Of a stretch of DNA of 64,000 bases, positions 1 through 64,000 are shown one piece after another; positions within the stretch are counted from its first letter, which is position 1, and each line of letters opens with the position of its first letter. A program made the position numbers and the translations under genes. The notes under the pieces are model-generated. The model had not been told where the DNA came from. It did no database searches and saw only the letters and a list, made by a program, of their open reading frames with translations. Source of the stretch: an uncultured Gemmatimonadales bacterium (GTDB lineage: Bacteria; Gemmatimonadota; Gemmatimonadetes; Gemmatimonadales; Gemmatimonadaceae); NCBI GenBank assembly GCA_963851265.1, contig CAWKNZ010000005.1:32001-96000 (forward strand). Reading direction: 5' to 3'.

Positions 1-180
1 GCGTCGCGTGACGCGCGCCACGCGCGCGGCCCGACCGCGCTCACGGCCGCGGTCACGGTGCAGACCTACGTCGCCCATGCCGCGCCCGTACACGCGGCGT
101 CCGAAGCTGCCACCAGACACGCCGGGGCCGGGCAGGAGCGCGTCACGACCACCGCCGCAGGCGGCGAGGTGGTGCCGTGA
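1..180 (+). CDS. pilO: Type IV pilus assembly protein PilO, 3' fragment (runs off window edge)
   Basis: Frame 1 is open to TGA at 178-180 and contains LTAAVTVQTYV, resembling the PilO C-terminal strand. It overlaps the next start (GTGA) and precedes pilP-pilQ. Confidence 0.55.
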   Translation, partial: ASRDARHARGPTALTAAVTVQTYVAHAAPVHAASEAATRHAGAGQERVTTTAAGGEVVP

Positions 181-749
181 ACCGCCGTACCACGCTGTAC
201 GTCGCGGCCCTCGCGGTCGTGGCCGGCGGCGCGGTCGCCGCCCGGGTCGCGTCGGGCGCCGACACCGGCGACGCGACCGCCACGCCAGCTCCGCGCGTCG
301 CCCACACGATGCCGCAAACCACTGCGACCGCGCACGTCGCCGCGCACGTCGCCGCGCACGCCCCCGCCACCCCGCACGCGCGCCACGCCGGCCCGCCCGT
401 CCCGATCGCGCCCGACACCGTGGTCGTCGAGCGCGAGACGTTCGGGTACGCCGGCGACGGCCGCCGCGACCCCTTCCGCTCGCTCATGGTCACCGCCGCG
501 CTGCGGCCGCTGCCGAGCGAGCTGCGCCTCGTTGCCGTCGCGTACGACCCGACCGGCGTCGGCTCCGTCGCGATCCTCCGTGACGGGACCACGCACGCCC
601 AGCACCGCGTCGGTGTTGGCGGCCGCGTCGGCCGCATGCGCGTCGTCCGCATCCGCCCCCGCACGGTCGTCTTCGCCGTCGAGGAGCTCGGGTTCAGCCG
701 CACCGAAGTGGTCACGCTCTCCGATTCCTCCGCCACCAAGCAGCCATGA
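177..749 (+). CDS. pilP: Type IV pilus assembly protein PilP-like
   Basis: N-terminal hydrophobic segment, FGYAGDGRRDPFRSL motif and a beta-rich C-terminus. Lies directly upstream of the secretin with an ATGA overlap. Confidence 0.7.
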   Translation: MNRRTTLYVAALAVVAGGAVAARVASGADTGDATATPAPRVAHTMPQTTATAHVAAHVAAHAPATPHARHAGPPVPIAPDTVVVERETFGYAGDGRRDPFRSLMVTAALRPLPSELRLVAVAYDPTGVGSVAILRDGTTHAQHRVGVGGRVGRMRVVRIRPRTVVFAVEELGFSRTEVVTLSDSSATKQP

Positions 750-2872
750 CGGTCCTCCGATCCCTCCTCACCGCGGCCGTGCTGCACGCCGCGGTCGGCG
801 CCGCCGGTCTCGGGTCGGCGCCGTCAGCGGCGCCGACACTCGCCGGTGCCGCCGCGCTCCCCGCCGCGGGTCCGCCCGACGAAGGGCGCGCGGCCGTCAC
901 CGGCGTGAGCATCACGCCGGGAACGGGCTCCGCTCCCGGCGGAACCACGGTTCACGTCCATGTCGACGGCGCGAGTCAGGTGCAGGACTTCACGCTCGCC
1001 GCACCGCACCGCATCGTGGTTGACCTGTCGGGTGCGACCCTCACGCGCGGCGTCGCCGCGGGTGTCGCGGCCGCGGCCGGCCACGGCGGCGTCGTCGGGG
1101 TGCGCACCTCGCAGTTCCGCGCCGGCGTGGTCCGCGTCGTCGTCGAACTCGATCGCGCGCACGGCTACCACGTCGAGCGCGGCGACGACGGCGTGCGGAT
1201 CGTGGTCGACGGCGCCGGCCCGCGCCCCGGCGCGAGTGCGCGCGCCGCCGACACCGCAGACGCCCCCCTGCGCTTCGCGTCCGCCGACGCCGCATCCGAT
1301 ACCGCGGTGCCGCGCGTCGCGCGTTCCACGCATCGCGCTACCACCCGCCGCGCCGCGCCGCGCCCGACCGTGCCGGCCGTCGACGAGGACGCGCCGCCCG
1401 CGTCCGCGCCGGTCGCGCCCGCCGCGCCGCGCCGCGCCGCGGAGTCCCGTCGCCTGACGGTCACCTATCAGGACGCGGACATCCGCGACGTCATCGCCGC
1501 GTTCGCCGCCTTCTCCGGACGCACCATCATCGCCGGCCGCGACGTCTCGGGCACCGTCACCGCCGAGATCAAGGACCAGCCCTGGGAGGTCGCGCTGCGC
1601 GCCCTTCTCGGCGCCCAGGGCCTAGCCGCGAGCGAGGACCGCTACGGCATCATCACCATCGACAGCTGGCGCAACCTCGCGACTGTCCGCTCGGTCGAGC
1701 CGCTCGCCACGCAGATCGTCGACGTCAATTACGCGAAAGCCTCGGCCCTCGTCCCGGTCGTCCAGTCGCTGCTCTCGCGCGATTGCGCGACCGGCTCGAC
1801 AGGCTCGGCCGGCGCCGCCGCGTCCAGCGCAGGATCCGGCGCCGCCGGCGCCGCGCCGGCCGCAACGCCCGCGGGCTGCATGATCCGCGGCTCCGTCAGC
1901 GCCGACACCGCGACCAACAAGCTCCTCATCACGGACGTCCCCTCGCGCATGGGCGACATGCTCGCCCGCCTGCGCGAGCTCGACGTCCGCACACCGCAGG
2001 TCGCGATCAAGGCGCGCATCGTCTTCGTCAACCGCTCGCGCCTGCAGGACATCGGCGTCTCGTACGACCTCGGCAAGGGGACGCAGCAGTTCTACAACTC
2101 GCTCGTCCCCCGCATCGACCCGTCAACGCGCACCCCGGTCTACGGCTCCGACGGCCGCGTCGTCGGCCTCGGCGGCGGCACGCCCTACAACACCGGCCAG
2201 ATCGCCCTCGGCGGCAACGCGCTCTCCGCGCTCGCCAACGCCGCGACCGCGATGAAGTCGTCCGCGCTCAACCTCATCTACTCGCTCACGCTCGGTCAGT
2301 ACCAGCTCACGGCGTTCGTCAACGCGCTCCAGCAGAACTCGCTCGCCGACATCCAGAGCGAGCCGAGCATCGTGACGCTGAACAACCGGACGGCCGAGAT
2401 CTTCGTGGGGCAGCAAGTGCCCATCCGCGTGATCGACGCCGGGGCGGGCGGCAGCGGCACCGGCGCCTTCCCGCGCGCGACCGTGCGACTCGAGGAAGCC
2501 GGCATCCGCCTCTCGGTGACGCCGCAGGTCACCAACAACCGGCGCATCGTCCTCGACGTGCGCGCGGAGAACTCCAACGCGCAGACCGACAACTCCGACG
2601 TCGGCGTGATCTTCAACCGCCAGCGCGCGGAGAACCGCCTGCTCGTCGGCGACGGCGAGACCGCGGTGATCGGTGGCCTCACGGTCACCCAGCACTCGCG
2701 CACGCGCAGCGGGATCCCGATCCTCGGGAACCTCCCCATCATCGGCGGCCTCTTCGCCCAGACCACATCGTCCGAGACGAAGCAGGACCTGCTCATCCTC
2801 GTCACGCCGCAAATCCTCGACGAGGGCCAGCAGCCGTCCACGCCGATGCCGACGATTCCGCCGCACCGCTGA
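746..2872 (+). CDS. pilQ: Type IV pilus secretin PilQ (AMIN + N domains + secretin)
   Basis: AMIN-like FTLAAPHRIVVDL/VRVVVEL, YQDADIRDVI, PQVAIKARIV, EPSIVTLNN and GETAVIGGL...GIPILGNLPIIGGLF...LLILVTPQI secretin motifs. Confidence 0.93.
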   Translation: MTVLRSLLTAAVLHAAVGAAGLGSAPSAAPTLAGAAALPAAGPPDEGRAAVTGVSITPGTGSAPGGTTVHVHVDGASQVQDFTLAAPHRIVVDLSGATLTRGVAAGVAAAAGHGGVVGVRTSQFRAGVVRVVVELDRAHGYHVERGDDGVRIVVDGAGPRPGASARAADTADAPLRFASADAASDTAVPRVARSTHRATTRRAAPRPTVPAVDEDAPPASAPVAPAAPRRAAESRRLTVTYQDADIRDVIAAFAAFSGRTIIAGRDVSGTVTAEIKDQPWEVALRALLGAQGLAASEDRYGIITIDSWRNLATVRSVEPLATQIVDVNYAKASALVPVVQSLLSRDCATGSTGSAGAAASSAGSGAAGAAPAATPAGCMIRGSVSADTATNKLLITDVPSRMGDMLARLRELDVRTPQVAIKARIVFVNRSRLQDIGVSYDLGKGTQQFYNSLVPRIDPSTRTPVYGSDGRVVGLGGGTPYNTGQIALGGNALSALANAATAMKSSALNLIYSLTLGQYQLTAFVNALQQNSLADIQSEPSIVTLNNRTAEIFVGQQVPIRVIDAGAGGSGTGAFPRATVRLEEAGIRLSVTPQVTNNRRIVLDVRAENSNAQTDNSDVGVIFNRQRAENRLLVGDGETAVIGGLTVTQHSRTRSGIPILGNLPIIGGLFAQTTSSETKQDLLILVTPQILDEGQQPSTPMPTIPPHR

Positions 2873-2877
2873 CCGCC

Positions 2878-5316
2878 ATGCGCCCCCCCCGCCTCCTCGC
2901 GGCCCTGACGTTAGGCGTCGCCCTCGCCGCCTGCGGCTCGCAGTCCGACAGCGTTGCCGGCTTCGTACCCGACAAACAGCCGCCGGTGGTCCGCTTCGAC
3001 ACCACCGTCAAGAACGTCGTCGGCGACTCCGCCGTCTCGTTCACCCTCCTCGCGTCCGACAACCTCGACCTCGACCGCGTCCACCTCGACGTGACTGGCG
3101 GCGTGCAGATGTCCATGGACACCACGCTCTCCCCCGCGACCACGACGCTTTCGCTCGCGATGCGCGTCCCGGTCCCGTCGAGTATCGCCGCGGGCACTCC
3201 CATCTACGTCGTCGCCCGCGTGCGCGACGGCGCGGGCAACGTGAGCACGAGCGACACGCTCCGGCTCTCCGCCGGCAACGTCCGCCCGCCGGCCGCAACG
3301 CTCGTCGCGCCCGCGCCCGCATCGCTCTTCGTCGTCGGCAAGAAGAGCGCGCTCTCCATCGTCGCCACGTCGCCGCTCAAGGTCCGCGCCGCCGGCTACC
3401 GCACGACCGGCCCGTTCACCACGAGCGACTCGGTGCTCTACTCCGGCACCGCGCTCGCCGATTCGGTGGTCCTCACCGATACGCTCACAGTCCCCGCCAA
3501 CGCCCCGGCAGGCGTCCTCACCGTCACACCGTTCGTGATCGACGGCGCCGGCCGCGTCGCGACCGGCGCGCCGGTCCAGTACGCGGTCCAGAGCGTTGCG
3601 ACCAACAACGTCGTCCCGGTGCCGTCGTCGGCCTTCCCGGTACGCCTCGAGGCCGCCGACACGGTCCGCGTCGCGGCCTCCGATCCCACGGGGGTGAAGG
3701 TCCTCGGCTATGAGATCGTCTCGCGCGCCGACACCACGCGTCGCTTCGGCGTCGACTCGGTCGTCCTCGACGGATCGCTCGTCAACGACGCCCGCCGCTT
3801 CACGATCCACCTCCGCCCGGACACCCTGCTCGGCACCGCCGACTCGCTCCCGCTCCGCGTCTACGTGCGCGGGTTCGCGACCAACGCGGGCGGTAGGCGC
3901 GCCACCACGCCACTGGTCGCCAGCGGCAACGCGCCCGACACGGCCGTCGTCGTCGCCGGCACCACCAACCCGCTCCCGCAGGGCGGCCAGCTCGCCGACG
4001 GCGTCTACGTGCCACGCCTCGACCGGCTCTACCTGACCAACCTCGCACTCAATCAGCTCGAGGTGTTCGACCTCGCCGGGCGCCGCTTCCTCACGCCGGT
4101 CCCCGTCGGCTCGCAACCGTGGGGCATCGCGGCCTGGCCGCGCGCCAGCGACGGCAGCTTCGGCGACACGCTCCTGGTCGCCAACTCCGGCGGTACCAAC
4201 GTCAGTTACGTCGACCTCACCAGCTCGGGCTCCGGACGCGAAGTCTACCGGTATCCGTTGCCGAACATCGTCGCCTACTCGGTCACGACCGCGCTCGGCC
4301 CGACGGGCGTGCCGATGCAGCAGCGCACGATGTACGACTTCAGCGACCGCCCGCAGTTCCTCGCGACCACCTGCAGCGGCTCGCCGTCCACCGGCAACGG
4401 GTGCGCGGAACCGATCCTCGTCTACTCCACGACGCCCACGGGCGGTCAGTCGCTGCCGTTCCCCCACGCCGGCACCATCCGGTGGGAGAACCTCGTCCGC
4501 CACTCCTCGCACCTGTTCTTCGAGCAGGCCGTCGGACAGTCGGTCGGGCGCCTCGACACGCTCCTCGTCATGCGCTACGCCGCGGGCGGCGTGGGCAGCG
4601 ACTCGACCCTCGTGCCATACCAGCAGCCCGCCACCGACCTTACCACGGGTGCCGCGTCCACGTACTCGGTCGTGGTCAACCTCTCCAACCTCGGCTTCCG
4701 CGACACCACCTACGTCCGCGGTTCGGGCAACTTCGGCCGAGCCATCTTCGGCGAGGGCGGACCGGTGCTCGGTAGCCGCGCCATATCGTTCGACGCGGCC
4801 CGCGGCCTCGCGCCAGCCGAAACCGACATCTTCACCCGGCACACGTATTCCCTCAGCACGCCGGTCACCGACCTCGGCGTTTCGCCTGCGTTCAACGTCT
4901 CGGACTTCATCGCCAACGCCTACGCCCGCATCGCCGGCGTCGCGATCAACTTCGACGGCTCGCTCGGCGCCATCCGCGGCGACTCCACCTACCTGGTCGA
5001 CCCGAAGCTCCGCCTCCAGGGCCTGCTCCAGACCGACGGCGGCGCGAACACGGGCTTCGACTTCCACCCGCGCAACACGGGCAGCACCTCCGCCGCCGGT
5101 ACCCGCTTCGCCTTCTCGGCGGCGCTGCTTCCGCAGATCGAGATCTACGACACGTACTGCTACCAGCGCGTGCGCACGATCCCGGTGCGCGACCCCATCG
5201 TCGGTCCGATCCGCGCCTCGTTCCGCGCCAACGGCGACCTCGTCCTCGTCGGCGCCACCCGCACGGGTGTGATCGTCGTCTCGGTCCCGCAGCCGATCCG
5301 TTCGAGCTGCTCGTGA
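2878..5316 (+). CDS. Large lipoprotein with Ig-like domains and a probable beta-propeller, function unknown
   Basis: ATG 5 nt after the pilQ stop. Lipobox LAAC, Ig-like signatures (ARVRDGAGNVSTS) and YVTN-like repeats (RLYLTN, PVGSQPWGIA, LLVANSGGTNVS). Confidence 0.75.
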   Translation: MRPPRLLAALTLGVALAACGSQSDSVAGFVPDKQPPVVRFDTTVKNVVGDSAVSFTLLASDNLDLDRVHLDVTGGVQMSMDTTLSPATTTLSLAMRVPVPSSIAAGTPIYVVARVRDGAGNVSTSDTLRLSAGNVRPPAATLVAPAPASLFVVGKKSALSIVATSPLKVRAAGYRTTGPFTTSDSVLYSGTALADSVVLTDTLTVPANAPAGVLTVTPFVIDGAGRVATGAPVQYAVQSVATNNVVPVPSSAFPVRLEAADTVRVAASDPTGVKVLGYEIVSRADTTRRFGVDSVVLDGSLVNDARRFTIHLRPDTLLGTADSLPLRVYVRGFATNAGGRRATTPLVASGNAPDTAVVVAGTTNPLPQGGQLADGVYVPRLDRLYLTNLALNQLEVFDLAGRRFLTPVPVGSQPWGIAAWPRASDGSFGDTLLVANSGGTNVSYVDLTSSGSGREVYRYPLPNIVAYSVTTALGPTGVPMQQRTMYDFSDRPQFLATTCSGSPSTGNGCAEPILVYSTTPTGGQSLPFPHAGTIRWENLVRHSSHLFFEQAVGQSVGRLDTLLVMRYAAGGVGSDSTLVPYQQPATDLTTGAASTYSVVVNLSNLGFRDTTYVRGSGNFGRAIFGEGGPVLGSRAISFDAARGLAPAETDIFTRHTYSLSTPVTDLGVSPAFNVSDFIANAYARIAGVAINFDGSLGAIRGDSTYLVDPKLRLQGLLQTDGGANTGFDFHPRNTGSTSAAGTRFAFSAALLPQIEIYDTYCYQRVRTIPVRDPIVGPIRASFRANGDLVLVGATRTGVIVVSVPQPIRSSCS

Positions 5317-5403
5317 GGTAGGCGAGGCGAGAGCCGCGCGGCACGCCCTACCGTCGTCCAACCGGCGCCCCCCGGTTCGGTCGAGGCCGGGCGTCGCCGC
5401 GAG

Positions 5404-6061
5404 GTGGGCGCGCCCGGCCCCGACCCGCGGGACGCGCGGTGCGCGAACGACGGCGCGGCGTCGCGGCGCGCGTTCTGCCCCGAGTGCGGCCAGGCGCAGC
5501 GCGACGTCCACCGGCCGCTGCGGACCTTCGCGAGCGACCTCCTCGAGTCGCTCACGGGTTGGGACCACAAGATCCCGGCAACGTTCGGCCTGCTCCTCGC
5601 CCGACCCGGCGCACTCACTCGAGAGTTCCTCGGCGGGCGCGAAAGCGGTACCTCTCGCCGCTTCAGCTCTACCTGTTCGCCAGCGCTGGTGTTTCTGGCC
5701 CTCCGGACACCGCTCCCGGGTGGGCAGAACCTCGGCGCGTGACGCACGCGCGCGACCACCACCTCCTCTGGCGCCGCGCGCAACGGTTCTACGCGGAGCA
5801 CGGCGTCTTCGCGTGGCACTCGCATGCCCAGGGCCTGATCGCCATCGCGATCCCACGCGTCGTCCCCGGCTGGGCGCACTCCTCCCAACCGCCTGGACGG
5901 TCGCGTACCTCTGGCTCGCCGCGCGCCGGGTCTACGGCGCGAACGGCGAGTCCGCCAGGCGCACCACGGGCAAGGTCGCAGTGCTGAGTGCGGGTTGTCT
6001 GGTCGGCGTCGGCGTCGGCGTGATCATCACGCTGGTCGCCTCGCTTCTGCTCGCGGGCTGA
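5404..6061 (+). pseudogene. DUF3667 family membrane protein, frameshifted remnant
   Basis: Family motifs are spread over three frames: FCPECGQ...WDHKIPATFGLLLARPGALTREFLGGR, then KRYLSPLQLYLFAS and FYAEHGVFAWHSHA, then YLWLAARRVYG. Confidence 0.7.
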
Positions 6062-6169
6062 CGGTCGCCGCCAGGCGAAGCCCCGCCTCACGGCGCAGCA
6101 AAACGGCCCTGCGAGGGTCGCAAGCGCGATTACCTTCTCTCCCCGCGCTCCCACTCCGCAGCCCAGACG

Positions 6170-7996
6170 ATGCCACAGCTCCGCTTCACCACCGCCGGCG
6201 AGTCCCACGGACAGGCCCTCGTGGCCGTGCTCGAAGGGATCCCCGCCGGCCTGCCGCTCCTCGCGGCCGACGTGGATGCGGAGCTCGCGCGGCGGCAGCA
6301 AGGCTACGGTCGCGGTCGCCGTATGCAGATCGAACGCGACCACGTCGAGTTCCTCGCCGGCGTCCGCGCAGGCGAGACGACGGGCGCGCCGATCGCGATG
6401 CTCGTTCGCAACGCCGACTGGCGCAACTGGGTCGAGATCATGGACCCGGCCCCCCGTCCCGAGGACCAGGCCGGCCCGCGCGCCCGCGCCGTCACCCGCG
6501 TCCGCCCCGGCCATGCCGACCTCGTCGGCCTGCTGAAGTACGACCGCACCGACGCGCGCGACATCCTCGAACGCGCGTCCGCGCGCGAGACGACCGTCCG
6601 CGTCGCGGTCGGCGCCGTCTGCAAGCGTCTCCTCGCCCAGTTCGGGGTCCTCGTTGGCAGCCATCTCGTCCACCTCGGAGGCATCGACGCGACACCCCCA
6701 GCCGAGTGGCCCGCCGACGTCAACGCGGCCGCCGACGGATCACCGCTTCGCACCCTCGACCCGATCGCCGAACAGGCGATGATCACCCGCGTCGACGAAG
6801 CCAAGCGCGCCGGCGACACGCTCGGCGGCATCTGCGAGGTCGTCTGTCAGGGCCTCCCGGTCGGGCTCGGCTCACACGTCGCGTGGGACCGCAAACTCGA
6901 CGGCCGACTCGCCGCCGCCCTGATGTCGATCCCCGCCGTCAAGGGCGTCGAGATCGGCCTCGGCTTCGACGCCGCCCGCCGTCCAGGATCGGCCGTCCAC
7001 GACCACATCATCGGCCACGAGGCGACCGGAACCGCCAACGGAGTCGTGAACGGAACGGCCCACGGCACCCCGCGCCGCGCGAGCAACCGCGCCGGCGGTC
7101 TCGAAGGCGGCATCACCACGGGCGAGCCGCTCGTCCTGCGCGTCGCGATGAAGCCGATCAGCACCCTCATGCGCCCCCTCGGCACCGTCGACGTGCGCAC
7201 GGGCGAGCCTGCGGCCGCCTCGGTCGAACGCAGCGACGTCACCGCCGCGCCGGCCATGGGCGTGATCGCCGAGGCGATGACGGCCTTCGTCCTCGCCCAG
7301 GCCCTGCTCGAGAAATGCGGCGGCGACTCGCTCGGTGAACTGCGCCGCAACCTCGATGGCTACCTCGCCCACGCCGCCACGCGCGTCCCGGCCGGCCCGC
7401 CCTCCTCCATCGCACCCCGGCCCGCAACGCCGCACGTCGCCCTCGTCGGCCTGCCGGGGGCCGGCAAGACCACCGTCGGGCAACTCGCCGCCACCCTGCT
7501 GGACGTGCCGTTCGTCGACTTCGACGCCGAACTCGTCGCCCGCACCGGACGGAGTGTCGCCGAGCAGTTTGCGCGTGACGGCGAGGCGGCCTTCCGCGCC
7601 GCCGAAGTCGCGCTCTCGCGCGAGCTGGCCACGGCCGCGCCGTCCCTGCTCGCTCCCGGCGGTGGCTGGATGACGAACGCCGAAGCCCGCGCGGCGCTGA
7701 GCCCGACGACGCGCACGGTCCACCTGCGCGTGTCCCCAGCCGTCGCCGCCGAACGGCTCGCCCGCGACCCCGTGGTGCGCCCGCTCGTCGGGAACGACGA
7801 CCCGGAAGCCGCACTCGCCGCGCTCCTCGAACGCCGCCGTGCCGCCTACACGGACGCCGACGCGGTCGTCGACACGGACGATCGCTCGCCCGCGCAGGTC
7901 GCTGCCGCCCTCGTCGCGCTCGTGCGCACGTGGTCGACCGCGGCCCCGTCGCCTGCAGCACCGTCCGACACGGTCCCCCCCGGAGTCGCCGCATGA
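6170..7996 (+). CDS. aroC: Chorismate synthase fused in frame to shikimate kinase (AroC-AroK)
   Basis: AroC motifs [21 protein letters not shown] and MKPISTL. No stop before the AroK part: [28 protein letters not shown] and RPL. Confidence 0.92.
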
Positions 7997-8460
7997 GCGC
8001 CAGCGCGTCCGACCCGTCCGACGCGCGCGCCGCCCGCCTCCGCGAACTTCGGGCCCTCGCGGCGAGCGGTGCCACCCCGCAGGAGCTGGCGATCCACCTC
8101 GCCGCACTGGGGTACGACACCGAGCGCGCGAAGGTGCTGCTCGAACACCTCGCCGACGTCGGCGATTCGGACGACCGCGACAGTTCGGCGCCACCCGACG
8201 TCCCGGTGCCGCCAGACGAGACGGACGACCGGCCCGCGCCGGCCCTTCGCGTGTGGGCGCCGTTCGAGCGGGCCCGCTTCTCGCCGGAAGCGTGGGGGCG
8301 GCTCTTGCGCCTCCGCCGCGACGGCATGGGCGACGCCGAGTTCGAGCATGTCGTCGACCGCGCCCTGCTGCAACTCGACGGACCCGTCGGCGTGACCGAG
8401 TTGCGCGCCCTCCTCGGAGACGCGACCGACCCCGCGGAATCGCCGCCGACCGTTCACTGA
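7993..8460 (+). CDS. smg: Smg / DUF494 family protein
   Basis: [23 protein letters not shown]...[10 protein letters not shown] pattern, position just upstream of topA, and ATGA overlap with aroCK. Confidence 0.65.
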
Positions 8461-8519
8461 GGACCGCTCGCGACTCCGAGCACTCTCGCACTTTTCGCTC
8501 TCCCGAGCGTTTGCCCCCT

Positions 8520-11288
8520 ATGCCGCCAGCCAAGAAGACCGCGCCAAAGACGCAGAAGAGTGGGGCCGACGTCGACGCGCTCGGCCGGCGCTCCCTCGTC
8601 ATCGTTGAATCGCCTACCAAGGCCCGCACGATCGGCCGCTTCCTGCCGCGCGGCTTCCGCGTCATGGCCTCGGTCGGCCACGTCCGCGACCTCCCGCAGA
8701 ACGCGAGCGAGATCCCGGAGAAGTACCGCAAGGAGCGCTGGGCCCGTACCGGCGTCGACGTCGCCAACGACTTCGCCCCGCTGTACGTCGTCCCGGCGAC
8801 GAGTCGCAAGGTCATCAAGGACCTCAAGGACGCGCTGAAGGACGCCGACCAACTCATCCTCGCGACCGACGAAGATCGCGAGGGTGAGAGCATCTCGTGG
8901 CACCTCCTGCAGGAGCTCAAGCCCAAGGTGCCGGTGCGTCGCATGGTGTTCCACGAGATCACCGAGCCCGCCATCCGCCGCGCCCTGAGCGAGTTCCGCG
9001 ACGTCGACGAGAACCTCGTTCGCGCCCAGGAAGCCCGCCGGATCGTCGACCGCCTCACCGGCTACACGGTGAGTCCGCTTCTCTGGACGACCGTCGCCCC
9101 GCGCCTGAGCGCCGGCCGCGTGCAGAGCGCCGCCGTGCGCCTCGTCGTGCAGCGCGAACGCGAACGCCGCGCCTTCCGGAGCGCCACGTGGTGGGACGTC
9201 ATCGCCGACCTCGAACACGCGCGCCAGCGCTTCGAAGCGCGGCTCGTCGCGTTGGGCGGCAGGCGCCTCGCGACGGGGAAGGACTTCGACAAGACCACCG
9301 GCAAGCTCTCCGCGGCCGCCGCCAGGGACGCCCTCCTCCTCGACGAGCCCGCCGCGCGCGCGCTCGTCGAGCGCCTGACGGGCCGGCCCTTCGTCGTCGT
9401 CGACCGCGAGGAGGAGCCGTTCACCACCAAGCCGGCCGCCCCGTTCACCACGTCGACGCTTCAGCAGGAGGCCAGCCGCAAGCTCGGACTCGGCGCGCGC
9501 GACACGATGCGTACCGCGCAGGCCCTCTACGAGCGCGGCTTCATCACGTACATGCGGACCGATTCGGTCAATTTGAGCGACGAAGCCATCTCGGCCGCTC
9601 GCGCCGCGGCGGCAGAGTTCGGGCGCGAGTACGTTCCGCTCCACCCGCGTCGGTACGCCACCAAGAGTGCTAACGCGCAGGAGGCGCACGAAGCCATCCG
9701 CCCGTCGGGCACGACCTTCCGCAAGCCTGACGAGACGGGCCTGGACGGCCGCGACCTGCGCCTCTACGACCTGATCTGGAAGCGCACCGTCGCGAGCCAG
9801 ATGCCCGACGCACGCCAGGTGCGCGTCACCGTCACGCTGGATTGTGAGGACGCGCGCTTCCGCGCGTCGGGCAAGCGGATCGAGTTCCCCGGCTTCATCC
9901 GCGCCTACGTCGAAGGCAGCGATGACCCGGACGCCGCGCTCGAGGACCGCGAGGTCATCCTGCCGGCGATGGACAAGGGCGACCGTCCCTCCGCCCACGC
10001 GCTCCGCCCCGACGGACACGAGACGCAGCCCCCGGCGCGGTACACCGAGGCGTCGCTCGTCAAGGCGCTCGAGGACTTCGGCATCGGCCGCCCCAGCACG
10101 TACGCGAGCATCATGGACACCATCCAGGCCCGCGGCTACGTGCGCAAGGACGGCAAGGCGCTGGTCCCGACGTTCACGGCCTTCGCGGTCACCGCGCTGC
10201 TCGAAGAACACCTCGCGCCGCTCGTCGACACCGAGTTCACCGCGCGCATGGAAACCGAGCTCGACGAAATCGCCCGCGGCGAGCAGGACCAGCTCTCCTA
10301 TCTTCGCGAGTTCTACTTCGGCGACGCCCAGCACCCCGGCCTCGAACCGATGGTCCAGCACGGCGCCTCTGCGGTGAAGAACGAGACCGGCGGCGCCCGC
10401 CGCGTCGAGCTCGAAGGGCTCGGCGCCGCGGTCCGCATCGGCCGCTACGGCCCGTACCTCGAGTTCGAGGAGGACGGCCAGAAGGTGCGCGCCAACCTCC
10501 CCGACACGGTCGCGCCCGCGGACCTCACCGACACGATGGCGCGCGAGCTCCTGCGCCAGCGCGCCGACGGGCCCCCATCGTTAGGCACCGACCCGGCCAC
10601 CGGCCTGCCGGTCTACCTCATGAACGGGCAGTACGGCCCCTACGTCCAGCTCGGCGAGGCTGGTGAGGACGAGAAGCCCAAGCGGGCATCGCTGGCCAAG
10701 GGCATGACCCCGGAGACGATCACGCTCGACCAGGCACTCGGCCTGCTCGCCCTCCCGCGCACCCTCGGCAACCACCCCGAGACCGGCCAGGCGGTCAAGG
10801 CGAGCGTCGGCCGCTTCGGACCGTTCGTCGTCCACGCGAAGGGCGGCCCGGAGGGCAAGGACGACTTCCGCTCCGTTCCCGCCGGCGAGGACGTGCTCAC
10901 CATCTCGCTCGCCCGCGCCGTCGACCTGCTCGCCCAGCCGAAGCGCGCCCGCGGCGCGGGGGCCGGCGGCACGGTCCAGCCGCTTCGCGACCTCGGCGTC
11001 CACGCGCCCACCGCCCTGCCAGTCCTGGTGTTCGAGGGACGCTACGGCCCGTACGTCCAACTCGGCGCGACCCCGGCCGACCGCAAAACCAAACCCGTGC
11101 GCGCGACCCTCCCGAAGGATGTGCAGCCCACGGAAATCACGCTCCCGCAGGCGGTCGCACTGCTCGAAGAGCGCGCCGGATCGCTGCCGGCGGCGGGCGC
11201 GCGCAAAGGTGCAGGGAAGACCACGGCGAAGCGCGCGGCGGCCAAGCGCGCGCCCGCCAAGCGGGCCGCGCGACCGCGCGCGGCGTGA
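8520..11288 (+). CDS. topA: DNA topoisomerase I
   Basis: [41 protein letters not shown] and GIGRPSTY. C-terminal GRYGPY-type repeats and a Lys/Ala tail. Confidence 0.97.
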
Positions 11289-11399
11289 CGCGACACCGCG
11301 CGCCCGACGGACTGACCGGATGATGACGAACGGTACGTAGCAGCGGGGCCGCGCCCGGCCGCCGGCCCCACACACCGAGCCTCGCGCTATACTGGCCGG

Positions 11400-12779
11400 A
11401 TGCGCACTCCGGACGAGATCACGGTCGTCGGCGGCGGACTCGCCGGGAGCGAGGCGGCGTGGCAGTTGGCCGAGCGCGGGTACCGGGTCGCGGTGCACGA
11501 GATGCGACCCGTACGAACGACTCCGGCGCACAAGACCGACCGGCTCGCCGAGCTGGTCTGCTCCAACACCTTCAAGAGCACCGAAGTCACCACCGCGCAC
11601 GGGCTGCTCAAGGCCGAGATGCGCGAGCTCGGCTCGATGATCCTTACCGCGGCGGACGAGGCGCGCGTGCCCGGCGGAACCGCGCTGACCGTGGACCGCG
11701 CCGTGTTCGCGGCCGGCGTGCACGCGCGCGTGTCGGAGCACCCCAACGTGCGCATCGTCCGCGACGAGGTGACCGCACTCCCCGACGTCGGGATCGTGGC
11801 GACGGGGCCGCTCACCTCCGACGCCCTCGCCGAGGTGCTCGCCGCCCGGCTCGGTCAGCAGTCGCTCGCCTTCTACGACGCGATCGCGCCCGTCGTCGCC
11901 GTGGAGTCGATCGACGCCGCGGTGACCTTCCGCGCCTCGCGCTGGGGGCGCGAGACGATGGACGGCGCGGCGGAGGCCGGAGCGGCCGAGGGTGCGTACC
12001 TCAACTGCCCCATGGAGCGGGGCGAGTACGAGGCGTTCCTCGACGCGCTCGTCGCGGCCGACCAGACGACCGCGCACGAGTTCGACGCGGTGCCCTACTT
12101 CGAGGGCTGTATGCCCGTCGAAGAGATGGCCCGCCGCGGGCGCGACACGCTGCGCTTCGGGCCGCTCAAGCCCGTGGGGCTGGTCGACCCGCGCACCGGC
12201 CGGCGGCCGTGGGCGGTCGTGCAGCTGCGGCAGGAGGACCGCGCCGGGCGCATGTGGAACCTCGTCGGCTTCCAGACCCGGCTCCGGTATCCCGAACAGC
12301 AGCGCGTCTTCCGCCTCATCCCGGGGCTCGGCGGGGCCGAGTTCCTGCGGTTCGGCTCGATCCACCGCAACAGCTACGTCAACACGCCCGCCGCGCTCAC
12401 GCCGCACCTGTCGCTGCCCGACCGCGCGACCACGCTCGTCGCCGGGCAGCTCACGGGCGTCGAGGGCTACACCGAGAGCACCGCGACCGGGCTCCTCGCC
12501 GCGATCAACCTCGACCGCCTGCTGCGCGGCCTCGCGCCCGTGCTCCCCCCACCGACCACGATGCTCGGGGCGCTCTACCGGCATCTGCGCGAGGCCGACC
12601 CGCGCCACTTCCAGCCGATGAACGCCAACTTCGGCCTCGTCGACGACCTCGACGAACCGGTGCGCGACAAGTTGACGAAGCGGGCGCGGATGGCGGAGCG
12701 CGCGCTCGCCGACTTCCGCGCGTGGCGCGACGACGCGTTGGGCGCGGGCGCGCCGGCCTCGTTAGGCGCGGCCGCGTGA
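11400..12779 (+). CDS. trmFO: tRNA (uracil-54) methyltransferase TrmFO
   Basis: GGGLAGSEAA, ELVCSN, YFEGCMPVE, LRFGPLKPVGL, GFQTRL and GVEGY. Confidence 0.96.
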   Translation: MRTPDEITVVGGGLAGSEAAWQLAERGYRVAVHEMRPVRTTPAHKTDRLAELVCSNTFKSTEVTTAHGLLKAEMRELGSMILTAADEARVPGGTALTVDRAVFAAGVHARVSEHPNVRIVRDEVTALPDVGIVATGPLTSDALAEVLAARLGQQSLAFYDAIAPVVAVESIDAAVTFRASRWGRETMDGAAEAGAAEGAYLNCPMERGEYEAFLDALVAADQTTAHEFDAVPYFEGCMPVEEMARRGRDTLRFGPLKPVGLVDPRTGRRPWAVVQLRQEDRAGRMWNLVGFQTRLRYPEQQRVFRLIPGLGGAEFLRFGSIHRNSYVNTPAALTPHLSLPDRATTLVAGQLTGVEGYTESTATGLLAAINLDRLLRGLAPVLPPPTTMLGALYRHLREADPRHFQPMNANFGLVDDLDEPVRDKLTKRARMAERALADFRAWRDDALGAGAPASLGAAA

Positions 12780-13723
12780 CGGAGCCCGCCGCGCCACTCG
12801 CCCCGGAGGTCGCCGAGTACCTCGAGCACCTCGCCAAGGAGCGCGACGTCTCGCCGCACACGCTCGCCGCGTACGAGCGCGACCTGCGCGGCCTCACGAG
12901 CTTCCTCGGCCGGCACCGCGGCGCGGCGGCCGGTGTCGTGTGGGCCGAGATCACGCGGCAGGACCTGCGCGCCTACCTCGGGCACCTCACGCGGCGCGGG
13001 CTCGCCAAGCGCTCCGTCGCGCGCGCGCTGTCGAGCGCGCGGAGCTTCTTCCGCTACCTGCACCGCGAGGAGTTGGTCCCCGCCAACCCGGCGCGCGCGG
13101 TCTCGAGCCCCAAACCCGAACGAAGGCTGCCGGCCTACCTCGACCAGAAGCAGACCGCCGCGCTGTTCGCGCTCGCGGAGGCGCGCGCGGCCGACCCGTC
13201 GGCCCGCTTCGCCGACGTCCGCGACCTCGCGATGCTCGAACTGCTCTACTCGGCCGGGCTCCGCGTGAGCGAGCTGCAGGGCGTGAACGTCGGGGACCTC
13301 GACCTGCTCGCGGGACAGGTCAAGGTGAGGGGGAAGGGGCGCAAGGAGCGCATCGTCCCGGTAGGCACGAAGGCGGTCCGCGCGCTGCGGCAGTACGAGG
13401 CCAGACGCGAGGAGATCGTCGCGCGGGTCGGACGGGGAGCCGAGCGTTCGGCCGTGTTCCTGACCGACCGCGGGCGGCGGATCAGCGTCCCCGCGGTCCA
13501 GCGCGCGGTGGTGAAACTGCTGCGCACGATCGACGACGAGCAGGCGCTGTCGACGCACTCGCTGCGGCACACCTTCGCGACGCACCTGGTGGACGCGGGC
13601 GCGGACCTCCGGGCGGTGCAGGAACTGCTCGGGCACGCGTCGGTCGCGACGACGCAGATCTACACGCACACGAGTGTGGAGCGGCTGAAACAGGCGTACC
13701 GACGCGCGCACCCGCGGGCGTAG
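12776..13723 (+). CDS. xerC: Tyrosine recombinase XerC
   Basis: SPHTLAAY, RDLAMLELLYSAGLRVSEL, GKGRKER, HSLRHTFATHL and LLGHASVATTQIY. Lies in topA-trmFO-xerC-hslVU synteny. Confidence 0.92.
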   Translation: MTEPAAPLAPEVAEYLEHLAKERDVSPHTLAAYERDLRGLTSFLGRHRGAAAGVVWAEITRQDLRAYLGHLTRRGLAKRSVARALSSARSFFRYLHREELVPANPARAVSSPKPERRLPAYLDQKQTAALFALAEARAADPSARFADVRDLAMLELLYSAGLRVSELQGVNVGDLDLLAGQVKVRGKGRKERIVPVGTKAVRALRQYEARREEIVARVGRGAERSAVFLTDRGRRISVPAVQRAVVKLLRTIDDEQALSTHSLRHTFATHLVDAGADLRAVQELLGHASVATTQIYTHTSVERLKQAYRRAHPRA

Positions 13724-13798
13724 CGGTTCAGCGGCGCGCCCCGCCCGGCCGGACGCTCGGGCTCGCCGAAGCGCACTGAACTTGCACGGCCCCCGGGC

Positions 13799-14239
13799 AT
13801 GTCTCTCGAGACACTCCCGCGACTCGTGGGCTCCCTGGTCCTGCTCATCGGCCTCGCCGTCGTCGCCGACGCGTCGACCCCTCCACTCACGGCCGCCCGT
13901 CGCGAGCGTCGCCGCCGTGCCCGGGCCGTGCCGAGTCGGGCGGGGGAGTCCGCCGTCGGCGCGGGCCTGCTGCTCGTCGGCGCGGCGCTCGTCGGCGGCG
14001 ACCAGTGGCGATGGGACACCGTGGCGGTGTTCGCCGGGACGGTGCTGCTGCTCGCCGGGATCGTGCTCAACTGGCGTTACCTGCGCGAGCGGATCACGTT
14101 CCGCGGCGCCGCCCGCCGCGGGCGCACCGCCGACGACGACCGTCGCCACCTCGGTGATCCCGTCGCGCCCGAGCCCCACGCCGATCGGCGGCCCAACGAC
14201 CGCCGGTGGACCGAGCGCCGGGACCGCGCGGGCCGATAG
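13799..14239 (+). CDS. Hypothetical membrane protein (about 3 TM segments)
   Basis: Three hydrophobic stretches. Fills the xerC-hslV gap on the same strand. Confidence 0.65.
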   Translation: MSLETLPRLVGSLVLLIGLAVVADASTPPLTAARRERRRRARAVPSRAGESAVGAGLLLVGAALVGGDQWRWDTVAVFAGTVLLLAGIVLNWRYLRERITFRGAARRGRTADDDRRHLGDPVAPEPHADRRPNDRRWTERRDRAGR

Positions 14240-14312
14240 CCCGCCCCGGCACCGTAGGCCCCGCGACCCACGGCCGGTCGCCGTGCGCGGCCGATCGCGC
14301 TAGCGTGTCCGC

Positions 14313-14882
<570 letters not shown>

Positions 14883-14946
14883 ACGCCGCGCCGTCCGGCA
14901 TGGGTCCGTCCGTGGGACCGAGTTGAGGACGGTTAGCTTTCCCGGG

Positions 14947-16395
<1,449 letters not shown>

Positions 16396-16399
16396 CCCC

Positions 16400-17344
16400 A
16401 TGACCGAACCCGAGCTCGCGACCGACCCCGATGCGGTGCAACACTTCCTCGCCATCCCCGCGCTCACGCGGCCGGCGTTGGTCGGGCTGCTCGACCTCGC
16501 CGAGCGCATGCGGCGGGGCGCGTACACGCGCCGCCCGCTCGAGGGGCGCACGCTCGGGATGATCTTCACGAAGTCGAGCACCCGCACGCGCGTCTCGTTC
16601 GAGGTCGGCACGTTCCAGTTGGGCGGGCACGCCCTCTTCCTCTCGGGGCGCGACGTGCAGCTCGGGCGCGGCGAGCCGGTGGCCGACACGGCGCGCGTGC
16701 TGTCGCGCTACGTCGACGGCATCATGATCCGCACGTTCGCGCACCGCGAGGTCGAGGAACTCGCGCAGCACGCGACGGTCCCGGTGATCAACGGGCTCAC
16801 CGATCTTCTCCACCCGTGCCAGGTGCTCGCCGACCTGCTCACCGTGGTGCAGCACCTCGGCGGCGTCGACGGGCGACGGGTGGCGTGGATCGGCGACGGC
16901 AACAACGTCGCGAACTCGTGGCTCAACGCCGCGTATCGCTTCGGCTTCGACCTCTCGCTCGCGTGCCCCGAGGGGTATGAACCTGACGGCGAGCTGCTGG
17001 CGCGCGCGCAGACGGCGGCGCGGGTCGCCCTGGTGCGCGACCCGCGCGAGGCGGTCGAAGGGGCCGACGTGGTGACCACCGACGTGTGGGCGTCGATGGG
17101 GCAGGAGGGGGAGCAGGAGCAGCGTGCGCGCGCCTTCGCCCGCTTCCAGGTGAACGCGGCGCTCATGGCGCGTGCCGCGCGCGACGCGATTTTCCTCCAC
17201 TGCCTGCCGGCGCACCGCGGCGAGGAGGTGACGGACGACGTGATCGACGGGCCGCAGAGTCGCGTGTGGGACGAGGCGGAAAACCGGTTGCACGTGCAGA
17301 AGGCGCTGATGGCCGCGCTGATCGGTGGCGAGCCGCTTGTGTGA
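16400..17344 (+). CDS. argF: Ornithine carbamoyltransferase
   Basis: SSTRTRVSF, HPCQ, TDVWASMG, FLHCLP and AENRLH. Confidence 0.96.
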   Translation: MTEPELATDPDAVQHFLAIPALTRPALVGLLDLAERMRRGAYTRRPLEGRTLGMIFTKSSTRTRVSFEVGTFQLGGHALFLSGRDVQLGRGEPVADTARVLSRYVDGIMIRTFAHREVEELAQHATVPVINGLTDLLHPCQVLADLLTVVQHLGGVDGRRVAWIGDGNNVANSWLNAAYRFGFDLSLACPEGYEPDGELLARAQTAARVALVRDPREAVEGADVVTTDVWASMGQEGEQEQRARAFARFQVNAALMARAARDAIFLHCLPAHRGEEVTDDVIDGPQSRVWDEAENRLHVQKALMAALIGGEPLV

Positions 17345-17374
17345 CGCCGCGCGCGGCGTGACCTCGCCGCCGCC

Positions 17375-17815
17375 GTGACCCCGCTCCGCCGCGCGCTGCT
17401 CCTCGTGGGGTGGGCGGTCCTGCTGCTCGGGCCGCTCGCGGGCGCCCTCGTCTTCGTGCGCGCCGAGGACCCCACCGCGGTCGCGTACGGCAGCACGCCG
17501 CCGAGTCGCGCGCTGGCGGCGCTCGAGGCGGCCGTCCCGGCCGGGGTCGTCGCCGGCGCGCTGTTCTCCGTGGTGGCGGCGCGCGTGCGTCGGTCGGGCA
17601 CGCTGCTCGCACGACCCGACGAGATGCTGGTCGCCGCGAGTCAGCTCGCTGGGTGGTTGCTCGCCGCGGTCGGCGCGGTGCTCCTGCTCGCCGCGATGAT
17701 CTTCGGCGGGCCGCCGGGGATCATCGGCGGGTTCGCGACGTTCATCGTCGTCTTCTCGCTCGCGGGCCGCGGTCGTCGCCGCGCGGCGGGAGACAATCGC
17801 CGCGCCAAGCTCTGA
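17375..17815 (+). CDS. Hypothetical membrane protein
   Basis: Four hydrophobic segments, same strand between argF and bcp. Confidence 0.55.
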   Translation: MTPLRRALLLVGWAVLLLGPLAGALVFVRAEDPTAVAYGSTPPSRALAALEAAVPAGVVAGALFSVVAARVRRSGTLLARPDEMLVAASQLAGWLLAAVGAVLLLAAMIFGGPPGIIGGFATFIVVFSLAGRGRRRAAGDNRRAKL

Positions 17816-17817
17816 AC

Positions 17818-18306
17818 GTGTCCGCAACGCCTCCGAATCCACTCCCCGCCGTCGGCTCGCCGGCGCCCGCGTTCGCGGTGCGCACCGATGCGGACGTGCC
17901 GCTCGCCCTCGCCGATTTGCGAGGACGCGTGGTCGTGCTCTACTTCTACCCGAAGGACGACACCACCGGCTGTACGGCGGAAGCGTGCGAGTTCCGCGAC
18001 ACCTTCCCGCACTTCGACGGGTCCGGCGCGACGGTGCTCGGCGTGAGCCCGGACTCGGTCGCCTCGCACGTGAAGTTCAAGGCCAAGTACGCACTGCCGT
18101 TCACGCTCCTGGCAGACCCCGACCACGCGGTGGCGGAGGCGTATGGCGTGTGGCAGGAGAAGTCGATGTACGGGCGGCGGTACATGGGCGTGGCGCGGAC
18201 GACGTTCGTCATCGATCGCGACGGACGGATCGCCCGCGTGTTCGAGCGCGTGAAGCCTGCGGGCCACGCGGCAGCGGTCGCGGCGGCGGTGGCCGACCTC
18301 GGCTGA
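17818..18306 (+). CDS. bcp: Thioredoxin-dependent thiol peroxidase (BCP)
   Basis: LYFYPKDDTTGCTAEACEFRD, YGVWQEKSMYG and RTTFVID. Confidence 0.93.
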   Translation: MSATPPNPLPAVGSPAPAFAVRTDADVPLALADLRGRVVVLYFYPKDDTTGCTAEACEFRDTFPHFDGSGATVLGVSPDSVASHVKFKAKYALPFTLLADPDHAVAEAYGVWQEKSMYGRRYMGVARTTFVIDRDGRIARVFERVKPAGHAAAVAAAVADLG

Positions 18307-18405
18307 ACGGGTGGGAGGCGGCACGCGTCCTGCCACCTCCCCCGAGATTCGCCGCCGGCTCTCGGTCCCACTCGCCGGCGCGCCCAATCTTCGGAGACGC
18401 ACGCA

Positions 18406-19008
18406 ATGGCCGACAAGACGCAGCAGAGGAACGAAGACAACGCCGTCCCGCTCGAGAAGAAGCTCGACGACCTTTACAAGCTCATCGACGGCATCGAGGT
18501 CGCCCAGTTCACGACCCGTCGCGCCGACGGCAGCCTCGTCTCGCGTCCCATGCAGGTCCAGCGGCGCGTCGAAGGGTCGGACCTCTGGTTCATGACGAAC
18601 GGCGAGTCGCACAAGCTCGAGGAGCTGGCAACCGACCCGCACGTGAACTGCGCGTTCTACAACAGCTCGTCGCGCGAGTGGGTGAGCGTGAGCGGAACGG
18701 CCGTCGTGTCGCGCGACAAGACGTTGATCCACGACCTGTACCAGCCCGACTGGCGCGCGTGGCTCGGCGACGAGGGCGGAAACCGTGACGGCGGCCCCGA
18801 CGATCCGCGCATCACGCTCGTGCTCATCGAGGCGCACTCGGTCATCTATTCCAAGAAGGACCGCCCCGCGCCGGTGCAGCTGTTCGAGGTCGCGAAGGGG
18901 ATCGTGACGGGCACGCCGCCCAAGATGAGCGACACGCGCGAGCTGAGCGCGTCGGAGCTGGCGCAGGCGCCCGCGGTGAGCGGGAGCAAGGCCTCGGCCG
19001 ACCTGTAG
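18406..19008 (+). CDS. Pyridoxamine 5'-phosphate oxidase-like / general stress protein 26 family
   Basis: LVSRPM, LWFMT..SHKLEE, WVSVSG and GPDDPRI. GGAGA ribosome-binding site upstream. Confidence 0.85.
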   Translation: MADKTQQRNEDNAVPLEKKLDDLYKLIDGIEVAQFTTRRADGSLVSRPMQVQRRVEGSDLWFMTNGESHKLEELATDPHVNCAFYNSSSREWVSVSGTAVVSRDKTLIHDLYQPDWRAWLGDEGGNRDGGPDDPRITLVLIEAHSVIYSKKDRPAPVQLFEVAKGIVTGTPPKMSDTRELSASELAQAPAVSGSKASADL

Positions 19009-19038
19009 TCGGTCGCCCCAGCACCGTTCGCGAGTGCT

Positions 19039-19081
19039 GCGGCCCGCGCCTCGACCATCGGGCGCGGGCCGCTAGTTTTTT
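19039..19081 (+). terminator. Probable intrinsic terminator
   Basis: 12-bp stem GCGGCCCGCGCC/GGCGCGGGCCGC followed by TAGTTTTTT. Confidence 0.6.
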
Positions 19082-19117
19082 CCGGCCGCCCGTCTTCCGT
19101 CCCGCACCGCCGTCCTC

Positions 19118-20278
<1,161 letters not shown>

Positions 20279-20324
20279 CCCCCGCGCGCAGCCGGCGCGG
20301 GCGGCCAACCGGAGGACCGCGGGG

Positions 20325-20930
20325 ATGACGGCAGGAACGACAGTCACGGGATTCACGGGCTCGGTGCCGGCGACGCTCGCGCGCAACTGGTGGGCGGTGG
20401 CGCTGCGCGGCGGCGCGGCCGTGCTGTTCGGGCTGCTGACGATCGTCAACCCGGGCGCGACCCTCGCCACGCTCGTGCTGCTCTTCGGCGTGTTCGCCCT
20501 CGTGGACGGGGCGCTCAACATCGTGGCGGGGCTCCGGCGCCGCGAAGGGGGCGGCGCGTGGGGCGGGCTGCTGCTCGCCGGCGCGCTCGCCATCACCGTC
20601 GGCGCCCTCACCATCTGGTACCCGCGCAGGACCGCCGCCTTCCTGCTCTACATGGTGGCCGCGTGGGCGATCGTGACCGGGGCGGGGCAGGTCCTCACGG
20701 CGGTGCGGCTCCGCCGCGAGATCCGCGGCGAATGGCTCCTGATCGTGAGCGGGGCGTTGTCGGTGCTGTTCGGCGTCGTGCTGCTCGCGGCACCGATCGC
20801 GGGCGCGCTGGTGATCGCCGTCTGGATCGGCGCGTACGCGCTGTTCGCGGGCGTGCTGCTGCTGGCGCTCGCGTTCCGGCTGCGCGGGTGGGCGCGCGGC
20901 GGGGCGCGCGCGCTCGCCGCGCAACGTTAG
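20325..20930 (+). CDS. HdeD / DUF308 family membrane protein
   Basis: WWAVALRG...FGVFALVDG, WAIVTG and LRREIRGEWLL. About six TM segments. Confidence 0.85.
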   Translation: MTAGTTVTGFTGSVPATLARNWWAVALRGGAAVLFGLLTIVNPGATLATLVLLFGVFALVDGALNIVAGLRRREGGGAWGGLLLAGALAITVGALTIWYPRRTAAFLLYMVAAWAIVTGAGQVLTAVRLRREIRGEWLLIVSGALSVLFGVVLLAAPIAGALVIAVWIGAYALFAGVLLLALAFRLRGWARGGARALAAQR

Positions 20931-20940
20931 GCCTACGCGC

Positions 20941-21449
20941 ATGGCCGAACGGGTCGCGGTCCTCACCGTCTCCGACACGCGCACTGCGGCCGACGACGGT
21001 TCGGGAGACGCGATCGTGGCGTGGGCGGCGGCGCGCGGCGCGGCGCTCGCCGCGCGCGGGCTCGTGCCCGACAGCACGCTCGCGATCGCCGCACAGCTCG
21101 CGGCGTGGTGTGACGCGGACGCGGCCGACGTCGTGCTCACCACCGGCGGCACCGGCCTCGCGCCGCGCGACGTCACGCCCGAGGCGACGCGCGCCGTGAT
21201 CGAGCGCGAGGCGCCCGGGATCGCGGAGTGCATCCGTGCGGCGTCGATGGCGACGTTCCCGCGCGCCGCGCTCTCGCGCGGGATCGCGGGGACGCGCGGC
21301 GCGACGCTGATCGTCAACCTGCCCGGCTCGACCGGCGGCGTGCGCGACGCGCTCGCGGCGCTCGAACCGATCCTCACACACGCGGTGAACGTGCTCCGCG
21401 ATCGTCCGACCGACCACTCTGGCGGCAGCCCTTCCCGGGAGGCGTCGGC

Positions 21450-21453
<4 letters not shown>
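20941..21453 (+). CDS. Molybdopterin adenylyltransferase, MogA/MoaB family
   Basis: LTVSD, TTGGTGLAPRDVTPEAT, LSRGIAG and NLPGS. Confidence 0.9.
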
Positions 21454-23162
<1,709 letters not shown>

Positions 23163-23422
23163 TCTGGTGCGCCGACCTCAACGCTTGCGCGTCCGGACGC
23201 GACGTTCCAGCTTCCCGCCCGGTAGCCGACATGCCGCGCGTCACCTGACGCGTCTTCTCGCGCGCGGGCTCGGCGCCCACCCGCACCAGTTGCGGGTGCT
23301 GGACGCGGGCCGCGGCAGATTTCTGGTTCAGTCCGCTGCCTCCTTGCTGCTTCCGCGCCGCGCCCGGCCGGGAGGCGGTACCCCCTTCGTCGTTCGACCG
23401 CGCCTCGCCACCGATCGCTGAC

Positions 23423-24274
23423 GTGCCGTCCTCCACGCCGCACGGCTTCGGGCCGGCGCCGAGTGTAGCCCAGACCGAGCCGGCGCCGCCGGCTTCGATC
23501 CCGATTGGTGATGCCGAGGCGTTGCTCGCGACGTTGCCGAGCATCATTTCGGCGCGTGTCGTTGGCTCGCGACATGGGGGCGTCGGTGAGATCCACGTCC
23601 TCACGGGTGCCGACGTCGCGCCGCGGGAGACGGTGCGCACGGTGGAGCGTGCGCTTCTCGATCGGTTCGGCGTGCGCGTGGAACATCGGCGCATCTCGGT
23701 GGCGACGACCACGGGTCCGCTGCGGAGTCCGGCGTCGGTCGGCGGACCGCCGCGCCCCGGGTCGGTTGGCGACGTCGAGACGGGCCCGGACGCGACGCCG
23801 ATCGTCGCGGGCGCCGCGCGTCGGCCGGCCGACGCGCGGCGCCTGTATTTCGAGGACGTCGAGGCGCGGCGGTCGGCACGCGGGGGCATGTCGTGCCGCG
23901 TCGTGCTCCGGCGTGGCGATGCGCTCGCGAACGACGAGGACACGCTGGTCGAGGGGGAGGCCGAATCGCCGAGCACGATGCGCGTGCAGTCGGACGAGAT
24001 CGCGGCGCGCGCCGCGCTCGACGCGCTCGCGCGCGGCGAGGCCGGGGCCGCGTCGTTCGTGCTCGAGGGGAGCGCGCGCGTGGCGGCGTTCGGGCGCGAG
24101 TTCGTGCTCGTGGGTGTGGTGGTGCGGCAGGGGCGTGGGGCGACGCTCCTGACGGGCAGTGCGGAGGTTCGGGAGGGCGGAGCCGAAACTGCCGCGGTAC
24201 TCGCGATCCTCGACGCGACTAACCGGTGGGTCGCGCGGGGCGTCGAGGCGGGCCGTCGGGCGCGCGCGGCGTAG
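23423..24274 (+). CDS. Conserved-looking hypothetical protein
   Basis: Ordered alpha/beta pattern (EIHVL..PRETVRTVERALLDRFG..HRRISVA and AAVLAILDATNR) with genome-typical codon use. Confidence 0.65.
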   Translation: MPSSTPHGFGPAPSVAQTEPAPPASIPIGDAEALLATLPSIISARVVGSRHGGVGEIHVLTGADVAPRETVRTVERALLDRFGVRVEHRRISVATTTGPLRSPASVGGPPRPGSVGDVETGPDATPIVAGAARRPADARRLYFEDVEARRSARGGMSCRVVLRRGDALANDEDTLVEGEAESPSTMRVQSDEIAARAALDALARGEAGAASFVLEGSARVAAFGREFVLVGVVVRQGRGATLLTGSAEVREGGAETAAVLAILDATNRWVARGVEAGRRARAA

Positions 24275-24293
24275 CGGGCGTGGCGCCACCGCG

Positions 24294-26003
24294 TTAGGCG
24301 GCCGCGCACGCCGCGCGGCGCTCGCGCGTCCGCCGGTCGCCGGCGCGTCGGTGGCCCGCCTGCCGGTCTCCGCCTGCGCGCGCGAGGAGCGCGGCATGGT
24401 CGGCTGGGTCCAGCGTGGCGAGCGCGGTCGTACCGACGACGCGTGCGGCGTCGCGGTGTGGGGCGCTGGGGTCATCGGCGAGTAGGGCGCCCGGGAGGTT
24501 GGCGCGACGGAGTTCGCAGAGTGCGGCGTCGACTGCCGCGCGCGGGCGGCCGAGCGCACGGGCGGCGCGGTCGGCGACGTCGGTGTCGCCGAGGAGGGCG
24601 CAGAGCGCGGCGACGTGACGCGTGCGCACGGGGAGTGCGGCGATGCGGTCGTGCAGGCGCGCGGCGAGCGCGGCAGGGAGCACGCGCGTGCCTGGGCGAG
24701 CGGCGCACGCGGTCGCGAGCGCGACGACGTCGCCCGGCCGTCCGCCCGCCATGAGCGTGCACCACGCGAGGTCGTCGGCGTGCAGGGCGGTGCCGCGCGT
24801 ACGCGCGGCCGCGCGCGCGAGGGCGGCCGCGTCGTCGTCCGCGAGTACCGGAACGGGTACCACGTGCATCACGCCCCCGGGCGTGCCGAGCGTGGTTGGC
24901 GTCGACGGGACGGCGGCGAAGACGGCGAGGACTGGTGCGCCATCGAGTGCGCGGGCGACTGCCGCGGCGAGCGCGCGTTCGGACGGCGTGGCGCAGCGTG
25001 CGTCGATGGCGAGGAGGAGGGGCGATTCGGCGGCGACGGCGCGTGCGAGTTCTGCGACGGCGATGCCGAGTCGACGGATGGTGGTGTCGCCCGCGGGGAT
25101 CACCGGCGTCGTGGCGAAGCGCCGCACGACGCGTAGCGCGTCGGGGCTGCAGCCGAGCGCGCCCGGTCGGTCGAGCAGCGTGCGGACCGTGGCCGCGAGG
25201 GTGCGTGCCACGCTGGGGAGCCCGGGCGGCGCGCCGCTGACGAGCGAGAACCCGAACGTCGGCGCGGAGCGGGCGAGTTCGGCGATGACGCGGGACACCC
25301 CGGCACCGGCTGCGGCGACGAGGAGCACCGCCGAGCCGTGCCCGTCGTGTGCGGCCGCGGCGTGCGCGCCGAGCGTACGAAGGATGTCGTCGCGCCCGAC
25401 ACACGGCACGGCGTCGGGCGGCGGGGGCGCCTCGTGGACCGCAGTCATGCGAGGCAGAGTCGCGCGGGCGAGCGGGTGTCGCGGATCGAGTTCGAGCAGT
25501 GCGGCGGCGAGGGCGATGCCGTCGCGGTTCGCGGCACGGGCGTCGGCGAGTGCGCGGGCGAGAGTCGCGCGTGCGGCGGCCTCGGTCGTCGCGCGATAGC
25601 GGTCGAGCCAGGCGCGGAACGCGTCGCCGCGCGGGTTCCAGCCGGGGAGGCAGCGTCCCGCGCGTGGCGGCGCGTCGGGTCCGGCGTCACCGTCGCGCGC
25701 GGCCGACAGCGTGAGGTGCGCCGCATCGGCGGCGATCGGGACGCCGAGTCGACGGAGGCGGTAGACGAGTTGGCGGAGCGCGTGGCGGGCCGCGGGTTCG
25801 GGCAGGTCGGGCCAGAGCCACGCCGCGACGCGGGCGCGCGGCATCGGGCGTCCGGCGTCGGCCGCGAGCAGGAGCGCGAGCGAGAACAGGCGGTCACTCG
25901 CGGGGGTGAGCGTGGTCGCGCCGGTCGCGTGCGCGACGACGATGCGGCACTCGCCTAACGTGTGGAGCGTGACGCGCGCGGGCGGGGCGGCGGTGGCGGG
26001 CAT
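24294..26003 (-). CDS. SARP/BTAD-type regulator with a degenerate AAA ATPase region
   Basis: LHTLG, RARVAAWLWPD..ARHALRQLVYRLRR, LLELDP and CVGRDD. The Walker A region reads AAAGAGVSR. Confidence 0.6.
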   Translation of the reverse strand: MPATAAPPARVTLHTLGECRIVVAHATGATTLTPASDRLFSLALLLAADAGRPMPRARVAAWLWPDLPEPAARHALRQLVYRLRRLGVPIAADAAHLTLSAARDGDAGPDAPPRAGRCLPGWNPRGDAFRAWLDRYRATTEAAARATLARALADARAANRDGIALAAALLELDPRHPLARATLPRMTAVHEAPPPPDAVPCVGRDDILRTLGAHAAAAHDGHGSAVLLVAAAGAGVSRVIAELARSAPTFGFSLVSGAPPGLPSVARTLAATVRTLLDRPGALGCSPDALRVVRRFATTPVIPAGDTTIRRLGIAVAELARAVAAESPLLLAIDARCATPSERALAAAVARALDGAPVLAVFAAVPSTPTTLGTPGGVMHVVPVPVLADDDAAALARAAARTRGTALHADDLAWCTLMAGGRPGDVVALATACAARPGTRVLPAALAARLHDRIAALPVRTRHVAALCALLGDTDVADRAARALGRPRAAVDAALCELRRANLPGALLADDPSAPHRDAARVVGTTALATLDPADHAALLARAGGDRQAGHRRAGDRRTRERRAACAAA

Positions 26004-26112
26004 GCCGCATGATGGCCTGCACCGGGCCGCAGCGCCCTCACGCGGTGGGCAACGGGCGCCCGCCCTGGGGAGAAATGGCGCCGGGGGGAGCCGGCCGGGG
26101 GCGCGTGTGGCG

Positions 26113-27099
<987 letters not shown>

Positions 27100-27105
27100 G
27101 CCGGC

Positions 27106-27705
27106 CTAGCGAGCCGACGCGACGATGACCGCGCCCGCGCGCCCGGGGGCCGCGGCGACGGCGGGCTCCGCGGCCGCCGCGGGCGCGACGACGAAGTCGC
27201 TGCGGCGCACGACCGGGTGGTTGCTGCTGCGGAGCTCGGCCACGACCGCGTAGCGGCCGGGCGCTGGCGCGCGCCACTCGACCTCGTACACGACGCTGTC
27301 GCCGGCGGCGAGGAGCGTGTTCTGCAGGAGCTGCGTGTAGAGCCGCCCGCGACTCGCCCGCCACAGCTCGTGGCCGGCAGAGTCGTAGACTGCGAAGTCG
27401 CGCGTGCGGCCGTTGGGGAACTCGACCTCGAGCCGCTTGTCGCTCGCGTTGACCACGGCGAGTGCGAATCGCACCGCGGCGCTGCCGGCTGCCGTCGGCA
27501 CGACGGCGAGCGCGCCGTCAACGGCGGGCGCTCCGGGCGTATGACGGACGTGGTGCACCGGCGCGCGGCGAAGCGGCTCGCCCGCGACCGCGTGACCGAG
27601 GCGCGCGGCGTGCGCGGGCAGGCCGCTCCCGAAGTGGGGAAGCGGCCCACAGGCGAAGATCACGCCGACGGCGGCGAGGAGAAGAACGAAGATGCGTCGG
27701 TCCAT
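27106..27705 (-). CDS. Lipoprotein with a BsuPI-like (putative proteinase inhibitor) Ig domain
   Basis: Signal/lipobox IFAC. VNASDKRLEVEFPNGRTRDFAVYD..G.ELWRAS.GRLYTQ matches the BsuPI pattern. Confidence 0.7.
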   Translation of the reverse strand: MDRRIFVLLLAAVGVIFACGPLPHFGSGLPAHAARLGHAVAGEPLRRAPVHHVRHTPGAPAVDGALAVVPTAAGSAAVRFALAVVNASDKRLEVEFPNGRTRDFAVYDSAGHELWRASRGRLYTQLLQNTLLAAGDSVVYEVEWRAPAPGRYAVVAELRSSNHPVVRRSDFVVAPAAAAEPAVAAAPGRAGAVIVASAR

Positions 27706-27950
27706 CGGGCGGAGACGGCGGCGCGGGCGGGACGGCGCCTGAGACGGGCGCCGTGGCAACGCGCCGGTACAGCAGGGTCCGGAGCAATGCGCTCAGGGCA
27801 GGAAGGTGCGCGCGGCAACCTACCCCTGGACCACCGAAGCGTCAACCGCGCTGCACACGATCGAAACGACACATAAGTAACACGCGCCGCATCACTTGGC
27901 CGCGGTCCAGTAAACGCGTGTGTCCCCACGAAACGCCGCCGCGAATTCGC

Positions 27951-27978
27951 TTGCGAAAAATTTCACAAGCTCTAGATT
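27951..27978 (+). promoter_or_regulatory. Sigma70-like promoter of the atp operon overlapped by a Rex-type operator
   Basis: TTGCGA-16 nt-TAGATT. Positions 27951-27968 read TTGCGAA-AAAT-TTCACAA, one mismatch to the Rex consensus TTGTGAA-N4-TTCACAA. Confidence 0.7.
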
Positions 27979-27988
27979 CTCGGCCGCG

Positions 27989-28288
27989 ATGACGCCTGAC
28001 GACGGTAGGACGCGCGACGAGCGCCGCGCATCCCGCCCATCGAGCGGACGGTCGACCGGAAGGTCCACGGAGGGCCCGTCCGCGGCGGCGTTCGCCGGCG
28101 TCGGGCTACAGCTCGGGATGACGCTCGCGCTCTTCGCCTGGCTCGGCACGTGGCTCGATCGCAAGCTCGGGACGGGCCCGTGGCTGTTGCTCGTGTGCGT
28201 GTTCGTCGGCGCGGGGGCAGGATTCTACAGTATTTACCGGCGCGTGATCGGGTCGGGACGTACGGCCCCGACCCGCCGCGAGCCGTGA
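27989..28288 (+). CDS. AtpZ/AtpI family protein
   Basis: GTWLDRKLGTGPWLLLVCVFVG..AGF. First gene of the atp operon. Confidence 0.85.
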   Translation: MTPDDGRTRDERRASRPSSGRSTGRSTEGPSAAAFAGVGLQLGMTLALFAWLGTWLDRKLGTGPWLLLVCVFVGAGAGFYSIYRRVIGSGRTAPTRREP

Positions 28289-28677
28289 CGACGTCAGACG
28301 GCGTGCGTTCACCGGCGGCCCGACTCGCACCGGCCGCGCTCGCGCGGTCGCTCGGTTTCACGCTCGGCGCGGTCGTCGTCGCCGGCGTGCTGCTCCGGCT
28401 CGTCTTTCGCGGGCCCGGCGCGGCGCCCGCGATCGCGACCAGCGCTGCCGTTGCAGTCGTCGTGCAGTTGCTCAGCTTCATCGGCGCGCGCGCCGCGCCG
28501 CCGCGCCAGGTCCTCGCGGTTTGGATCGCGGGCGCGTTCGTCCGGCTCGTCACGCTCGTGGTCTACGCGCTCGGCGTCGTCCGGTTCCTCGGCTTCCCGC
28601 CGGCGCCGGCACTGCTGAGTCTCGCGACCTTCTTCTTCGTCACCACCCTCGCCGAATCCCGGCTGCACCTTCGCTGA
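28285..28677 (+). CDS. ATP synthase protein I-like 4-TM protein
   Basis: Four TM segments between the atpZ-like gene and atpB, with a GTGA overlap. Confidence 0.65.
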   Translation: MTTSDGVRSPAARLAPAALARSLGFTLGAVVVAGVLLRLVFRGPGAAPAIATSAAVAVVVQLLSFIGARAAPPRQVLAVWIAGAFVRLVTLVVYALGVVRFLGFPPAPALLSLATFFFVTTLAESRLHLR

Positions 28678-28689
28678 GTCGCACCAACG

Positions 28690-29823
28690 ATGACACGCCA
28701 TAGCCGCCGGACGCTGACCGGTTCGATGCGCGCCTTCGTCGCCGCCCTCGGCGCGGCCCTCGCGCTCGCGACCGCGCCGCTGGTCGCGCCGCTGGCCGCC
28801 CAGACGGCGGCCGGCCCCGCCGCCGGCGACACGACGCACCGCACGGCCGCCGTCGACGCGGCCGCCGAGCGCAGCCTGGTGGGGGACTCGGCCGGCTTCC
28901 GGTCGGGGCACCAGAACGCGACGACGGGCGAGGCGCACGGCACGGCGGCCGGGAACGCCGGCGCGCACGGCCGGGCCGAGGGCGGCGACATCATCATGCC
29001 GCACATCACGGACTCGCACCACGTCGAGCTGCCGTTCGTCCCCTGCGGCCACCTCACGTGCGAGGTCGACCTGCCGCGCGTCGCGCCGGTACAGCTGGGC
29101 GGGGTCTCGATCGACCTCTCGCCCACCAAGCACGTCGTGATGCTGCTCATCGCCTCGCTGCTCTGCCTGGTGACGCTGCTCACGGCGTCGCGGTCGAAGG
29201 GGCGCGTCCTGGGCGCCGGCGCGCGCCGCGGCGGGCTCGCGTCGGGCCTCGAGGCGGTGGTGCTCTACGTGCGCGACGAGGTCATCCTCAGCAACGTCGG
29301 GCCGCACGGCGAGGGCTTCGCGCCCTTCCTGCTGACGATGTTCTTCTTCCTCGTCTTCGCGAACGTGCTCGGGCTCATCCCGTACGGCGCGACGGCCACG
29401 GGCAACATCTCGGTGACCGCGATGCTGGCGATCATCTCGTTCTTCGTCATCGAGCTCGCCGGCATCCGCGCGCTCGGGAAGGACTACATCGGGACCATCC
29501 TCTACTGGCCGAGCGACATGAAGTTCGGCGCGATGAAGATCTTCCTCGCGCTGATCCTCTCGCCGGTAGAGCTGCTCGGCAAGTTCACGAAGCCCTTCGC
29601 GCTCGCGATCCGCCTCTTCGCCAACATGACCGCGGGGCACGTCGTCGTGCTCGCGTTCATCGGGATGATCTTCACCTTCGGCAGCTACCTCGTGGCGATC
29701 GGGCCGGTGCTCATGGCGCTCGGGATCATGCTGCTCGAGGTGTTCGTGGCGCTCGTGCAGGCCTACATCTTCACGCTGCTCGTGAGCGTGTTCATCGGCC
29801 AGCTGCGTGAGGCGCACCACTAG
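28690..29823 (+). CDS. atpB: F0 ATP synthase subunit a
   Basis: TATGNISVT, FALAIRLFANMTAGH and LVQAYIFTLL. Start may be 28690 or 28726. Confidence 0.95.
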   Translation: MTRHSRRTLTGSMRAFVAALGAALALATAPLVAPLAAQTAAGPAAGDTTHRTAAVDAAAERSLVGDSAGFRSGHQNATTGEAHGTAAGNAGAHGRAEGGDIIMPHITDSHHVELPFVPCGHLTCEVDLPRVAPVQLGGVSIDLSPTKHVVMLLIASLLCLVTLLTASRSKGRVLGAGARRGGLASGLEAVVLYVRDEVILSNVGPHGEGFAPFLLTMFFFLVFANVLGLIPYGATATGNISVTAMLAIISFFVIELAGIRALGKDYIGTILYWPSDMKFGAMKIFLALILSPVELLGKFTKPFALAIRLFANMTAGHVVVLAFIGMIFTFGSYLVAIGPVLMALGIMLLEVFVALVQAYIFTLLVSVFIGQLREAHH

Positions 29824-29987
29824 TCGTTAGGCAGTTCGCGCGGCGGGGCTCGCCCCACCGCCGCGCGGGTACCCGGCCGAGCGGCCGGGGACGTCCGTTG
29901 TCCACATGCCGGACGCCGACGGACGGCGCGGTGACCACGTCGCCGACGCGGGGACGGCACGACCACGCACCACACCCTGACTCGACA

Positions 29988-30278
29988 ATGCTCGCTCTTC
30001 TCCAGGCGGCTCAGACCACCACCGCCACTGTAGGAAACGCCGGTTACGCCGGCGCGTGGGGCCTCATGGGCGCCGGCATCGGCGCCGGCCTCGCCGTCAT
30101 CGGCGCGGGCCTCGGCATCGGCCGCATCGGCGGCCAGGCCGCCGAGGGCATCGCGCGCCAGCCCGAGGCGACCGCCGACATCCGCGGGACCGCGATCGTG
30201 CTCTCCGCGTTCGTCGAGGGCGCGGCGCTGTTCGCGATCGTCGTGTCGCTGCTCATCTCGCTGAAGTTCAGCTTCTAA
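29988..30278 (+). CDS. atpE: F0 ATP synthase subunit c
   Basis: GAGLGIG, IARQPE loop and AFVEG (conserved Glu). Confidence 0.95.
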   Translation: MLALLQAAQTTTATVGNAGYAGAWGLMGAGIGAGLAVIGAGLGIGRIGGQAAEGIARQPEATADIRGTAIVLSAFVEGAALFAIVVSLLISLKFSF

Positions 30279-30354
30279 GCGTCGCGCTCTTCGTTCGGAC
30301 CTGGCGTCCGGCCGGCTTCGCGGCCGGCCGGCGCCGTCCCCCTTTCTCTTCGCC

Positions 30355-31026
30355 ATGCGCCGTTCTGTCCACCCTGTTGCCGCGCGCGTGATCGCGGCTG
30401 CGCCGTTCGTGGCCGCGCCGTTGTTCGCCGTGCCGTCGCCCGCCGCCGCGCAGGAACTCGCCGAGAAGACGCCCGGCCTCATGTCGCCCAACCCGGGCCT
30501 CATGATCTGGACGCTCGTCATCTTCGGGCTGCTGTTCTTCGTGCTGCGCCGCTACGCGTTCCCGCCGATCCTCGGTGCGGTCGAGGCGCGCGAGCGCGCG
30601 CTCGAAGAGGCGATCGAGGGCGCCAAGCGCGACCGCGCCGCGGCCGCGGAGCTCCTCGCCAAGCAGCAGGCCGCGCTCGACGCGTCGCGCCAGGAGGCGC
30701 AGCAGCTCCTCGCGCAGGCGCACACCGCGGCCGAGCGCACGCGCGCCGACGCGCTGGAGCAGACGCGCGTGCAGCAGGAAGAGCTGCTCGCCCGCGCGCG
30801 CCGCGAGATCGACGCCGACCGCCTGCGCGCGATCGCCGACCTGCGCCGCGAGGCGGTCGACCTCGCGCTCGCCGGCGCGACGAAGGTGATCGGCCGTAGC
30901 CTCGACGACGCGGGCAACCGCCGTCTGGTCGAAGACTTCCTCTCGACGATCCCGGCGCCCCCGTCGCTGGCCGCCGCCGACGGCGCGGCCGGGTCGCAGG
31001 GCGCGGGGGCGCGGGCGCCGCAATGA
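30355..31026 (+). CDS. atpF: F0 ATP synthase subunit b
   Basis: PGLMIWTLVIF TM helix, FPPILGAVEARE and a long coiled coil. Confidence 0.92.
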   Translation: MRRSVHPVAARVIAAAPFVAAPLFAVPSPAAAQELAEKTPGLMSPNPGLMIWTLVIFGLLFFVLRRYAFPPILGAVEARERALEEAIEGAKRDRAAAAELLAKQQAALDASRQEAQQLLAQAHTAAERTRADALEQTRVQQEELLARARREIDADRLRAIADLRREAVDLALAGATKVIGRSLDDAGNRRLVEDFLSTIPAPPSLAAADGAAGSQGAGARAPQ

Positions 31027-31676
31027 CCGGCCCTGCGGTCGCGTCGTCGGACGGCGCGCAGGTTCGCCCCGCCGGTGCCGACGCGCGCGCCGTGCAGACG
31101 CCGAGCCCCGAGCTCGGCGCCTCGTCGCGCGCGGCCACGGTGTCGCGCAACTACGCCGAGACCCTGCTCCTGCTCGCCCGCCGCGCGGGCGACGTCGCGG
31201 GGTGGGGGCGCATGGCGCAGGAGGTCGTCGACGCGACCAACGCCGACCCGCGTCTGCGCACCTTTCTCGAGTCGCCGCGCATCGCGGCCGAGCACAAGAC
31301 CGAGATGCTCGGGCGCGCGCTGCAGGACCGCTACCCGCGGCTGTTCGTGCGCTTTTTCCAGACCCTCGTGACCAAGGGGCGGCAGCGCCTGCTCGCCGAG
31401 ATCGTGGCCGAGTACCAGGCCCTCGTCGACGAGGCCGAGGGGCGGGTGCACGCGCGCGTGACGCTCGCGACGGCCCCGAGCGAGGCCGACCAGGCGGCGC
31501 TTGCCGCGTCACTCTCGCGGGTGTTAGGCAAACAGGTGGTGCCGCACGTCAGAGTGGACCCCGCGATCCTCGGCGGCGTGATCGTCCGCGTCGGCGACTC
31601 CGTGATGGACGGCTCGGTGCGCCGGCGCCTCGCGACGCTCCGGCGGTCGCTCCTGCGGCAGGCGGCGGTTCGGTAA
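31023..31676 (+). CDS. atpH: F1 ATP synthase subunit delta
   Basis: SRNYAETL and VDPAILGGVIVRVGDSVMDGSVRRRL. Confidence 0.92.
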   Translation: MTGPAVASSDGAQVRPAGADARAVQTPSPELGASSRAATVSRNYAETLLLLARRAGDVAGWGRMAQEVVDATNADPRLRTFLESPRIAAEHKTEMLGRALQDRYPRLFVRFFQTLVTKGRQRLLAEIVAEYQALVDEAEGRVHARVTLATAPSEADQAALAASLSRVLGKQVVPHVRVDPAILGGVIVRVGDSVMDGSVRRRLATLRRSLLRQAAVR

Positions 31677-31695
31677 CCGCAGCGCGGCAGGCCCC

Positions 31696-31740
31696 GCGGG
31701 CCCGGCACTCCCCCGAGTGCCGGGCCCGCAGTCGTTTGTT
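31696..31740 (+). terminator. Probable terminator after atpH
   Basis: Perfect 15-bp stem GCGGGCCCGGCACTC-CCCC-GAGTGCCGGGCCCGC followed by AGTCGTTTGTT. Confidence 0.65.
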
Positions 31741-31860
31741 CCCCGGCCGCCGCGTGCGCCGCGGCGCACAACATGCGCGGGACCGGGGCTCGCGCGTCCG
31801 GACGGTGTGGGCGCGCCCGCGACAGCACCGCTCACCGCAGGACCGACACGGACGGCACGC

Positions 31861-32832
31861 ATGCGACTCGGAATGGTAGGACTCGGCCGGATGGGCGCGA
31901 ACATGACGACGCGCCTCATCCAGGGTGGGCATCAAGTGGTGGTCTACGACCGCGATCCTGCGGCAGTGGCCAAGAGCGCCCAGGGCGGCGCCGACGGGGC
32001 CGAATCGCTCGACGCGTTTCTCGCGAAGATCGGGCAGCCCGGCGCCGGCCCGCGGGTGGCGTGGGTCATGGTGCCGGCCGGTCCGCCGACGGACGAGACC
32101 ATCAGCGCGCTCATGGCCCACATGACCGCCGGCGACATCATCATCGACGGCGGCAACAGCAACTACCAGGACTCGATCCGCCGCGCCCAGGCGTGCGCGG
32201 AAAAGGGCGTGCGCTTTCTCGACTCGGGCACGAGCGGCGGCGTCTGGGGCCTCAAGGAGGGCTACGCGCTCATGATCGGCGGCGACGCCGACGCGGTCGA
32301 GACGGCGCGCCCGATCTTCGAGACGCTCGCCCCCGCGCCCGACAAGGGGTGGGGCCACATGGGCCCGGCGGGCTCCGGGCACTTCGTGAAGATGATCCAC
32401 AACGGCATCGAGTACGGCCTCATGCAGGCGTACGCCGAAGGGTTCGCGATCATGCGGCACAAGAAAGACTTCGGCGGCACGGCCGCTGAGCTCGACCTCG
32501 CCAACATCGCCGAACTGTGGCGGTACGGGTCGGTCGTTCGCTCGTGGTTGCTCGACCTGACCGCGATCGCGCTCAAGGACAACCCCCAGATGCAGGGTAT
32601 CGCGCCCTTCGTCGCGGACTCGGGGGAGGGGCGGTGGACGGTGGCCGAGGCGCTCGCGCTCGACGTGCCGGCGCCGATCATCACCGGGTCGCTCATCGCG
32701 CGGCTGCGCTCGCGTGACGCGGAGGGGTACACCGAACGGCTACTCTCGGCCATGCGCAACCAGTTCGGCGGGCACGCGATCAAGCACGAGGACGCCGCGG
32801 CTTCGGCCGCGCAGACCGGAGGTGCCGCGTGA
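31861..32832 (+). CDS. gnd: 6-phosphogluconate dehydrogenase (decarboxylating, short type)
   Basis: GMVGLGRMG, IDGGNS, GTSGGVWG, GHFVKMIHNGIEYG and DSGEGRWT. Confidence 0.93.
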   Translation: MRLGMVGLGRMGANMTTRLIQGGHQVVVYDRDPAAVAKSAQGGADGAESLDAFLAKIGQPGAGPRVAWVMVPAGPPTDETISALMAHMTAGDIIIDGGNSNYQDSIRRAQACAEKGVRFLDSGTSGGVWGLKEGYALMIGGDADAVETARPIFETLAPAPDKGWGHMGPAGSGHFVKMIHNGIEYGLMQAYAEGFAIMRHKKDFGGTAAELDLANIAELWRYGSVVRSWLLDLTAIALKDNPQMQGIAPFVADSGEGRWTVAEALALDVPAPIITGSLIARLRSRDAEGYTERLLSAMRNQFGGHAIKHEDAAASAAQTGGAA

Positions 32833-34523
32833 GCGACGCGCCGCCGACCAACGGACAGCACGGGGCGGGGAAGGACGGCGCCGGGAAGGACGGCGCCCCG
32901 AACGGCTCGTCGCCGTCCCCGGCCGAACACCCGGCATCGGCCACGGCCCTCGCGGCGACCGCGAACACGCCGTCGGCCGTATCGGCCGTCGCCACCACCG
33001 CCCAGAACGCGGGCGGCGGCCGAGTGGCGGACGCGCCCGACCCGAGCGTGTTCATCATCTTCGGCGCGACGGGTGACCTCGCGAAGCGCAAGATCCTGCC
33101 GGCGCTGTGGCAGCTCTTCTCACAGGGCGCGACCGCGGCCGGGTGCGCGATCATCGGCACGAGCCGCGACGCGACCATCGACGACGCGAAGTACCGGGAC
33201 ATCGTCGTCGACGCGGTCGCGTCCGCGCACAAGGCGGCGGACGCGGGCAAGCTGCGCGCGTGGGCCGACAAGTGGGTGTTCTTCCAGCCGGCCGACCGCG
33301 ACCTCAACCCGCTCAAGGCGCGCATCGAGGAGGTGGAGAAATCGTTAGGCCTCCCCGGCAACCGCGCCTTCTACCTCTCGCTGCCGCCGGCCGTGTTCCC
33401 GCCGACGGTCGAACACCTCGGCGAGATCGGACTGAACCGCGGCCCGGCGGGCACGTGGACGCGCATCATCATCGAGAAGCCGTTCGGGCGCGACCTCGCG
33501 ACGGCGCGCGCGCTCAACGAACTCGTGCACCGCAACTTCGACGAACACCAGGTCTACCGGATCGACCACTACCTCGGCAAAGAGACCGTGCAGAACCTGC
33601 TGGTCTTCCGCTTCGCGAACGCCATGTTCGAGAGCGTGTGGGACCGCGACCACGTCGAGAGCGTGATGATCACGGTGGCGGAGGAGTTGGGGCTGGAATC
33701 GCGCGCGAGCTACTACGAGACCGCCGGCGCCCTGCGCGACATGGTGCAGAGCCACCTCACGCAGCTGCTCACGCTCGTCGCGATGGAGGTGCCCGCGGCG
33801 ATGGACGCCGACAGCATCCGCGCGGAGAAGCTCAAGGTCATCCGCTCCGTCCGGCCGCTCTCCGCGGAGGACGCGGTGCTCGGGCAGTACGAGGCCGGCG
33901 ACGTGAACGGCACGCCGGTGCCGTCGTACCGCGAGGAACCGGGCGTCGCCCCGGATTCGCGCACCGACACGTTCGCCGCGCTCAAGCTGAACGTCGAGAA
34001 CTGGCGGTGGCAGGGCGTGCCGTTCTACCTGCGCACGGGAAAGCGGCTGCCCAAGCGCCTCACCGAGATCGAGATCAAGTTCCGCCGCGCGCCGGTGTGG
34101 ATGTTCCGCGGCCAGGCGTCGCAGCAGGACGCGCCCGGGGCGGAGCTGCACCGCAACACGCTGCTCGTCACGCTGCAGCCCGACGAGGGCTTCTCGCTCT
34201 ACTTCGACGTGAAGGCGCCGGGCGATCCGTTCCGGATCAAGCGGCTGCCGCTGCACTTCAACTACGCCGAGGCGTTCGCGGGTTCGCCCGAGGCGTACGA
34301 GACGCTGATGCGCGACGTGCTGGTCGGCGACCAGACGCTGTTCGTGCACGCGGCGGAGGTCGAGGCGAGCTGGGCGCTTTACGCGCCGCTGCTGGACGGG
34401 CGGCGGGCCGTGTACCCGTACGCGGCGGGCACGTGGGGGCCGGCGGAGGCCGCGCACCTGACGTCGCACACGCCGCCGGTGACGGCCGGGGCGGCCACGG
34501 ACCAGCCGATGGTGATGCGGTGA
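32829..34523 (+). CDS. zwf: Glucose-6-phosphate 1-dehydrogenase
   Basis: FGATGDLA, IEKPFG, YRIDHYLGKETVQN and WQGVPFYLRTGKRL. Confidence 0.96.
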   Translation: MSDAPPTNGQHGAGKDGAGKDGAPNGSSPSPAEHPASATALAATANTPSAVSAVATTAQNAGGGRVADAPDPSVFIIFGATGDLAKRKILPALWQLFSQGATAAGCAIIGTSRDATIDDAKYRDIVVDAVASAHKAADAGKLRAWADKWVFFQPADRDLNPLKARIEEVEKSLGLPGNRAFYLSLPPAVFPPTVEHLGEIGLNRGPAGTWTRIIIEKPFGRDLATARALNELVHRNFDEHQVYRIDHYLGKETVQNLLVFRFANAMFESVWDRDHVESVMITVAEELGLESRASYYETAGALRDMVQSHLTQLLTLVAMEVPAAMDADSIRAEKLKVIRSVRPLSAEDAVLGQYEAGDVNGTPVPSYREEPGVAPDSRTDTFAALKLNVENWRWQGVPFYLRTGKRLPKRLTEIEIKFRRAPVWMFRGQASQQDAPGAELHRNTLLVTLQPDEGFSLYFDVKAPGDPFRIKRLPLHFNYAEAFAGSPEAYETLMRDVLVGDQTLFVHAAEVEASWALYAPLLDGRRAVYPYAAGTWGPAEAAHLTSHTPPVTAGAATDQPMVMR

Positions 34524-35317
34524 GCGTGAGCGGCGGGGACGTCGAGCGCGCGGTCGTGGCGGACGGCGCCGCCGCGGCCGCGCGGGCGGCGGCGCTGTTC
34601 GCCGACGCGGCCCGGCGCGCGGTCGCGGCGCGCGGGCGGTTCGTGGTCGCGCTCGCGGGCGGCAGCACGCCCAAGGCCGCGTACGCGCTGCTCGCCGGCG
34701 CGGCGCCCGAATCTGCGTTGGGCGCCGACGTGTGGGGCGCGACGAACGTGTGGTTCGGCGACGAGCGCTGCGTGCCGCCGGACTCGCCGGACAGCAACTA
34801 CCGGATGGCGCACGAGGCGCTGTTGTCGCGGGTGCCCGTGCCCGAGGCGCAGGTCTACCGCATCGAAGGCGAGCGCGCGCCCGAGGACGCGGCTGCGCGC
34901 TACGACGCCCTGCTGCGCGGCGAGGCCGTGGCGGGGCGTGACGCGGCCGCGGCCCGCGACGGGACCGACGTGCCGCGCGACCCCGTCGGCGCGCCGCTGT
35001 TCGACCTCGTGCTGCTCGGCGTCGGGCCGGACGGGCACACGGCGTCGCTCTTTCCGGGGACGCCCGGGCTGGACGAGCAGACGCGCTGGGTGCTCGCGGT
35101 CGCGGCGCCGGTCGCGCTGACGCCCAAGGTGCCACGCATCACGCTGACGTTCCCGGCGCTCGGCGCGGCGCGCGAGGTCATGGTGCTCGCGGTCGGGGCG
35201 GAGAAGCGTGAGGCGGTGCGCGCGGCGTTCGGAGGCGGGACGGACGTGCCGCCGTCGGGCCGGGTGCGCGGTCGCGAGCGGACCGTCTGGGTACTGGACG
35301 AGGCGGCCGCCAGGTAG
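34520..35317 (+). CDS. pgl: 6-phosphogluconolactonase
   Basis: LAGGSTP, FGDERCVPP..DSNY, LLGVGPDGHTASLFP and RITLT. Confidence 0.93.
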   Translation: MSVSGGDVERAVVADGAAAAARAAALFADAARRAVAARGRFVVALAGGSTPKAAYALLAGAAPESALGADVWGATNVWFGDERCVPPDSPDSNYRMAHEALLSRVPVPEAQVYRIEGERAPEDAAARYDALLRGEAVAGRDAAAARDGTDVPRDPVGAPLFDLVLLGVGPDGHTASLFPGTPGLDEQTRWVLAVAAPVALTPKVPRITLTFPALGAAREVMVLAVGAEKREAVRAAFGGGTDVPPSGRVRGRERTVWVLDEAAAR

Positions 35318-35583
35318 TCTGCGATCGGTCGAGGGGTCGCACGTCACCCCCGCGCGAGCGGGGGCCGCGCTCCCGACCGCCACGGCCAGCAGCCGGTCGA
35401 ACGAACGACGTGCGGCAGACAGGGAATCATGCCCGTTCGGGCGAAATCATCCCCGGGGGTGTGCGCCGCGGATTCCGATGTCGCTCCGGGCTCCACGCGA
35501 CCCTGCCGGGCGCGATTGACATGCCTCGTGGGACCCGGCATCGTGGCGAGTTGCCGTTCGCGACTCCCCCGCATCCGATTCGC

Positions 35584-37746
35584 ATGCACGCCCGCCCACT
35601 CCGCGCCGGGCTCCTCGGCGCGTTCGCCACCACGCTCGCCGCGGCGGCACTCAGTGCCCCCGTAGTCGCCCAGACCCCGCGCGCGCCCGTCGCCCCCCGC
35701 CGCCCGCAGGTCGACACGCTCAACGGCGAGGTGCGCACCGACGACTACGCGTGGCTCAAGAACAAGCGCGACTCCGCCGTGCTCGCCTACCTGCGCGCCG
35801 AGAACGCCTACGGCGACTCGGTGACCGCACACACGGCCCCCCTGCGCGACACGCTCTACCGCGAAATGCTCGCGCGCGTCAAGGAGACCGACCTCTCGGT
35901 GCCGTACCGCAAGGACGGCTACTGGTACTACACGCGCACCGAGCAGGGCAAGGCGTACCCCATCTACTGCCGGCGCCGCGGCACGATGGGCGCGCCCGAG
36001 GAGGTCGTCCTCGACCAGAACGCGCGCGCGGCCGGCAAGAAGTTTCACGGGCTCGGCGGCTTCGACGTCAGCCCCGACGGCTCGACGCTGCTGTTCCTCG
36101 AGGACACCACCGCGCTCCGCGTCTACACGCTCTACGCCAAGGACCTGCGCACCGGCCGGCTCGTCGATACCGTGCCTAACGTCACCGGCGCGACGGCGTG
36201 GGCGAACGACAACCGCACCTTCTTCTACGTCACAGGCGACTCCGCCCGGCGCGACAACGCGGTCTGGCGTCACACGCTCGGCGGCGCCCGCGGCGCCGAC
36301 GCCAACGTGTTCCGCGAGGACTCGCTGCTCTACAACGTGGGCCTCGACCGCACGCGCGACGGCCGCTACGTCGTCATGGGCGCGCAGAGCTTCACCACCT
36401 CCGACTGGCGCGTGATCCCGGCCGACCGTCCGGCCGACGCGCCGCGAGCGACCGGCGGGCGGCGCGACGGCGTCGAGTACACGCTCGAACACGGGCCCGG
36501 CGGCTGGTTCATCCGCACCAACACCGGCGGCGCGGTCAACTTCAAGGTCGTGCGGGCCCCGGACGCCGACCCCACGCCGGGCGCGTGGACCGACTGGCTC
36601 CCGCACCGCGATTCGGCGTACGTGGAAGGCGTCGACGCGTTCCGCGACTTCGTCGTCGTGAGCGAGCGCACGGGCGGGATGCGCCGGCTGCGCGTCACCG
36701 AACTCGCCGCCGGGCGCTCGCACACGGTGGCGCTGCCCGAGGCCGCGTACGGCGTGTTCGCCAGCGACAACGCGGAGTTCGTGACGCCGACGTTCCGGTT
36801 CGTCTACTCGTCGCTCGTCACGCCCAACACGGTGTACGACTACGACGTCGCCGCGCGGCGGCTCGACGTCAAGAAGCGCGTCGAGGTCCCGACGTACGAC
36901 GCGTCGCGCTACGAGGTGCGGCGCCTCATGATCACCGCGCGCGACGGCACCCCGGTCCCGGTGTCGCTGCTGACGCGCAAGGGCGCGACGCCCGACCCGC
37001 GAACCCCGCTCCTCCTCTATGCGTACGGCTCGTACGGCTACACGACCGAGCCGACGTTCCACTCGCCCGTGTTCTCGCTCGTCGACCGCGGCTTCGTCTA
37101 CGCCATCGCGCACATCCGCGGAGGGCAGGAGATGGGGCGCCGCTGGTACGACGCGGGCAAGATGATGCAGAAGCGGAACACGTTCTACGACTTCGAAGAC
37201 GTGGCCGAGGGGCTGGTCAAGCTGCACTACACCTCGCCCGACCGCCTCGTCGCGAACGGCGGGTCCGCGGGCGGCCTGTTGATGGGCGTGGTCGCCAACG
37301 AGCGGCCGCAAGACTTCCGGGCGATCGTCGCCGACGTGCCGTTCGTCGACGTCGTCAACACCATGCTCGACGCCTCGCTCCCGCTCACCGCGCAGGAGTG
37401 GCTGCAGTGGGGCAACCCGCGGGTGCCTGCCGAGTACGCCTACCTCAAGACGTACTCGCCGTACGACAACGTGCGGCCGCAGGCCTACCCGTGGCTGCTG
37501 GTCACGAGTTCGCTCAACGACTCGCAGGTGGCCTTCCACGAGCCCACCAAGTGGGTCGCGAAGTTGCGCGCGACGAAGACCGACACCAACCCGCTCGTGC
37601 TGCACATGAACATGAACGGCGGGCACGGCGGGTCGTCGGGGCGCTACGACGTGCTGCGCGAGCAGGCCTACCGCTACGCGTTCATGCTGGACGCGGTCGG
37701 CCTCGCCGGCGGCTCCAGGCGCACCGCGGCGGCCGTGCAGCCGTGA
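35584..37746 (+). CDS. ptrB: Oligopeptidase B (S9A), secreted
   Basis: Signal peptide, DDYAWL, YGSYG, GGSAGG (catalytic Ser), VPFVDV, SYSPY-like TYSPYDN and GHGG. Confidence 0.92.
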   Translation: MHARPLRAGLLGAFATTLAAAALSAPVVAQTPRAPVAPRRPQVDTLNGEVRTDDYAWLKNKRDSAVLAYLRAENAYGDSVTAHTAPLRDTLYREMLARVKETDLSVPYRKDGYWYYTRTEQGKAYPIYCRRRGTMGAPEEVVLDQNARAAGKKFHGLGGFDVSPDGSTLLFLEDTTALRVYTLYAKDLRTGRLVDTVPNVTGATAWANDNRTFFYVTGDSARRDNAVWRHTLGGARGADANVFREDSLLYNVGLDRTRDGRYVVMGAQSFTTSDWRVIPADRPADAPRATGGRRDGVEYTLEHGPGGWFIRTNTGGAVNFKVVRAPDADPTPGAWTDWLPHRDSAYVEGVDAFRDFVVVSERTGGMRRLRVTELAAGRSHTVALPEAAYGVFASDNAEFVTPTFRFVYSSLVTPNTVYDYDVAARRLDVKKRVEVPTYDASRYEVRRLMITARDGTPVPVSLLTRKGATPDPRTPLLLYAYGSYGYTTEPTFHSPVFSLVDRGFVYAIAHIRGGQEMGRRWYDAGKMMQKRNTFYDFEDVAEGLVKLHYTSPDRLVANGGSAGGLLMGVVANERPQDFRAIVADVPFVDVVNTMLDASLPLTAQEWLQWGNPRVPAEYAYLKTYSPYDNVRPQAYPWLLVTSSLNDSQVAFHEPTKWVAKLRATKTDTNPLVLHMNMNGGHGGSSGRYDVLREQAYRYAFMLDAVGLAGGSRRTAAAVQP

Positions 37747-37801
37747 TCGGGCGACGACCCGCCGCCCCGCCCGCCGCGCGCTGACTGGCGCGGCGGGTTC
37801 C

Positions 37802-38455
37802 GTGTCGCCCCCGCCCGCGTTCTCGCTCTTCGAGTTGATGCGGTTCACGCCGCGGGCGGGGTTCCCGGACGGTTTCGCGCGGCTCGACGGCCACCTCGAC
37901 CGGCTCGCCGCGAGCGCCGCGCACTTCGGCTTCGCGGACCCCACGGCGGCCGCGGTCGCCGCGCTGCGGCGCGAGGCGTCGCGGCTCGCCGGCGAACCGC
38001 AGCGCTGGCGCGTGCGGCTCGTCGCGCACGCGGACGGGAGCGCGACGGTCGCGAGCGCCCTCCTGCCGCCCGACGCGTCGCGCGTGCGCACGGCCGCGCT
38101 CGCGCGCACGCCGGTCGACCGCGCCGACGTGTTTCTGCGCCACAAGACCACGCACCGCGCCGTCTACGATGCGCGCCGCGCCGAACGCACGCACGTCGAC
38201 GAGGTGCTGCTGTGGAACGCGGAGGGCGAGCTCACCGAGTTCACGACCGGCTCGCTCGTCGTCGAGGTCGGCGGGCGCCGCTGGACCCCGCCGCTCGCGT
38301 GCGGGTTGCTGGCGGGCGTCATGCGCGCGGCGCTGCTCGCGGGCGGACTCGTCGCCGAACGCGTGCTCCGCGCCGGCGACCTCGCGGGCGCGCGCACCTG
38401 GCACGTGAGCAGCCTGCGCGAGTGGGTGCCGGTGGAGATGGCGCCCTGGCCGTGA
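37802..38455 (+). CDS. Aminotransferase class IV (aminodeoxychorismate lyase-like)
   Basis: HLDRL, FLRHKTT, EVLLWN..GELTE and TPPLACGLLAGV.R. Confidence 0.8.
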   Translation: MSPPPAFSLFELMRFTPRAGFPDGFARLDGHLDRLAASAAHFGFADPTAAAVAALRREASRLAGEPQRWRVRLVAHADGSATVASALLPPDASRVRTAALARTPVDRADVFLRHKTTHRAVYDARRAERTHVDEVLLWNAEGELTEFTTGSLVVEVGGRRWTPPLACGLLAGVMRAALLAGGLVAERVLRAGDLAGARTWHVSSLREWVPVEMAPWP

Positions 38456-38573
38456 AGCCGTCACCGGGATGCAACGATCCCGGTGTGCGTCGCTGCGTTC
38501 CGTGCCGATCTTCGATATTGTCCCGCCGTCACACGGCCTCATCACCGACGTCCGTTTCCGAGCCATCCTGCGT

Positions 38574-38960
38574 ATGAGTGGTCGCAGCCCCGTCACCCGC
38601 GTCAACAAGCCGTGGGGACACGAGATCATCTGGGCCCATACCGACGAGTACGTCGGCAAGATTCTGCACGTGAAAGCCGGGCAGGCGCTCTCGGTGCAGT
38701 ACCACGAGCGCAAGGACGAAACGGTCTACCTGCTGTCGGGCGAGATGCGCTACTGGGTGAAGCCGGACGGCGTCGACGGCCCCGGCGCGCTCGAGGACAT
38801 GCGCCTGACCGAGGGCGACGCGTTCCGCATCACGCCCGGCACGGTGCACTACATCGAGGCCGTCACCGACTGCGACGTGCTCGAGGCCAGCACCCCGCAC
38901 CTCGACGACGTCGTACGGCTCAAAGATCGCTACGGCCGCGAAGGCACCAGCGCCGCCTAA
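38574..38960 (+). CDS. Cupin domain protein (mannose-6-phosphate isomerase-like)
   Basis: KPWG.E, LSVQYHERKDET and EASTPHLDDVVRL. Confidence 0.85.
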   Translation: MSGRSPVTRVNKPWGHEIIWAHTDEYVGKILHVKAGQALSVQYHERKDETVYLLSGEMRYWVKPDGVDGPGALEDMRLTEGDAFRITPGTVHYIEAVTDCDVLEASTPHLDDVVRLKDRYGREGTSAA

Positions 38961-38977
38961 ACTCTCATCACACCGTC

Positions 38978-39964
38978 ATGAAGGTCATCATCCCGCTCGC
39001 CGGCAAGGGCACGCGCCTGCGCCCCCACACGTACGTGACGCCCAAGCCCATGCTGCGCATCGCGGGCAAGCCGGTCATGGACTACGTCATGGACGACGTC
39101 AAGCAGGTGGGCGGCGTCGAGCAGGTCATCTACGTGACGGGTCACCTGAAGGAGAAGGTCGAGGCGCACGCGCGCGACGACATCGGACTGCCCGCCGTGT
39201 TCGTCGAGCAGGCGGTGCAGGACGGCACGGCCGGCGCCGTGAACCTCGCGCGCCCGTACGTCGACCAGCCGGTGCTGATCATCTTCGTCGACACGATCTT
39301 CGACGCCGACCTCTCGGTGGTCAACACGACCGACGCCGACGGCATCATCTGGACGAAGGAGGTCGAGGACTACCAGCGTTTCGGCGTCGTCGTCACCGAT
39401 GCGGACGGCTACATGACGCGCATCGTCGAGAAGCCGCGCGAGCCGATCTCGAAGCGCGCGAACATCGGCCTCTACTACGTCCGCAACTGGCAACTCCTGT
39501 ACGAGGGCATCGCTCACGTGCTCACCCAGCCGAAGAACAAGGGCGAGTACTACCTGACCGACGCCTTCCAGTACATGATCGACCGCGGCGCGAAGCTCAA
39601 GGTGATCGACGTGGCGGGCTGGTACGACGCGGGGCAGCCCGAGACGTTCCTCGACACGAACCGCGTGATGCTCGAAAAGGGGCGCGCGCGCCGGCCGGCA
39701 GCGTTAGGCGACGGGGCGCGGGTGGTCGACCCCGTCTACATCGAGGACGGCGTGACGGTGACGAACTCCACCGTCGGGCCAAACGTCAGCATTCTGGCCG
39801 GAACCGTCGTCGACGGGACGGAGATCCGCGACGCGGTGGTCGGGGCGGGGGCGCAGCTCGTGAACTGCCGGATCCACGACGCGATCATCGGCGACCGCGC
39901 CAAACTCAGTGGCTACGCGGGCGCCGGCTCAATCGGCGACGACACCGAGATCACCGCCGGGTAG
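38978..39964 (+). CDS. Sugar-phosphate nucleotidyltransferase
   Basis: PLAGKGTRLRPHT..PKP, FGVV, VEKP, GEYYLTDA and a C-terminal hexapeptide-repeat region. Confidence 0.9.
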   Translation: MKVIIPLAGKGTRLRPHTYVTPKPMLRIAGKPVMDYVMDDVKQVGGVEQVIYVTGHLKEKVEAHARDDIGLPAVFVEQAVQDGTAGAVNLARPYVDQPVLIIFVDTIFDADLSVVNTTDADGIIWTKEVEDYQRFGVVVTDADGYMTRIVEKPREPISKRANIGLYYVRNWQLLYEGIAHVLTQPKNKGEYYLTDAFQYMIDRGAKLKVIDVAGWYDAGQPETFLDTNRVMLEKGRARRPAALGDGARVVDPVYIEDGVTVTNSTVGPNVSILAGTVVDGTEIRDAVVGAGAQLVNCRIHDAIIGDRAKLSGYAGAGSIGDDTEITAG

Positions 39965-39980
39965 CCCGGCCGCGTCGGCG

Positions 39981-40018
39981 GCGGCGACGCGCGGGCGGCA
40001 CCCGCCGCGCGTCGCCGC
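39981..40018. terminator. GC hairpin between convergent genes
   Basis: 14-bp stem GCGGCGACGCGCGG/CCGCGCGTCGCCGC between the stops at 39964 (+) and 40024 (-). No U-tract. Confidence 0.5.
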
Positions 40019-40023
40019 ACCGA

Positions 40024-41241
40024 TCACTGCGCGAGCCCGGCCGCCGCGCAGACGATCGTCAGCGCGCGCGCCACTCCGAGCGCGCCGTCGACGTTCTCGT
40101 ACCACTCGCCCGGCGTGTGCGCGAGCCCGCCCCGGCCGCCGGCGCCGATCGCGACCGCCGGCACGCCGAGCCCGAGTGGCACGTTCGCGTCCGTCGACGC
40201 CGCGCCGGCCTGCGGCGTCCGCCCGATCAGGCGTGTTGCCGCGAGCGCGGCCTGCACGAGCGGATGGTCGCCCGCGATGGCGCCCGCTGGGCGGTCCCCG
40301 ATCACCTCCACCGCCGCCGTGAGCGCCGCCGTGCCCGGTGAACGCACCGCGTTCTCGTCCGCCGCGGCTGCCCTCGCCGCGCGTCGTACGACGCTCGCAT
40401 AGTCGTCGAGCCCGCGCGCGGTGGTCGCGCGCAGGTCGACTTCCAGCCACGCCTCGGCCGGGATCGCGTTCACGCTCAGGCCCCCCCCGATCCGCCCGAC
40501 GGACAGCGTGACGCGTCCGCCCGCGCCGGCCGCCGTGCCCGGCGGGAGGGCGACCTCGGCCAGTCGGGTCGCGGCGCGCGCGGCCGCGTGCACCGCGTTC
40601 ACCGTGCCGAACGCGGCCCAACTGTGCCCGCCCGGCCCGCGGAAGGTCAGCCGGAAACGGCGCGCGCCCACCGCCCGATGCACGACGCGTTCGTCGCCTG
40701 GTCCGTCGAGGACGACGGCGGCCGCGGGCCGCGCGTCGGCCGGGAACTGCGCGAAGTAGTGCTTGGCGCCGACGAGGTCGCCCAGCCCCTCCTCGCCGAC
40801 GGTAGCGACGAATTCGACGGGACGTCGGGTGCGAACCCCCTCACCGTCGAGCGCCGCGGCGAGCGCGAGGAGGGCGGCCAACCCGCGTCCGTTGTCGCCG
40901 ATCCCGGGCGCGACCAACCGGACTCCGTCCGCGCGGACCCCCGTCGGGACCTCGCGCGGGAAGACCGTGTCCATGTGCGCGCACACGGCGATCGGCGGCG
41001 TACCCGCAGCCGCGACGCCGGGCCGGCGTGCGACGACGTTGCCGGCCGCGTCGATCCGCACGTCCGGCACCCCGGCCGCCCGCAGCCGGTCGGCGATCCA
41101 GCCAGCTCGTGCCGATTCGTCGCCGGTGGGTGCGGCGATCTCGGTCACGGCGACCTGGTTCGCGACGACCATCGCGTCCGCCGCGGCGAGCCGGGCGCGG
41201 ACCGGCGCCAGCGCCGCGTACGTGGCGCCGACGTCGTCCAT
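40024..41241 (-). CDS. M20/M25/M40 family metallo-hydrolase
   Basis: AHMDTVF, PGIGDN, VGEEGLGDL, GPGGHSW and STDAN. Start approximate. Confidence 0.88.
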   Translation of the reverse strand: MDDVGATYAALAPVRARLAAADAMVVANQVAVTEIAAPTGDESARAGWIADRLRAAGVPDVRIDAAGNVVARRPGVAAAGTPPIAVCAHMDTVFPREVPTGVRADGVRLVAPGIGDNGRGLAALLALAAALDGEGVRTRRPVEFVATVGEEGLGDLVGAKHYFAQFPADARPAAAVVLDGPGDERVVHRAVGARRFRLTFRGPGGHSWAAFGTVNAVHAAARAATRLAEVALPPGTAAGAGGRVTLSVGRIGGGLSVNAIPAEAWLEVDLRATTARGLDDYASVVRRAARAAAADENAVRSPGTAALTAAVEVIGDRPAGAIAGDHPLVQAALAATRLIGRTPQAGAASTDANVPLGLGVPAVAIGAGGRGGLAHTPGEWYENVDGALGVARALTIVCAAAGLAQ

Positions 41242-41264
41242 CGGCGTGACGACCCCGCGCGCGG

Positions 41265-41456
41265 TCAGCAGCAGCGCGCGCCCGGCCGCGCGTAGCGCGC
41301 GGCGAGCCGCTCGCGCTCGAACGCCGCGCGGTCGGGCACCGGCGCGGCCGGGTCCCGGCTCCGCACGAACGTCACGTAGCGCTCGTAATCGGGCGCGCCG
41401 AGCACGGTCGGGACCGCGCGGACGAGGGCGGCGAGAAGCGAGAGGAGGCGCGACAC
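41265..41456 (-). CDS. YbdD/YjiX family small protein (usual CstA partner)
   Basis: G.PDYERYV...P...F...RY....RCC C-terminus. Confidence 0.85.
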
Positions 41457-41597
41457 GGGCAGGGCTGGGGACCACGCGAAGGTAGGGCGCGCTCCGCGGT
41501 CCCGCCACGTCGGCCGGGGTGCGGCGGGTCACCCGTTGCGACCGCTCCGTCCCGGGCGTCTCTGGCATGCCGCGCTCCTGGCTATCAATCCCCCGCC

Positions 41598-44255
41598 ATG
41601 TCTGCCCAGTCCGCCCCCGTTCCTGCAGCAGATATCACGCCCGACCGGGCCGAGCAGCTCCTGATGCTCCGCTCGAAGCTGCAGTCGACGGTGGCGATCC
41701 GGCGCGCGTTCATCCTGCTGGTCGCGATGGCGGTTGCGGCGGACTACGCCCTGTCGTGGTTCCGCGCACCGTGGTGGGTGATGATCCTGCCCGGCTTCGT
41801 CGTGCTCGCGTACAACGTGGTACTGGATGTCGCCCTGCGGCGGGGGTGGTTTGCCGCGTGGGTGGTCCAGGTGGTCGTCGCCGCCGACATTCTCGCGCTC
41901 TGCACGTTCGCGGGGCTCGCCGGTCCAACGGGTGTGGCGATGATCGCCGGCGTCGTCCTCGTCGTGGGCGGTCAGGCGCTCGGCACGCCCGAAATCGCGC
42001 GCCGGCAGCTCGCGATCGCGATTCCCGGGTACGTCATCGCCCGCAAGTTGGGACTGTCCGCTTACGGCTACGACGTGCACCTCGGACCGATGTGCGTCGA
42101 AGTCGCCTGTCTGGCCGTGCTCGGGGCACTGGCGATTCGAGGCCCGGCGGTCGTCACGCGGCGGATCCGGCGCGCCCGCGCCGCCCTCGGCGCCCTCGAG
42201 CGCGGCGACTTCACCGTGCGACTGCCGACGCGCGCGCGGGACGACCTCGGCTTTCTTGCCGCCAGCTTCAACTCGACCGCGGAAACGCTCGGGCGCACCG
42301 TGCATGCGCTGCACGCAGAGATCGGCGAGCGCGAGCGCACGCAGGTCGCGTTGCAGGATAGCGAGACGCGGCTCATGGCCGCGCGCGAGGAGGCGCAGGC
42401 GATGGCCACGCGCATGGCGATGGTGGCCGACGTAGCCGGGCGGGTGATCGGGGCCGAATCGCTCACGTCACTCCACGACGTCCTACGCGACGCGTGCTGG
42501 CACGTGTTCGGATTCGACGCGTTCGCCGTGGCGGTGTTCGGCGAGGCGTCGGCAGCGGGCCGGCCGGCCGGCGCGCCCCGCACCATCCAGCCGCTCGGCG
42601 AGAGCGACGCGGCGCTCGCGGGCGACTCCCCGGAGGCGCGCGCCCTCGCCACGCGCGTCCTGGCCGGGCGCGCCTCCTTCATCGAGACCGACGGCGACAA
42701 CCCGCTGTCGGTGTCGACGCTGGTGTCGCCGGTGTTCGGGACGGACGCCGTCCTCGGGTATCTCGCGCTTCGGGCGGACAGGCCCGGTGCGTACCGCCGC
42801 GGGGACGTGGAGGTGTTGGAGGCGCTCGCCGCGCTCGCCGCCACCGCCATCCGCAACGTCATGCTCGTCGACGCGCTGCGCGATTCGCGCGAGGCGTTCG
42901 CACACCAGGCGCGCCACGACCCGTTGACGGGCCTGGCGAACCGCGCGCGCCTGCACGAACAGCTGTCGCACGCCCTCGCCGGCCCCGCCGCGGAGGGGCT
43001 GACCGTGCTCGTCCTCGACCTCGACGGCTTCAAGCGCGTCAACGATTCGCTCGGCCACGCGGCCGGCGATGCGCTGCTCGTGCAGGTCGCCGAGCGGCTG
43101 CTCGCCGCGACGCGCGGGAGCGACACCGTCGCGCGGCTCGGCGGGGACGAGTTCGCCGTCCTGCTCGCGAACACCCGCGGCGCAGCGGACGCGGCGCTCG
43201 TCGCCGAGCGGATCCTACACATGATGCGGCTGCCGTTCGTGCTCGACGGCGCGGAGGCGGTGGTCGGGACGAGCATCGGGATCGCGCGCGCGGCGACCGA
43301 CGGCGCGGTCACCACCGGCGCCGAACCGGGGCGCGCGCGCGTGGACGCACTGCTGCGAGACGCTGACCTGGCGATGTACCGCGCGAAGGGCGCGGGGAAG
43401 GGCCGGTACGCGTTCTTCGAGGCGGTGATGCACGCCGAGGCGGTCGGACGGCTCGAGCTCGAGGCGGACCTGCGCGCGGCGCTCGCGCGCGGCGAGTTCC
43501 GGCTGCTGTACCAGCCGATCGTTGCCCTCGACGGCGGCGAGGTGGCGGGGATGGAGGCGCTGGTCCGCTGGTGGCACCCGCTGCGCGGCCTCGTCTCGCC
43601 CGCCGACTTCATCCCGCTCGCCGAGGAGACGGGGCTCATCGTCCCGCTCGGGCGGTGGGTGCTGGGCGAGGCCTGCCGCGAGGCGGCGCGGGTGCGCGAC
43701 CGCGTGGGGCGGGCGGTGACGATGACGGTCAACGTCTCGGCGCGCCAGCTCTACGACGCCGCGCTCGTCGACGACGTGCGCGCCGCGCTCGAGGCCACCG
43801 GCGTCGACCCGCACGAACTCGTGCTGGAGTTGACGGAGAGCGTGATGATCGACCGGCCGGAGCTCGCGCTCGAGCGGTTCACCGCGCTCAAGGCGTTAGG
43901 CGTACGGCTCGCGATCGACGACTTCGGGACGGGCTACTCCTCGCTCGCGTACCTGCAGCGCTTCCCGGTGGACGTGCTGAAGATCGACCGCAGCTTCGTC
44001 GACGGGCTGCGGCGCGGCGGCGCGCAGGGCGCGCTCGCGCGCACCATCGTCGCCCTCGGCGAGGCGCTGTCGCTCCGCACCGTCGCCGAGGGCATCGAGG
44101 AGTCGGAGCAGTGCGCCGCGCTGCGCGCGGTCGGGTGTCCGTTCGGCCAGGGGTACCTGTTCGCCCGCCCGCTCACGCCGGACGCGTTCGACGCGCTGCT
44201 CGACGCCCGGGGCTGCGCGCCGCCGGCCGACGAGCGCGTCGCCGTCGCTGCCTAA
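41598..44255 (+). CDS. Membrane-bound diguanylate cyclase/phosphodiesterase (TM-HAMP-GAF-GGDEF-EAL)
   Basis: Several TM helices, HAMP ([19 protein letters not shown]), [39 protein letters not shown] and QGYLF. Confidence 0.93.
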
Positions 44256-44304
44256 CGATCCCCCACCGCGGCGGTCGGTGGGGCGGTTCGCGCGCGGTCC
44301 ACGC

Positions 44305-44777
44305 GCGGTCCACCCGCGGTTCACGCGCGCGGCGTAGCAGCCCGGCTTCGCGTGGTGCAGGTGCAGGTACGCGACCGCTTCCCGCGCGAACATCCGCTCG
44401 ATGGCGGGTTCCACCTCGCCCCCGTGAACGACGTCGGCGTCGACCATCATCCCGGTCGCGTCGAAGGCGCGGACCGACAGCAGGCGACGTCGGAGCGCGT
44501 CGGGCACCTCGCCCGCGCGCGGCCGCGCCTCCACGGCACCCGCGCGCACGTAGATGGCGTGGCCGGCGCGGTACGGCGTGTCAGCGGGTTGATGCTCGTA
44601 GTGGACGAGGATCACGGTCTCGCCCGGCTCGGCGTCGGCGAGCGTGACGCGGCACGGGAACCCCGGCGTGCGGTCGACGACCTGGCGGACCGCGCCGCGG
44701 GCGCGGAGGTCGTCGTCCGACATCGTGAAGAGCGGGGCGAACGGGTGTGCGGGCAGGGCGCGGATCTGGAAGGGCAC
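44305..44777 (-). CDS. DUF1203 family protein; expected stop is missing and the ORF runs on to 43896
   Basis: GFPCRVTL, PYRAGHAIYV, LLSVRAFD and YLHLHHAKPGCYAARV. Coordinates give the approximate domain extent. Confidence 0.8.
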
Positions 44778-44866
44778 GGGCGACTCCGGTGCGTGGTGCG
44801 CGGCTGAGGAACTCGGTGTCGTACGGTGCCGCCCGCGCGCCGGACGCGCGTCCCGCTTCGTGCGCT

Positions 44867-44905
44867 CGAACCGGGCGCCCGAACCGGGCGCCCGAACCGG
44901 GCGCC
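44867..44905. repeat. 13-bp tandem repeat x3 (CGAACCGGGCGCC)
   Basis: Three exact adjacent copies in the intergenic region. Confidence 0.9.
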
Positions 44906-44921
44906 CGCGCCCGCCTGTGAC

Positions 44922-46127
44922 CTAGCGCGGCGCCGCGGCGGGCGCGGGCGAGAGCGCGCGCAGTGCGCCTAACGCGGCGCTCGCGCGCGCGGCGCCGCGC
45001 TGCAGGCCGCGCACGATGCCGCGGTCGTCGCCGCGCATCGGCGTCGACGTCGAGTCGTAGACGTCGAGGAACCCGTGCCAGTAGAAGGTCTTGGCCCAGG
45101 GCGAACCGGTGCGCCCGCTGGTCATCGCCGTCATCAGCGTGCGCAGGTGCGCGGCCTGCGAGTCGGCCTGGATGCGGGCGCGGCGGTACCCGGCGCAGTA
45201 CGACGGGGTGCTGACGTTCTCGCCGGCCGCGCGCGCGTTGGCGCGGTCGAGGCACCCGACCGGCCCCGCCTCGGTGAGCCAGACGGGCCACGCCCACGGC
45301 CGCACGCCGCTGGCCTCCGGGAGCGCCCGCACGGTGCGCGCGATGTCGGCGGCGTCGGAGTAGTGGTGCATCGACACGACGTCGACGTTGGCGCCCTGGC
45401 GCTGCGTCTGCAGCAGGCCGCGCACCCACCGCTCGGCGCCGCCGCGCGCGGCCTCGGGTGCGACGAGCAGGCGCGCGCCGCGGCCGTCGGCGGGGCGGCG
45501 GATCCACGGCGCGGCCGCGGCGACCAGCCCGGCGTAGTCGGCGATGAGCGCGTCCTCGCCTTCGGCATTCGGGCCGATCGCGCCGCGTCGCCCGTTGAAG
45601 AACACGGCCACGTTCGGCTCATTCCACACGGCCCACGCGCGCACGTCCGGGTAGCGTTCGACGGCCGCGCGGACGAACCGCGCCCAGTCCCGGAGGTCGT
45701 CGGGGAGGTCGGTCTGGCGGCGGCCGCCGTCGGCGACCGGCCGGGTGACGGCCCACGCCGGCGTGTATTCGAGCACGCCGAGCACGTTGAGGCCGCGGCA
45801 GCGCGCGCGGCTCACCGTCTGGTCGAGGCGCGACCAGCGGAAGGCCGCGTCGGACGTGCGCGAGGCCGGGTCCGCGCCGATCGTACTCCAGTCGACGTCG
45901 ACGCGCACCCACCCGGTGCCGGCCGCCCGCAGCATCGTGGCCGCGGTCGCGTACGCCGTGTCCGGGAACGGGTCGCCCGGCTGGTAGGCGAGCGCGTTGA
46001 CGTTCATCCCGTACGGGTTGGACGCGGGCTGCCGCGCGAAGCGCGGCTCCCCGCGGCAGTCGTCCGCGTGCGTAGCCGCCGGGCGCGTGACCGGCACGGG
46101 CGCGACCGGCACGGGCGTGACCGGCAT
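44922..46127 (-). CDS. Clan GH-A glycoside hydrolase (GH5/GH39-like)
   Basis: GWVRVDVDW, YTPAWA, WAVWNEPN (acid/base), SMHHY and VWLTEAG (nucleophile). Confidence 0.75.
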   Translation of the reverse strand: MPVTPVPVAPVPVTRPAATHADDCRGEPRFARQPASNPYGMNVNALAYQPGDPFPDTAYATAATMLRAAGTGWVRVDVDWSTIGADPASRTSDAAFRWSRLDQTVSRARCRGLNVLGVLEYTPAWAVTRPVADGGRRQTDLPDDLRDWARFVRAAVERYPDVRAWAVWNEPNVAVFFNGRRGAIGPNAEGEDALIADYAGLVAAAAPWIRRPADGRGARLLVAPEAARGGAERWVRGLLQTQRQGANVDVVSMHHYSDAADIARTVRALPEASGVRPWAWPVWLTEAGPVGCLDRANARAAGENVSTPSYCAGYRRARIQADSQAAHLRTLMTAMTSGRTGSPWAKTFYWHGFLDVYDSTSTPMRGDDRGIVRGLQRGAARASAALGALRALSPAPAAAPR

Positions 46128-46129
46128 GG

Positions 46130-48220
<2,091 letters not shown>

Positions 48221-48379
48221 CGCCGAACGTTACGCCCGGAACCGCCCCGTCAAGGGTCGGGCGGCGGCAACGGCCGAGCCTGCCGTACCCCTGCATTGCC
48301 CCGGTCCGTCAAGTGCTGGAAGCCCCTCTCCGCGCCGCATAACGTTCCTGCCCCGAGCCCACCCTCAGCGTCCGCCTCA

Positions 48380-49399
48380 ATGCCTACGACTGTCACGCTC
48401 ATCCCCGGCGACGGCATCGGCCCGAGCATCGCCGACGCCACGGTCCGCGTCCTCGAGGCGGCGGGGGCCGACCTCGCGTACGACGTGCAGGTCGCCGGCC
48501 AGGCCGGGGTGTCGCGCTACCACGACCCGATCCCCGACGTCACGCTCGACTCGATCCGCAAGACGCGGATCGCGCTCAAGGGGCCGCTCGAGACGCCGGT
48601 GGGCGAGGGGTTCCGCTCGATCAACGTCGCCCTGCGCAAGACGTTCGACCTCTACGCCAACGTGCGGCCGGCCCACGTGATCATGCGCGGCGGGCGCTTC
48701 GACAAGGTCGACATCGTGCTCGTGCGCGAGAACACCGAGGGGCTCTACATCGGCGTCGAGCACTACATCAAGATCGGCAACGACCCGAAGGCGGCCGCGG
48801 AGTCGATCCTCGTGATCACGCGCCAGGGCTCGGAGCGCATCGTGCGCTACGCGTTCGAGTACGCGCTCTCGCACGGGCGCAGGAAAATCACGCTCGTGCA
48901 CAAGGCGAACATCCTCAAGTTCTCGCAGGGGCTGTTCCTCGACGTGGGGCGCGAGGTGGCGCGCGAGTACCAGGGGCGCATCGAGTTCGACACACAGATC
49001 GTCGACGCGATGGCGATGAAGCTCGTGATCGCCCCCGAGCAGTTCGACGTGATCGTGACGACCAACATGTTCGGCGACATCCTCTCCGACGAGATCTCGG
49101 GGCTGGTGGGCGGGCTCGGGCTCGCGCCGGGGGCGAACATCGGCGAGGGGGCGGCGATCTTCGAGGCGGTGCACGGCACCGCGCCCGACATCGCGGGCAA
49201 GAACGTCGCGAACCCGGGCGCGCTGATCCTCGCGTCGGCGATGATGCTCGACCACCTCGGCCAGCACGAGCGCGGCGACCGCATCCGGAACTGCTTCGAG
49301 CAGCAGGTGCGCGAGGGCAAGGCGCTCACGCGCGACCTCGGCGGGACGGCGGGCACCGACGCGTTCACCGACGAACTCGTCGCGCGCGTGCGCGGCTGA
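48380..49399 (+). CDS. icd: Isocitrate/isopropylmalate dehydrogenase family, probably NAD-dependent IDH
   Basis: IPGDGIGP, LKGPLETP, RSINVALR, VHKANI, NMFGDILSD and EAVHGTAPDIAG. Confidence 0.85.
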   Translation: MPTTVTLIPGDGIGPSIADATVRVLEAAGADLAYDVQVAGQAGVSRYHDPIPDVTLDSIRKTRIALKGPLETPVGEGFRSINVALRKTFDLYANVRPAHVIMRGGRFDKVDIVLVRENTEGLYIGVEHYIKIGNDPKAAAESILVITRQGSERIVRYAFEYALSHGRRKITLVHKANILKFSQGLFLDVGREVAREYQGRIEFDTQIVDAMAMKLVIAPEQFDVIVTTNMFGDILSDEISGLVGGLGLAPGANIGEGAAIFEAVHGTAPDIAGKNVANPGALILASAMMLDHLGQHERGDRIRNCFEQQVREGKALTRDLGGTAGTDAFTDELVARVRG

Positions 49400-49453
49400 C
49401 GCGCGGACGTTCGTTCCGCACCGCGTACCGAACCTCGTCAGACGACCGCTCCC

Positions 49454-50296
49454 GTGGCACTCCGCGTCTTTCACGTTTCCGACCTGCACTTCGGGCGCCC
49501 GGCGGTGCCCGCGCAGGTCGAGGCGCTCGAGCGTCTCGTCGAGCGCGAGCGCTACGACGTGGTCGCCGTGTCGGGGGACCTCACGCAGCGCGCGCGCTCC
49601 GGGGAGTTCCAGCGGGCCGCGGTGTTCCTGCGCGACGCGGCGCGCGTGAGCCGGACCGTCGTCGTGCCCGGCAACCACGACGTGCTGTGGTGGAAGGCGC
49701 CGTTGGGGCTCGGGGACGACGCGCCCGTCTACGCCAACTACCGCGAGTACATCTCGACCGACCTCGAGCCGGTGCTGCGCGTGCCCGGGGAGGACGGGGG
49801 GCCCGGCGCGGTCTTCGTGGGGCTCAACACCGCCCAGGGCGTGCTGCCGCAGACGCTCACCTGGAACGTGCGCGACATCTCGATCATCGGGCACCTGCGC
49901 CGCTCTCAGGTCGAGCACGCGGCGGCCGCGTTCGCGGCCGCGCCGGAGCACGACTGGCGCGTGATCGTGATGCACCACAATCCGGTGATGGGCGAGCTCT
50001 CGCAGCGCCACGGGCTCAAGCACACCCGCCGCGTGCTCGGCGCATTCGCCGAGATCGGGACGGACCTGGTGCTGTGCGGGCACGACCACCAGGAGGCGGT
50101 GCACGAGGTCGAGACGACGAAGCGGGGGACGATCGTCTCGACCGCGGGCACGGTGAGCAACCGGTCGCGCGGCGGACGCCCGTCGTCGGCCAACGTACTC
50201 ACCCTGCGGCCGGGCGCGATCGACGTGATGACGCTCGTGTGGTCGTCGGCGGAGCGCGACTTCGTGCCGGGGCCGCGGCGGTCGTTCGCGCGGTGA
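49454..50296 (+). CDS. Metallophosphoesterase
   Basis: SDLHFG, SGDLTQ, PGNHD, MHHNP and CGHDH. Confidence 0.9.
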   Translation: MALRVFHVSDLHFGRPAVPAQVEALERLVERERYDVVAVSGDLTQRARSGEFQRAAVFLRDAARVSRTVVVPGNHDVLWWKAPLGLGDDAPVYANYREYISTDLEPVLRVPGEDGGPGAVFVGLNTAQGVLPQTLTWNVRDISIIGHLRRSQVEHAAAAFAAAPEHDWRVIVMHHNPVMGELSQRHGLKHTRRVLGAFAEIGTDLVLCGHDHQEAVHEVETTKRGTIVSTAGTVSNRSRGGRPSSANVLTLRPGAIDVMTLVWSSAERDFVPGPRRSFAR

Positions 50297-50311
50297 CCGC
50301 CTAACACCCGC

Positions 50312-51154
50312 ATGAAGGGACAGTTCGAACTCGGCCTGGCCGCCCCGCCCGCCGCGCCCGCCGCGCCCGCCGCGCCGCCGGCCCGCCCCACGCCGGGCGA
50401 CGCGGCCGCGCTGCTGGCCGCACTGCGCCGGCTCGGGCTTCGGGGCATCGACCGGCTGCGCTTCACGCGCAACCGCACCGTGATGGTCAGCTTCAGCGGC
50501 GGCGAGCTGCGCGTGCACGAGGGCTACCGCGACGCGCCCGCCGAGGTGCTGCGTGCGGTGGTGAGTTTCGTGTGCGGGCGCACGCGCGCCGACCGGCGGG
50601 CCGCGCGCGAGGCGATCCTCGCGTACCAGATCGTGCGCCCCGCGGGCTCCGCGCCGCGGCGGCGCGAGCGCGCGCGGCCCGAGGACGAGCCCGCCGTGGC
50701 GCAGCTGCGGCGCTTCCACTCGCATTACAATCGGGTCTACTTCGGTGGCCGCCTCAAGGCGGTGCCGATCCGGCTCTCGGCGCGCATGCGCACGCGCCTC
50801 GGGCACTACACGGCCGCCGCGCCCACCGGCGATCCGGCCGAGATCGTGATCGGCGCGGCGCACATCCGGCGCCACGGCTGGGAAGAGGCGCTGCACACGC
50901 TGCTGCACGAGATGGTGCACCAGTGGCAGGACGAGGCCGGGCACGCGGTCGACCACGGGGCGACGTTCCGCGCGAAGGCGCGCGAGGTCGGGATCACGGC
51001 GAGCGCGCGGCGGCACATGGTCCCGCGCCGGCCGCGCGCGGGGCGCGACCTCGCCGCGACGGCGCCGCCGCTGCCGTTCGGGCCGTCGCACGGCCCCGCG
51101 CACGGGCGCCCGCCGGCGCAGACGATCGGGCTGCGGGCGGCGCGCGAGGACTGA
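50312..51154 (+). CDS. SprT-like zinc metalloprotease domain protein
   Basis: YNRVYFGG, RMRTRLG, TLLHEMVHQW and HGATF. Confidence 0.85.
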   Translation: MKGQFELGLAAPPAAPAAPAAPPARPTPGDAAALLAALRRLGLRGIDRLRFTRNRTVMVSFSGGELRVHEGYRDAPAEVLRAVVSFVCGRTRADRRAAREAILAYQIVRPAGSAPRRRERARPEDEPAVAQLRRFHSHYNRVYFGGRLKAVPIRLSARMRTRLGHYTAAAPTGDPAEIVIGAAHIRRHGWEEALHTLLHEMVHQWQDEAGHAVDHGATFRAKAREVGITASARRHMVPRRPRAGRDLAATAPPLPFGPSHGPAHGRPPAQTIGLRAARED

Positions 51155-51265
51155 GCCGCGCGCGGTGGTCCCCGTGGCCACCTGCGCGATGTGCGCACGG
51201 GGTAGGGCGGGCCGAGGTTCGGGCACCCGCGGGCTAGATTGCCGGTGTCTCACACCCCGGATCCG

Positions 51266-52546
51266 ATGGCTACCGAGATCGCCCCCGAGCCGACGTCGAA
51301 CGCGACGGCAGAACCCGACATCGACCAGTACCTCGCCTCGCCCGCGCAGCGCCCGACCACAGGTGATCTGTTCAACATCGACGCGGGGCTGACCGAAGAT
51401 GAGCGCGCCGTGCGCGACTCGGTGCGGCGCTTCGTCGACGAGGACGTGCTGCCGATCATCGGCACGCACTACGTCGAGGGGACCTTCCCGCGGCACCTGA
51501 TCGCGAAGATGGGCGAGCTCGGCGTGTTCGGCGCGAACCTGCCCGAGGAGTACGGCTGCGCGGGGCTGAACAACGTGCAGTACGGGCTCATCATGCAGGA
51601 ACTCGAGCGCGGCGATTCGGGGATCCGGTCGTTCGCCTCGGTGCAGGGCGCACTCGTGATGTACCCCATCTACGCGTTCGGGTCGGAGGCGCAGCGGCGC
51701 GCGTGGCTGCCGCGCATGGCCACGGGCGAGGTGATCGGCTGCTTCGGGCTCACGGAGCCGGACTACGGCTCGAACCCGTCGGGGATGATCACGGTCGCGC
51801 GCGAGCAGGCGGACGGGTCGTACGTGCTGAACGGCGCGAAGATGTGGATCACGAACGGGTCGACGGCGCAGGTGGCCGTGGTGTGGGCCAAGACGGTGCG
51901 CCACGGCGAGACCGCGGTCGGCGACGACAAGACGATCCGCGGATTCCTCGTCCCGACGGACGCGCCGGGATTCCGCGCGCGCAACCAGAAGGGAAAGCTC
52001 TCGCTCCGCGCGTCCGACACGAGCGAGCTGACGTTCGAGGACGTGCCGCTGCCGGCGGACGCCATCCTCCCCGGGTCGGGCGGACTCAAAAGCCCGCTCA
52101 TGTGTCTCACGCAGGCCCGCTACGGCATCTCGTGGGGCGCGTTGGGCGCGGCGATCGCCTGCTTCGAGGAGGCGACGTCGTACGCGAAATCGCGCGTGAT
52201 GTTCGACCGGCCGATCGGCGGCTTCCAGATCCAGCAGGTGCGCCTGGCCGACATGCTCACCGAGATCACCAAGGGTCAGCTGCTCGCGCTGCACCTCGGC
52301 CGGTGCAAGGACGCCGGCACGTTCACCCCGACGATGGTCTCGCTCGCCAAGCGCAACAACGTGTCGGTCGCGACGGACGTGGCGCGCGAGGCGCGGCGTC
52401 TGTTAGGCGGCAACGGGATCCTTGCCGAGTACGCGAGCATGCGGCACATGGCCAACCTCGAAAGCGTGTACACGTACGAGGGGACCCACGACGTGCACTC
52501 GCTCATCCTCGGCCAGGCGATCACGGGGCTGAACGCGTTCAAGTGA
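51266..52546 (+). CDS. Acyl-CoA dehydrogenase, glutaryl-CoA dehydrogenase-like
   Basis: ELERGDSG.RSF.SVQ, CFGLTEPD.GS, AKMWITNG, LGGNGI and YTYEGTHDVH. Confidence 0.9.
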   Translation: MATEIAPEPTSNATAEPDIDQYLASPAQRPTTGDLFNIDAGLTEDERAVRDSVRRFVDEDVLPIIGTHYVEGTFPRHLIAKMGELGVFGANLPEEYGCAGLNNVQYGLIMQELERGDSGIRSFASVQGALVMYPIYAFGSEAQRRAWLPRMATGEVIGCFGLTEPDYGSNPSGMITVAREQADGSYVLNGAKMWITNGSTAQVAVVWAKTVRHGETAVGDDKTIRGFLVPTDAPGFRARNQKGKLSLRASDTSELTFEDVPLPADAILPGSGGLKSPLMCLTQARYGISWGALGAAIACFEEATSYAKSRVMFDRPIGGFQIQQVRLADMLTEITKGQLLALHLGRCKDAGTFTPTMVSLAKRNNVSVATDVAREARRLLGGNGILAEYASMRHMANLESVYTYEGTHDVHSLILGQAITGLNAFK

Positions 52547-52610
52547 GGTCGGGCGCTCGCCGCGGCCCCGCGCTGCCGTCCACGCCCGAGACTCGCGCGA
52601 CGACCGACGG

Positions 52611-54845
52611 CTATCGGCGGCCGGCGTGGCGGATCCGTGCGACGTCGCTGTCGCGCGCGAGCTCGCGGCGCCAGAACACCGTCTCCCCGTAGTTGCGGTT
52701 GATCAGCCGGTTGTACGGAAGGTCGGCCTCGCGGGCGAGGGCGCGGCGGCGTGAGGCGTCGCCGGGTGCCGCCGGCAGCGCGCGCAGCGCGCCGGCGTAG
52801 GCGCCTAACGCGAGGAACAGCTCCGAGTTGGTGCGGAGGAAGAGGCTGTCGGCGCGGCGCTCCTCGGCCGGCGTCCACGGCACACCCGGGATTGCCGCGG
52901 GCGCGCTGCCCCGCCACACCGACGTGTCGCCGATGAGGCGCCGCCATCGCGATTCGACCGTGCGGTACCACCAACGGTCGTCGGCGCCGCCGAGCAGGGA
53001 GTCCTGATTCGCGATGAGGTGACGGGCGAAGGCGACGCGGCCCGCGCTCGATCGGTCGGTCGCGAGTGGGGCCGTCGCGCCGAGACGGCGGGCGAGGTTC
53101 GGGTCGGCGGTGGCGACGACACGGGCGGCGCCGGCCCAGTCGCCGGTGGCCGCGAGGCGGGCGGCGCGGATCCGGACGGCCTCGTTGCGCGGGCCGGTGT
53201 CGGGCGCGGCGCTGAGCGCGGTCAGGACGGAATCGGGCGCGATGACGTCGAGGAAGTAGGCGCGCGCGTCGCGATCGAGCTGAGGGTCGGATAGCGCGCG
53301 CGACCACTGGCCGCGGCGCAATGCGAGCCGCAACCGCATCGACGCGACTGCGGGGCTTGGTGAAAGGAGCGCCGCCTGCGTCTCGGCCTCCGGCCAGCGC
53401 CCGGCGCGGATAAGGATCGCGAGCCGCTCGGCGCCCCAGAGCGCCGTGGGCGATTCGGCGTTCCTGGGAAAGGCGGACGGCAGGAACCCGCCCGCGGAGT
53501 CGCCCAACACGACGCGGAGCAGCCGCTCCTCCGCGTTCACCGCCCATGCGGCGGGACGCGCCGCGTGCGCACGGCGCCACGCGCTGTCCCACGCCACGCG
53601 GGAATACGCCCCCGGCGTGCTCCCACTGCACGCGTACGTGGTACAGCCGAAATCACGGAAGACGAACGCGGAGCGAAGCGCCGGGTCGGCGATCGCGCGC
53701 ACGGTCACCGGGTCTGGATCGGCGCCGAGTCGGAGCAGGAAGTACATCTCGGCGACGGCGCGCCCCTGGTGCCGCGGGTACTCGGCGAGGAGCGTCGCCC
53801 AGGCGCGCGCGGTGTCGCCCGCAAATCGATCGACGCGTACCGTCGAGAAGCGGGCGAGGTCGCCGAGTGGGTGCGAGGGGTATGCCGCGCGCCATGCCTC
53901 GTAGTCGCGCCGGAGCGCACGGAAGGCGGCGACGTCAGGCGCCGCGGTGTCGGGCCATCCGGCGGGGACGAGCGCGCGGGTGCGCTCCTCGAGGGCGACG
54001 AAGCGCAGCGAGGGAAAGCGTGGGGACGACGTGAGGCGCGACGCGGCGGCGGCCAGCTCGGCGCGCGACATGCGCCGCAGGGCGGCCGCTTCCCGAAGCG
54101 CCGGCGGGAGCGACTCGGCGGGGATCGGATCCGGAACGCGGGCGACCTGCGCACGACGCCAGGCGCCGACCCGGGCGCGCGACGCGGCCGCGCTGTCATA
54201 CAGGTACGACACCCTGGGCGTGTCGCGCGGGACGGGCGGCGCGGCGAAGAAGCGCGCGAGGAGGCGGCCATCCGGTGCTTGACCGCTGGCGGCGGTGAGC
54301 GTTGGGCGGAGCTCGAGGTACTCCACCGCGCGCTGCACCACGGGCTGCTCCAGCTGCGCGACCGTGGCGGGCATGTCGAGCGAGCGGGCGACCAGCGATC
54401 GCGCCTCTACCGCGGCCCGGTCGAGTGCGCCCGCGCGGAGCGCAGCTTCGAGTGCGGCGGTCGAGAGGCGCGGGCGCGTGGTGTCCTGCAGGTCCGCGGT
54501 GAGATTCCAGCGCCAGCGCTGGTCCCACAGCCGGAGCAGATCGACCGCCGCCCGCCCGCGGGCCGAGTCGCCGCGAGCCGCGTCCGCGCTGTCCGCGAGG
54601 ATCATCGGCGCGAGAAATCCGAACGCGAAGCCGTCGTCCCCTTCGTACGATCGGCCGCCGCTCAGCGCCGGGTCGTTGTCCACGAGCGCGACGAGGTCGA
54701 GGTACGGCTGGTAGATGTCGGGCGTCCAGCCGCCGCCGCACGCACACGCCGGCGTCGCCGACCACGCCACGCCGACGGCGCCGGCCACGAGTGCCACGAC
54801 CAGCAGCGCGCCGCGCCGACGCCGCAGTCGGACGCGCGTGGTCAA
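52611..54845 (-). CDS. Large secreted alpha-helical hypothetical protein (partner of DUF3142)
   Basis: Signal peptide ending PACA-CGGG and a helical Ala/Arg-rich body with YPSHPL. TTG start overlaps the upstream stop (TTGA). Start uncertain. Confidence 0.65.
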   Translation of the reverse strand: MTTRVRLRRRRGALLVVALVAGAVGVAWSATPACACGGGWTPDIYQPYLDLVALVDNDPALSGGRSYEGDDGFAFGFLAPMILADSADAARGDSARGRAAVDLLRLWDQRWRWNLTADLQDTTRPRLSTAALEAALRAGALDRAAVEARSLVARSLDMPATVAQLEQPVVQRAVEYLELRPTLTAASGQAPDGRLLARFFAAPPVPRDTPRVSYLYDSAAASRARVGAWRRAQVARVPDPIPAESLPPALREAAALRRMSRAELAAAASRLTSSPRFPSLRFVALEERTRALVPAGWPDTAAPDVAAFRALRRDYEAWRAAYPSHPLGDLARFSTVRVDRFAGDTARAWATLLAEYPRHQGRAVAEMYFLLRLGADPDPVTVRAIADPALRSAFVFRDFGCTTYACSGSTPGAYSRVAWDSAWRRAHAARPAAWAVNAEERLLRVVLGDSAGGFLPSAFPRNAESPTALWGAERLAILIRAGRWPEAETQAALLSPSPAVASMRLRLALRRGQWSRALSDPQLDRDARAYFLDVIAPDSVLTALSAAPDTGPRNEAVRIRAARLAATGDWAGAARVVATADPNLARRLGATAPLATDRSSAGRVAFARHLIANQDSLLGGADDRWWYRTVESRWRRLIGDTSVWRGSAPAAIPGVPWTPAEERRADSLFLRTNSELFLALGAYAGALRALPAAPGDASRRRALAREADLPYNRLINRNYGETVFWRRELARDSDVARIRHAGRR

Positions 54846-55768
54846 CGATCCGAGGCGGGCGCGGGCGACGGCGAGACGACGAGCGTTGTCCACGGCTGTC
54901 CTCCGGGGAAGACCCACAGTCCACGGTACCACGGCGAACGCGCGAGTGCGGGGGCGAGGGCGAACCAGGCGCGGTGGCGCGTGAGACGCGTGCGGCGGTC
55001 GGGCGACCGGAGCACGCGCTCGAACGCGCCGAGACCGACGCGATACGGAAGGGCTGCCCGGTCGAGCTGTGCCGCGAGGTGCGCGGTCGCGGCCCGCGAC
55101 GGCTCGTCGCCGGTGTCGAACAGCTGCACGATGTGGCCGCTGACGACGCCACGAAAGTGATCGCCGTACTCGCGCTGCGCCACGTGCGCGACGAGGCTCG
55201 TCACCCAGACCTCACGCCCGGCGAGCGCGCCCGCGTGGAGGCGTCGGACCACGGCCGCCCAACGTGCGAGGCGACGGACGGGGCAGTCGTAGTCGAGCTG
55301 GACTTCGTGCGCGTCCGCGCCGGTCGCCGCGACGAGGCGAAGCAGCGTGTCCAGTCGCGCGTCGAGTCGGGCGGCGATGACGCTGTCCGGCGCGGCGAGC
55401 CAGGCCGCGTGCATGCGGTCGTCGAAGCGCACGACGATGGCGAGCGGGGCGCCGGCCGCGGGGCGCGGCGAGAGGGCGAGGCGCTGCTGGACGCCGCCCG
55501 TCGCGCCGCCCTCCCACCAGACGGTGCTGACCCACACGCCCGGGCGCAGGGCGGGGTGCGTCGCGCGGGCGCGTCGCCAGAGCGCGAGGTCGGCCGTGTT
55601 CCACACCCACTGCCCGTCGGCGCGTGTCGCGGGGAGCAGCGCGACGTCCGCCGGTGACGCGACGCGGCGGCACGCGATGGTGCCGACGGCCGCGGCCGCC
55701 ACGCCGGCCGTGACGCCTCGCCACAGCGGCCCGCGCGTCAGTCGGAACCGTTTCGGCCGCAGAATCAC
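54842..55768 (-). CDS. DUF3142-like (GH18-like barrel) protein, possible lipoprotein
   Basis: IVVRFD, EVQLDYDCP.RRL..W, VTSL and IVQLFD. Possible lipobox TIAC. Start uncertain. Confidence 0.65.
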   Translation of the reverse strand: MILRPKRFRLTRGPLWRGVTAGVAAAAVGTIACRRVASPADVALLPATRADGQWVWNTADLALWRRARATHPALRPGVWVSTVWWEGGATGGVQQRLALSPRPAAGAPLAIVVRFDDRMHAAWLAAPDSVIAARLDARLDTLLRLVAATGADAHEVQLDYDCPVRRLARWAAVVRRLHAGALAGREVWVTSLVAHVAQREYGDHFRGVVSGHIVQLFDTGDEPSRAATAHLAAQLDRAALPYRVGLGAFERVLRSPDRRTRLTRHRAWFALAPALARSPWYRGLWVFPGGQPWTTLVVSPSPAPASDR

Positions 55769-55813
55769 TCTCTTGAACACTGTTCGGCAGCCGGCGATCT
55801 TCACCCGGCTACC

Positions 55814-55831
55814 ATGTGAATTCGTTCACAA
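55814..55831. promoter_or_regulatory. Rex-type operator upstream of etfBA
   Basis: ATGTGAA-TTCG-TTCACAA, one mismatch to TTGTGAA-N4-TTCACAA, ending 35 nt before the etfB start. Confidence 0.7.
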
Positions 55832-55865
55832 GCCCAGTTCAGGCCCTGTTTCAGGAGACATCGCG

Positions 55866-56618
<753 letters not shown>

Positions 56619-56652
56619 CGCACGCCTAACGCATCGCAGAGGTCATACACAC

Positions 56653-57642
56653 ATGGCGAACATTTTCGCATTCGTCGAGACCCGCGGCGGCGACGTCCGC
56701 AAGGCGGGGCTCGAGGCGGTGAGCGCGGCCCGCCTGCTGGCCGACCAGACGGGCGGCGGCGAGGTGCACGCGCTCGTCGCGGGCGCGCCGGGCGTCGCGG
56801 CGCAGTCGGCGCGGCTGGCCGAGGTCGGCGCCGACGTCGTGCTCGTGGTCGAGCACCCCGCGCTGGCGCACTACAACCCCGAGGCGGTGTCGGCGACGGT
56901 CGCCGCGCGCGTCGCGGCCGGCGGCTACCGCGCGGCCGTGTTCTCGGCCACCTCGCAGGGGAAGGACCTGAGCCCGCGCGTCGCGGCCAAGCTGCGCGCG
57001 CCACTCGCGCCCGACGCGATCGCGCTCGCGGTCGAGGGGGACGCGATCGTCGTGCGCCACCCGATGTACACCGGCAAGGTCATCGGCTCGCTCAAGATCA
57101 CCGCGTCCCCGGCGCTGCTGTCGGTGCGGCTGGGGGCGATCCCGGTCACGCCTAACGCCAGGGCCGGGCGCGTCGAGACGGTGCAGCCCGCGAGCGACCC
57201 GGCGGCGGCGCGCGTCAAGGTGACGCAGATGGTCGAAGGGAACACCGGCAAGGTGGACCTCGGTGAGGCGCCGGTGATCGTCGCCGGCGGGCGCGGGCTC
57301 AAGAGCGCGGACAACTTCAAGCTCGTCGAGCAGCTCGCCGACTCGTTCGGGAACGCGGCGGTGGGCGCGACTCGCGCGGTGACCGACGAAGGGTGGCGCC
57401 CGCACTCGGAGCAGATCGGGCAGACCGGGCGCGTGGTGAGCCCGGAGCTCTACGTCGCGGTGGGCATCTCGGGGGCGATTCAGCACCTCGCGGGGATGCG
57501 CACCAGCAAGACCATCGTCGCGATCAACAAGGACAAGGAGGCCCCGATCTTCAAGGTGGCCGACTACGGGATCGTGGGCGACGTGTTCGAGGTGGTGCCG
57601 GCGCTGGCCGAGGCGGTGAAGCAGGCGAAGGCGCAGGGCTGA
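56653..57642 (+). CDS. etfA: Electron transfer flavoprotein alpha subunit
   Basis: VAGGRG, QIGQTG..V.PELY, GISGAIQHLAGM and AINKD.EAPIF. Confidence 0.96.
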   Translation: MANIFAFVETRGGDVRKAGLEAVSAARLLADQTGGGEVHALVAGAPGVAAQSARLAEVGADVVLVVEHPALAHYNPEAVSATVAARVAAGGYRAAVFSATSQGKDLSPRVAAKLRAPLAPDAIALAVEGDAIVVRHPMYTGKVIGSLKITASPALLSVRLGAIPVTPNARAGRVETVQPASDPAAARVKVTQMVEGNTGKVDLGEAPVIVAGGRGLKSADNFKLVEQLADSFGNAAVGATRAVTDEGWRPHSEQIGQTGRVVSPELYVAVGISGAIQHLAGMRTSKTIVAINKDKEAPIFKVADYGIVGDVFEVVPALAEAVKQAKAQG

Positions 57643-57657
57643 CCCTCGACCGACGCC

Positions 57658-57683
57658 CGGACCCGGCCGGGCGGCCGGGTCCG
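57658..57683. terminator. Hairpin after etfA
   Basis: Inverted repeat CGGACCCGGCCG-GG-CGGCCGGGTCCG with only a weak U-tract. Confidence 0.45.
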
Positions 57684-57772
57684 CTCCTTGCGCGGACGGC
57701 CCGCGCGCTCGTCGTCGACCTTCGACGTCGCGAGCGCGCGGCCTTTCCGTTTTACCCCCACGCGAGGCAATC

Positions 57773-58186
57773 ATGAGCATCTTCGGAACGATCATGTCGA
57801 AGATCTTCCACCACGACGCGGCGGCACCCGCGGCGCCTGCCGCGCCCGCGGCCGATACGACCACGGCCGACACGGCCGCGGCGCCGGACGCTACGGCGAC
57901 CGCCGGCGCCGCCGACGCCTCGATGCCGGCGGTCGACGTCGAGCAGGTCCTGAGCTCGATCGCGGCGCAGTATCCGCACCCGGTCAACTGGAAGTACTCG
58001 ATCGTCGACCTGCTCGCGATCCTCGGCATCGACAACAGCCTGCCGCAGCGCCGCGCGCTCGCCGCCGAACTCGGATACACCGGCGATACGGACGACACGG
58101 CGACCATGAACATCTGGCTGCACAAGGAGGTCATGCGCAAGCTGGCCGAGAACGGCGGCATGGTGCCGGCCGACCTGATGGGCTGA
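57773..58186 (+). CDS. DUF3597 family protein
   Basis: MSIFGTIMSKIF, NWKYSIVDLL and ELGYTGD..D.A.MNIWLHK.VM.KLAENGG.VP. Confidence 0.88.
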   Translation: MSIFGTIMSKIFHHDAAAPAAPAAPAADTTTADTAAAPDATATAGAADASMPAVDVEQVLSSIAAQYPHPVNWKYSIVDLLAILGIDNSLPQRRALAAELGYTGDTDDTATMNIWLHKEVMRKLAENGGMVPADLMG

Positions 58187-58216
58187 GCGCGTCCGGGGAC
58201 GACCGGTCTAGCTTTC

Positions 58217-58266
58217 GGCGCGGGGGACGCGGCCGCTCTCCGGCGGTCGCGTCCCCCGCGCCTTTC
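58217..58266 (+). terminator. Long hairpin, probable terminator after DUF3597
   Basis: About 20-bp stem GGCGCGGGGGACGCGGCCGC/GCGGTCGCGTCCCCCGCGCC followed by TTTC. Confidence 0.55.
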
Positions 58267-58292
58267 GCACGTCCACGCACCGCACCCGTATC

Positions 58293-58652
58293 ATGCCTAA
58301 CCTGACGTCCTTTCTCGGAATCCTGCTGATCGTGCTCGGCGGCTGGGGCTACACCCAGTCGGCCACGCGCAGCCCCATGGCGCTCATCCCGTCCGTGCTC
58401 GGCGTGCTCTTCCTCGCGTTCGGCATCGCGGCCGGGCGCGACGAGTGGCGCAAGCACGCGATGCACGGCGCGGCCGCGCTCGCACTGCTCGGGATCGTGG
58501 CCGGTATCGGGCCGGCGCTGATGATGCCCAACGCACCGCCGATGATGCGCCGCGAGACCGGGGCGATGAGCCTTCTGTGCGCGGTGTTCCTCGTCTTCGC
58601 CGTGCGCTCGTTCATCGCGGCGCGACGCGCGCGGACCGCCGGCATCGCGTAG
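58293..58652 (+). CDS. Small hypothetical membrane protein
   Basis: Four TM segments, with S..ALIP, RKHAMH and RSFIAARR motifs. Confidence 0.7.
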   Translation: MPNLTSFLGILLIVLGGWGYTQSATRSPMALIPSVLGVLFLAFGIAAGRDEWRKHAMHGAAALALLGIVAGIGPALMMPNAPPMMRRETGAMSLLCAVFLVFAVRSFIAARRARTAGIA

Positions 58653-58688
58653 TCCGGTTCGCCGGTCGCGCGGTGCGTCGGACGGCGG

Positions 58689-60890
58689 TCAGTTCGGCAG
58701 CGCGAACGCGACGTACGCGTCGCCCGAGGGCGTGCCGAGCTTGCCGCCCCCGGCCGCGATGACGACGTACTGTCGGCCACGAACCGCGTAGGTGCTCGCC
58801 GTCGCGAACCCGGCGGCGGGCAGCCGGGCCTCCCAGAGCAGGCGTCCGGTCGCCTTGTCGAACGCGCGGAATTTCGCGTCCTCGGTCGCGGCGATGAAGA
58901 CGAGCCCGCCCGCGGTGACGATCGGGCCGCCGTACTGCTCCGTGCCCGTCGGCGCGCCGCCCGGGGTCGAGAGCTCCGGGTGCTCGCCGAGCGGGATCCG
59001 CCAGCGGTACGCGCCGGTGTTGAGGTCGACGGCGCTCAGCGTGCCCCAGGGCGGCTTCACGGCGGGGTAGCCGTCCGGGTCCTTCCAGCGCTCGTAGCCG
59101 GCGAACTCGTACGGCGACGCGTTAGGCCGCCGGCGCGACGCGGCCAGCTCCGCCGCGTGCGGCGAGCCGTCGGCCGGCGACGTCGCCGGCGACGCGGCGG
59201 GGGGTGCGTCCCCGCGCACGTACGCGGCGACGGCCTGCCGCTCCGCCGCGGGCAGGCTGGCGAACGACGGCATGAAGCCACGGCCGCGTTCGAGCACCTG
59301 CTGTACCTGCGCGGCCGAGAGTCGCACGGCGACGCCGACCAGCGACGGCACGCGGTCGCCGTCGCCGCGGCGGTCGGGCCGATGGCACCCGGCGCACGCG
59401 GCCGCGTAGACGGCCGGACCGGTGCGCGGTCCGCGTGCGACGCGCGCGAGCGCTGCCGGCCGCATCGCCGCGATCCACGGCACGTCGCTGCCGTTGACGT
59501 AGAGCACGCCCGTCTCGCGGTCGAACGCGGCGCCGCCCCATTCGCCGCCGCCGTCGAAGCCGGGCATGACGATGCTCCCCGCCACGCTCGGCGGCGTGAA
59601 CAGGCCGCCGGGGCGGAGCGCGCGAAACCGGCGCAGCACGGCCGCGTGCGCGGCGGGCGTGCGGTCCGTGAGGTCGGCCTCCGTGACGGACTGCCGCGTG
59701 AAAGGCGCGGGCAGGAGCGGGAACGGCTGCGTGGGCCACGCCCGCTCGCCGCGCAGGTCCGACGCGGGCACGGCGCGCTCCCGGACCGGGAACAGCGGGC
59801 GGCCCGTGATGCGGTCGAGTAAGAAGATGAAGCCGGTCTTCGTGATCTGCGCGACCGCGTCGACGGCGTGGCCGTCGCGCGAGACGGTGACGAGGTTGGG
59901 GGCCGCGGGCAGGTCGCGGTCCCAGAGGTCGTGGTGTACGGACTGGAAGTGCCAGCGCCGCTCGCCAGTCGCGGCGTCGAGCGCGAGGAGCGTGTTGGCA
60001 TAGAGGTCGGCGCCGGTGCGCGCGCCGCCGTAGAAGTCCGGCGTGGCCGAGCCGGTGGGGACGTAGACGAGTCCGCGCGGCACGTCGACGGCCATCCCGG
60101 CCCACGAGTTCGCACCGCCCGCGCGCGTACCCGCGCCCGCGGGCCAGGTCCCCGCGCCCGGCTCGCCGGGCTGCGGAAGCGTGTGAAACGTCCAGCGGAT
60201 CTTCCCCGTGCGCACGTCGTACGCACGCACGTGGCCCGGCGCGGAGCCCTCGCCCTCGCCGACGCGGGTGCCCTGGATGAGGAGGTCGCGGTAGATCACC
60301 CCGGGGCTCGTGGCGAGGAGCTGCGCGCCGGTGACGTCGCGGCCGAGCCCCACGGCGAGGTCCACCGAGCCCGAATCGCCGAACGTCGGGATGGCACGGC
60401 CCGTCGCGGCGTCGAGGGCATAGAGGCGGCGGCCGGCGGTGACGAGAATGCGGCGGTCGTCCCCGTCGGCCCAGTAGACGACGCCGCGGTTGACGTGCGA
60501 CTCGCGGGTGCGGCCGGCGAACGGGTCGAAGCGCCAGAGCGGCGTGCCGCTGTCGGCGCGGAGCGCGACGACGGCGAGGGCCGGCGTGGTCGTGTAGAGC
60601 ACGCCGTCGACGACGACGGGCGTGGCCTGGATCTCGGAGCGGCCGCCGGGCGGGGCGTCGCCGGTGTGGTAGACCCAGGCGACCTGCAGGTGCCTAACGT
60701 TGTCGCGCGTGATCTGGGCGAGCGGCGAGTAGCGCGTGTTGGCCGGGGTGCCCCCGGTGACCGGCCAGTCGTCGGGCGGGGCGGGCGGGGTGGCGCCGCC
60801 GCGGGCGCAGGCGGCCGCGAACGCCGCGGCGACGGTCGCCGCGCGCGCGGCGCGACCGCGGTGGTCGAGGCGCGTGCCGTGTGGGCGCAT
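58689..60890 (-). CDS. PQQ-dependent (glucose/quinate/shikimate-type) dehydrogenase with an inserted c-type cytochrome domain
   Basis: RYSPLAQIT, QATP, NRGV, HHDLWDRD, GGGEWGG, PPWGTL and GGPIVTAGGLVF. Heme motif CAGCH and an N-terminal lipobox-like AAAC. Confidence 0.88.
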   Translation of the reverse strand: MRPHGTRLDHRGRAARAATVAAAFAAACARGGATPPAPPDDWPVTGGTPANTRYSPLAQITRDNVRHLQVAWVYHTGDAPPGGRSEIQATPVVVDGVLYTTTPALAVVALRADSGTPLWRFDPFAGRTRESHVNRGVVYWADGDDRRILVTAGRRLYALDAATGRAIPTFGDSGSVDLAVGLGRDVTGAQLLATSPGVIYRDLLIQGTRVGEGEGSAPGHVRAYDVRTGKIRWTFHTLPQPGEPGAGTWPAGAGTRAGGANSWAGMAVDVPRGLVYVPTGSATPDFYGGARTGADLYANTLLALDAATGERRWHFQSVHHDLWDRDLPAAPNLVTVSRDGHAVDAVAQITKTGFIFLLDRITGRPLFPVRERAVPASDLRGERAWPTQPFPLLPAPFTRQSVTEADLTDRTPAAHAAVLRRFRALRPGGLFTPPSVAGSIVMPGFDGGGEWGGAAFDRETGVLYVNGSDVPWIAAMRPAALARVARGPRTGPAVYAAACAGCHRPDRRGDGDRVPSLVGVAVRLSAAQVQQVLERGRGFMPSFASLPAAERQAVAAYVRGDAPPAASPATSPADGSPHAAELAASRRRPNASPYEFAGYERWKDPDGYPAVKPPWGTLSAVDLNTGAYRWRIPLGEHPELSTPGGAPTGTEQYGGPIVTAGGLVFIAATEDAKFRAFDKATGRLLWEARLPAAGFATASTYAVRGRQYVVIAAGGGKLGTPSGDAYVAFALPN

Positions 60891-60989
60891 GCGGGGGCGG
60901 GTGGGCGACGTCGTGCGTGTCGGGAGGCGCGGCGCGGAGGCGGGAGCGGCGGGGCGGGTGAAGCATGGCATGCGTGCTGCCGCGTGAAC

Positions 60990-61031
60990 AGTGGACGCGG
61001 TCGAGTGGACGCGGTCGAGTGGACGCGGTCG
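60990..61031. repeat. 14-bp tandem repeat x3 (AGTGGACGCGGTCG)
   Basis: Three exact adjacent copies in the divergent intergenic region. Confidence 0.9.
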
Positions 61032-61163
61032 CCGCGTCCCGCCGTGCACTCGCCGGCTCGCGGTCGTGCCGTCCGGTTCGTAGCTTCTGCGGTGACCGCA
61101 GACCGTTCCCCCGCCGGCCGGGCGAGGGCGCGCGCCGTCCGAGGAACCTGGAGCGTGGTGCGC

Positions 61164-62387
61164 ATGGGCGTCGGTCCGACACCGGGGGCGGGGGCGACCG
61201 GGCGCCGCCTAACGATTGCGGTCCGTTCGGCGCTGCTCGCGCCGGCGCTCGCCGCCGCGCACGGCGCCGCCCGCGCGCAGGCGCCCCCGGCGCGCGACGC
61301 CGACTGGACCTTCGGCCCGTTCGTCAAACCGGCCGCGGGCAATCCGGTGATCGTGCCGGCCAGCGGGGCCAGCTTTCGCTCGCCGATGGGCGACAGCGTG
61401 GTGCGCTGGGAGGCGTACGCGACGTTCAACCCCGCCGCGGTCGTGCGCGCAGGCCGGATTCACGTGCTGTACCGCGCCGAGGACTCGAGCGCGGCCGCGA
61501 CGATCGGCGGCCAGACCTCGCGCCTTGGGCTGGCCGAGAGCGCCGACGGGGTGCACTTCACGCGGCGGCCCGCGCCCGTGCTCTACCCCGACAAGGACGC
61601 GCAGGCGCGCTACGAGTGGACCGGCGGGGTCGAGGACCCGCGCGTCGTCGAGCGCGACGACGGGACGTACGTGCTCACCTACACGCAGTGGAACCGCGAC
61701 GTGCCGCGCCTCGCGGTCGCCACCTCGCGCGACCTCGTGGCGTGGACCAAGCACGGCCCCGCGCTGGCCGTCGCCGCCGGCGGCAAGTACCGCAACCTCG
61801 AGTCGAAATCCGGCGCGATCCTCTGCCGCGTGGTGGGCGATTCGGCGCGCGGCGAGCGCCTCGTCGCGGCGCGCGTCAACGGCAGGTACTGGATGTATTT
61901 CAACGTCCCCGCCGTCATGATCGCCACCTCGGACGACCTGATCGACTGGACCGTGGTCGAGAACGCGGACGGGCGGCCGCTCGCGGTGCTCTCGCCCCGC
62001 CCCGGCTACTTCGACTCGTGGCTCGTCGAGGGCGGGCCGCCGGCGGTGCTCACCGCGCGCGGGATCGTGATGCTCTACAACGCCGGCAACGACCGGCGCT
62101 ACGGGGATTCTACACTGCCTAACCACGCCTACACCGGCGGGCAGGCGCTCTTCGATGCGCGCAACCCGATCCGCCTACTCGCGCGCACGGACGCCCCGTT
62201 CATCCGTCCCACGGAGCCGTACGAGACGAGCGGGCAGTATGCGGAAGGGACGACCTTCGTCGAGGGGCTCGTGCCGTTCCGCGGGCGCTGGTACCTCTAC
62301 TACGGCACCGCGGACTCGCGGGTCGGCGTGGCGGTATGGGATCCGCGGGCCTCGCGCCCGCGGGCGGCGGGCCAGGCGACGCCGTGA
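61164..62387 (+). CDS. Glycoside hydrolase family 130 protein, secreted
   Basis: Signal peptide (..ARAQ), FNPAA, LYRAED, SRLGLAES.DG, VEDPRV, FVEGLV and LYYGTADS. Confidence 0.88.
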   Translation: MGVGPTPGAGATGRRLTIAVRSALLAPALAAAHGAARAQAPPARDADWTFGPFVKPAAGNPVIVPASGASFRSPMGDSVVRWEAYATFNPAAVVRAGRIHVLYRAEDSSAAATIGGQTSRLGLAESADGVHFTRRPAPVLYPDKDAQARYEWTGGVEDPRVVERDDGTYVLTYTQWNRDVPRLAVATSRDLVAWTKHGPALAVAAGGKYRNLESKSGAILCRVVGDSARGERLVAARVNGRYWMYFNVPAVMIATSDDLIDWTVVENADGRPLAVLSPRPGYFDSWLVEGGPPAVLTARGIVMLYNAGNDRRYGDSTLPNHAYTGGQALFDARNPIRLLARTDAPFIRPTEPYETSGQYAEGTTFVEGLVPFRGRWYLYYGTADSRVGVAVWDPRASRPRAAGQATP

Positions 62388-63259
62388 CCGCGGGCTTCGA
62401 AGCCGCCGCCGACGCGGTCGTCGCGGGCGACCTCGCCGCGCTCGCGCCGCTGCTGCGCGCCGACCCGTCCCTCGTCCGCGCCCGCTCGGCCCGCGCGCAC
62501 CGCGCGACGCTCCTCCACTACGTCGCGGCCAACGGCGTCGAGGACGCGCGTCAGCGCACGCCGCCCAACGCCGTCGACGTCGCGCGGGCGCTGCTCGACG
62601 CCGGGTCGGCGGTCGACGCAGCCGCGGAGACGTACGGCGGGGGGACGGGACAGACCACGCTCAACCTCCTCGTGTCGAGCGTGCACCCGGCCCGCGCGGG
62701 GCTGCAGGTCGCACTCGTCGACGTGCTGCTGGACGGCGGGGCGCAGGTCGACGGGCCGGCCGGCGACGGCTCGCCGCTGCTCACGGCGCTCGCATTCCAC
62801 TACGCCGACGCGGCCGACGCGCTCGCGCGGCGCGGCGCCCGCCTCGACACCATCTCCGCGGCGGCCGGCCTCGGGCGCGCCGACGTCGTGCGCGCCCTCG
62901 TCGAGAGCCGCGGTCCACACGGAGCGGACGCCGCGCGCGCGCTTACCCTCGCCGCCGCGCTCGGCCACGCCGACGTCGTGGCGTTCCTGGTCGACCGGGG
63001 CGTCGACGTGGGCGCGACCGACGCGCAGGGCTTCACCGCGCTGCACTGGGCCGCCGCGCGGGGGCACGCGCGCGTGGTGGACGTGCTGCTCGACCGCGGC
63101 GCGCCGCTCGACGTGCGCAACGTCTACCGCGGGACGGTCCTTGGCACGACGAGGTGGGCGGCCGCGCACATGGAGGGCACCGCGCGCACCGGCGGGTTCG
63201 AGCCGATCGACCACGGGCCGGTGGTCGATCGGCTCGTCGCCGCGGGCGCGCAGGCCTGA
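62384..63259 (+). CDS. Ankyrin repeat protein
   Basis: TLLHYVA.NGVE, SPLLTAL and GFTALHWAAARGH..VV.VLL..GA. GTGA overlap with GH130. Confidence 0.85.
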   Translation: MTAGFEAAADAVVAGDLAALAPLLRADPSLVRARSARAHRATLLHYVAANGVEDARQRTPPNAVDVARALLDAGSAVDAAAETYGGGTGQTTLNLLVSSVHPARAGLQVALVDVLLDGGAQVDGPAGDGSPLLTALAFHYADAADALARRGARLDTISAAAGLGRADVVRALVESRGPHGADAARALTLAAALGHADVVAFLVDRGVDVGATDAQGFTALHWAAARGHARVVDVLLDRGAPLDVRNVYRGTVLGTTRWAAAHMEGTARTGGFEPIDHGPVVDRLVAAGAQA

Positions 63260-63313
63260 GCGCCCGCGGCAGCGCAGGCCTAACGTGCGCCGCGGCCGCG
63301 GTCGCGGCCCGCG

Positions 63314-64000
63314 TCAGCGCGCCGCGGCGGTGTTGCTCACGAAGGCGATCCGCTTCGAGTCCGGCGACCACGACGGCACGTTGATCGTCCCCTGGCCGCC
63401 GTAGACGTAGGCGAGCACGCGCGGCGCCCCGCCGTCGGCCGGCATCACCCGGATGTACACGTGCTTGTACCACGGGTGGTCGCCGGGCGGGATGTCGGGC
63501 GGGAACGAGATGAACACCACCGACCGGCCGTCGGGCGACACGTGCGGGAACCAGTTGTTGTACTCGTCGTGGGTCAGCTGCTCGGGCGCCGAGCCGTCGG
63601 GACGCATGCGCCAGACCTGCATCTTCCCGCTGCGGACGGAGTTGAAGTAGATCCACTTGCCGTCGGGCGAGTATTCGGGGCCGTCGTCGAGGCCGGGCGT
63701 GTTGGTGAGGCGCACCTCGTCGCCGCCCCCGACCGGGATGCGGTAGATGTCGAACTCGCCGCCGCGCTCGCCGGTGAAGACGAGGTACTTGCCGTCGGGC
63801 GACCAGCCGTGCAGGTACGACGGGCCCCGCTTGGTCACCCGCGTGGGCGTTCCGCCGCCGACGGGTACGGTGAACACGTTCGACCGGTTGCTGTCGGACG
63901 CGAGCCCGCTGCTGATGCCGAGCATGCGCCCGTCGAACGAGAGGACGTGGTCGTTGTTGCTGTTGGTGACCGTCCCGGTCTCGATCACGGCGGGCGTGCG
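63314..64000 (-). CDS. TolB-like (PD40 repeat) beta-propeller protein, 5' part beyond the window
   Basis: Repeated WSPDG/YSPDG/VSPDG motifs, NNDHVLS and [14 protein letters not shown]. Confidence 0.85.

What the first reader, a model, noticed from the sequence alone, without database searches (positions are those of the whole stretch)
2910..63284. Highly iterated asymmetric heptamer GTTAGGC/GCCTAAC: candidate undescribed genome-wide DNA signal
Seen: 31 copies in 64 kb (15 GTTAGGC and 16 GCCTAAC on +), about one per 2 kb, and 24 of 31 extend to CGTTAGGC. I noticed only about five other TTAG/CTAA tetramers (near 9670, 14933, 24189, 30275, 38957), several of them one-off variants of the motif, so it accounts for nearly all such tetramers. 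A base-composition estimate at about 75% GC predicts about 5 copies, and fewer given how rare TA dinucleotides are here. Known: short iterated motifs that penetrate coding DNA include Neisseria/Pasteurellaceae uptake sequences, cyanobacterial HIP1, Chi and KOPS. This heptamer matches none that I know. Inference: it is maintained by a sequence-specific process such as biased DNA uptake (a PilQ pilus is in this window), a methyltransferase/repair ratchet, or a nucleoid or recombination protein.
Basis: partly seen in the sequence, partly recalled or inferred. Interest (0 to 1): 0.88.

Follow-up and report, generated by a model that had tools for sequence, protein, structure and literature searches.

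The report
Genome-wide DNA word GTTAGGC
This soil bacterium and a scattered set of its relatives have written one exact 7-8 letter DNA word into genes, stop codons and spacers about twenty times more often than chance, much as Neisseria and Haemophilus write the "self tags" they use when taking up DNA, and the word is spelled like the recombination core of the integron gene cassettes that this bacterial order carries.

Summary
The window holds 31 GTTAGGC/GCCTAAC (2.1 expected). The 4.6-Mb genome holds 1,762 (96-127 expected). It is the most over-represented 7-mer and beats codon-preserving nulls about 20-fold.

The signal acts on DNA, not on RNA or protein. The same YGTTAGGCR word sits in sense, antisense, stop-codon and intergenic contexts. 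It shows no transcription or replication polarity. It is denser in native-looking genes and absent from a 45-kb divergent segment. It is better conserved than other 7-mers, yet turns over, and is spaced more evenly than chance.

It is abundant in 16 of 401 Gemmatimonadota genomes sampled, all in two families of one order. It is also abundant in the cultured Gemmatirosa kalamazoonensis.

The word and its flanks equal the R' core of this order's integron attC sites. Its abundance does not track IntI, ComEC, pilin-like or LTD genes, and G000 has no hit to four methylase/Vsr families.

Best reading (0.4): a DUS/USS-like tag kept by biased DNA uptake and recombination, reader unknown. This scan made the same finding before on other windows. 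I found no paper on it.

The parts
2910..2916 (+). word copy, in frame as nnG-TTA-GGC (Leu-Gly) in the 812-aa gene after pilQ (2878-5316 +)
10580..10586 (+). word copy, Leu-Gly (TTA-GGC) in topA (8520-11288 +)
12761..12767 (+). word copy, Leu-Gly in the GIDA-family gene (11400-12779 +)
15807..15813 (+). word copy, Leu-Gly in the HslU-like AAA gene (14947-16395 +)
19633..19639 (-). word copy on the antisense strand of the gcvT-like gene; the gene reads nnG-CCT-AAC (Pro-Asn)
20137..20143 (+). word copy, Leu-Gly in the gcvT-like gene (19118-20278 +)
20926..20932 (+). word copy overlapping the TAG stop of the DUF308 gene (20325-20930 +): nGT-TAG-GC
22289..22295 (+). word copy, Leu-Gly in the sigma-54 activator gene (21450-23162 +)
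24293..24299 (+). word copy overlapping the TAA stop of the - strand gene 24294-26003 (gene reads GCC-TAA-C)
25953..25959 (-). word copy, Leu-Gly in the - strand gene 24294-26003
26977..26983 (-). word copy, Leu-Gly in the MoxR-type AAA gene (26113-27099 -)
29826..29832 (+). word copy, intergenic, just after the ATP synthase A gene (28726-29823 +)
31523..31529 (+). word copy, Leu-Gly in gene 31023-31676 +
33344..33350 (+). word copy, Leu-Gly in the glucose-6-phosphate dehydrogenase gene (32829-34523 +)
36174..36180 (-). word copy antisense in the prolyl oligopeptidase gene (35584-37746 +); the gene reads CCT-AAC (Pro-Asn)
39703..39709 (+). word copy, Leu-Gly in the nucleotidyl transferase gene (38978-39964 +)
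43895..43901 (+). word copy, Leu-Gly in the GGDEF-EAL gene (41664-44255 +)
44250..44256 (-). word copy overlapping the TAA stop of the GGDEF-EAL gene (GCC-TAA-C)
44967..44973 (-). word copy, Leu-Gly in the - strand gene 44922-46127
47762..47768 (-). word copy, Leu-Gly in cstA (46130-48220 -)
50299..50305 (-). word copy, intergenic between genes 49454-50296 and 50312-51154
52402..52408 (+). word copy, Leu-Gly in the acyl-CoA dehydrogenase gene (51266-52546 +)
52803..52809 (-). word copy, Leu-Gly in the - strand gene 52611-54893
56624..56630 (-). word copy, intergenic between genes 55866-56618 and 56653-57642
57150..57156 (-). word copy antisense in the ETF alpha gene (56653-57642 +); the gene reads CCT-AAC
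58295..58301 (-). word copy antisense at the start of gene 58293-58652 +; the gene reads CCT-AAC
59121..59127 (+). word copy antisense in the PQQ dehydrogenase gene (58689-60890 -); the gene reads CCT-AAC
60692..60698 (-). word copy in the rare sense frame GTT-AGG-C (Val-Arg) of the PQQ dehydrogenase gene
61207..61213 (-). word copy antisense in the GH130 gene (61155-62387 +), frame nGC-CTA-ACn
62117..62123 (-). word copy antisense in the GH130 gene; the gene reads CCT-AAC
63278..63284 (-). word copy, intergenic between genes 62384-63259 and 63314-64837

Best explanation
YGTTAGGCR is a double-stranded DNA 'self' word of the DUS/USS kind. Some protein of these Gemmatimonadales prefers DNA that carries it, most likely at the DNA-uptake step of natural transformation. 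Alleles that carry the word are then recombined into chromosomes more often than alleles that lack it. This biased conversion (molecular drive) writes the word wherever the encoded protein allows, against codon preference. It continues until about one copy per 1-3 kb is reached. Shown here: the statistics, the DNA-level and strand-symmetric nature of the word, its bias to native genes, its conservation and turnover, its spacing, and its distribution among genomes. Inferred: that the selective step is uptake or recombination, and that a receptor exists.
For: (1) Abundance and sharpness. There are 1,762 copies against 96-127 expected, and the word is the top 7-mer; CGTTAGGC is the top 8-mer at 1,396 against 50-58 expected. 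Of the 21 one-letter variants, only GTTGGGC is raised about twofold (2.2x); none approaches the word's 18x.
(2) The word overrides codon habits in every open frame. Occupancy of synonymous opportunities is 987 of 10,707 for nnG-TTA-GGC, 195 of 1,418 for nnG-CCT-AAC, 71 of 1,858 for nGC-CTA-ACn and 24 of 3,386 for GTT-AGG-Cnn. 991 of 1,274 TTA codons lie in the word. 114 of 420 TAA stops and 71 of 727 TAG stops lie in it.
(3) The signal is at the DNA level. The 293 intergenic copies have the same flanks. Between co-directional genes they split 81 sense to 79 antisense. Intergenic density is 0.51 per kb against 0.36 per kb in coding DNA.
(4) No replication-type polarity. Leu-Gly occupancy is 135 of 1,536 in genes on the locally dominant strand and 26 of 326 on the other strand (p = 0.74).
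(5) Bias to native genes. Leu-Gly occupancy rises from 84 of 1,771 in the least codon-adapted fifth of genes to 272 of 2,261 in the most adapted fifth. A 45-kb stretch has no copy, while the largest gap in 300 simulations was 33 kb. That stretch is 73-82% identical to congeners, against 82-89% beside it.
(6) Conservation with turnover. 15 of 24 alignable window copies are kept in G001 or G004. All same-phase 7-mers are kept at 36-37%. G001 has 7 and G004 has 9 copies that the window lacks, often differing at 2-3 letters.
(7) Even spacing. Gaps under 200 bp are 2.6% against 7.6% (sd 0.6) simulated. Gaps of 600-3,000 bp are in excess and gaps of 5-10 kb are in deficit.
(9) PilQ and ComEC are present.
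Against: Competence has not been shown for any member of the phylum. 0 papers in the library hold both 'Gemmatimonad' and 'uptake sequence'. No receptor was found. ComEC (31 of 31), the pilQ neighbour, two minor-pilin-like proteins and the LTD domain (5 of 31) do not separate word-rich from word-poor genomes. The word has 7-9 informative positions, shorter than DUS or USS (lengths recalled). Close inverted pairs are not enriched: 3 and 3 observed at under 60 bp, against 9.2 and 8.4 simulated. This differs from the terminator pairs known for Neisseria, which I know only from a title in the reference list of PMC11893778. No alternative word ('dialect') appears in 400 kb each of two word-poor relatives. 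The same word recurs in three families, which an uptake receptor alone does not explain. The exact match to the integron R' box, flanks included, points to some link with integron recognition. The 45-kb word-free segment shows that DNA without the word can still enter the genome. The replication-strand test uses local gene-strand majority as a proxy, because GC skew gives no clear replichores in this 12-contig assembly.
Confidence: 0.4

Rival explanations
1. The reader belongs to the integron system. An IntI-family recombinase, or a host factor that binds the attC/attI R box, recognises the dispersed copies as lone R boxes. Their abundance would then reflect selection or conversion linked to integron recombination, for example landing sites, decoys or integrase titration.
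For: The word fits GTTRRRY, the extended IntI1 recognition motif (PMC10127599 passage). In 80 attC-like sites from 7 cassette-array stretches of this order, R' is GTTAGGC in 61. Base -1 is C in 74. Base +7 is G 40, C 18, A 18, T 4. The dispersed word has the same flanks: -1 C 0.79; +7 G 0.54, A 0.22, C 0.19, T 0.05. IntI is common in the order, over the cut-off in 18 of 31 genomes. A fixed, conserved recognition core would explain why the same word, with no dialects, recurs in three families.
Against: IntI does not track the word. It is over the cut-off in 5 of 10 word-rich and 13 of 21 word-poor relatives. G000's own intI is split by a 2-kb insert. G001 and G012 have only broken pieces. In genus g42, word-rich G396 has no match at E <= 1e-40, while word-poor G288 has two matches over the cut-off. 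GTTAGAC makes up 14 of 80 R' boxes but is not enriched in the genome: 64 against 39 expected in G000, and 3 against 3.4 in G. kalamazoonensis. No L-box-like partner is conserved next to dispersed copies. IntI1 needs only GWT to insert into genomes (bioRxiv 10.1101/2022.09.11.507474 passages). Counts of attC-like pairs do not rise with word richness beyond chance.
Confidence: 0.15
2. The word is the binding site of a chromosome-organising or nucleoid protein that needs a site every 1-3 kb, in the way Noc or SlmA sites dot a chromosome. Selection on each site keeps it in place.
For: Recognition is strand-symmetric, as expected of a double-stranded site. Spacing is more even than chance, with a deficit of gaps under 300 bp in all orientations. 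Copies are conserved above background. The largest word-free stretch in G000 contains parA, parB, mnmG and mnmE.
Against: The parAB region carries words in G299, G235 and G012, and some in G004 and G001. The gap in G000 is therefore better explained by an imported divergent segment. About 40% of copies are not kept between congeners, and new ones arise elsewhere, which does not fit fixed functional sites. Thousands of exact 7-8-mers are unlike the known nucleoid-protein sites (recalled). No candidate protein was found.
Confidence: 0.12
3. The word is kept by a methyltransferase plus a mismatch-repair ratchet. This is the mechanism proposed for cyanobacterial HIP1 and seen weakly for Dcm/Vsr in E. 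coli (both recalled).
For: This kind of mechanism would be strand-symmetric and would act at the DNA level. Patchy distribution among genera is typical of restriction-modification genes.
Against: G000 is 94% complete and has no hit to PF01555, PF00145, PF02086 or PF03852. Its two PF02384 loci match only in pieces in different frames. A patch-repair enzyme corrects one kind of mismatch at one position. It cannot hold all seven letters sharp or create the word from sequences that differ at 2-3 letters.
Confidence: 0.07
4. The word is a polar recombination or translocation signal of the Chi or KOPS type.
For: Its length, asymmetry and density are in the Chi range (recalled). Its orientation switches along contigs.
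Against: Orientation follows gene strand, and the 5:1 coding-strand bias is explained by opportunity: Leu-Gly is far commoner than Pro-Asn, and Pro-Asn occupancy is even higher. Occupancy is equal in genes on either local strand, 8.8% against 8.0%. Forward and reverse counts are balanced in every word-rich genome.
Confidence: 0.03
5. The signal acts on RNA or translation: a rare TTA codon followed by GGC serving as a pause or regulatory site.
For: 991 of 1,762 copies are in-frame TTA-GGC on the sense strand. A tRNA-Leu(UAA) gene is present.
Against: 771 of 1,762 copies are in other contexts with the same flanks. Antisense Pro-Asn sites are occupied more often than sense Leu-Gly sites. Intergenic copies show no sense bias, 81 to 79.
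Confidence: 0.02

Closest known systems
DNA uptake sequences: DUS of Neisseriaceae (read by the minor pilin ComP) and USS of Pasteurellaceae
   Same: A short exact word, hundreds to thousands of copies, about one per 1-3 kb, on both strands, inside genes against codon habits. It is over-represented in native/core DNA and missing from imported DNA. It is more conserved than its surroundings. New copies differ from the orthologous sequence at several letters. Spacing is non-random (PMC2397512 abstract and passages; my).
   Different: Uptake bias is untested and competence is unknown in the phylum. There are 7-9 informative positions, not 9-12 (recalled). There are no terminator-type inverted pairs. 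No dialects were found in two word-poor relatives. Only 16 of 401 sampled genomes of the phylum carry it, scattered over genera. The word coincides with an integron recombination core.
Integron core site GTTRRRY (R' box of attC, R box of attI), recognised by IntI
   Same: The spelling is identical, including the preferred flanking bases, to the commonest R' box of this order's own attC sites (61 of 80). The motif definition comes from a passage in PMC10127599.
   Different: Dispersed copies are single boxes with no inverse core, no hairpin and no L box. They lie in frame inside conserved housekeeping genes. Abundance is independent of IntI. The second attC variant, GTTAGAC, is not enriched.
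attG genomic insertion sites of integron cassettes (Loot et al., bioRxiv 10.1101/2022.09.11.507474, passages read)
   Same: Double-stranded genomic sites usable by IntI outside integrons, cleaved at G|WT.
   Different: attG needs only GWT plus a weak right-hand CRGM motif and is not over-represented. Here a full 7-8-mer is over-represented about 18-fold.
HIP1 (GCGATCGC) of cyanobacteria (recalled, no paper read)
   Same: A hyper-abundant exact octamer that penetrates coding DNA, with the mechanism still unknown.
   Different: HIP1 is a palindrome and has been linked to methyltransferases. This word is asymmetric, and G000 shows no hit to four methylase/Vsr families.
Chi and KOPS (recalled)
   Same: Short, asymmetric, over-represented genomic words read by DNA-processing machines.
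   Different: Those are polar with respect to replication. This word is not polar, by the proxy test and the forward/reverse balance.
NTS/SRM hairpin repeats cut by Ssn nucleases (PMC11893778, passages read)
   Same: Repeated genomic elements tied to the control of natural transformation.
   Different: NTS are about 28-nt hairpins and only 2% lie inside genes. This is a 7-9-bp unstructured word, with 1,469 of 1,762 copies in or touching genes.

Membership tests
DNA uptake sequences (DUS/USS) | A short exact word that is hyper-abundant genome-wide, on both strands | tested here: met
   1,762 copies against 96-127 expected; top 7-mer. Forward and reverse counts are 708 and 688 for the 8-mer.
DNA uptake sequences (DUS/USS) | Enriched in core/native DNA and lacking in recently acquired DNA | tested here: met
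   Occupancy is 4.7% in the least and 12% in the most codon-adapted genes. There are zero copies in a 45-kb segment that is 73-82% identical to congeners, against 82-89% in the flanks. Nativeness is judged by proxy only.
DNA uptake sequences (DUS/USS) | Copies are more conserved than surrounding sequence, while new copies arise by multi-letter replacement | tested here: met
   15 of 24 copies kept, against a 36-37% baseline. 16 lineage-specific copies were found in G001 and G004. The sample is small: one 64-kb region.
DNA uptake sequences (DUS/USS) | Competent cells take up or transform with word-bearing DNA preferentially | not testable with these tools
   This needs uptake or transformation assays. 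No report of competence in the phylum was found.
DNA uptake sequences (DUS/USS) | A cognate receptor (ComP-type minor pilin in Neisseria) | tested here: inconclusive
   Seven pilin-like genes were found in G000. The two large ones have homologues in word-rich and word-poor genomes alike. Specificity could lie in sequence differences rather than presence.
DNA uptake sequences (DUS/USS) | DNA uptake machinery present (type IV pilus secretin, ComEC) | tested here: met
   PilQ is at window 746-2872. ComEC is in 31 of 31 relatives. This is necessary but does not discriminate.
Integron recombination site (attC/attI) | Core GTTRRRY | tested here: met
   GTTAGGC fits the motif. It is the R' box of 61 of 80 local attC-like sites.
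Integron recombination site (attC/attI) | Paired inverse core, with a hairpin (attC) or an L box and accessory sites (attI) | tested here: not met
   No conserved flank lies beyond -1 and +7. attC-oriented pairs at 60-160 bp number 8, against 12.4 simulated. Only 4 attC-like pairs exist in G000.
Integron recombination site (attC/attI) | Presence depends on an integron integrase | tested here: not met
   IntI is over the cut-off in 5 of 10 word-rich and 13 of 21 word-poor relatives. See also the contrast within genus g42.
Chi / KOPS | Orientation bias with respect to replication direction | tested here: not met
   Occupancy is 8.8% against 8.0% on the two local strands, p = 0.74. Local gene-strand majority was used as the proxy for replichore.
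HIP1-type methylation-linked words | A cognate DNA methyltransferase in the genome | tested here: not met
   No hit to PF01555, PF00145 or PF02086, and none to Vsr PF03852. The two PF02384 loci match in pieces in different frames. The genome is 94% complete, and other methylase families were not searched.

The most novel reading that the evidence does not exclude
The word is an uptake or recombination tag that was copied from, and stays anchored to, the attC R' box of integron cassettes. The DNA-import machinery of these lineages would then preferentially capture DNA carrying the cassette core, feeding natural transformation straight into integron cassette recruitment. A side effect would be to drive the same word through the whole chromosome. 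Anchoring to a conserved recombination core would explain three things: why the identical word, flanks included, arose in three families; why it has no dialects; and why it can be gained or lost within a genus.
Probability: 0.15. Interest if true: 0.95.

Novelty: new variant of a known kind. Interest (0 to 1): 0.82.

Why it matters
Sequence-biased DNA uptake is known from only two proteobacterial families, and the USS receptor is still unidentified (recalled). A third, independent case in a distant soil phylum would show that "self tags" are a general outcome of transformation. It would also provide a fresh system for finding a receptor. That system includes a cultured strain: Gemmatirosa kalamazoonensis KBS708 carries 892 copies on one 1.1-Mb replicon.

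In genus g42, three genomes hold 3,479-4,141 copies and one holds 66. Genus g75 shows a graded series.

The exact identity with the integron attC core ties the word to recent evidence that natural transformation feeds cassette recruitment in chromosomal integrons (PMC12614218, abstract). If the link is causal, it would be a new coupling between two gene-exchange systems.

In practice, the word marks native against imported DNA in these genomes, as the 45-kb word-free segment shows. It may also help in binning and in finding horizontal transfer in Gemmatimonadales metagenomes.

Tried and rejected
- **Maximal-order Markov** hides the word, because its 5- and 6-mers are the word itself. I used orders 1-3 and codon shuffles instead.
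- **Replichores by GC skew:** no usable signal in this assembly.
- **Origin markers:** canonical parS with up to 2 mismatches gave no hit. E. coli-type DnaA boxes gave 64 loose hits and no cluster of 3 or more.
- **Origin exclusion.** The 45-kb word-free stretch holds parAB, mnmG and mnmE. The same region carries words in five other word-rich genomes, so I dropped this idea in favour of an imported divergent segment.
- **Avoidance of attC mimics as the cause of the short-gap deficit.** The deficit is strongest for direct pairs (9 against 41.4 at 60-160 bp) and weakest for attC-oriented pairs (8 against 12.4). Rejected.
- **Reader candidates with no link to word richness over 31 relatives:** IntI, ComEC, the 812-aa pilQ neighbour, two minor-pilin-like proteins, the LTD domain of Ddb-like DNA-capture loci, and the number of attC-like pairs (the 37 in G012 are at or below my rough chance estimate of about 60).
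- **Dialects.** No other hyper-abundant 7/8-mer appears in 400 kb each of G006 and G015. The top words there are codon-type words at 2-3x, such as CGAGCAG.
- **Unusual tRNA set.** The complement is ordinary, with one tRNA-Leu(UAA).
- **Ssn/NTS system.** Read and set aside, because NTS are intergenic hairpins.
- **Literature searches for the word as a string** returned 4,851 papers. The 30 listed were unrelated by title and abstract.
- **Accession CP007129 without prefix** was not found. The record was reached by a protein search instead.
- **Not used:** sequencing runs, read laying, structure prediction, complex prediction and protein atlas tools.

Full report
**Observation.** The window holds 31 exact copies of GTTAGGC, 15 on the + strand and 16 on the - strand, between 2910 and 63284. 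Dinucleotide-preserving shuffles give 2.1 on average and never more than 7. 24 of the 31 copies extend to CGTTAGGC (10-mers). Only 5 of the 36 TTAG/CTAA tetramers lie outside the word.

**Genome-wide statistics.** The window is G000:C5:32001-96000 of a 4.60-Mb, 12-contig, 73% G+C assembly.
- The genome has 1,762 copies, against 160, 96 and 127 expected under Markov orders 1, 2 and 3.
- It is the most over-represented 7-mer under orders 2 and 3. CGTTAGGC is the top 8-mer, at 1,396 against 50-58 expected. The word accounts for 1,762 of 2,470 TTAG tetramers.
- I built a codon-usage gene caller: 3,641 genes, 88% coding. 26 of 29 window ORFs that I checked had Pfam families.
- With these calls, shuffling synonymous codons within each gene gives 45 sense and 29 antisense copies, against 1,015 and 269 observed. 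No shuffle of 20 exceeded 58 or 41.

**Anatomy of the word.** The seven core letters are all-or-none. Among the 21 one-letter variants only GTTGGGC is raised about twofold (2.2x), and it is the TTG-GGC stepping stone. Base -1 is C 0.79 / T 0.14. Base +7 is G 0.54 / A 0.22 / C 0.19 / T 0.05. Beyond these, only the three-base rhythm of coding DNA is seen.

Contexts of the 1,762 copies:

| Context | Copies |
|---|---|
| In frame as nnG-TTA-GGC (Leu-Gly) | 991 |
| Intergenic | 293 |
| Antisense, gene reads nnG-CCT-AAC (Pro-Asn) | 198 |
| Over a TAA stop (GCC-TAA-C) | 114 |
| Over a TAG stop (GT-TAG-GC) | 71 |
| nGC-CTA-ACn | 71 |
| GTT-AGG-C | 24 |

- 991 of 1,274 TTA codons, the rarest Leu codon, lie in the word.
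- 114 of 420 TAA stops lie in it.
- The share of peptide contexts that could carry the word and do is 9.2% for Leu-Gly, 13.8% for Pro-Asn, 3.8% for x-Leu-Thr and 0.7% for Val-Arg, which needs two rare codons.
- The 5:1 coding-strand bias is thus a matter of opportunity, not of strand.

**The signal acts on DNA.** Intergenic copies keep the same flanks. Between co-directional genes they are 81 sense to 79 antisense. Intergenic DNA is somewhat denser in the word, at 0.51 against 0.36 per kb. Word orientation follows local gene orientation. Leu-Gly occupancy is the same in genes on the locally dominant strand (135 of 1,536) and on the other strand (26 of 326; p = 0.74). This speaks against RNA-level, translational and Chi/KOPS-like readings. 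One caveat applies: local gene-strand majority is only a proxy for replication direction, because GC skew was uninformative. A tRNA-Leu(UAA) gene exists, so TTA can be read.

**Distribution along the genome.**
- Against 300 simulations that place the same numbers of copies at random among matching opportunities, gaps under 200 bp are 2.6% against 7.6% (minimum 6.1%). Gaps under 500 bp are 11.0% against 17.8% (minimum 15.1%).
- Gaps of 600-3,000 bp are in excess and gaps of 5-10 kb are in deficit.
- The short-gap deficit holds for all orientations and is strongest for direct pairs.
- Density rises with codon adaptation. Leu-Gly occupancy is 4.7% in the lowest fifth of genes and 12% in the top two fifths.
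- The largest gap is 45 kb at C1:182876-227962, against a simulated maximum of 33 kb. It holds core genes including mnmG, parA, parB and mnmE.
- The same region has words in G004, G001, G299, G235 and G012.
- In G000 this region is only 73-82% identical to its congeners, against 82-89% just outside it and 83-90% in the window.
- I read it as a segment replaced from a more distant, word-less donor.

**Evolution of the copies.** In the syntenic region of two congeners (87% identity), 8 of 14 alignable window copies are kept in G001 and 7 of 10 in G004. All 7-mers of the same codon phase are kept at 35.9% and 37.4%. G001 has 7 copies and G004 has 9 where the window reads GTTGGGC, GCTCGGC, CCTCGGC and the like. 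The word is therefore maintained above background and also created anew in each lineage. The sample is one 64-kb region.

**Who has it.**
- HslU is 93% identical to a MAG labelled Gemmatirosa sp. and 69-74% identical to other Gemmatimonadaceae/Gemmatimonadales MAGs.
- I call a genome word-rich if the 8-mer count is at least twice that of the reversed word.
- By this rule 10 of 31 close relatives are word-rich. These include all 5 of the genus, and one genome (G030) of a third family, f3.
- In an even sample of the phylum, 16 of 401 genomes are word-rich: 13 of 95 in family f1 (9 genera), 3 of 166 in f2 (all genus g75), 0 of 5 in f3 and 0 of 135 in nine other families.
- Genus g42 has three genomes with 3,479-4,141 copies and one with 66.
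- Word-poor genomes hold the word at 0.05-0.3 times the control.
- These tallies include the unpublished genomes G011, G078, G117 and G198 as word-poor rows.
- Two word-poor relatives show no other hyper-abundant word in 400 kb each.
- The 1.106-Mb replicon NZ_CP007129.1 of the cultured Gemmatirosa kalamazoonensis KBS708 has 892 copies against 50 of the control. A 400-kb sample of it gives 310 against 7.8 expected, with the same flanks and codon phase.

**The integron coincidence.** I tested this.
- GTTAGGC fits GTTRRRY, the extended recognition motif of IntI1 (PMC10127599 passage).
- In word-poor genomes the few copies cluster every 0.5-1 kb on one strand, in two cases beside IntI genes.
- Seven such stretches, including the G. 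kalamazoonensis integron reported by IntegronFinder 2.0 (PMC9024848 passage), hold 80 attC-like pairs 72-149 bases long. R' is GTTAGGC in 61 and GTTAGAC in 14. Base -1 is C in 74. Base +7 is G 40, C 18, A 18, T 4. These are the flanks of the dispersed word.
- Against a direct role of IntI: it is over the cut-off in 5 of 10 word-rich and 13 of 21 word-poor relatives.
- G000's own intI is split by an insert carrying a large serine recombinase.
- In g42 the word-poor genome has two IntI genes and one word-rich genome has none at E <= 1e-40.
- GTTAGAC is not enriched genome-wide.
- Dispersed copies have no partner box.
- Counts of attC-like pairs do not follow word richness.

**Search for a reader.** No candidate separated word-rich from word-poor genomes:
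- ComEC, present in 31 of 31.
- The unknown 812-aa gene after pilQ.
- Two large pilin-like proteins, out of seven found.
- The LTD domain, 5 of 31. This followed note e1-7819079 on a Ddb-like DNA-capture locus; of the ddb paper I saw only the search listing.

G000 has no hit to the methylase families PF01555, PF00145 and PF02086, nor to Vsr. Its two PF02384 loci match only in pieces in different frames.

**Interpretation.** The set of properties is the one described for DUS and USS (PMC2397512, abstract and passages). I therefore put a DUS/USS-like tag, kept by biased uptake and recombination, first at 0.40. Uptake bias, competence and a receptor are all untested.

| Rival reading | Confidence |
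|---|---|
| Integron-linked reader | 0.15 |
| Chromosome-organising protein site | 0.12 |
| Methylase/repair ratchet | 0.07 |
| Polar Chi/KOPS-type signal | 0.03 |
| RNA or translation signal | 0.02 |

The rest is left for something not thought of. The boldest reading still open combines the first two ideas: an uptake tag anchored to the attC core, coupling transformation to cassette capture. This would fit the report that transformation feeds cassette recruitment in Vibrio cholerae (PMC12614218, abstract). It would also explain why one identical word, with no dialects, recurs in three families.

**Novelty and limits.**
- This scan reached the same finding before on other windows of this genome and on other genomes.
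- In the paper library I found nothing. 0 papers hold both 'Gemmatimonad' and 'uptake sequence'. The searches gave no relevant title.
- Paywalled papers and supplements were not seen.
- Gene calls are my own.
- Nativeness and replication direction rest on proxies.
- The conservation test uses one region.
- Presence/absence tests cannot see changes of specificity within a conserved protein.

Noticed in passing
G000:C6:3005-6044 (locus L050), outside the window: The genome's integron integrase gene (- strand) is split. Residues 2-265 match at 5244-6044 and residues 260-313 at 3005-3166. A roughly 2-kb insert lies between them and encodes a large serine recombinase on the + strand (Resolvase, Recombinase and Zn_ribbon_recom domains). 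attC-like sites lie at 925-1021 and 1592-1708.
   Followed up: partly
G000:C1:182876-227962, outside the window: A 45-kb stretch has no copy of the word and holds core genes (mnmG, parA, parB, mnmE, phosphoglucomutase). It is 73-82% identical to two congeners, against 82-89% in the flanks. It looks like a large homologous replacement from a more distant donor. dnaA lies about 180 kb away on the same contig (C1:12048-12530).
   Followed up: partly
G000:C7:771474-772495 and G000:C9:923-1858, outside the window: The only two N6_Mtase (PF02384) loci of the genome match the family in four and five pieces in different reading frames. They are either frameshifted pseudogenes or carry assembly indels.
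   Followed up: no
window 6170-7996 (+): One 608-aa ORF carries both chorismate synthase (residues 4-380) and shikimate kinase (429-583). This is an AroC-AroK fusion.
   Followed up: no
window 8520-11288 (+), topA: TopA is 93-96% identical within the genus, 68% to G014 and 59% to G029 (another family). It is only 42-45% identical to the other relatives matched over most of the N-terminal part, and those matches end near residue 650. G000 has a distinct long-form TopA, possibly transferred.
   Followed up: no
window 2878-5316 (+): An 812-aa protein with no Pfam family lies directly after pilQ. Full-length homologues (34-48% identity) keep this place near topA in several other genera, for example on G015:C5, G016:C5 and G014:C22.
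   Followed up: partly
G000:C10:194558-203792, outside the window: Three attC-like sites (GCCTAAC, then 83-105 bases, then GTTAGGC, with hairpin-type sequence) lie far from the intI remnant. This is a cluster of attC sites with no integrase gene matched on that contig.
   Followed up: no
NZ_CP007129.1 (W01) 1490-51815 and 54550-104874: Word positions in the G. kalamazoonensis replicon repeat at an offset of exactly 53,060 bases over about 45 kb (1490-44629), with small shifts beyond that. This indicates a direct duplication of roughly 50 kb in the record.
   Followed up: no
whole genome G000: ARAGORN reports four tRNA-Arg(GCG) calls and one call with a four-base anticodon loop reading (cgcg). 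I did not examine them.
   Followed up: no
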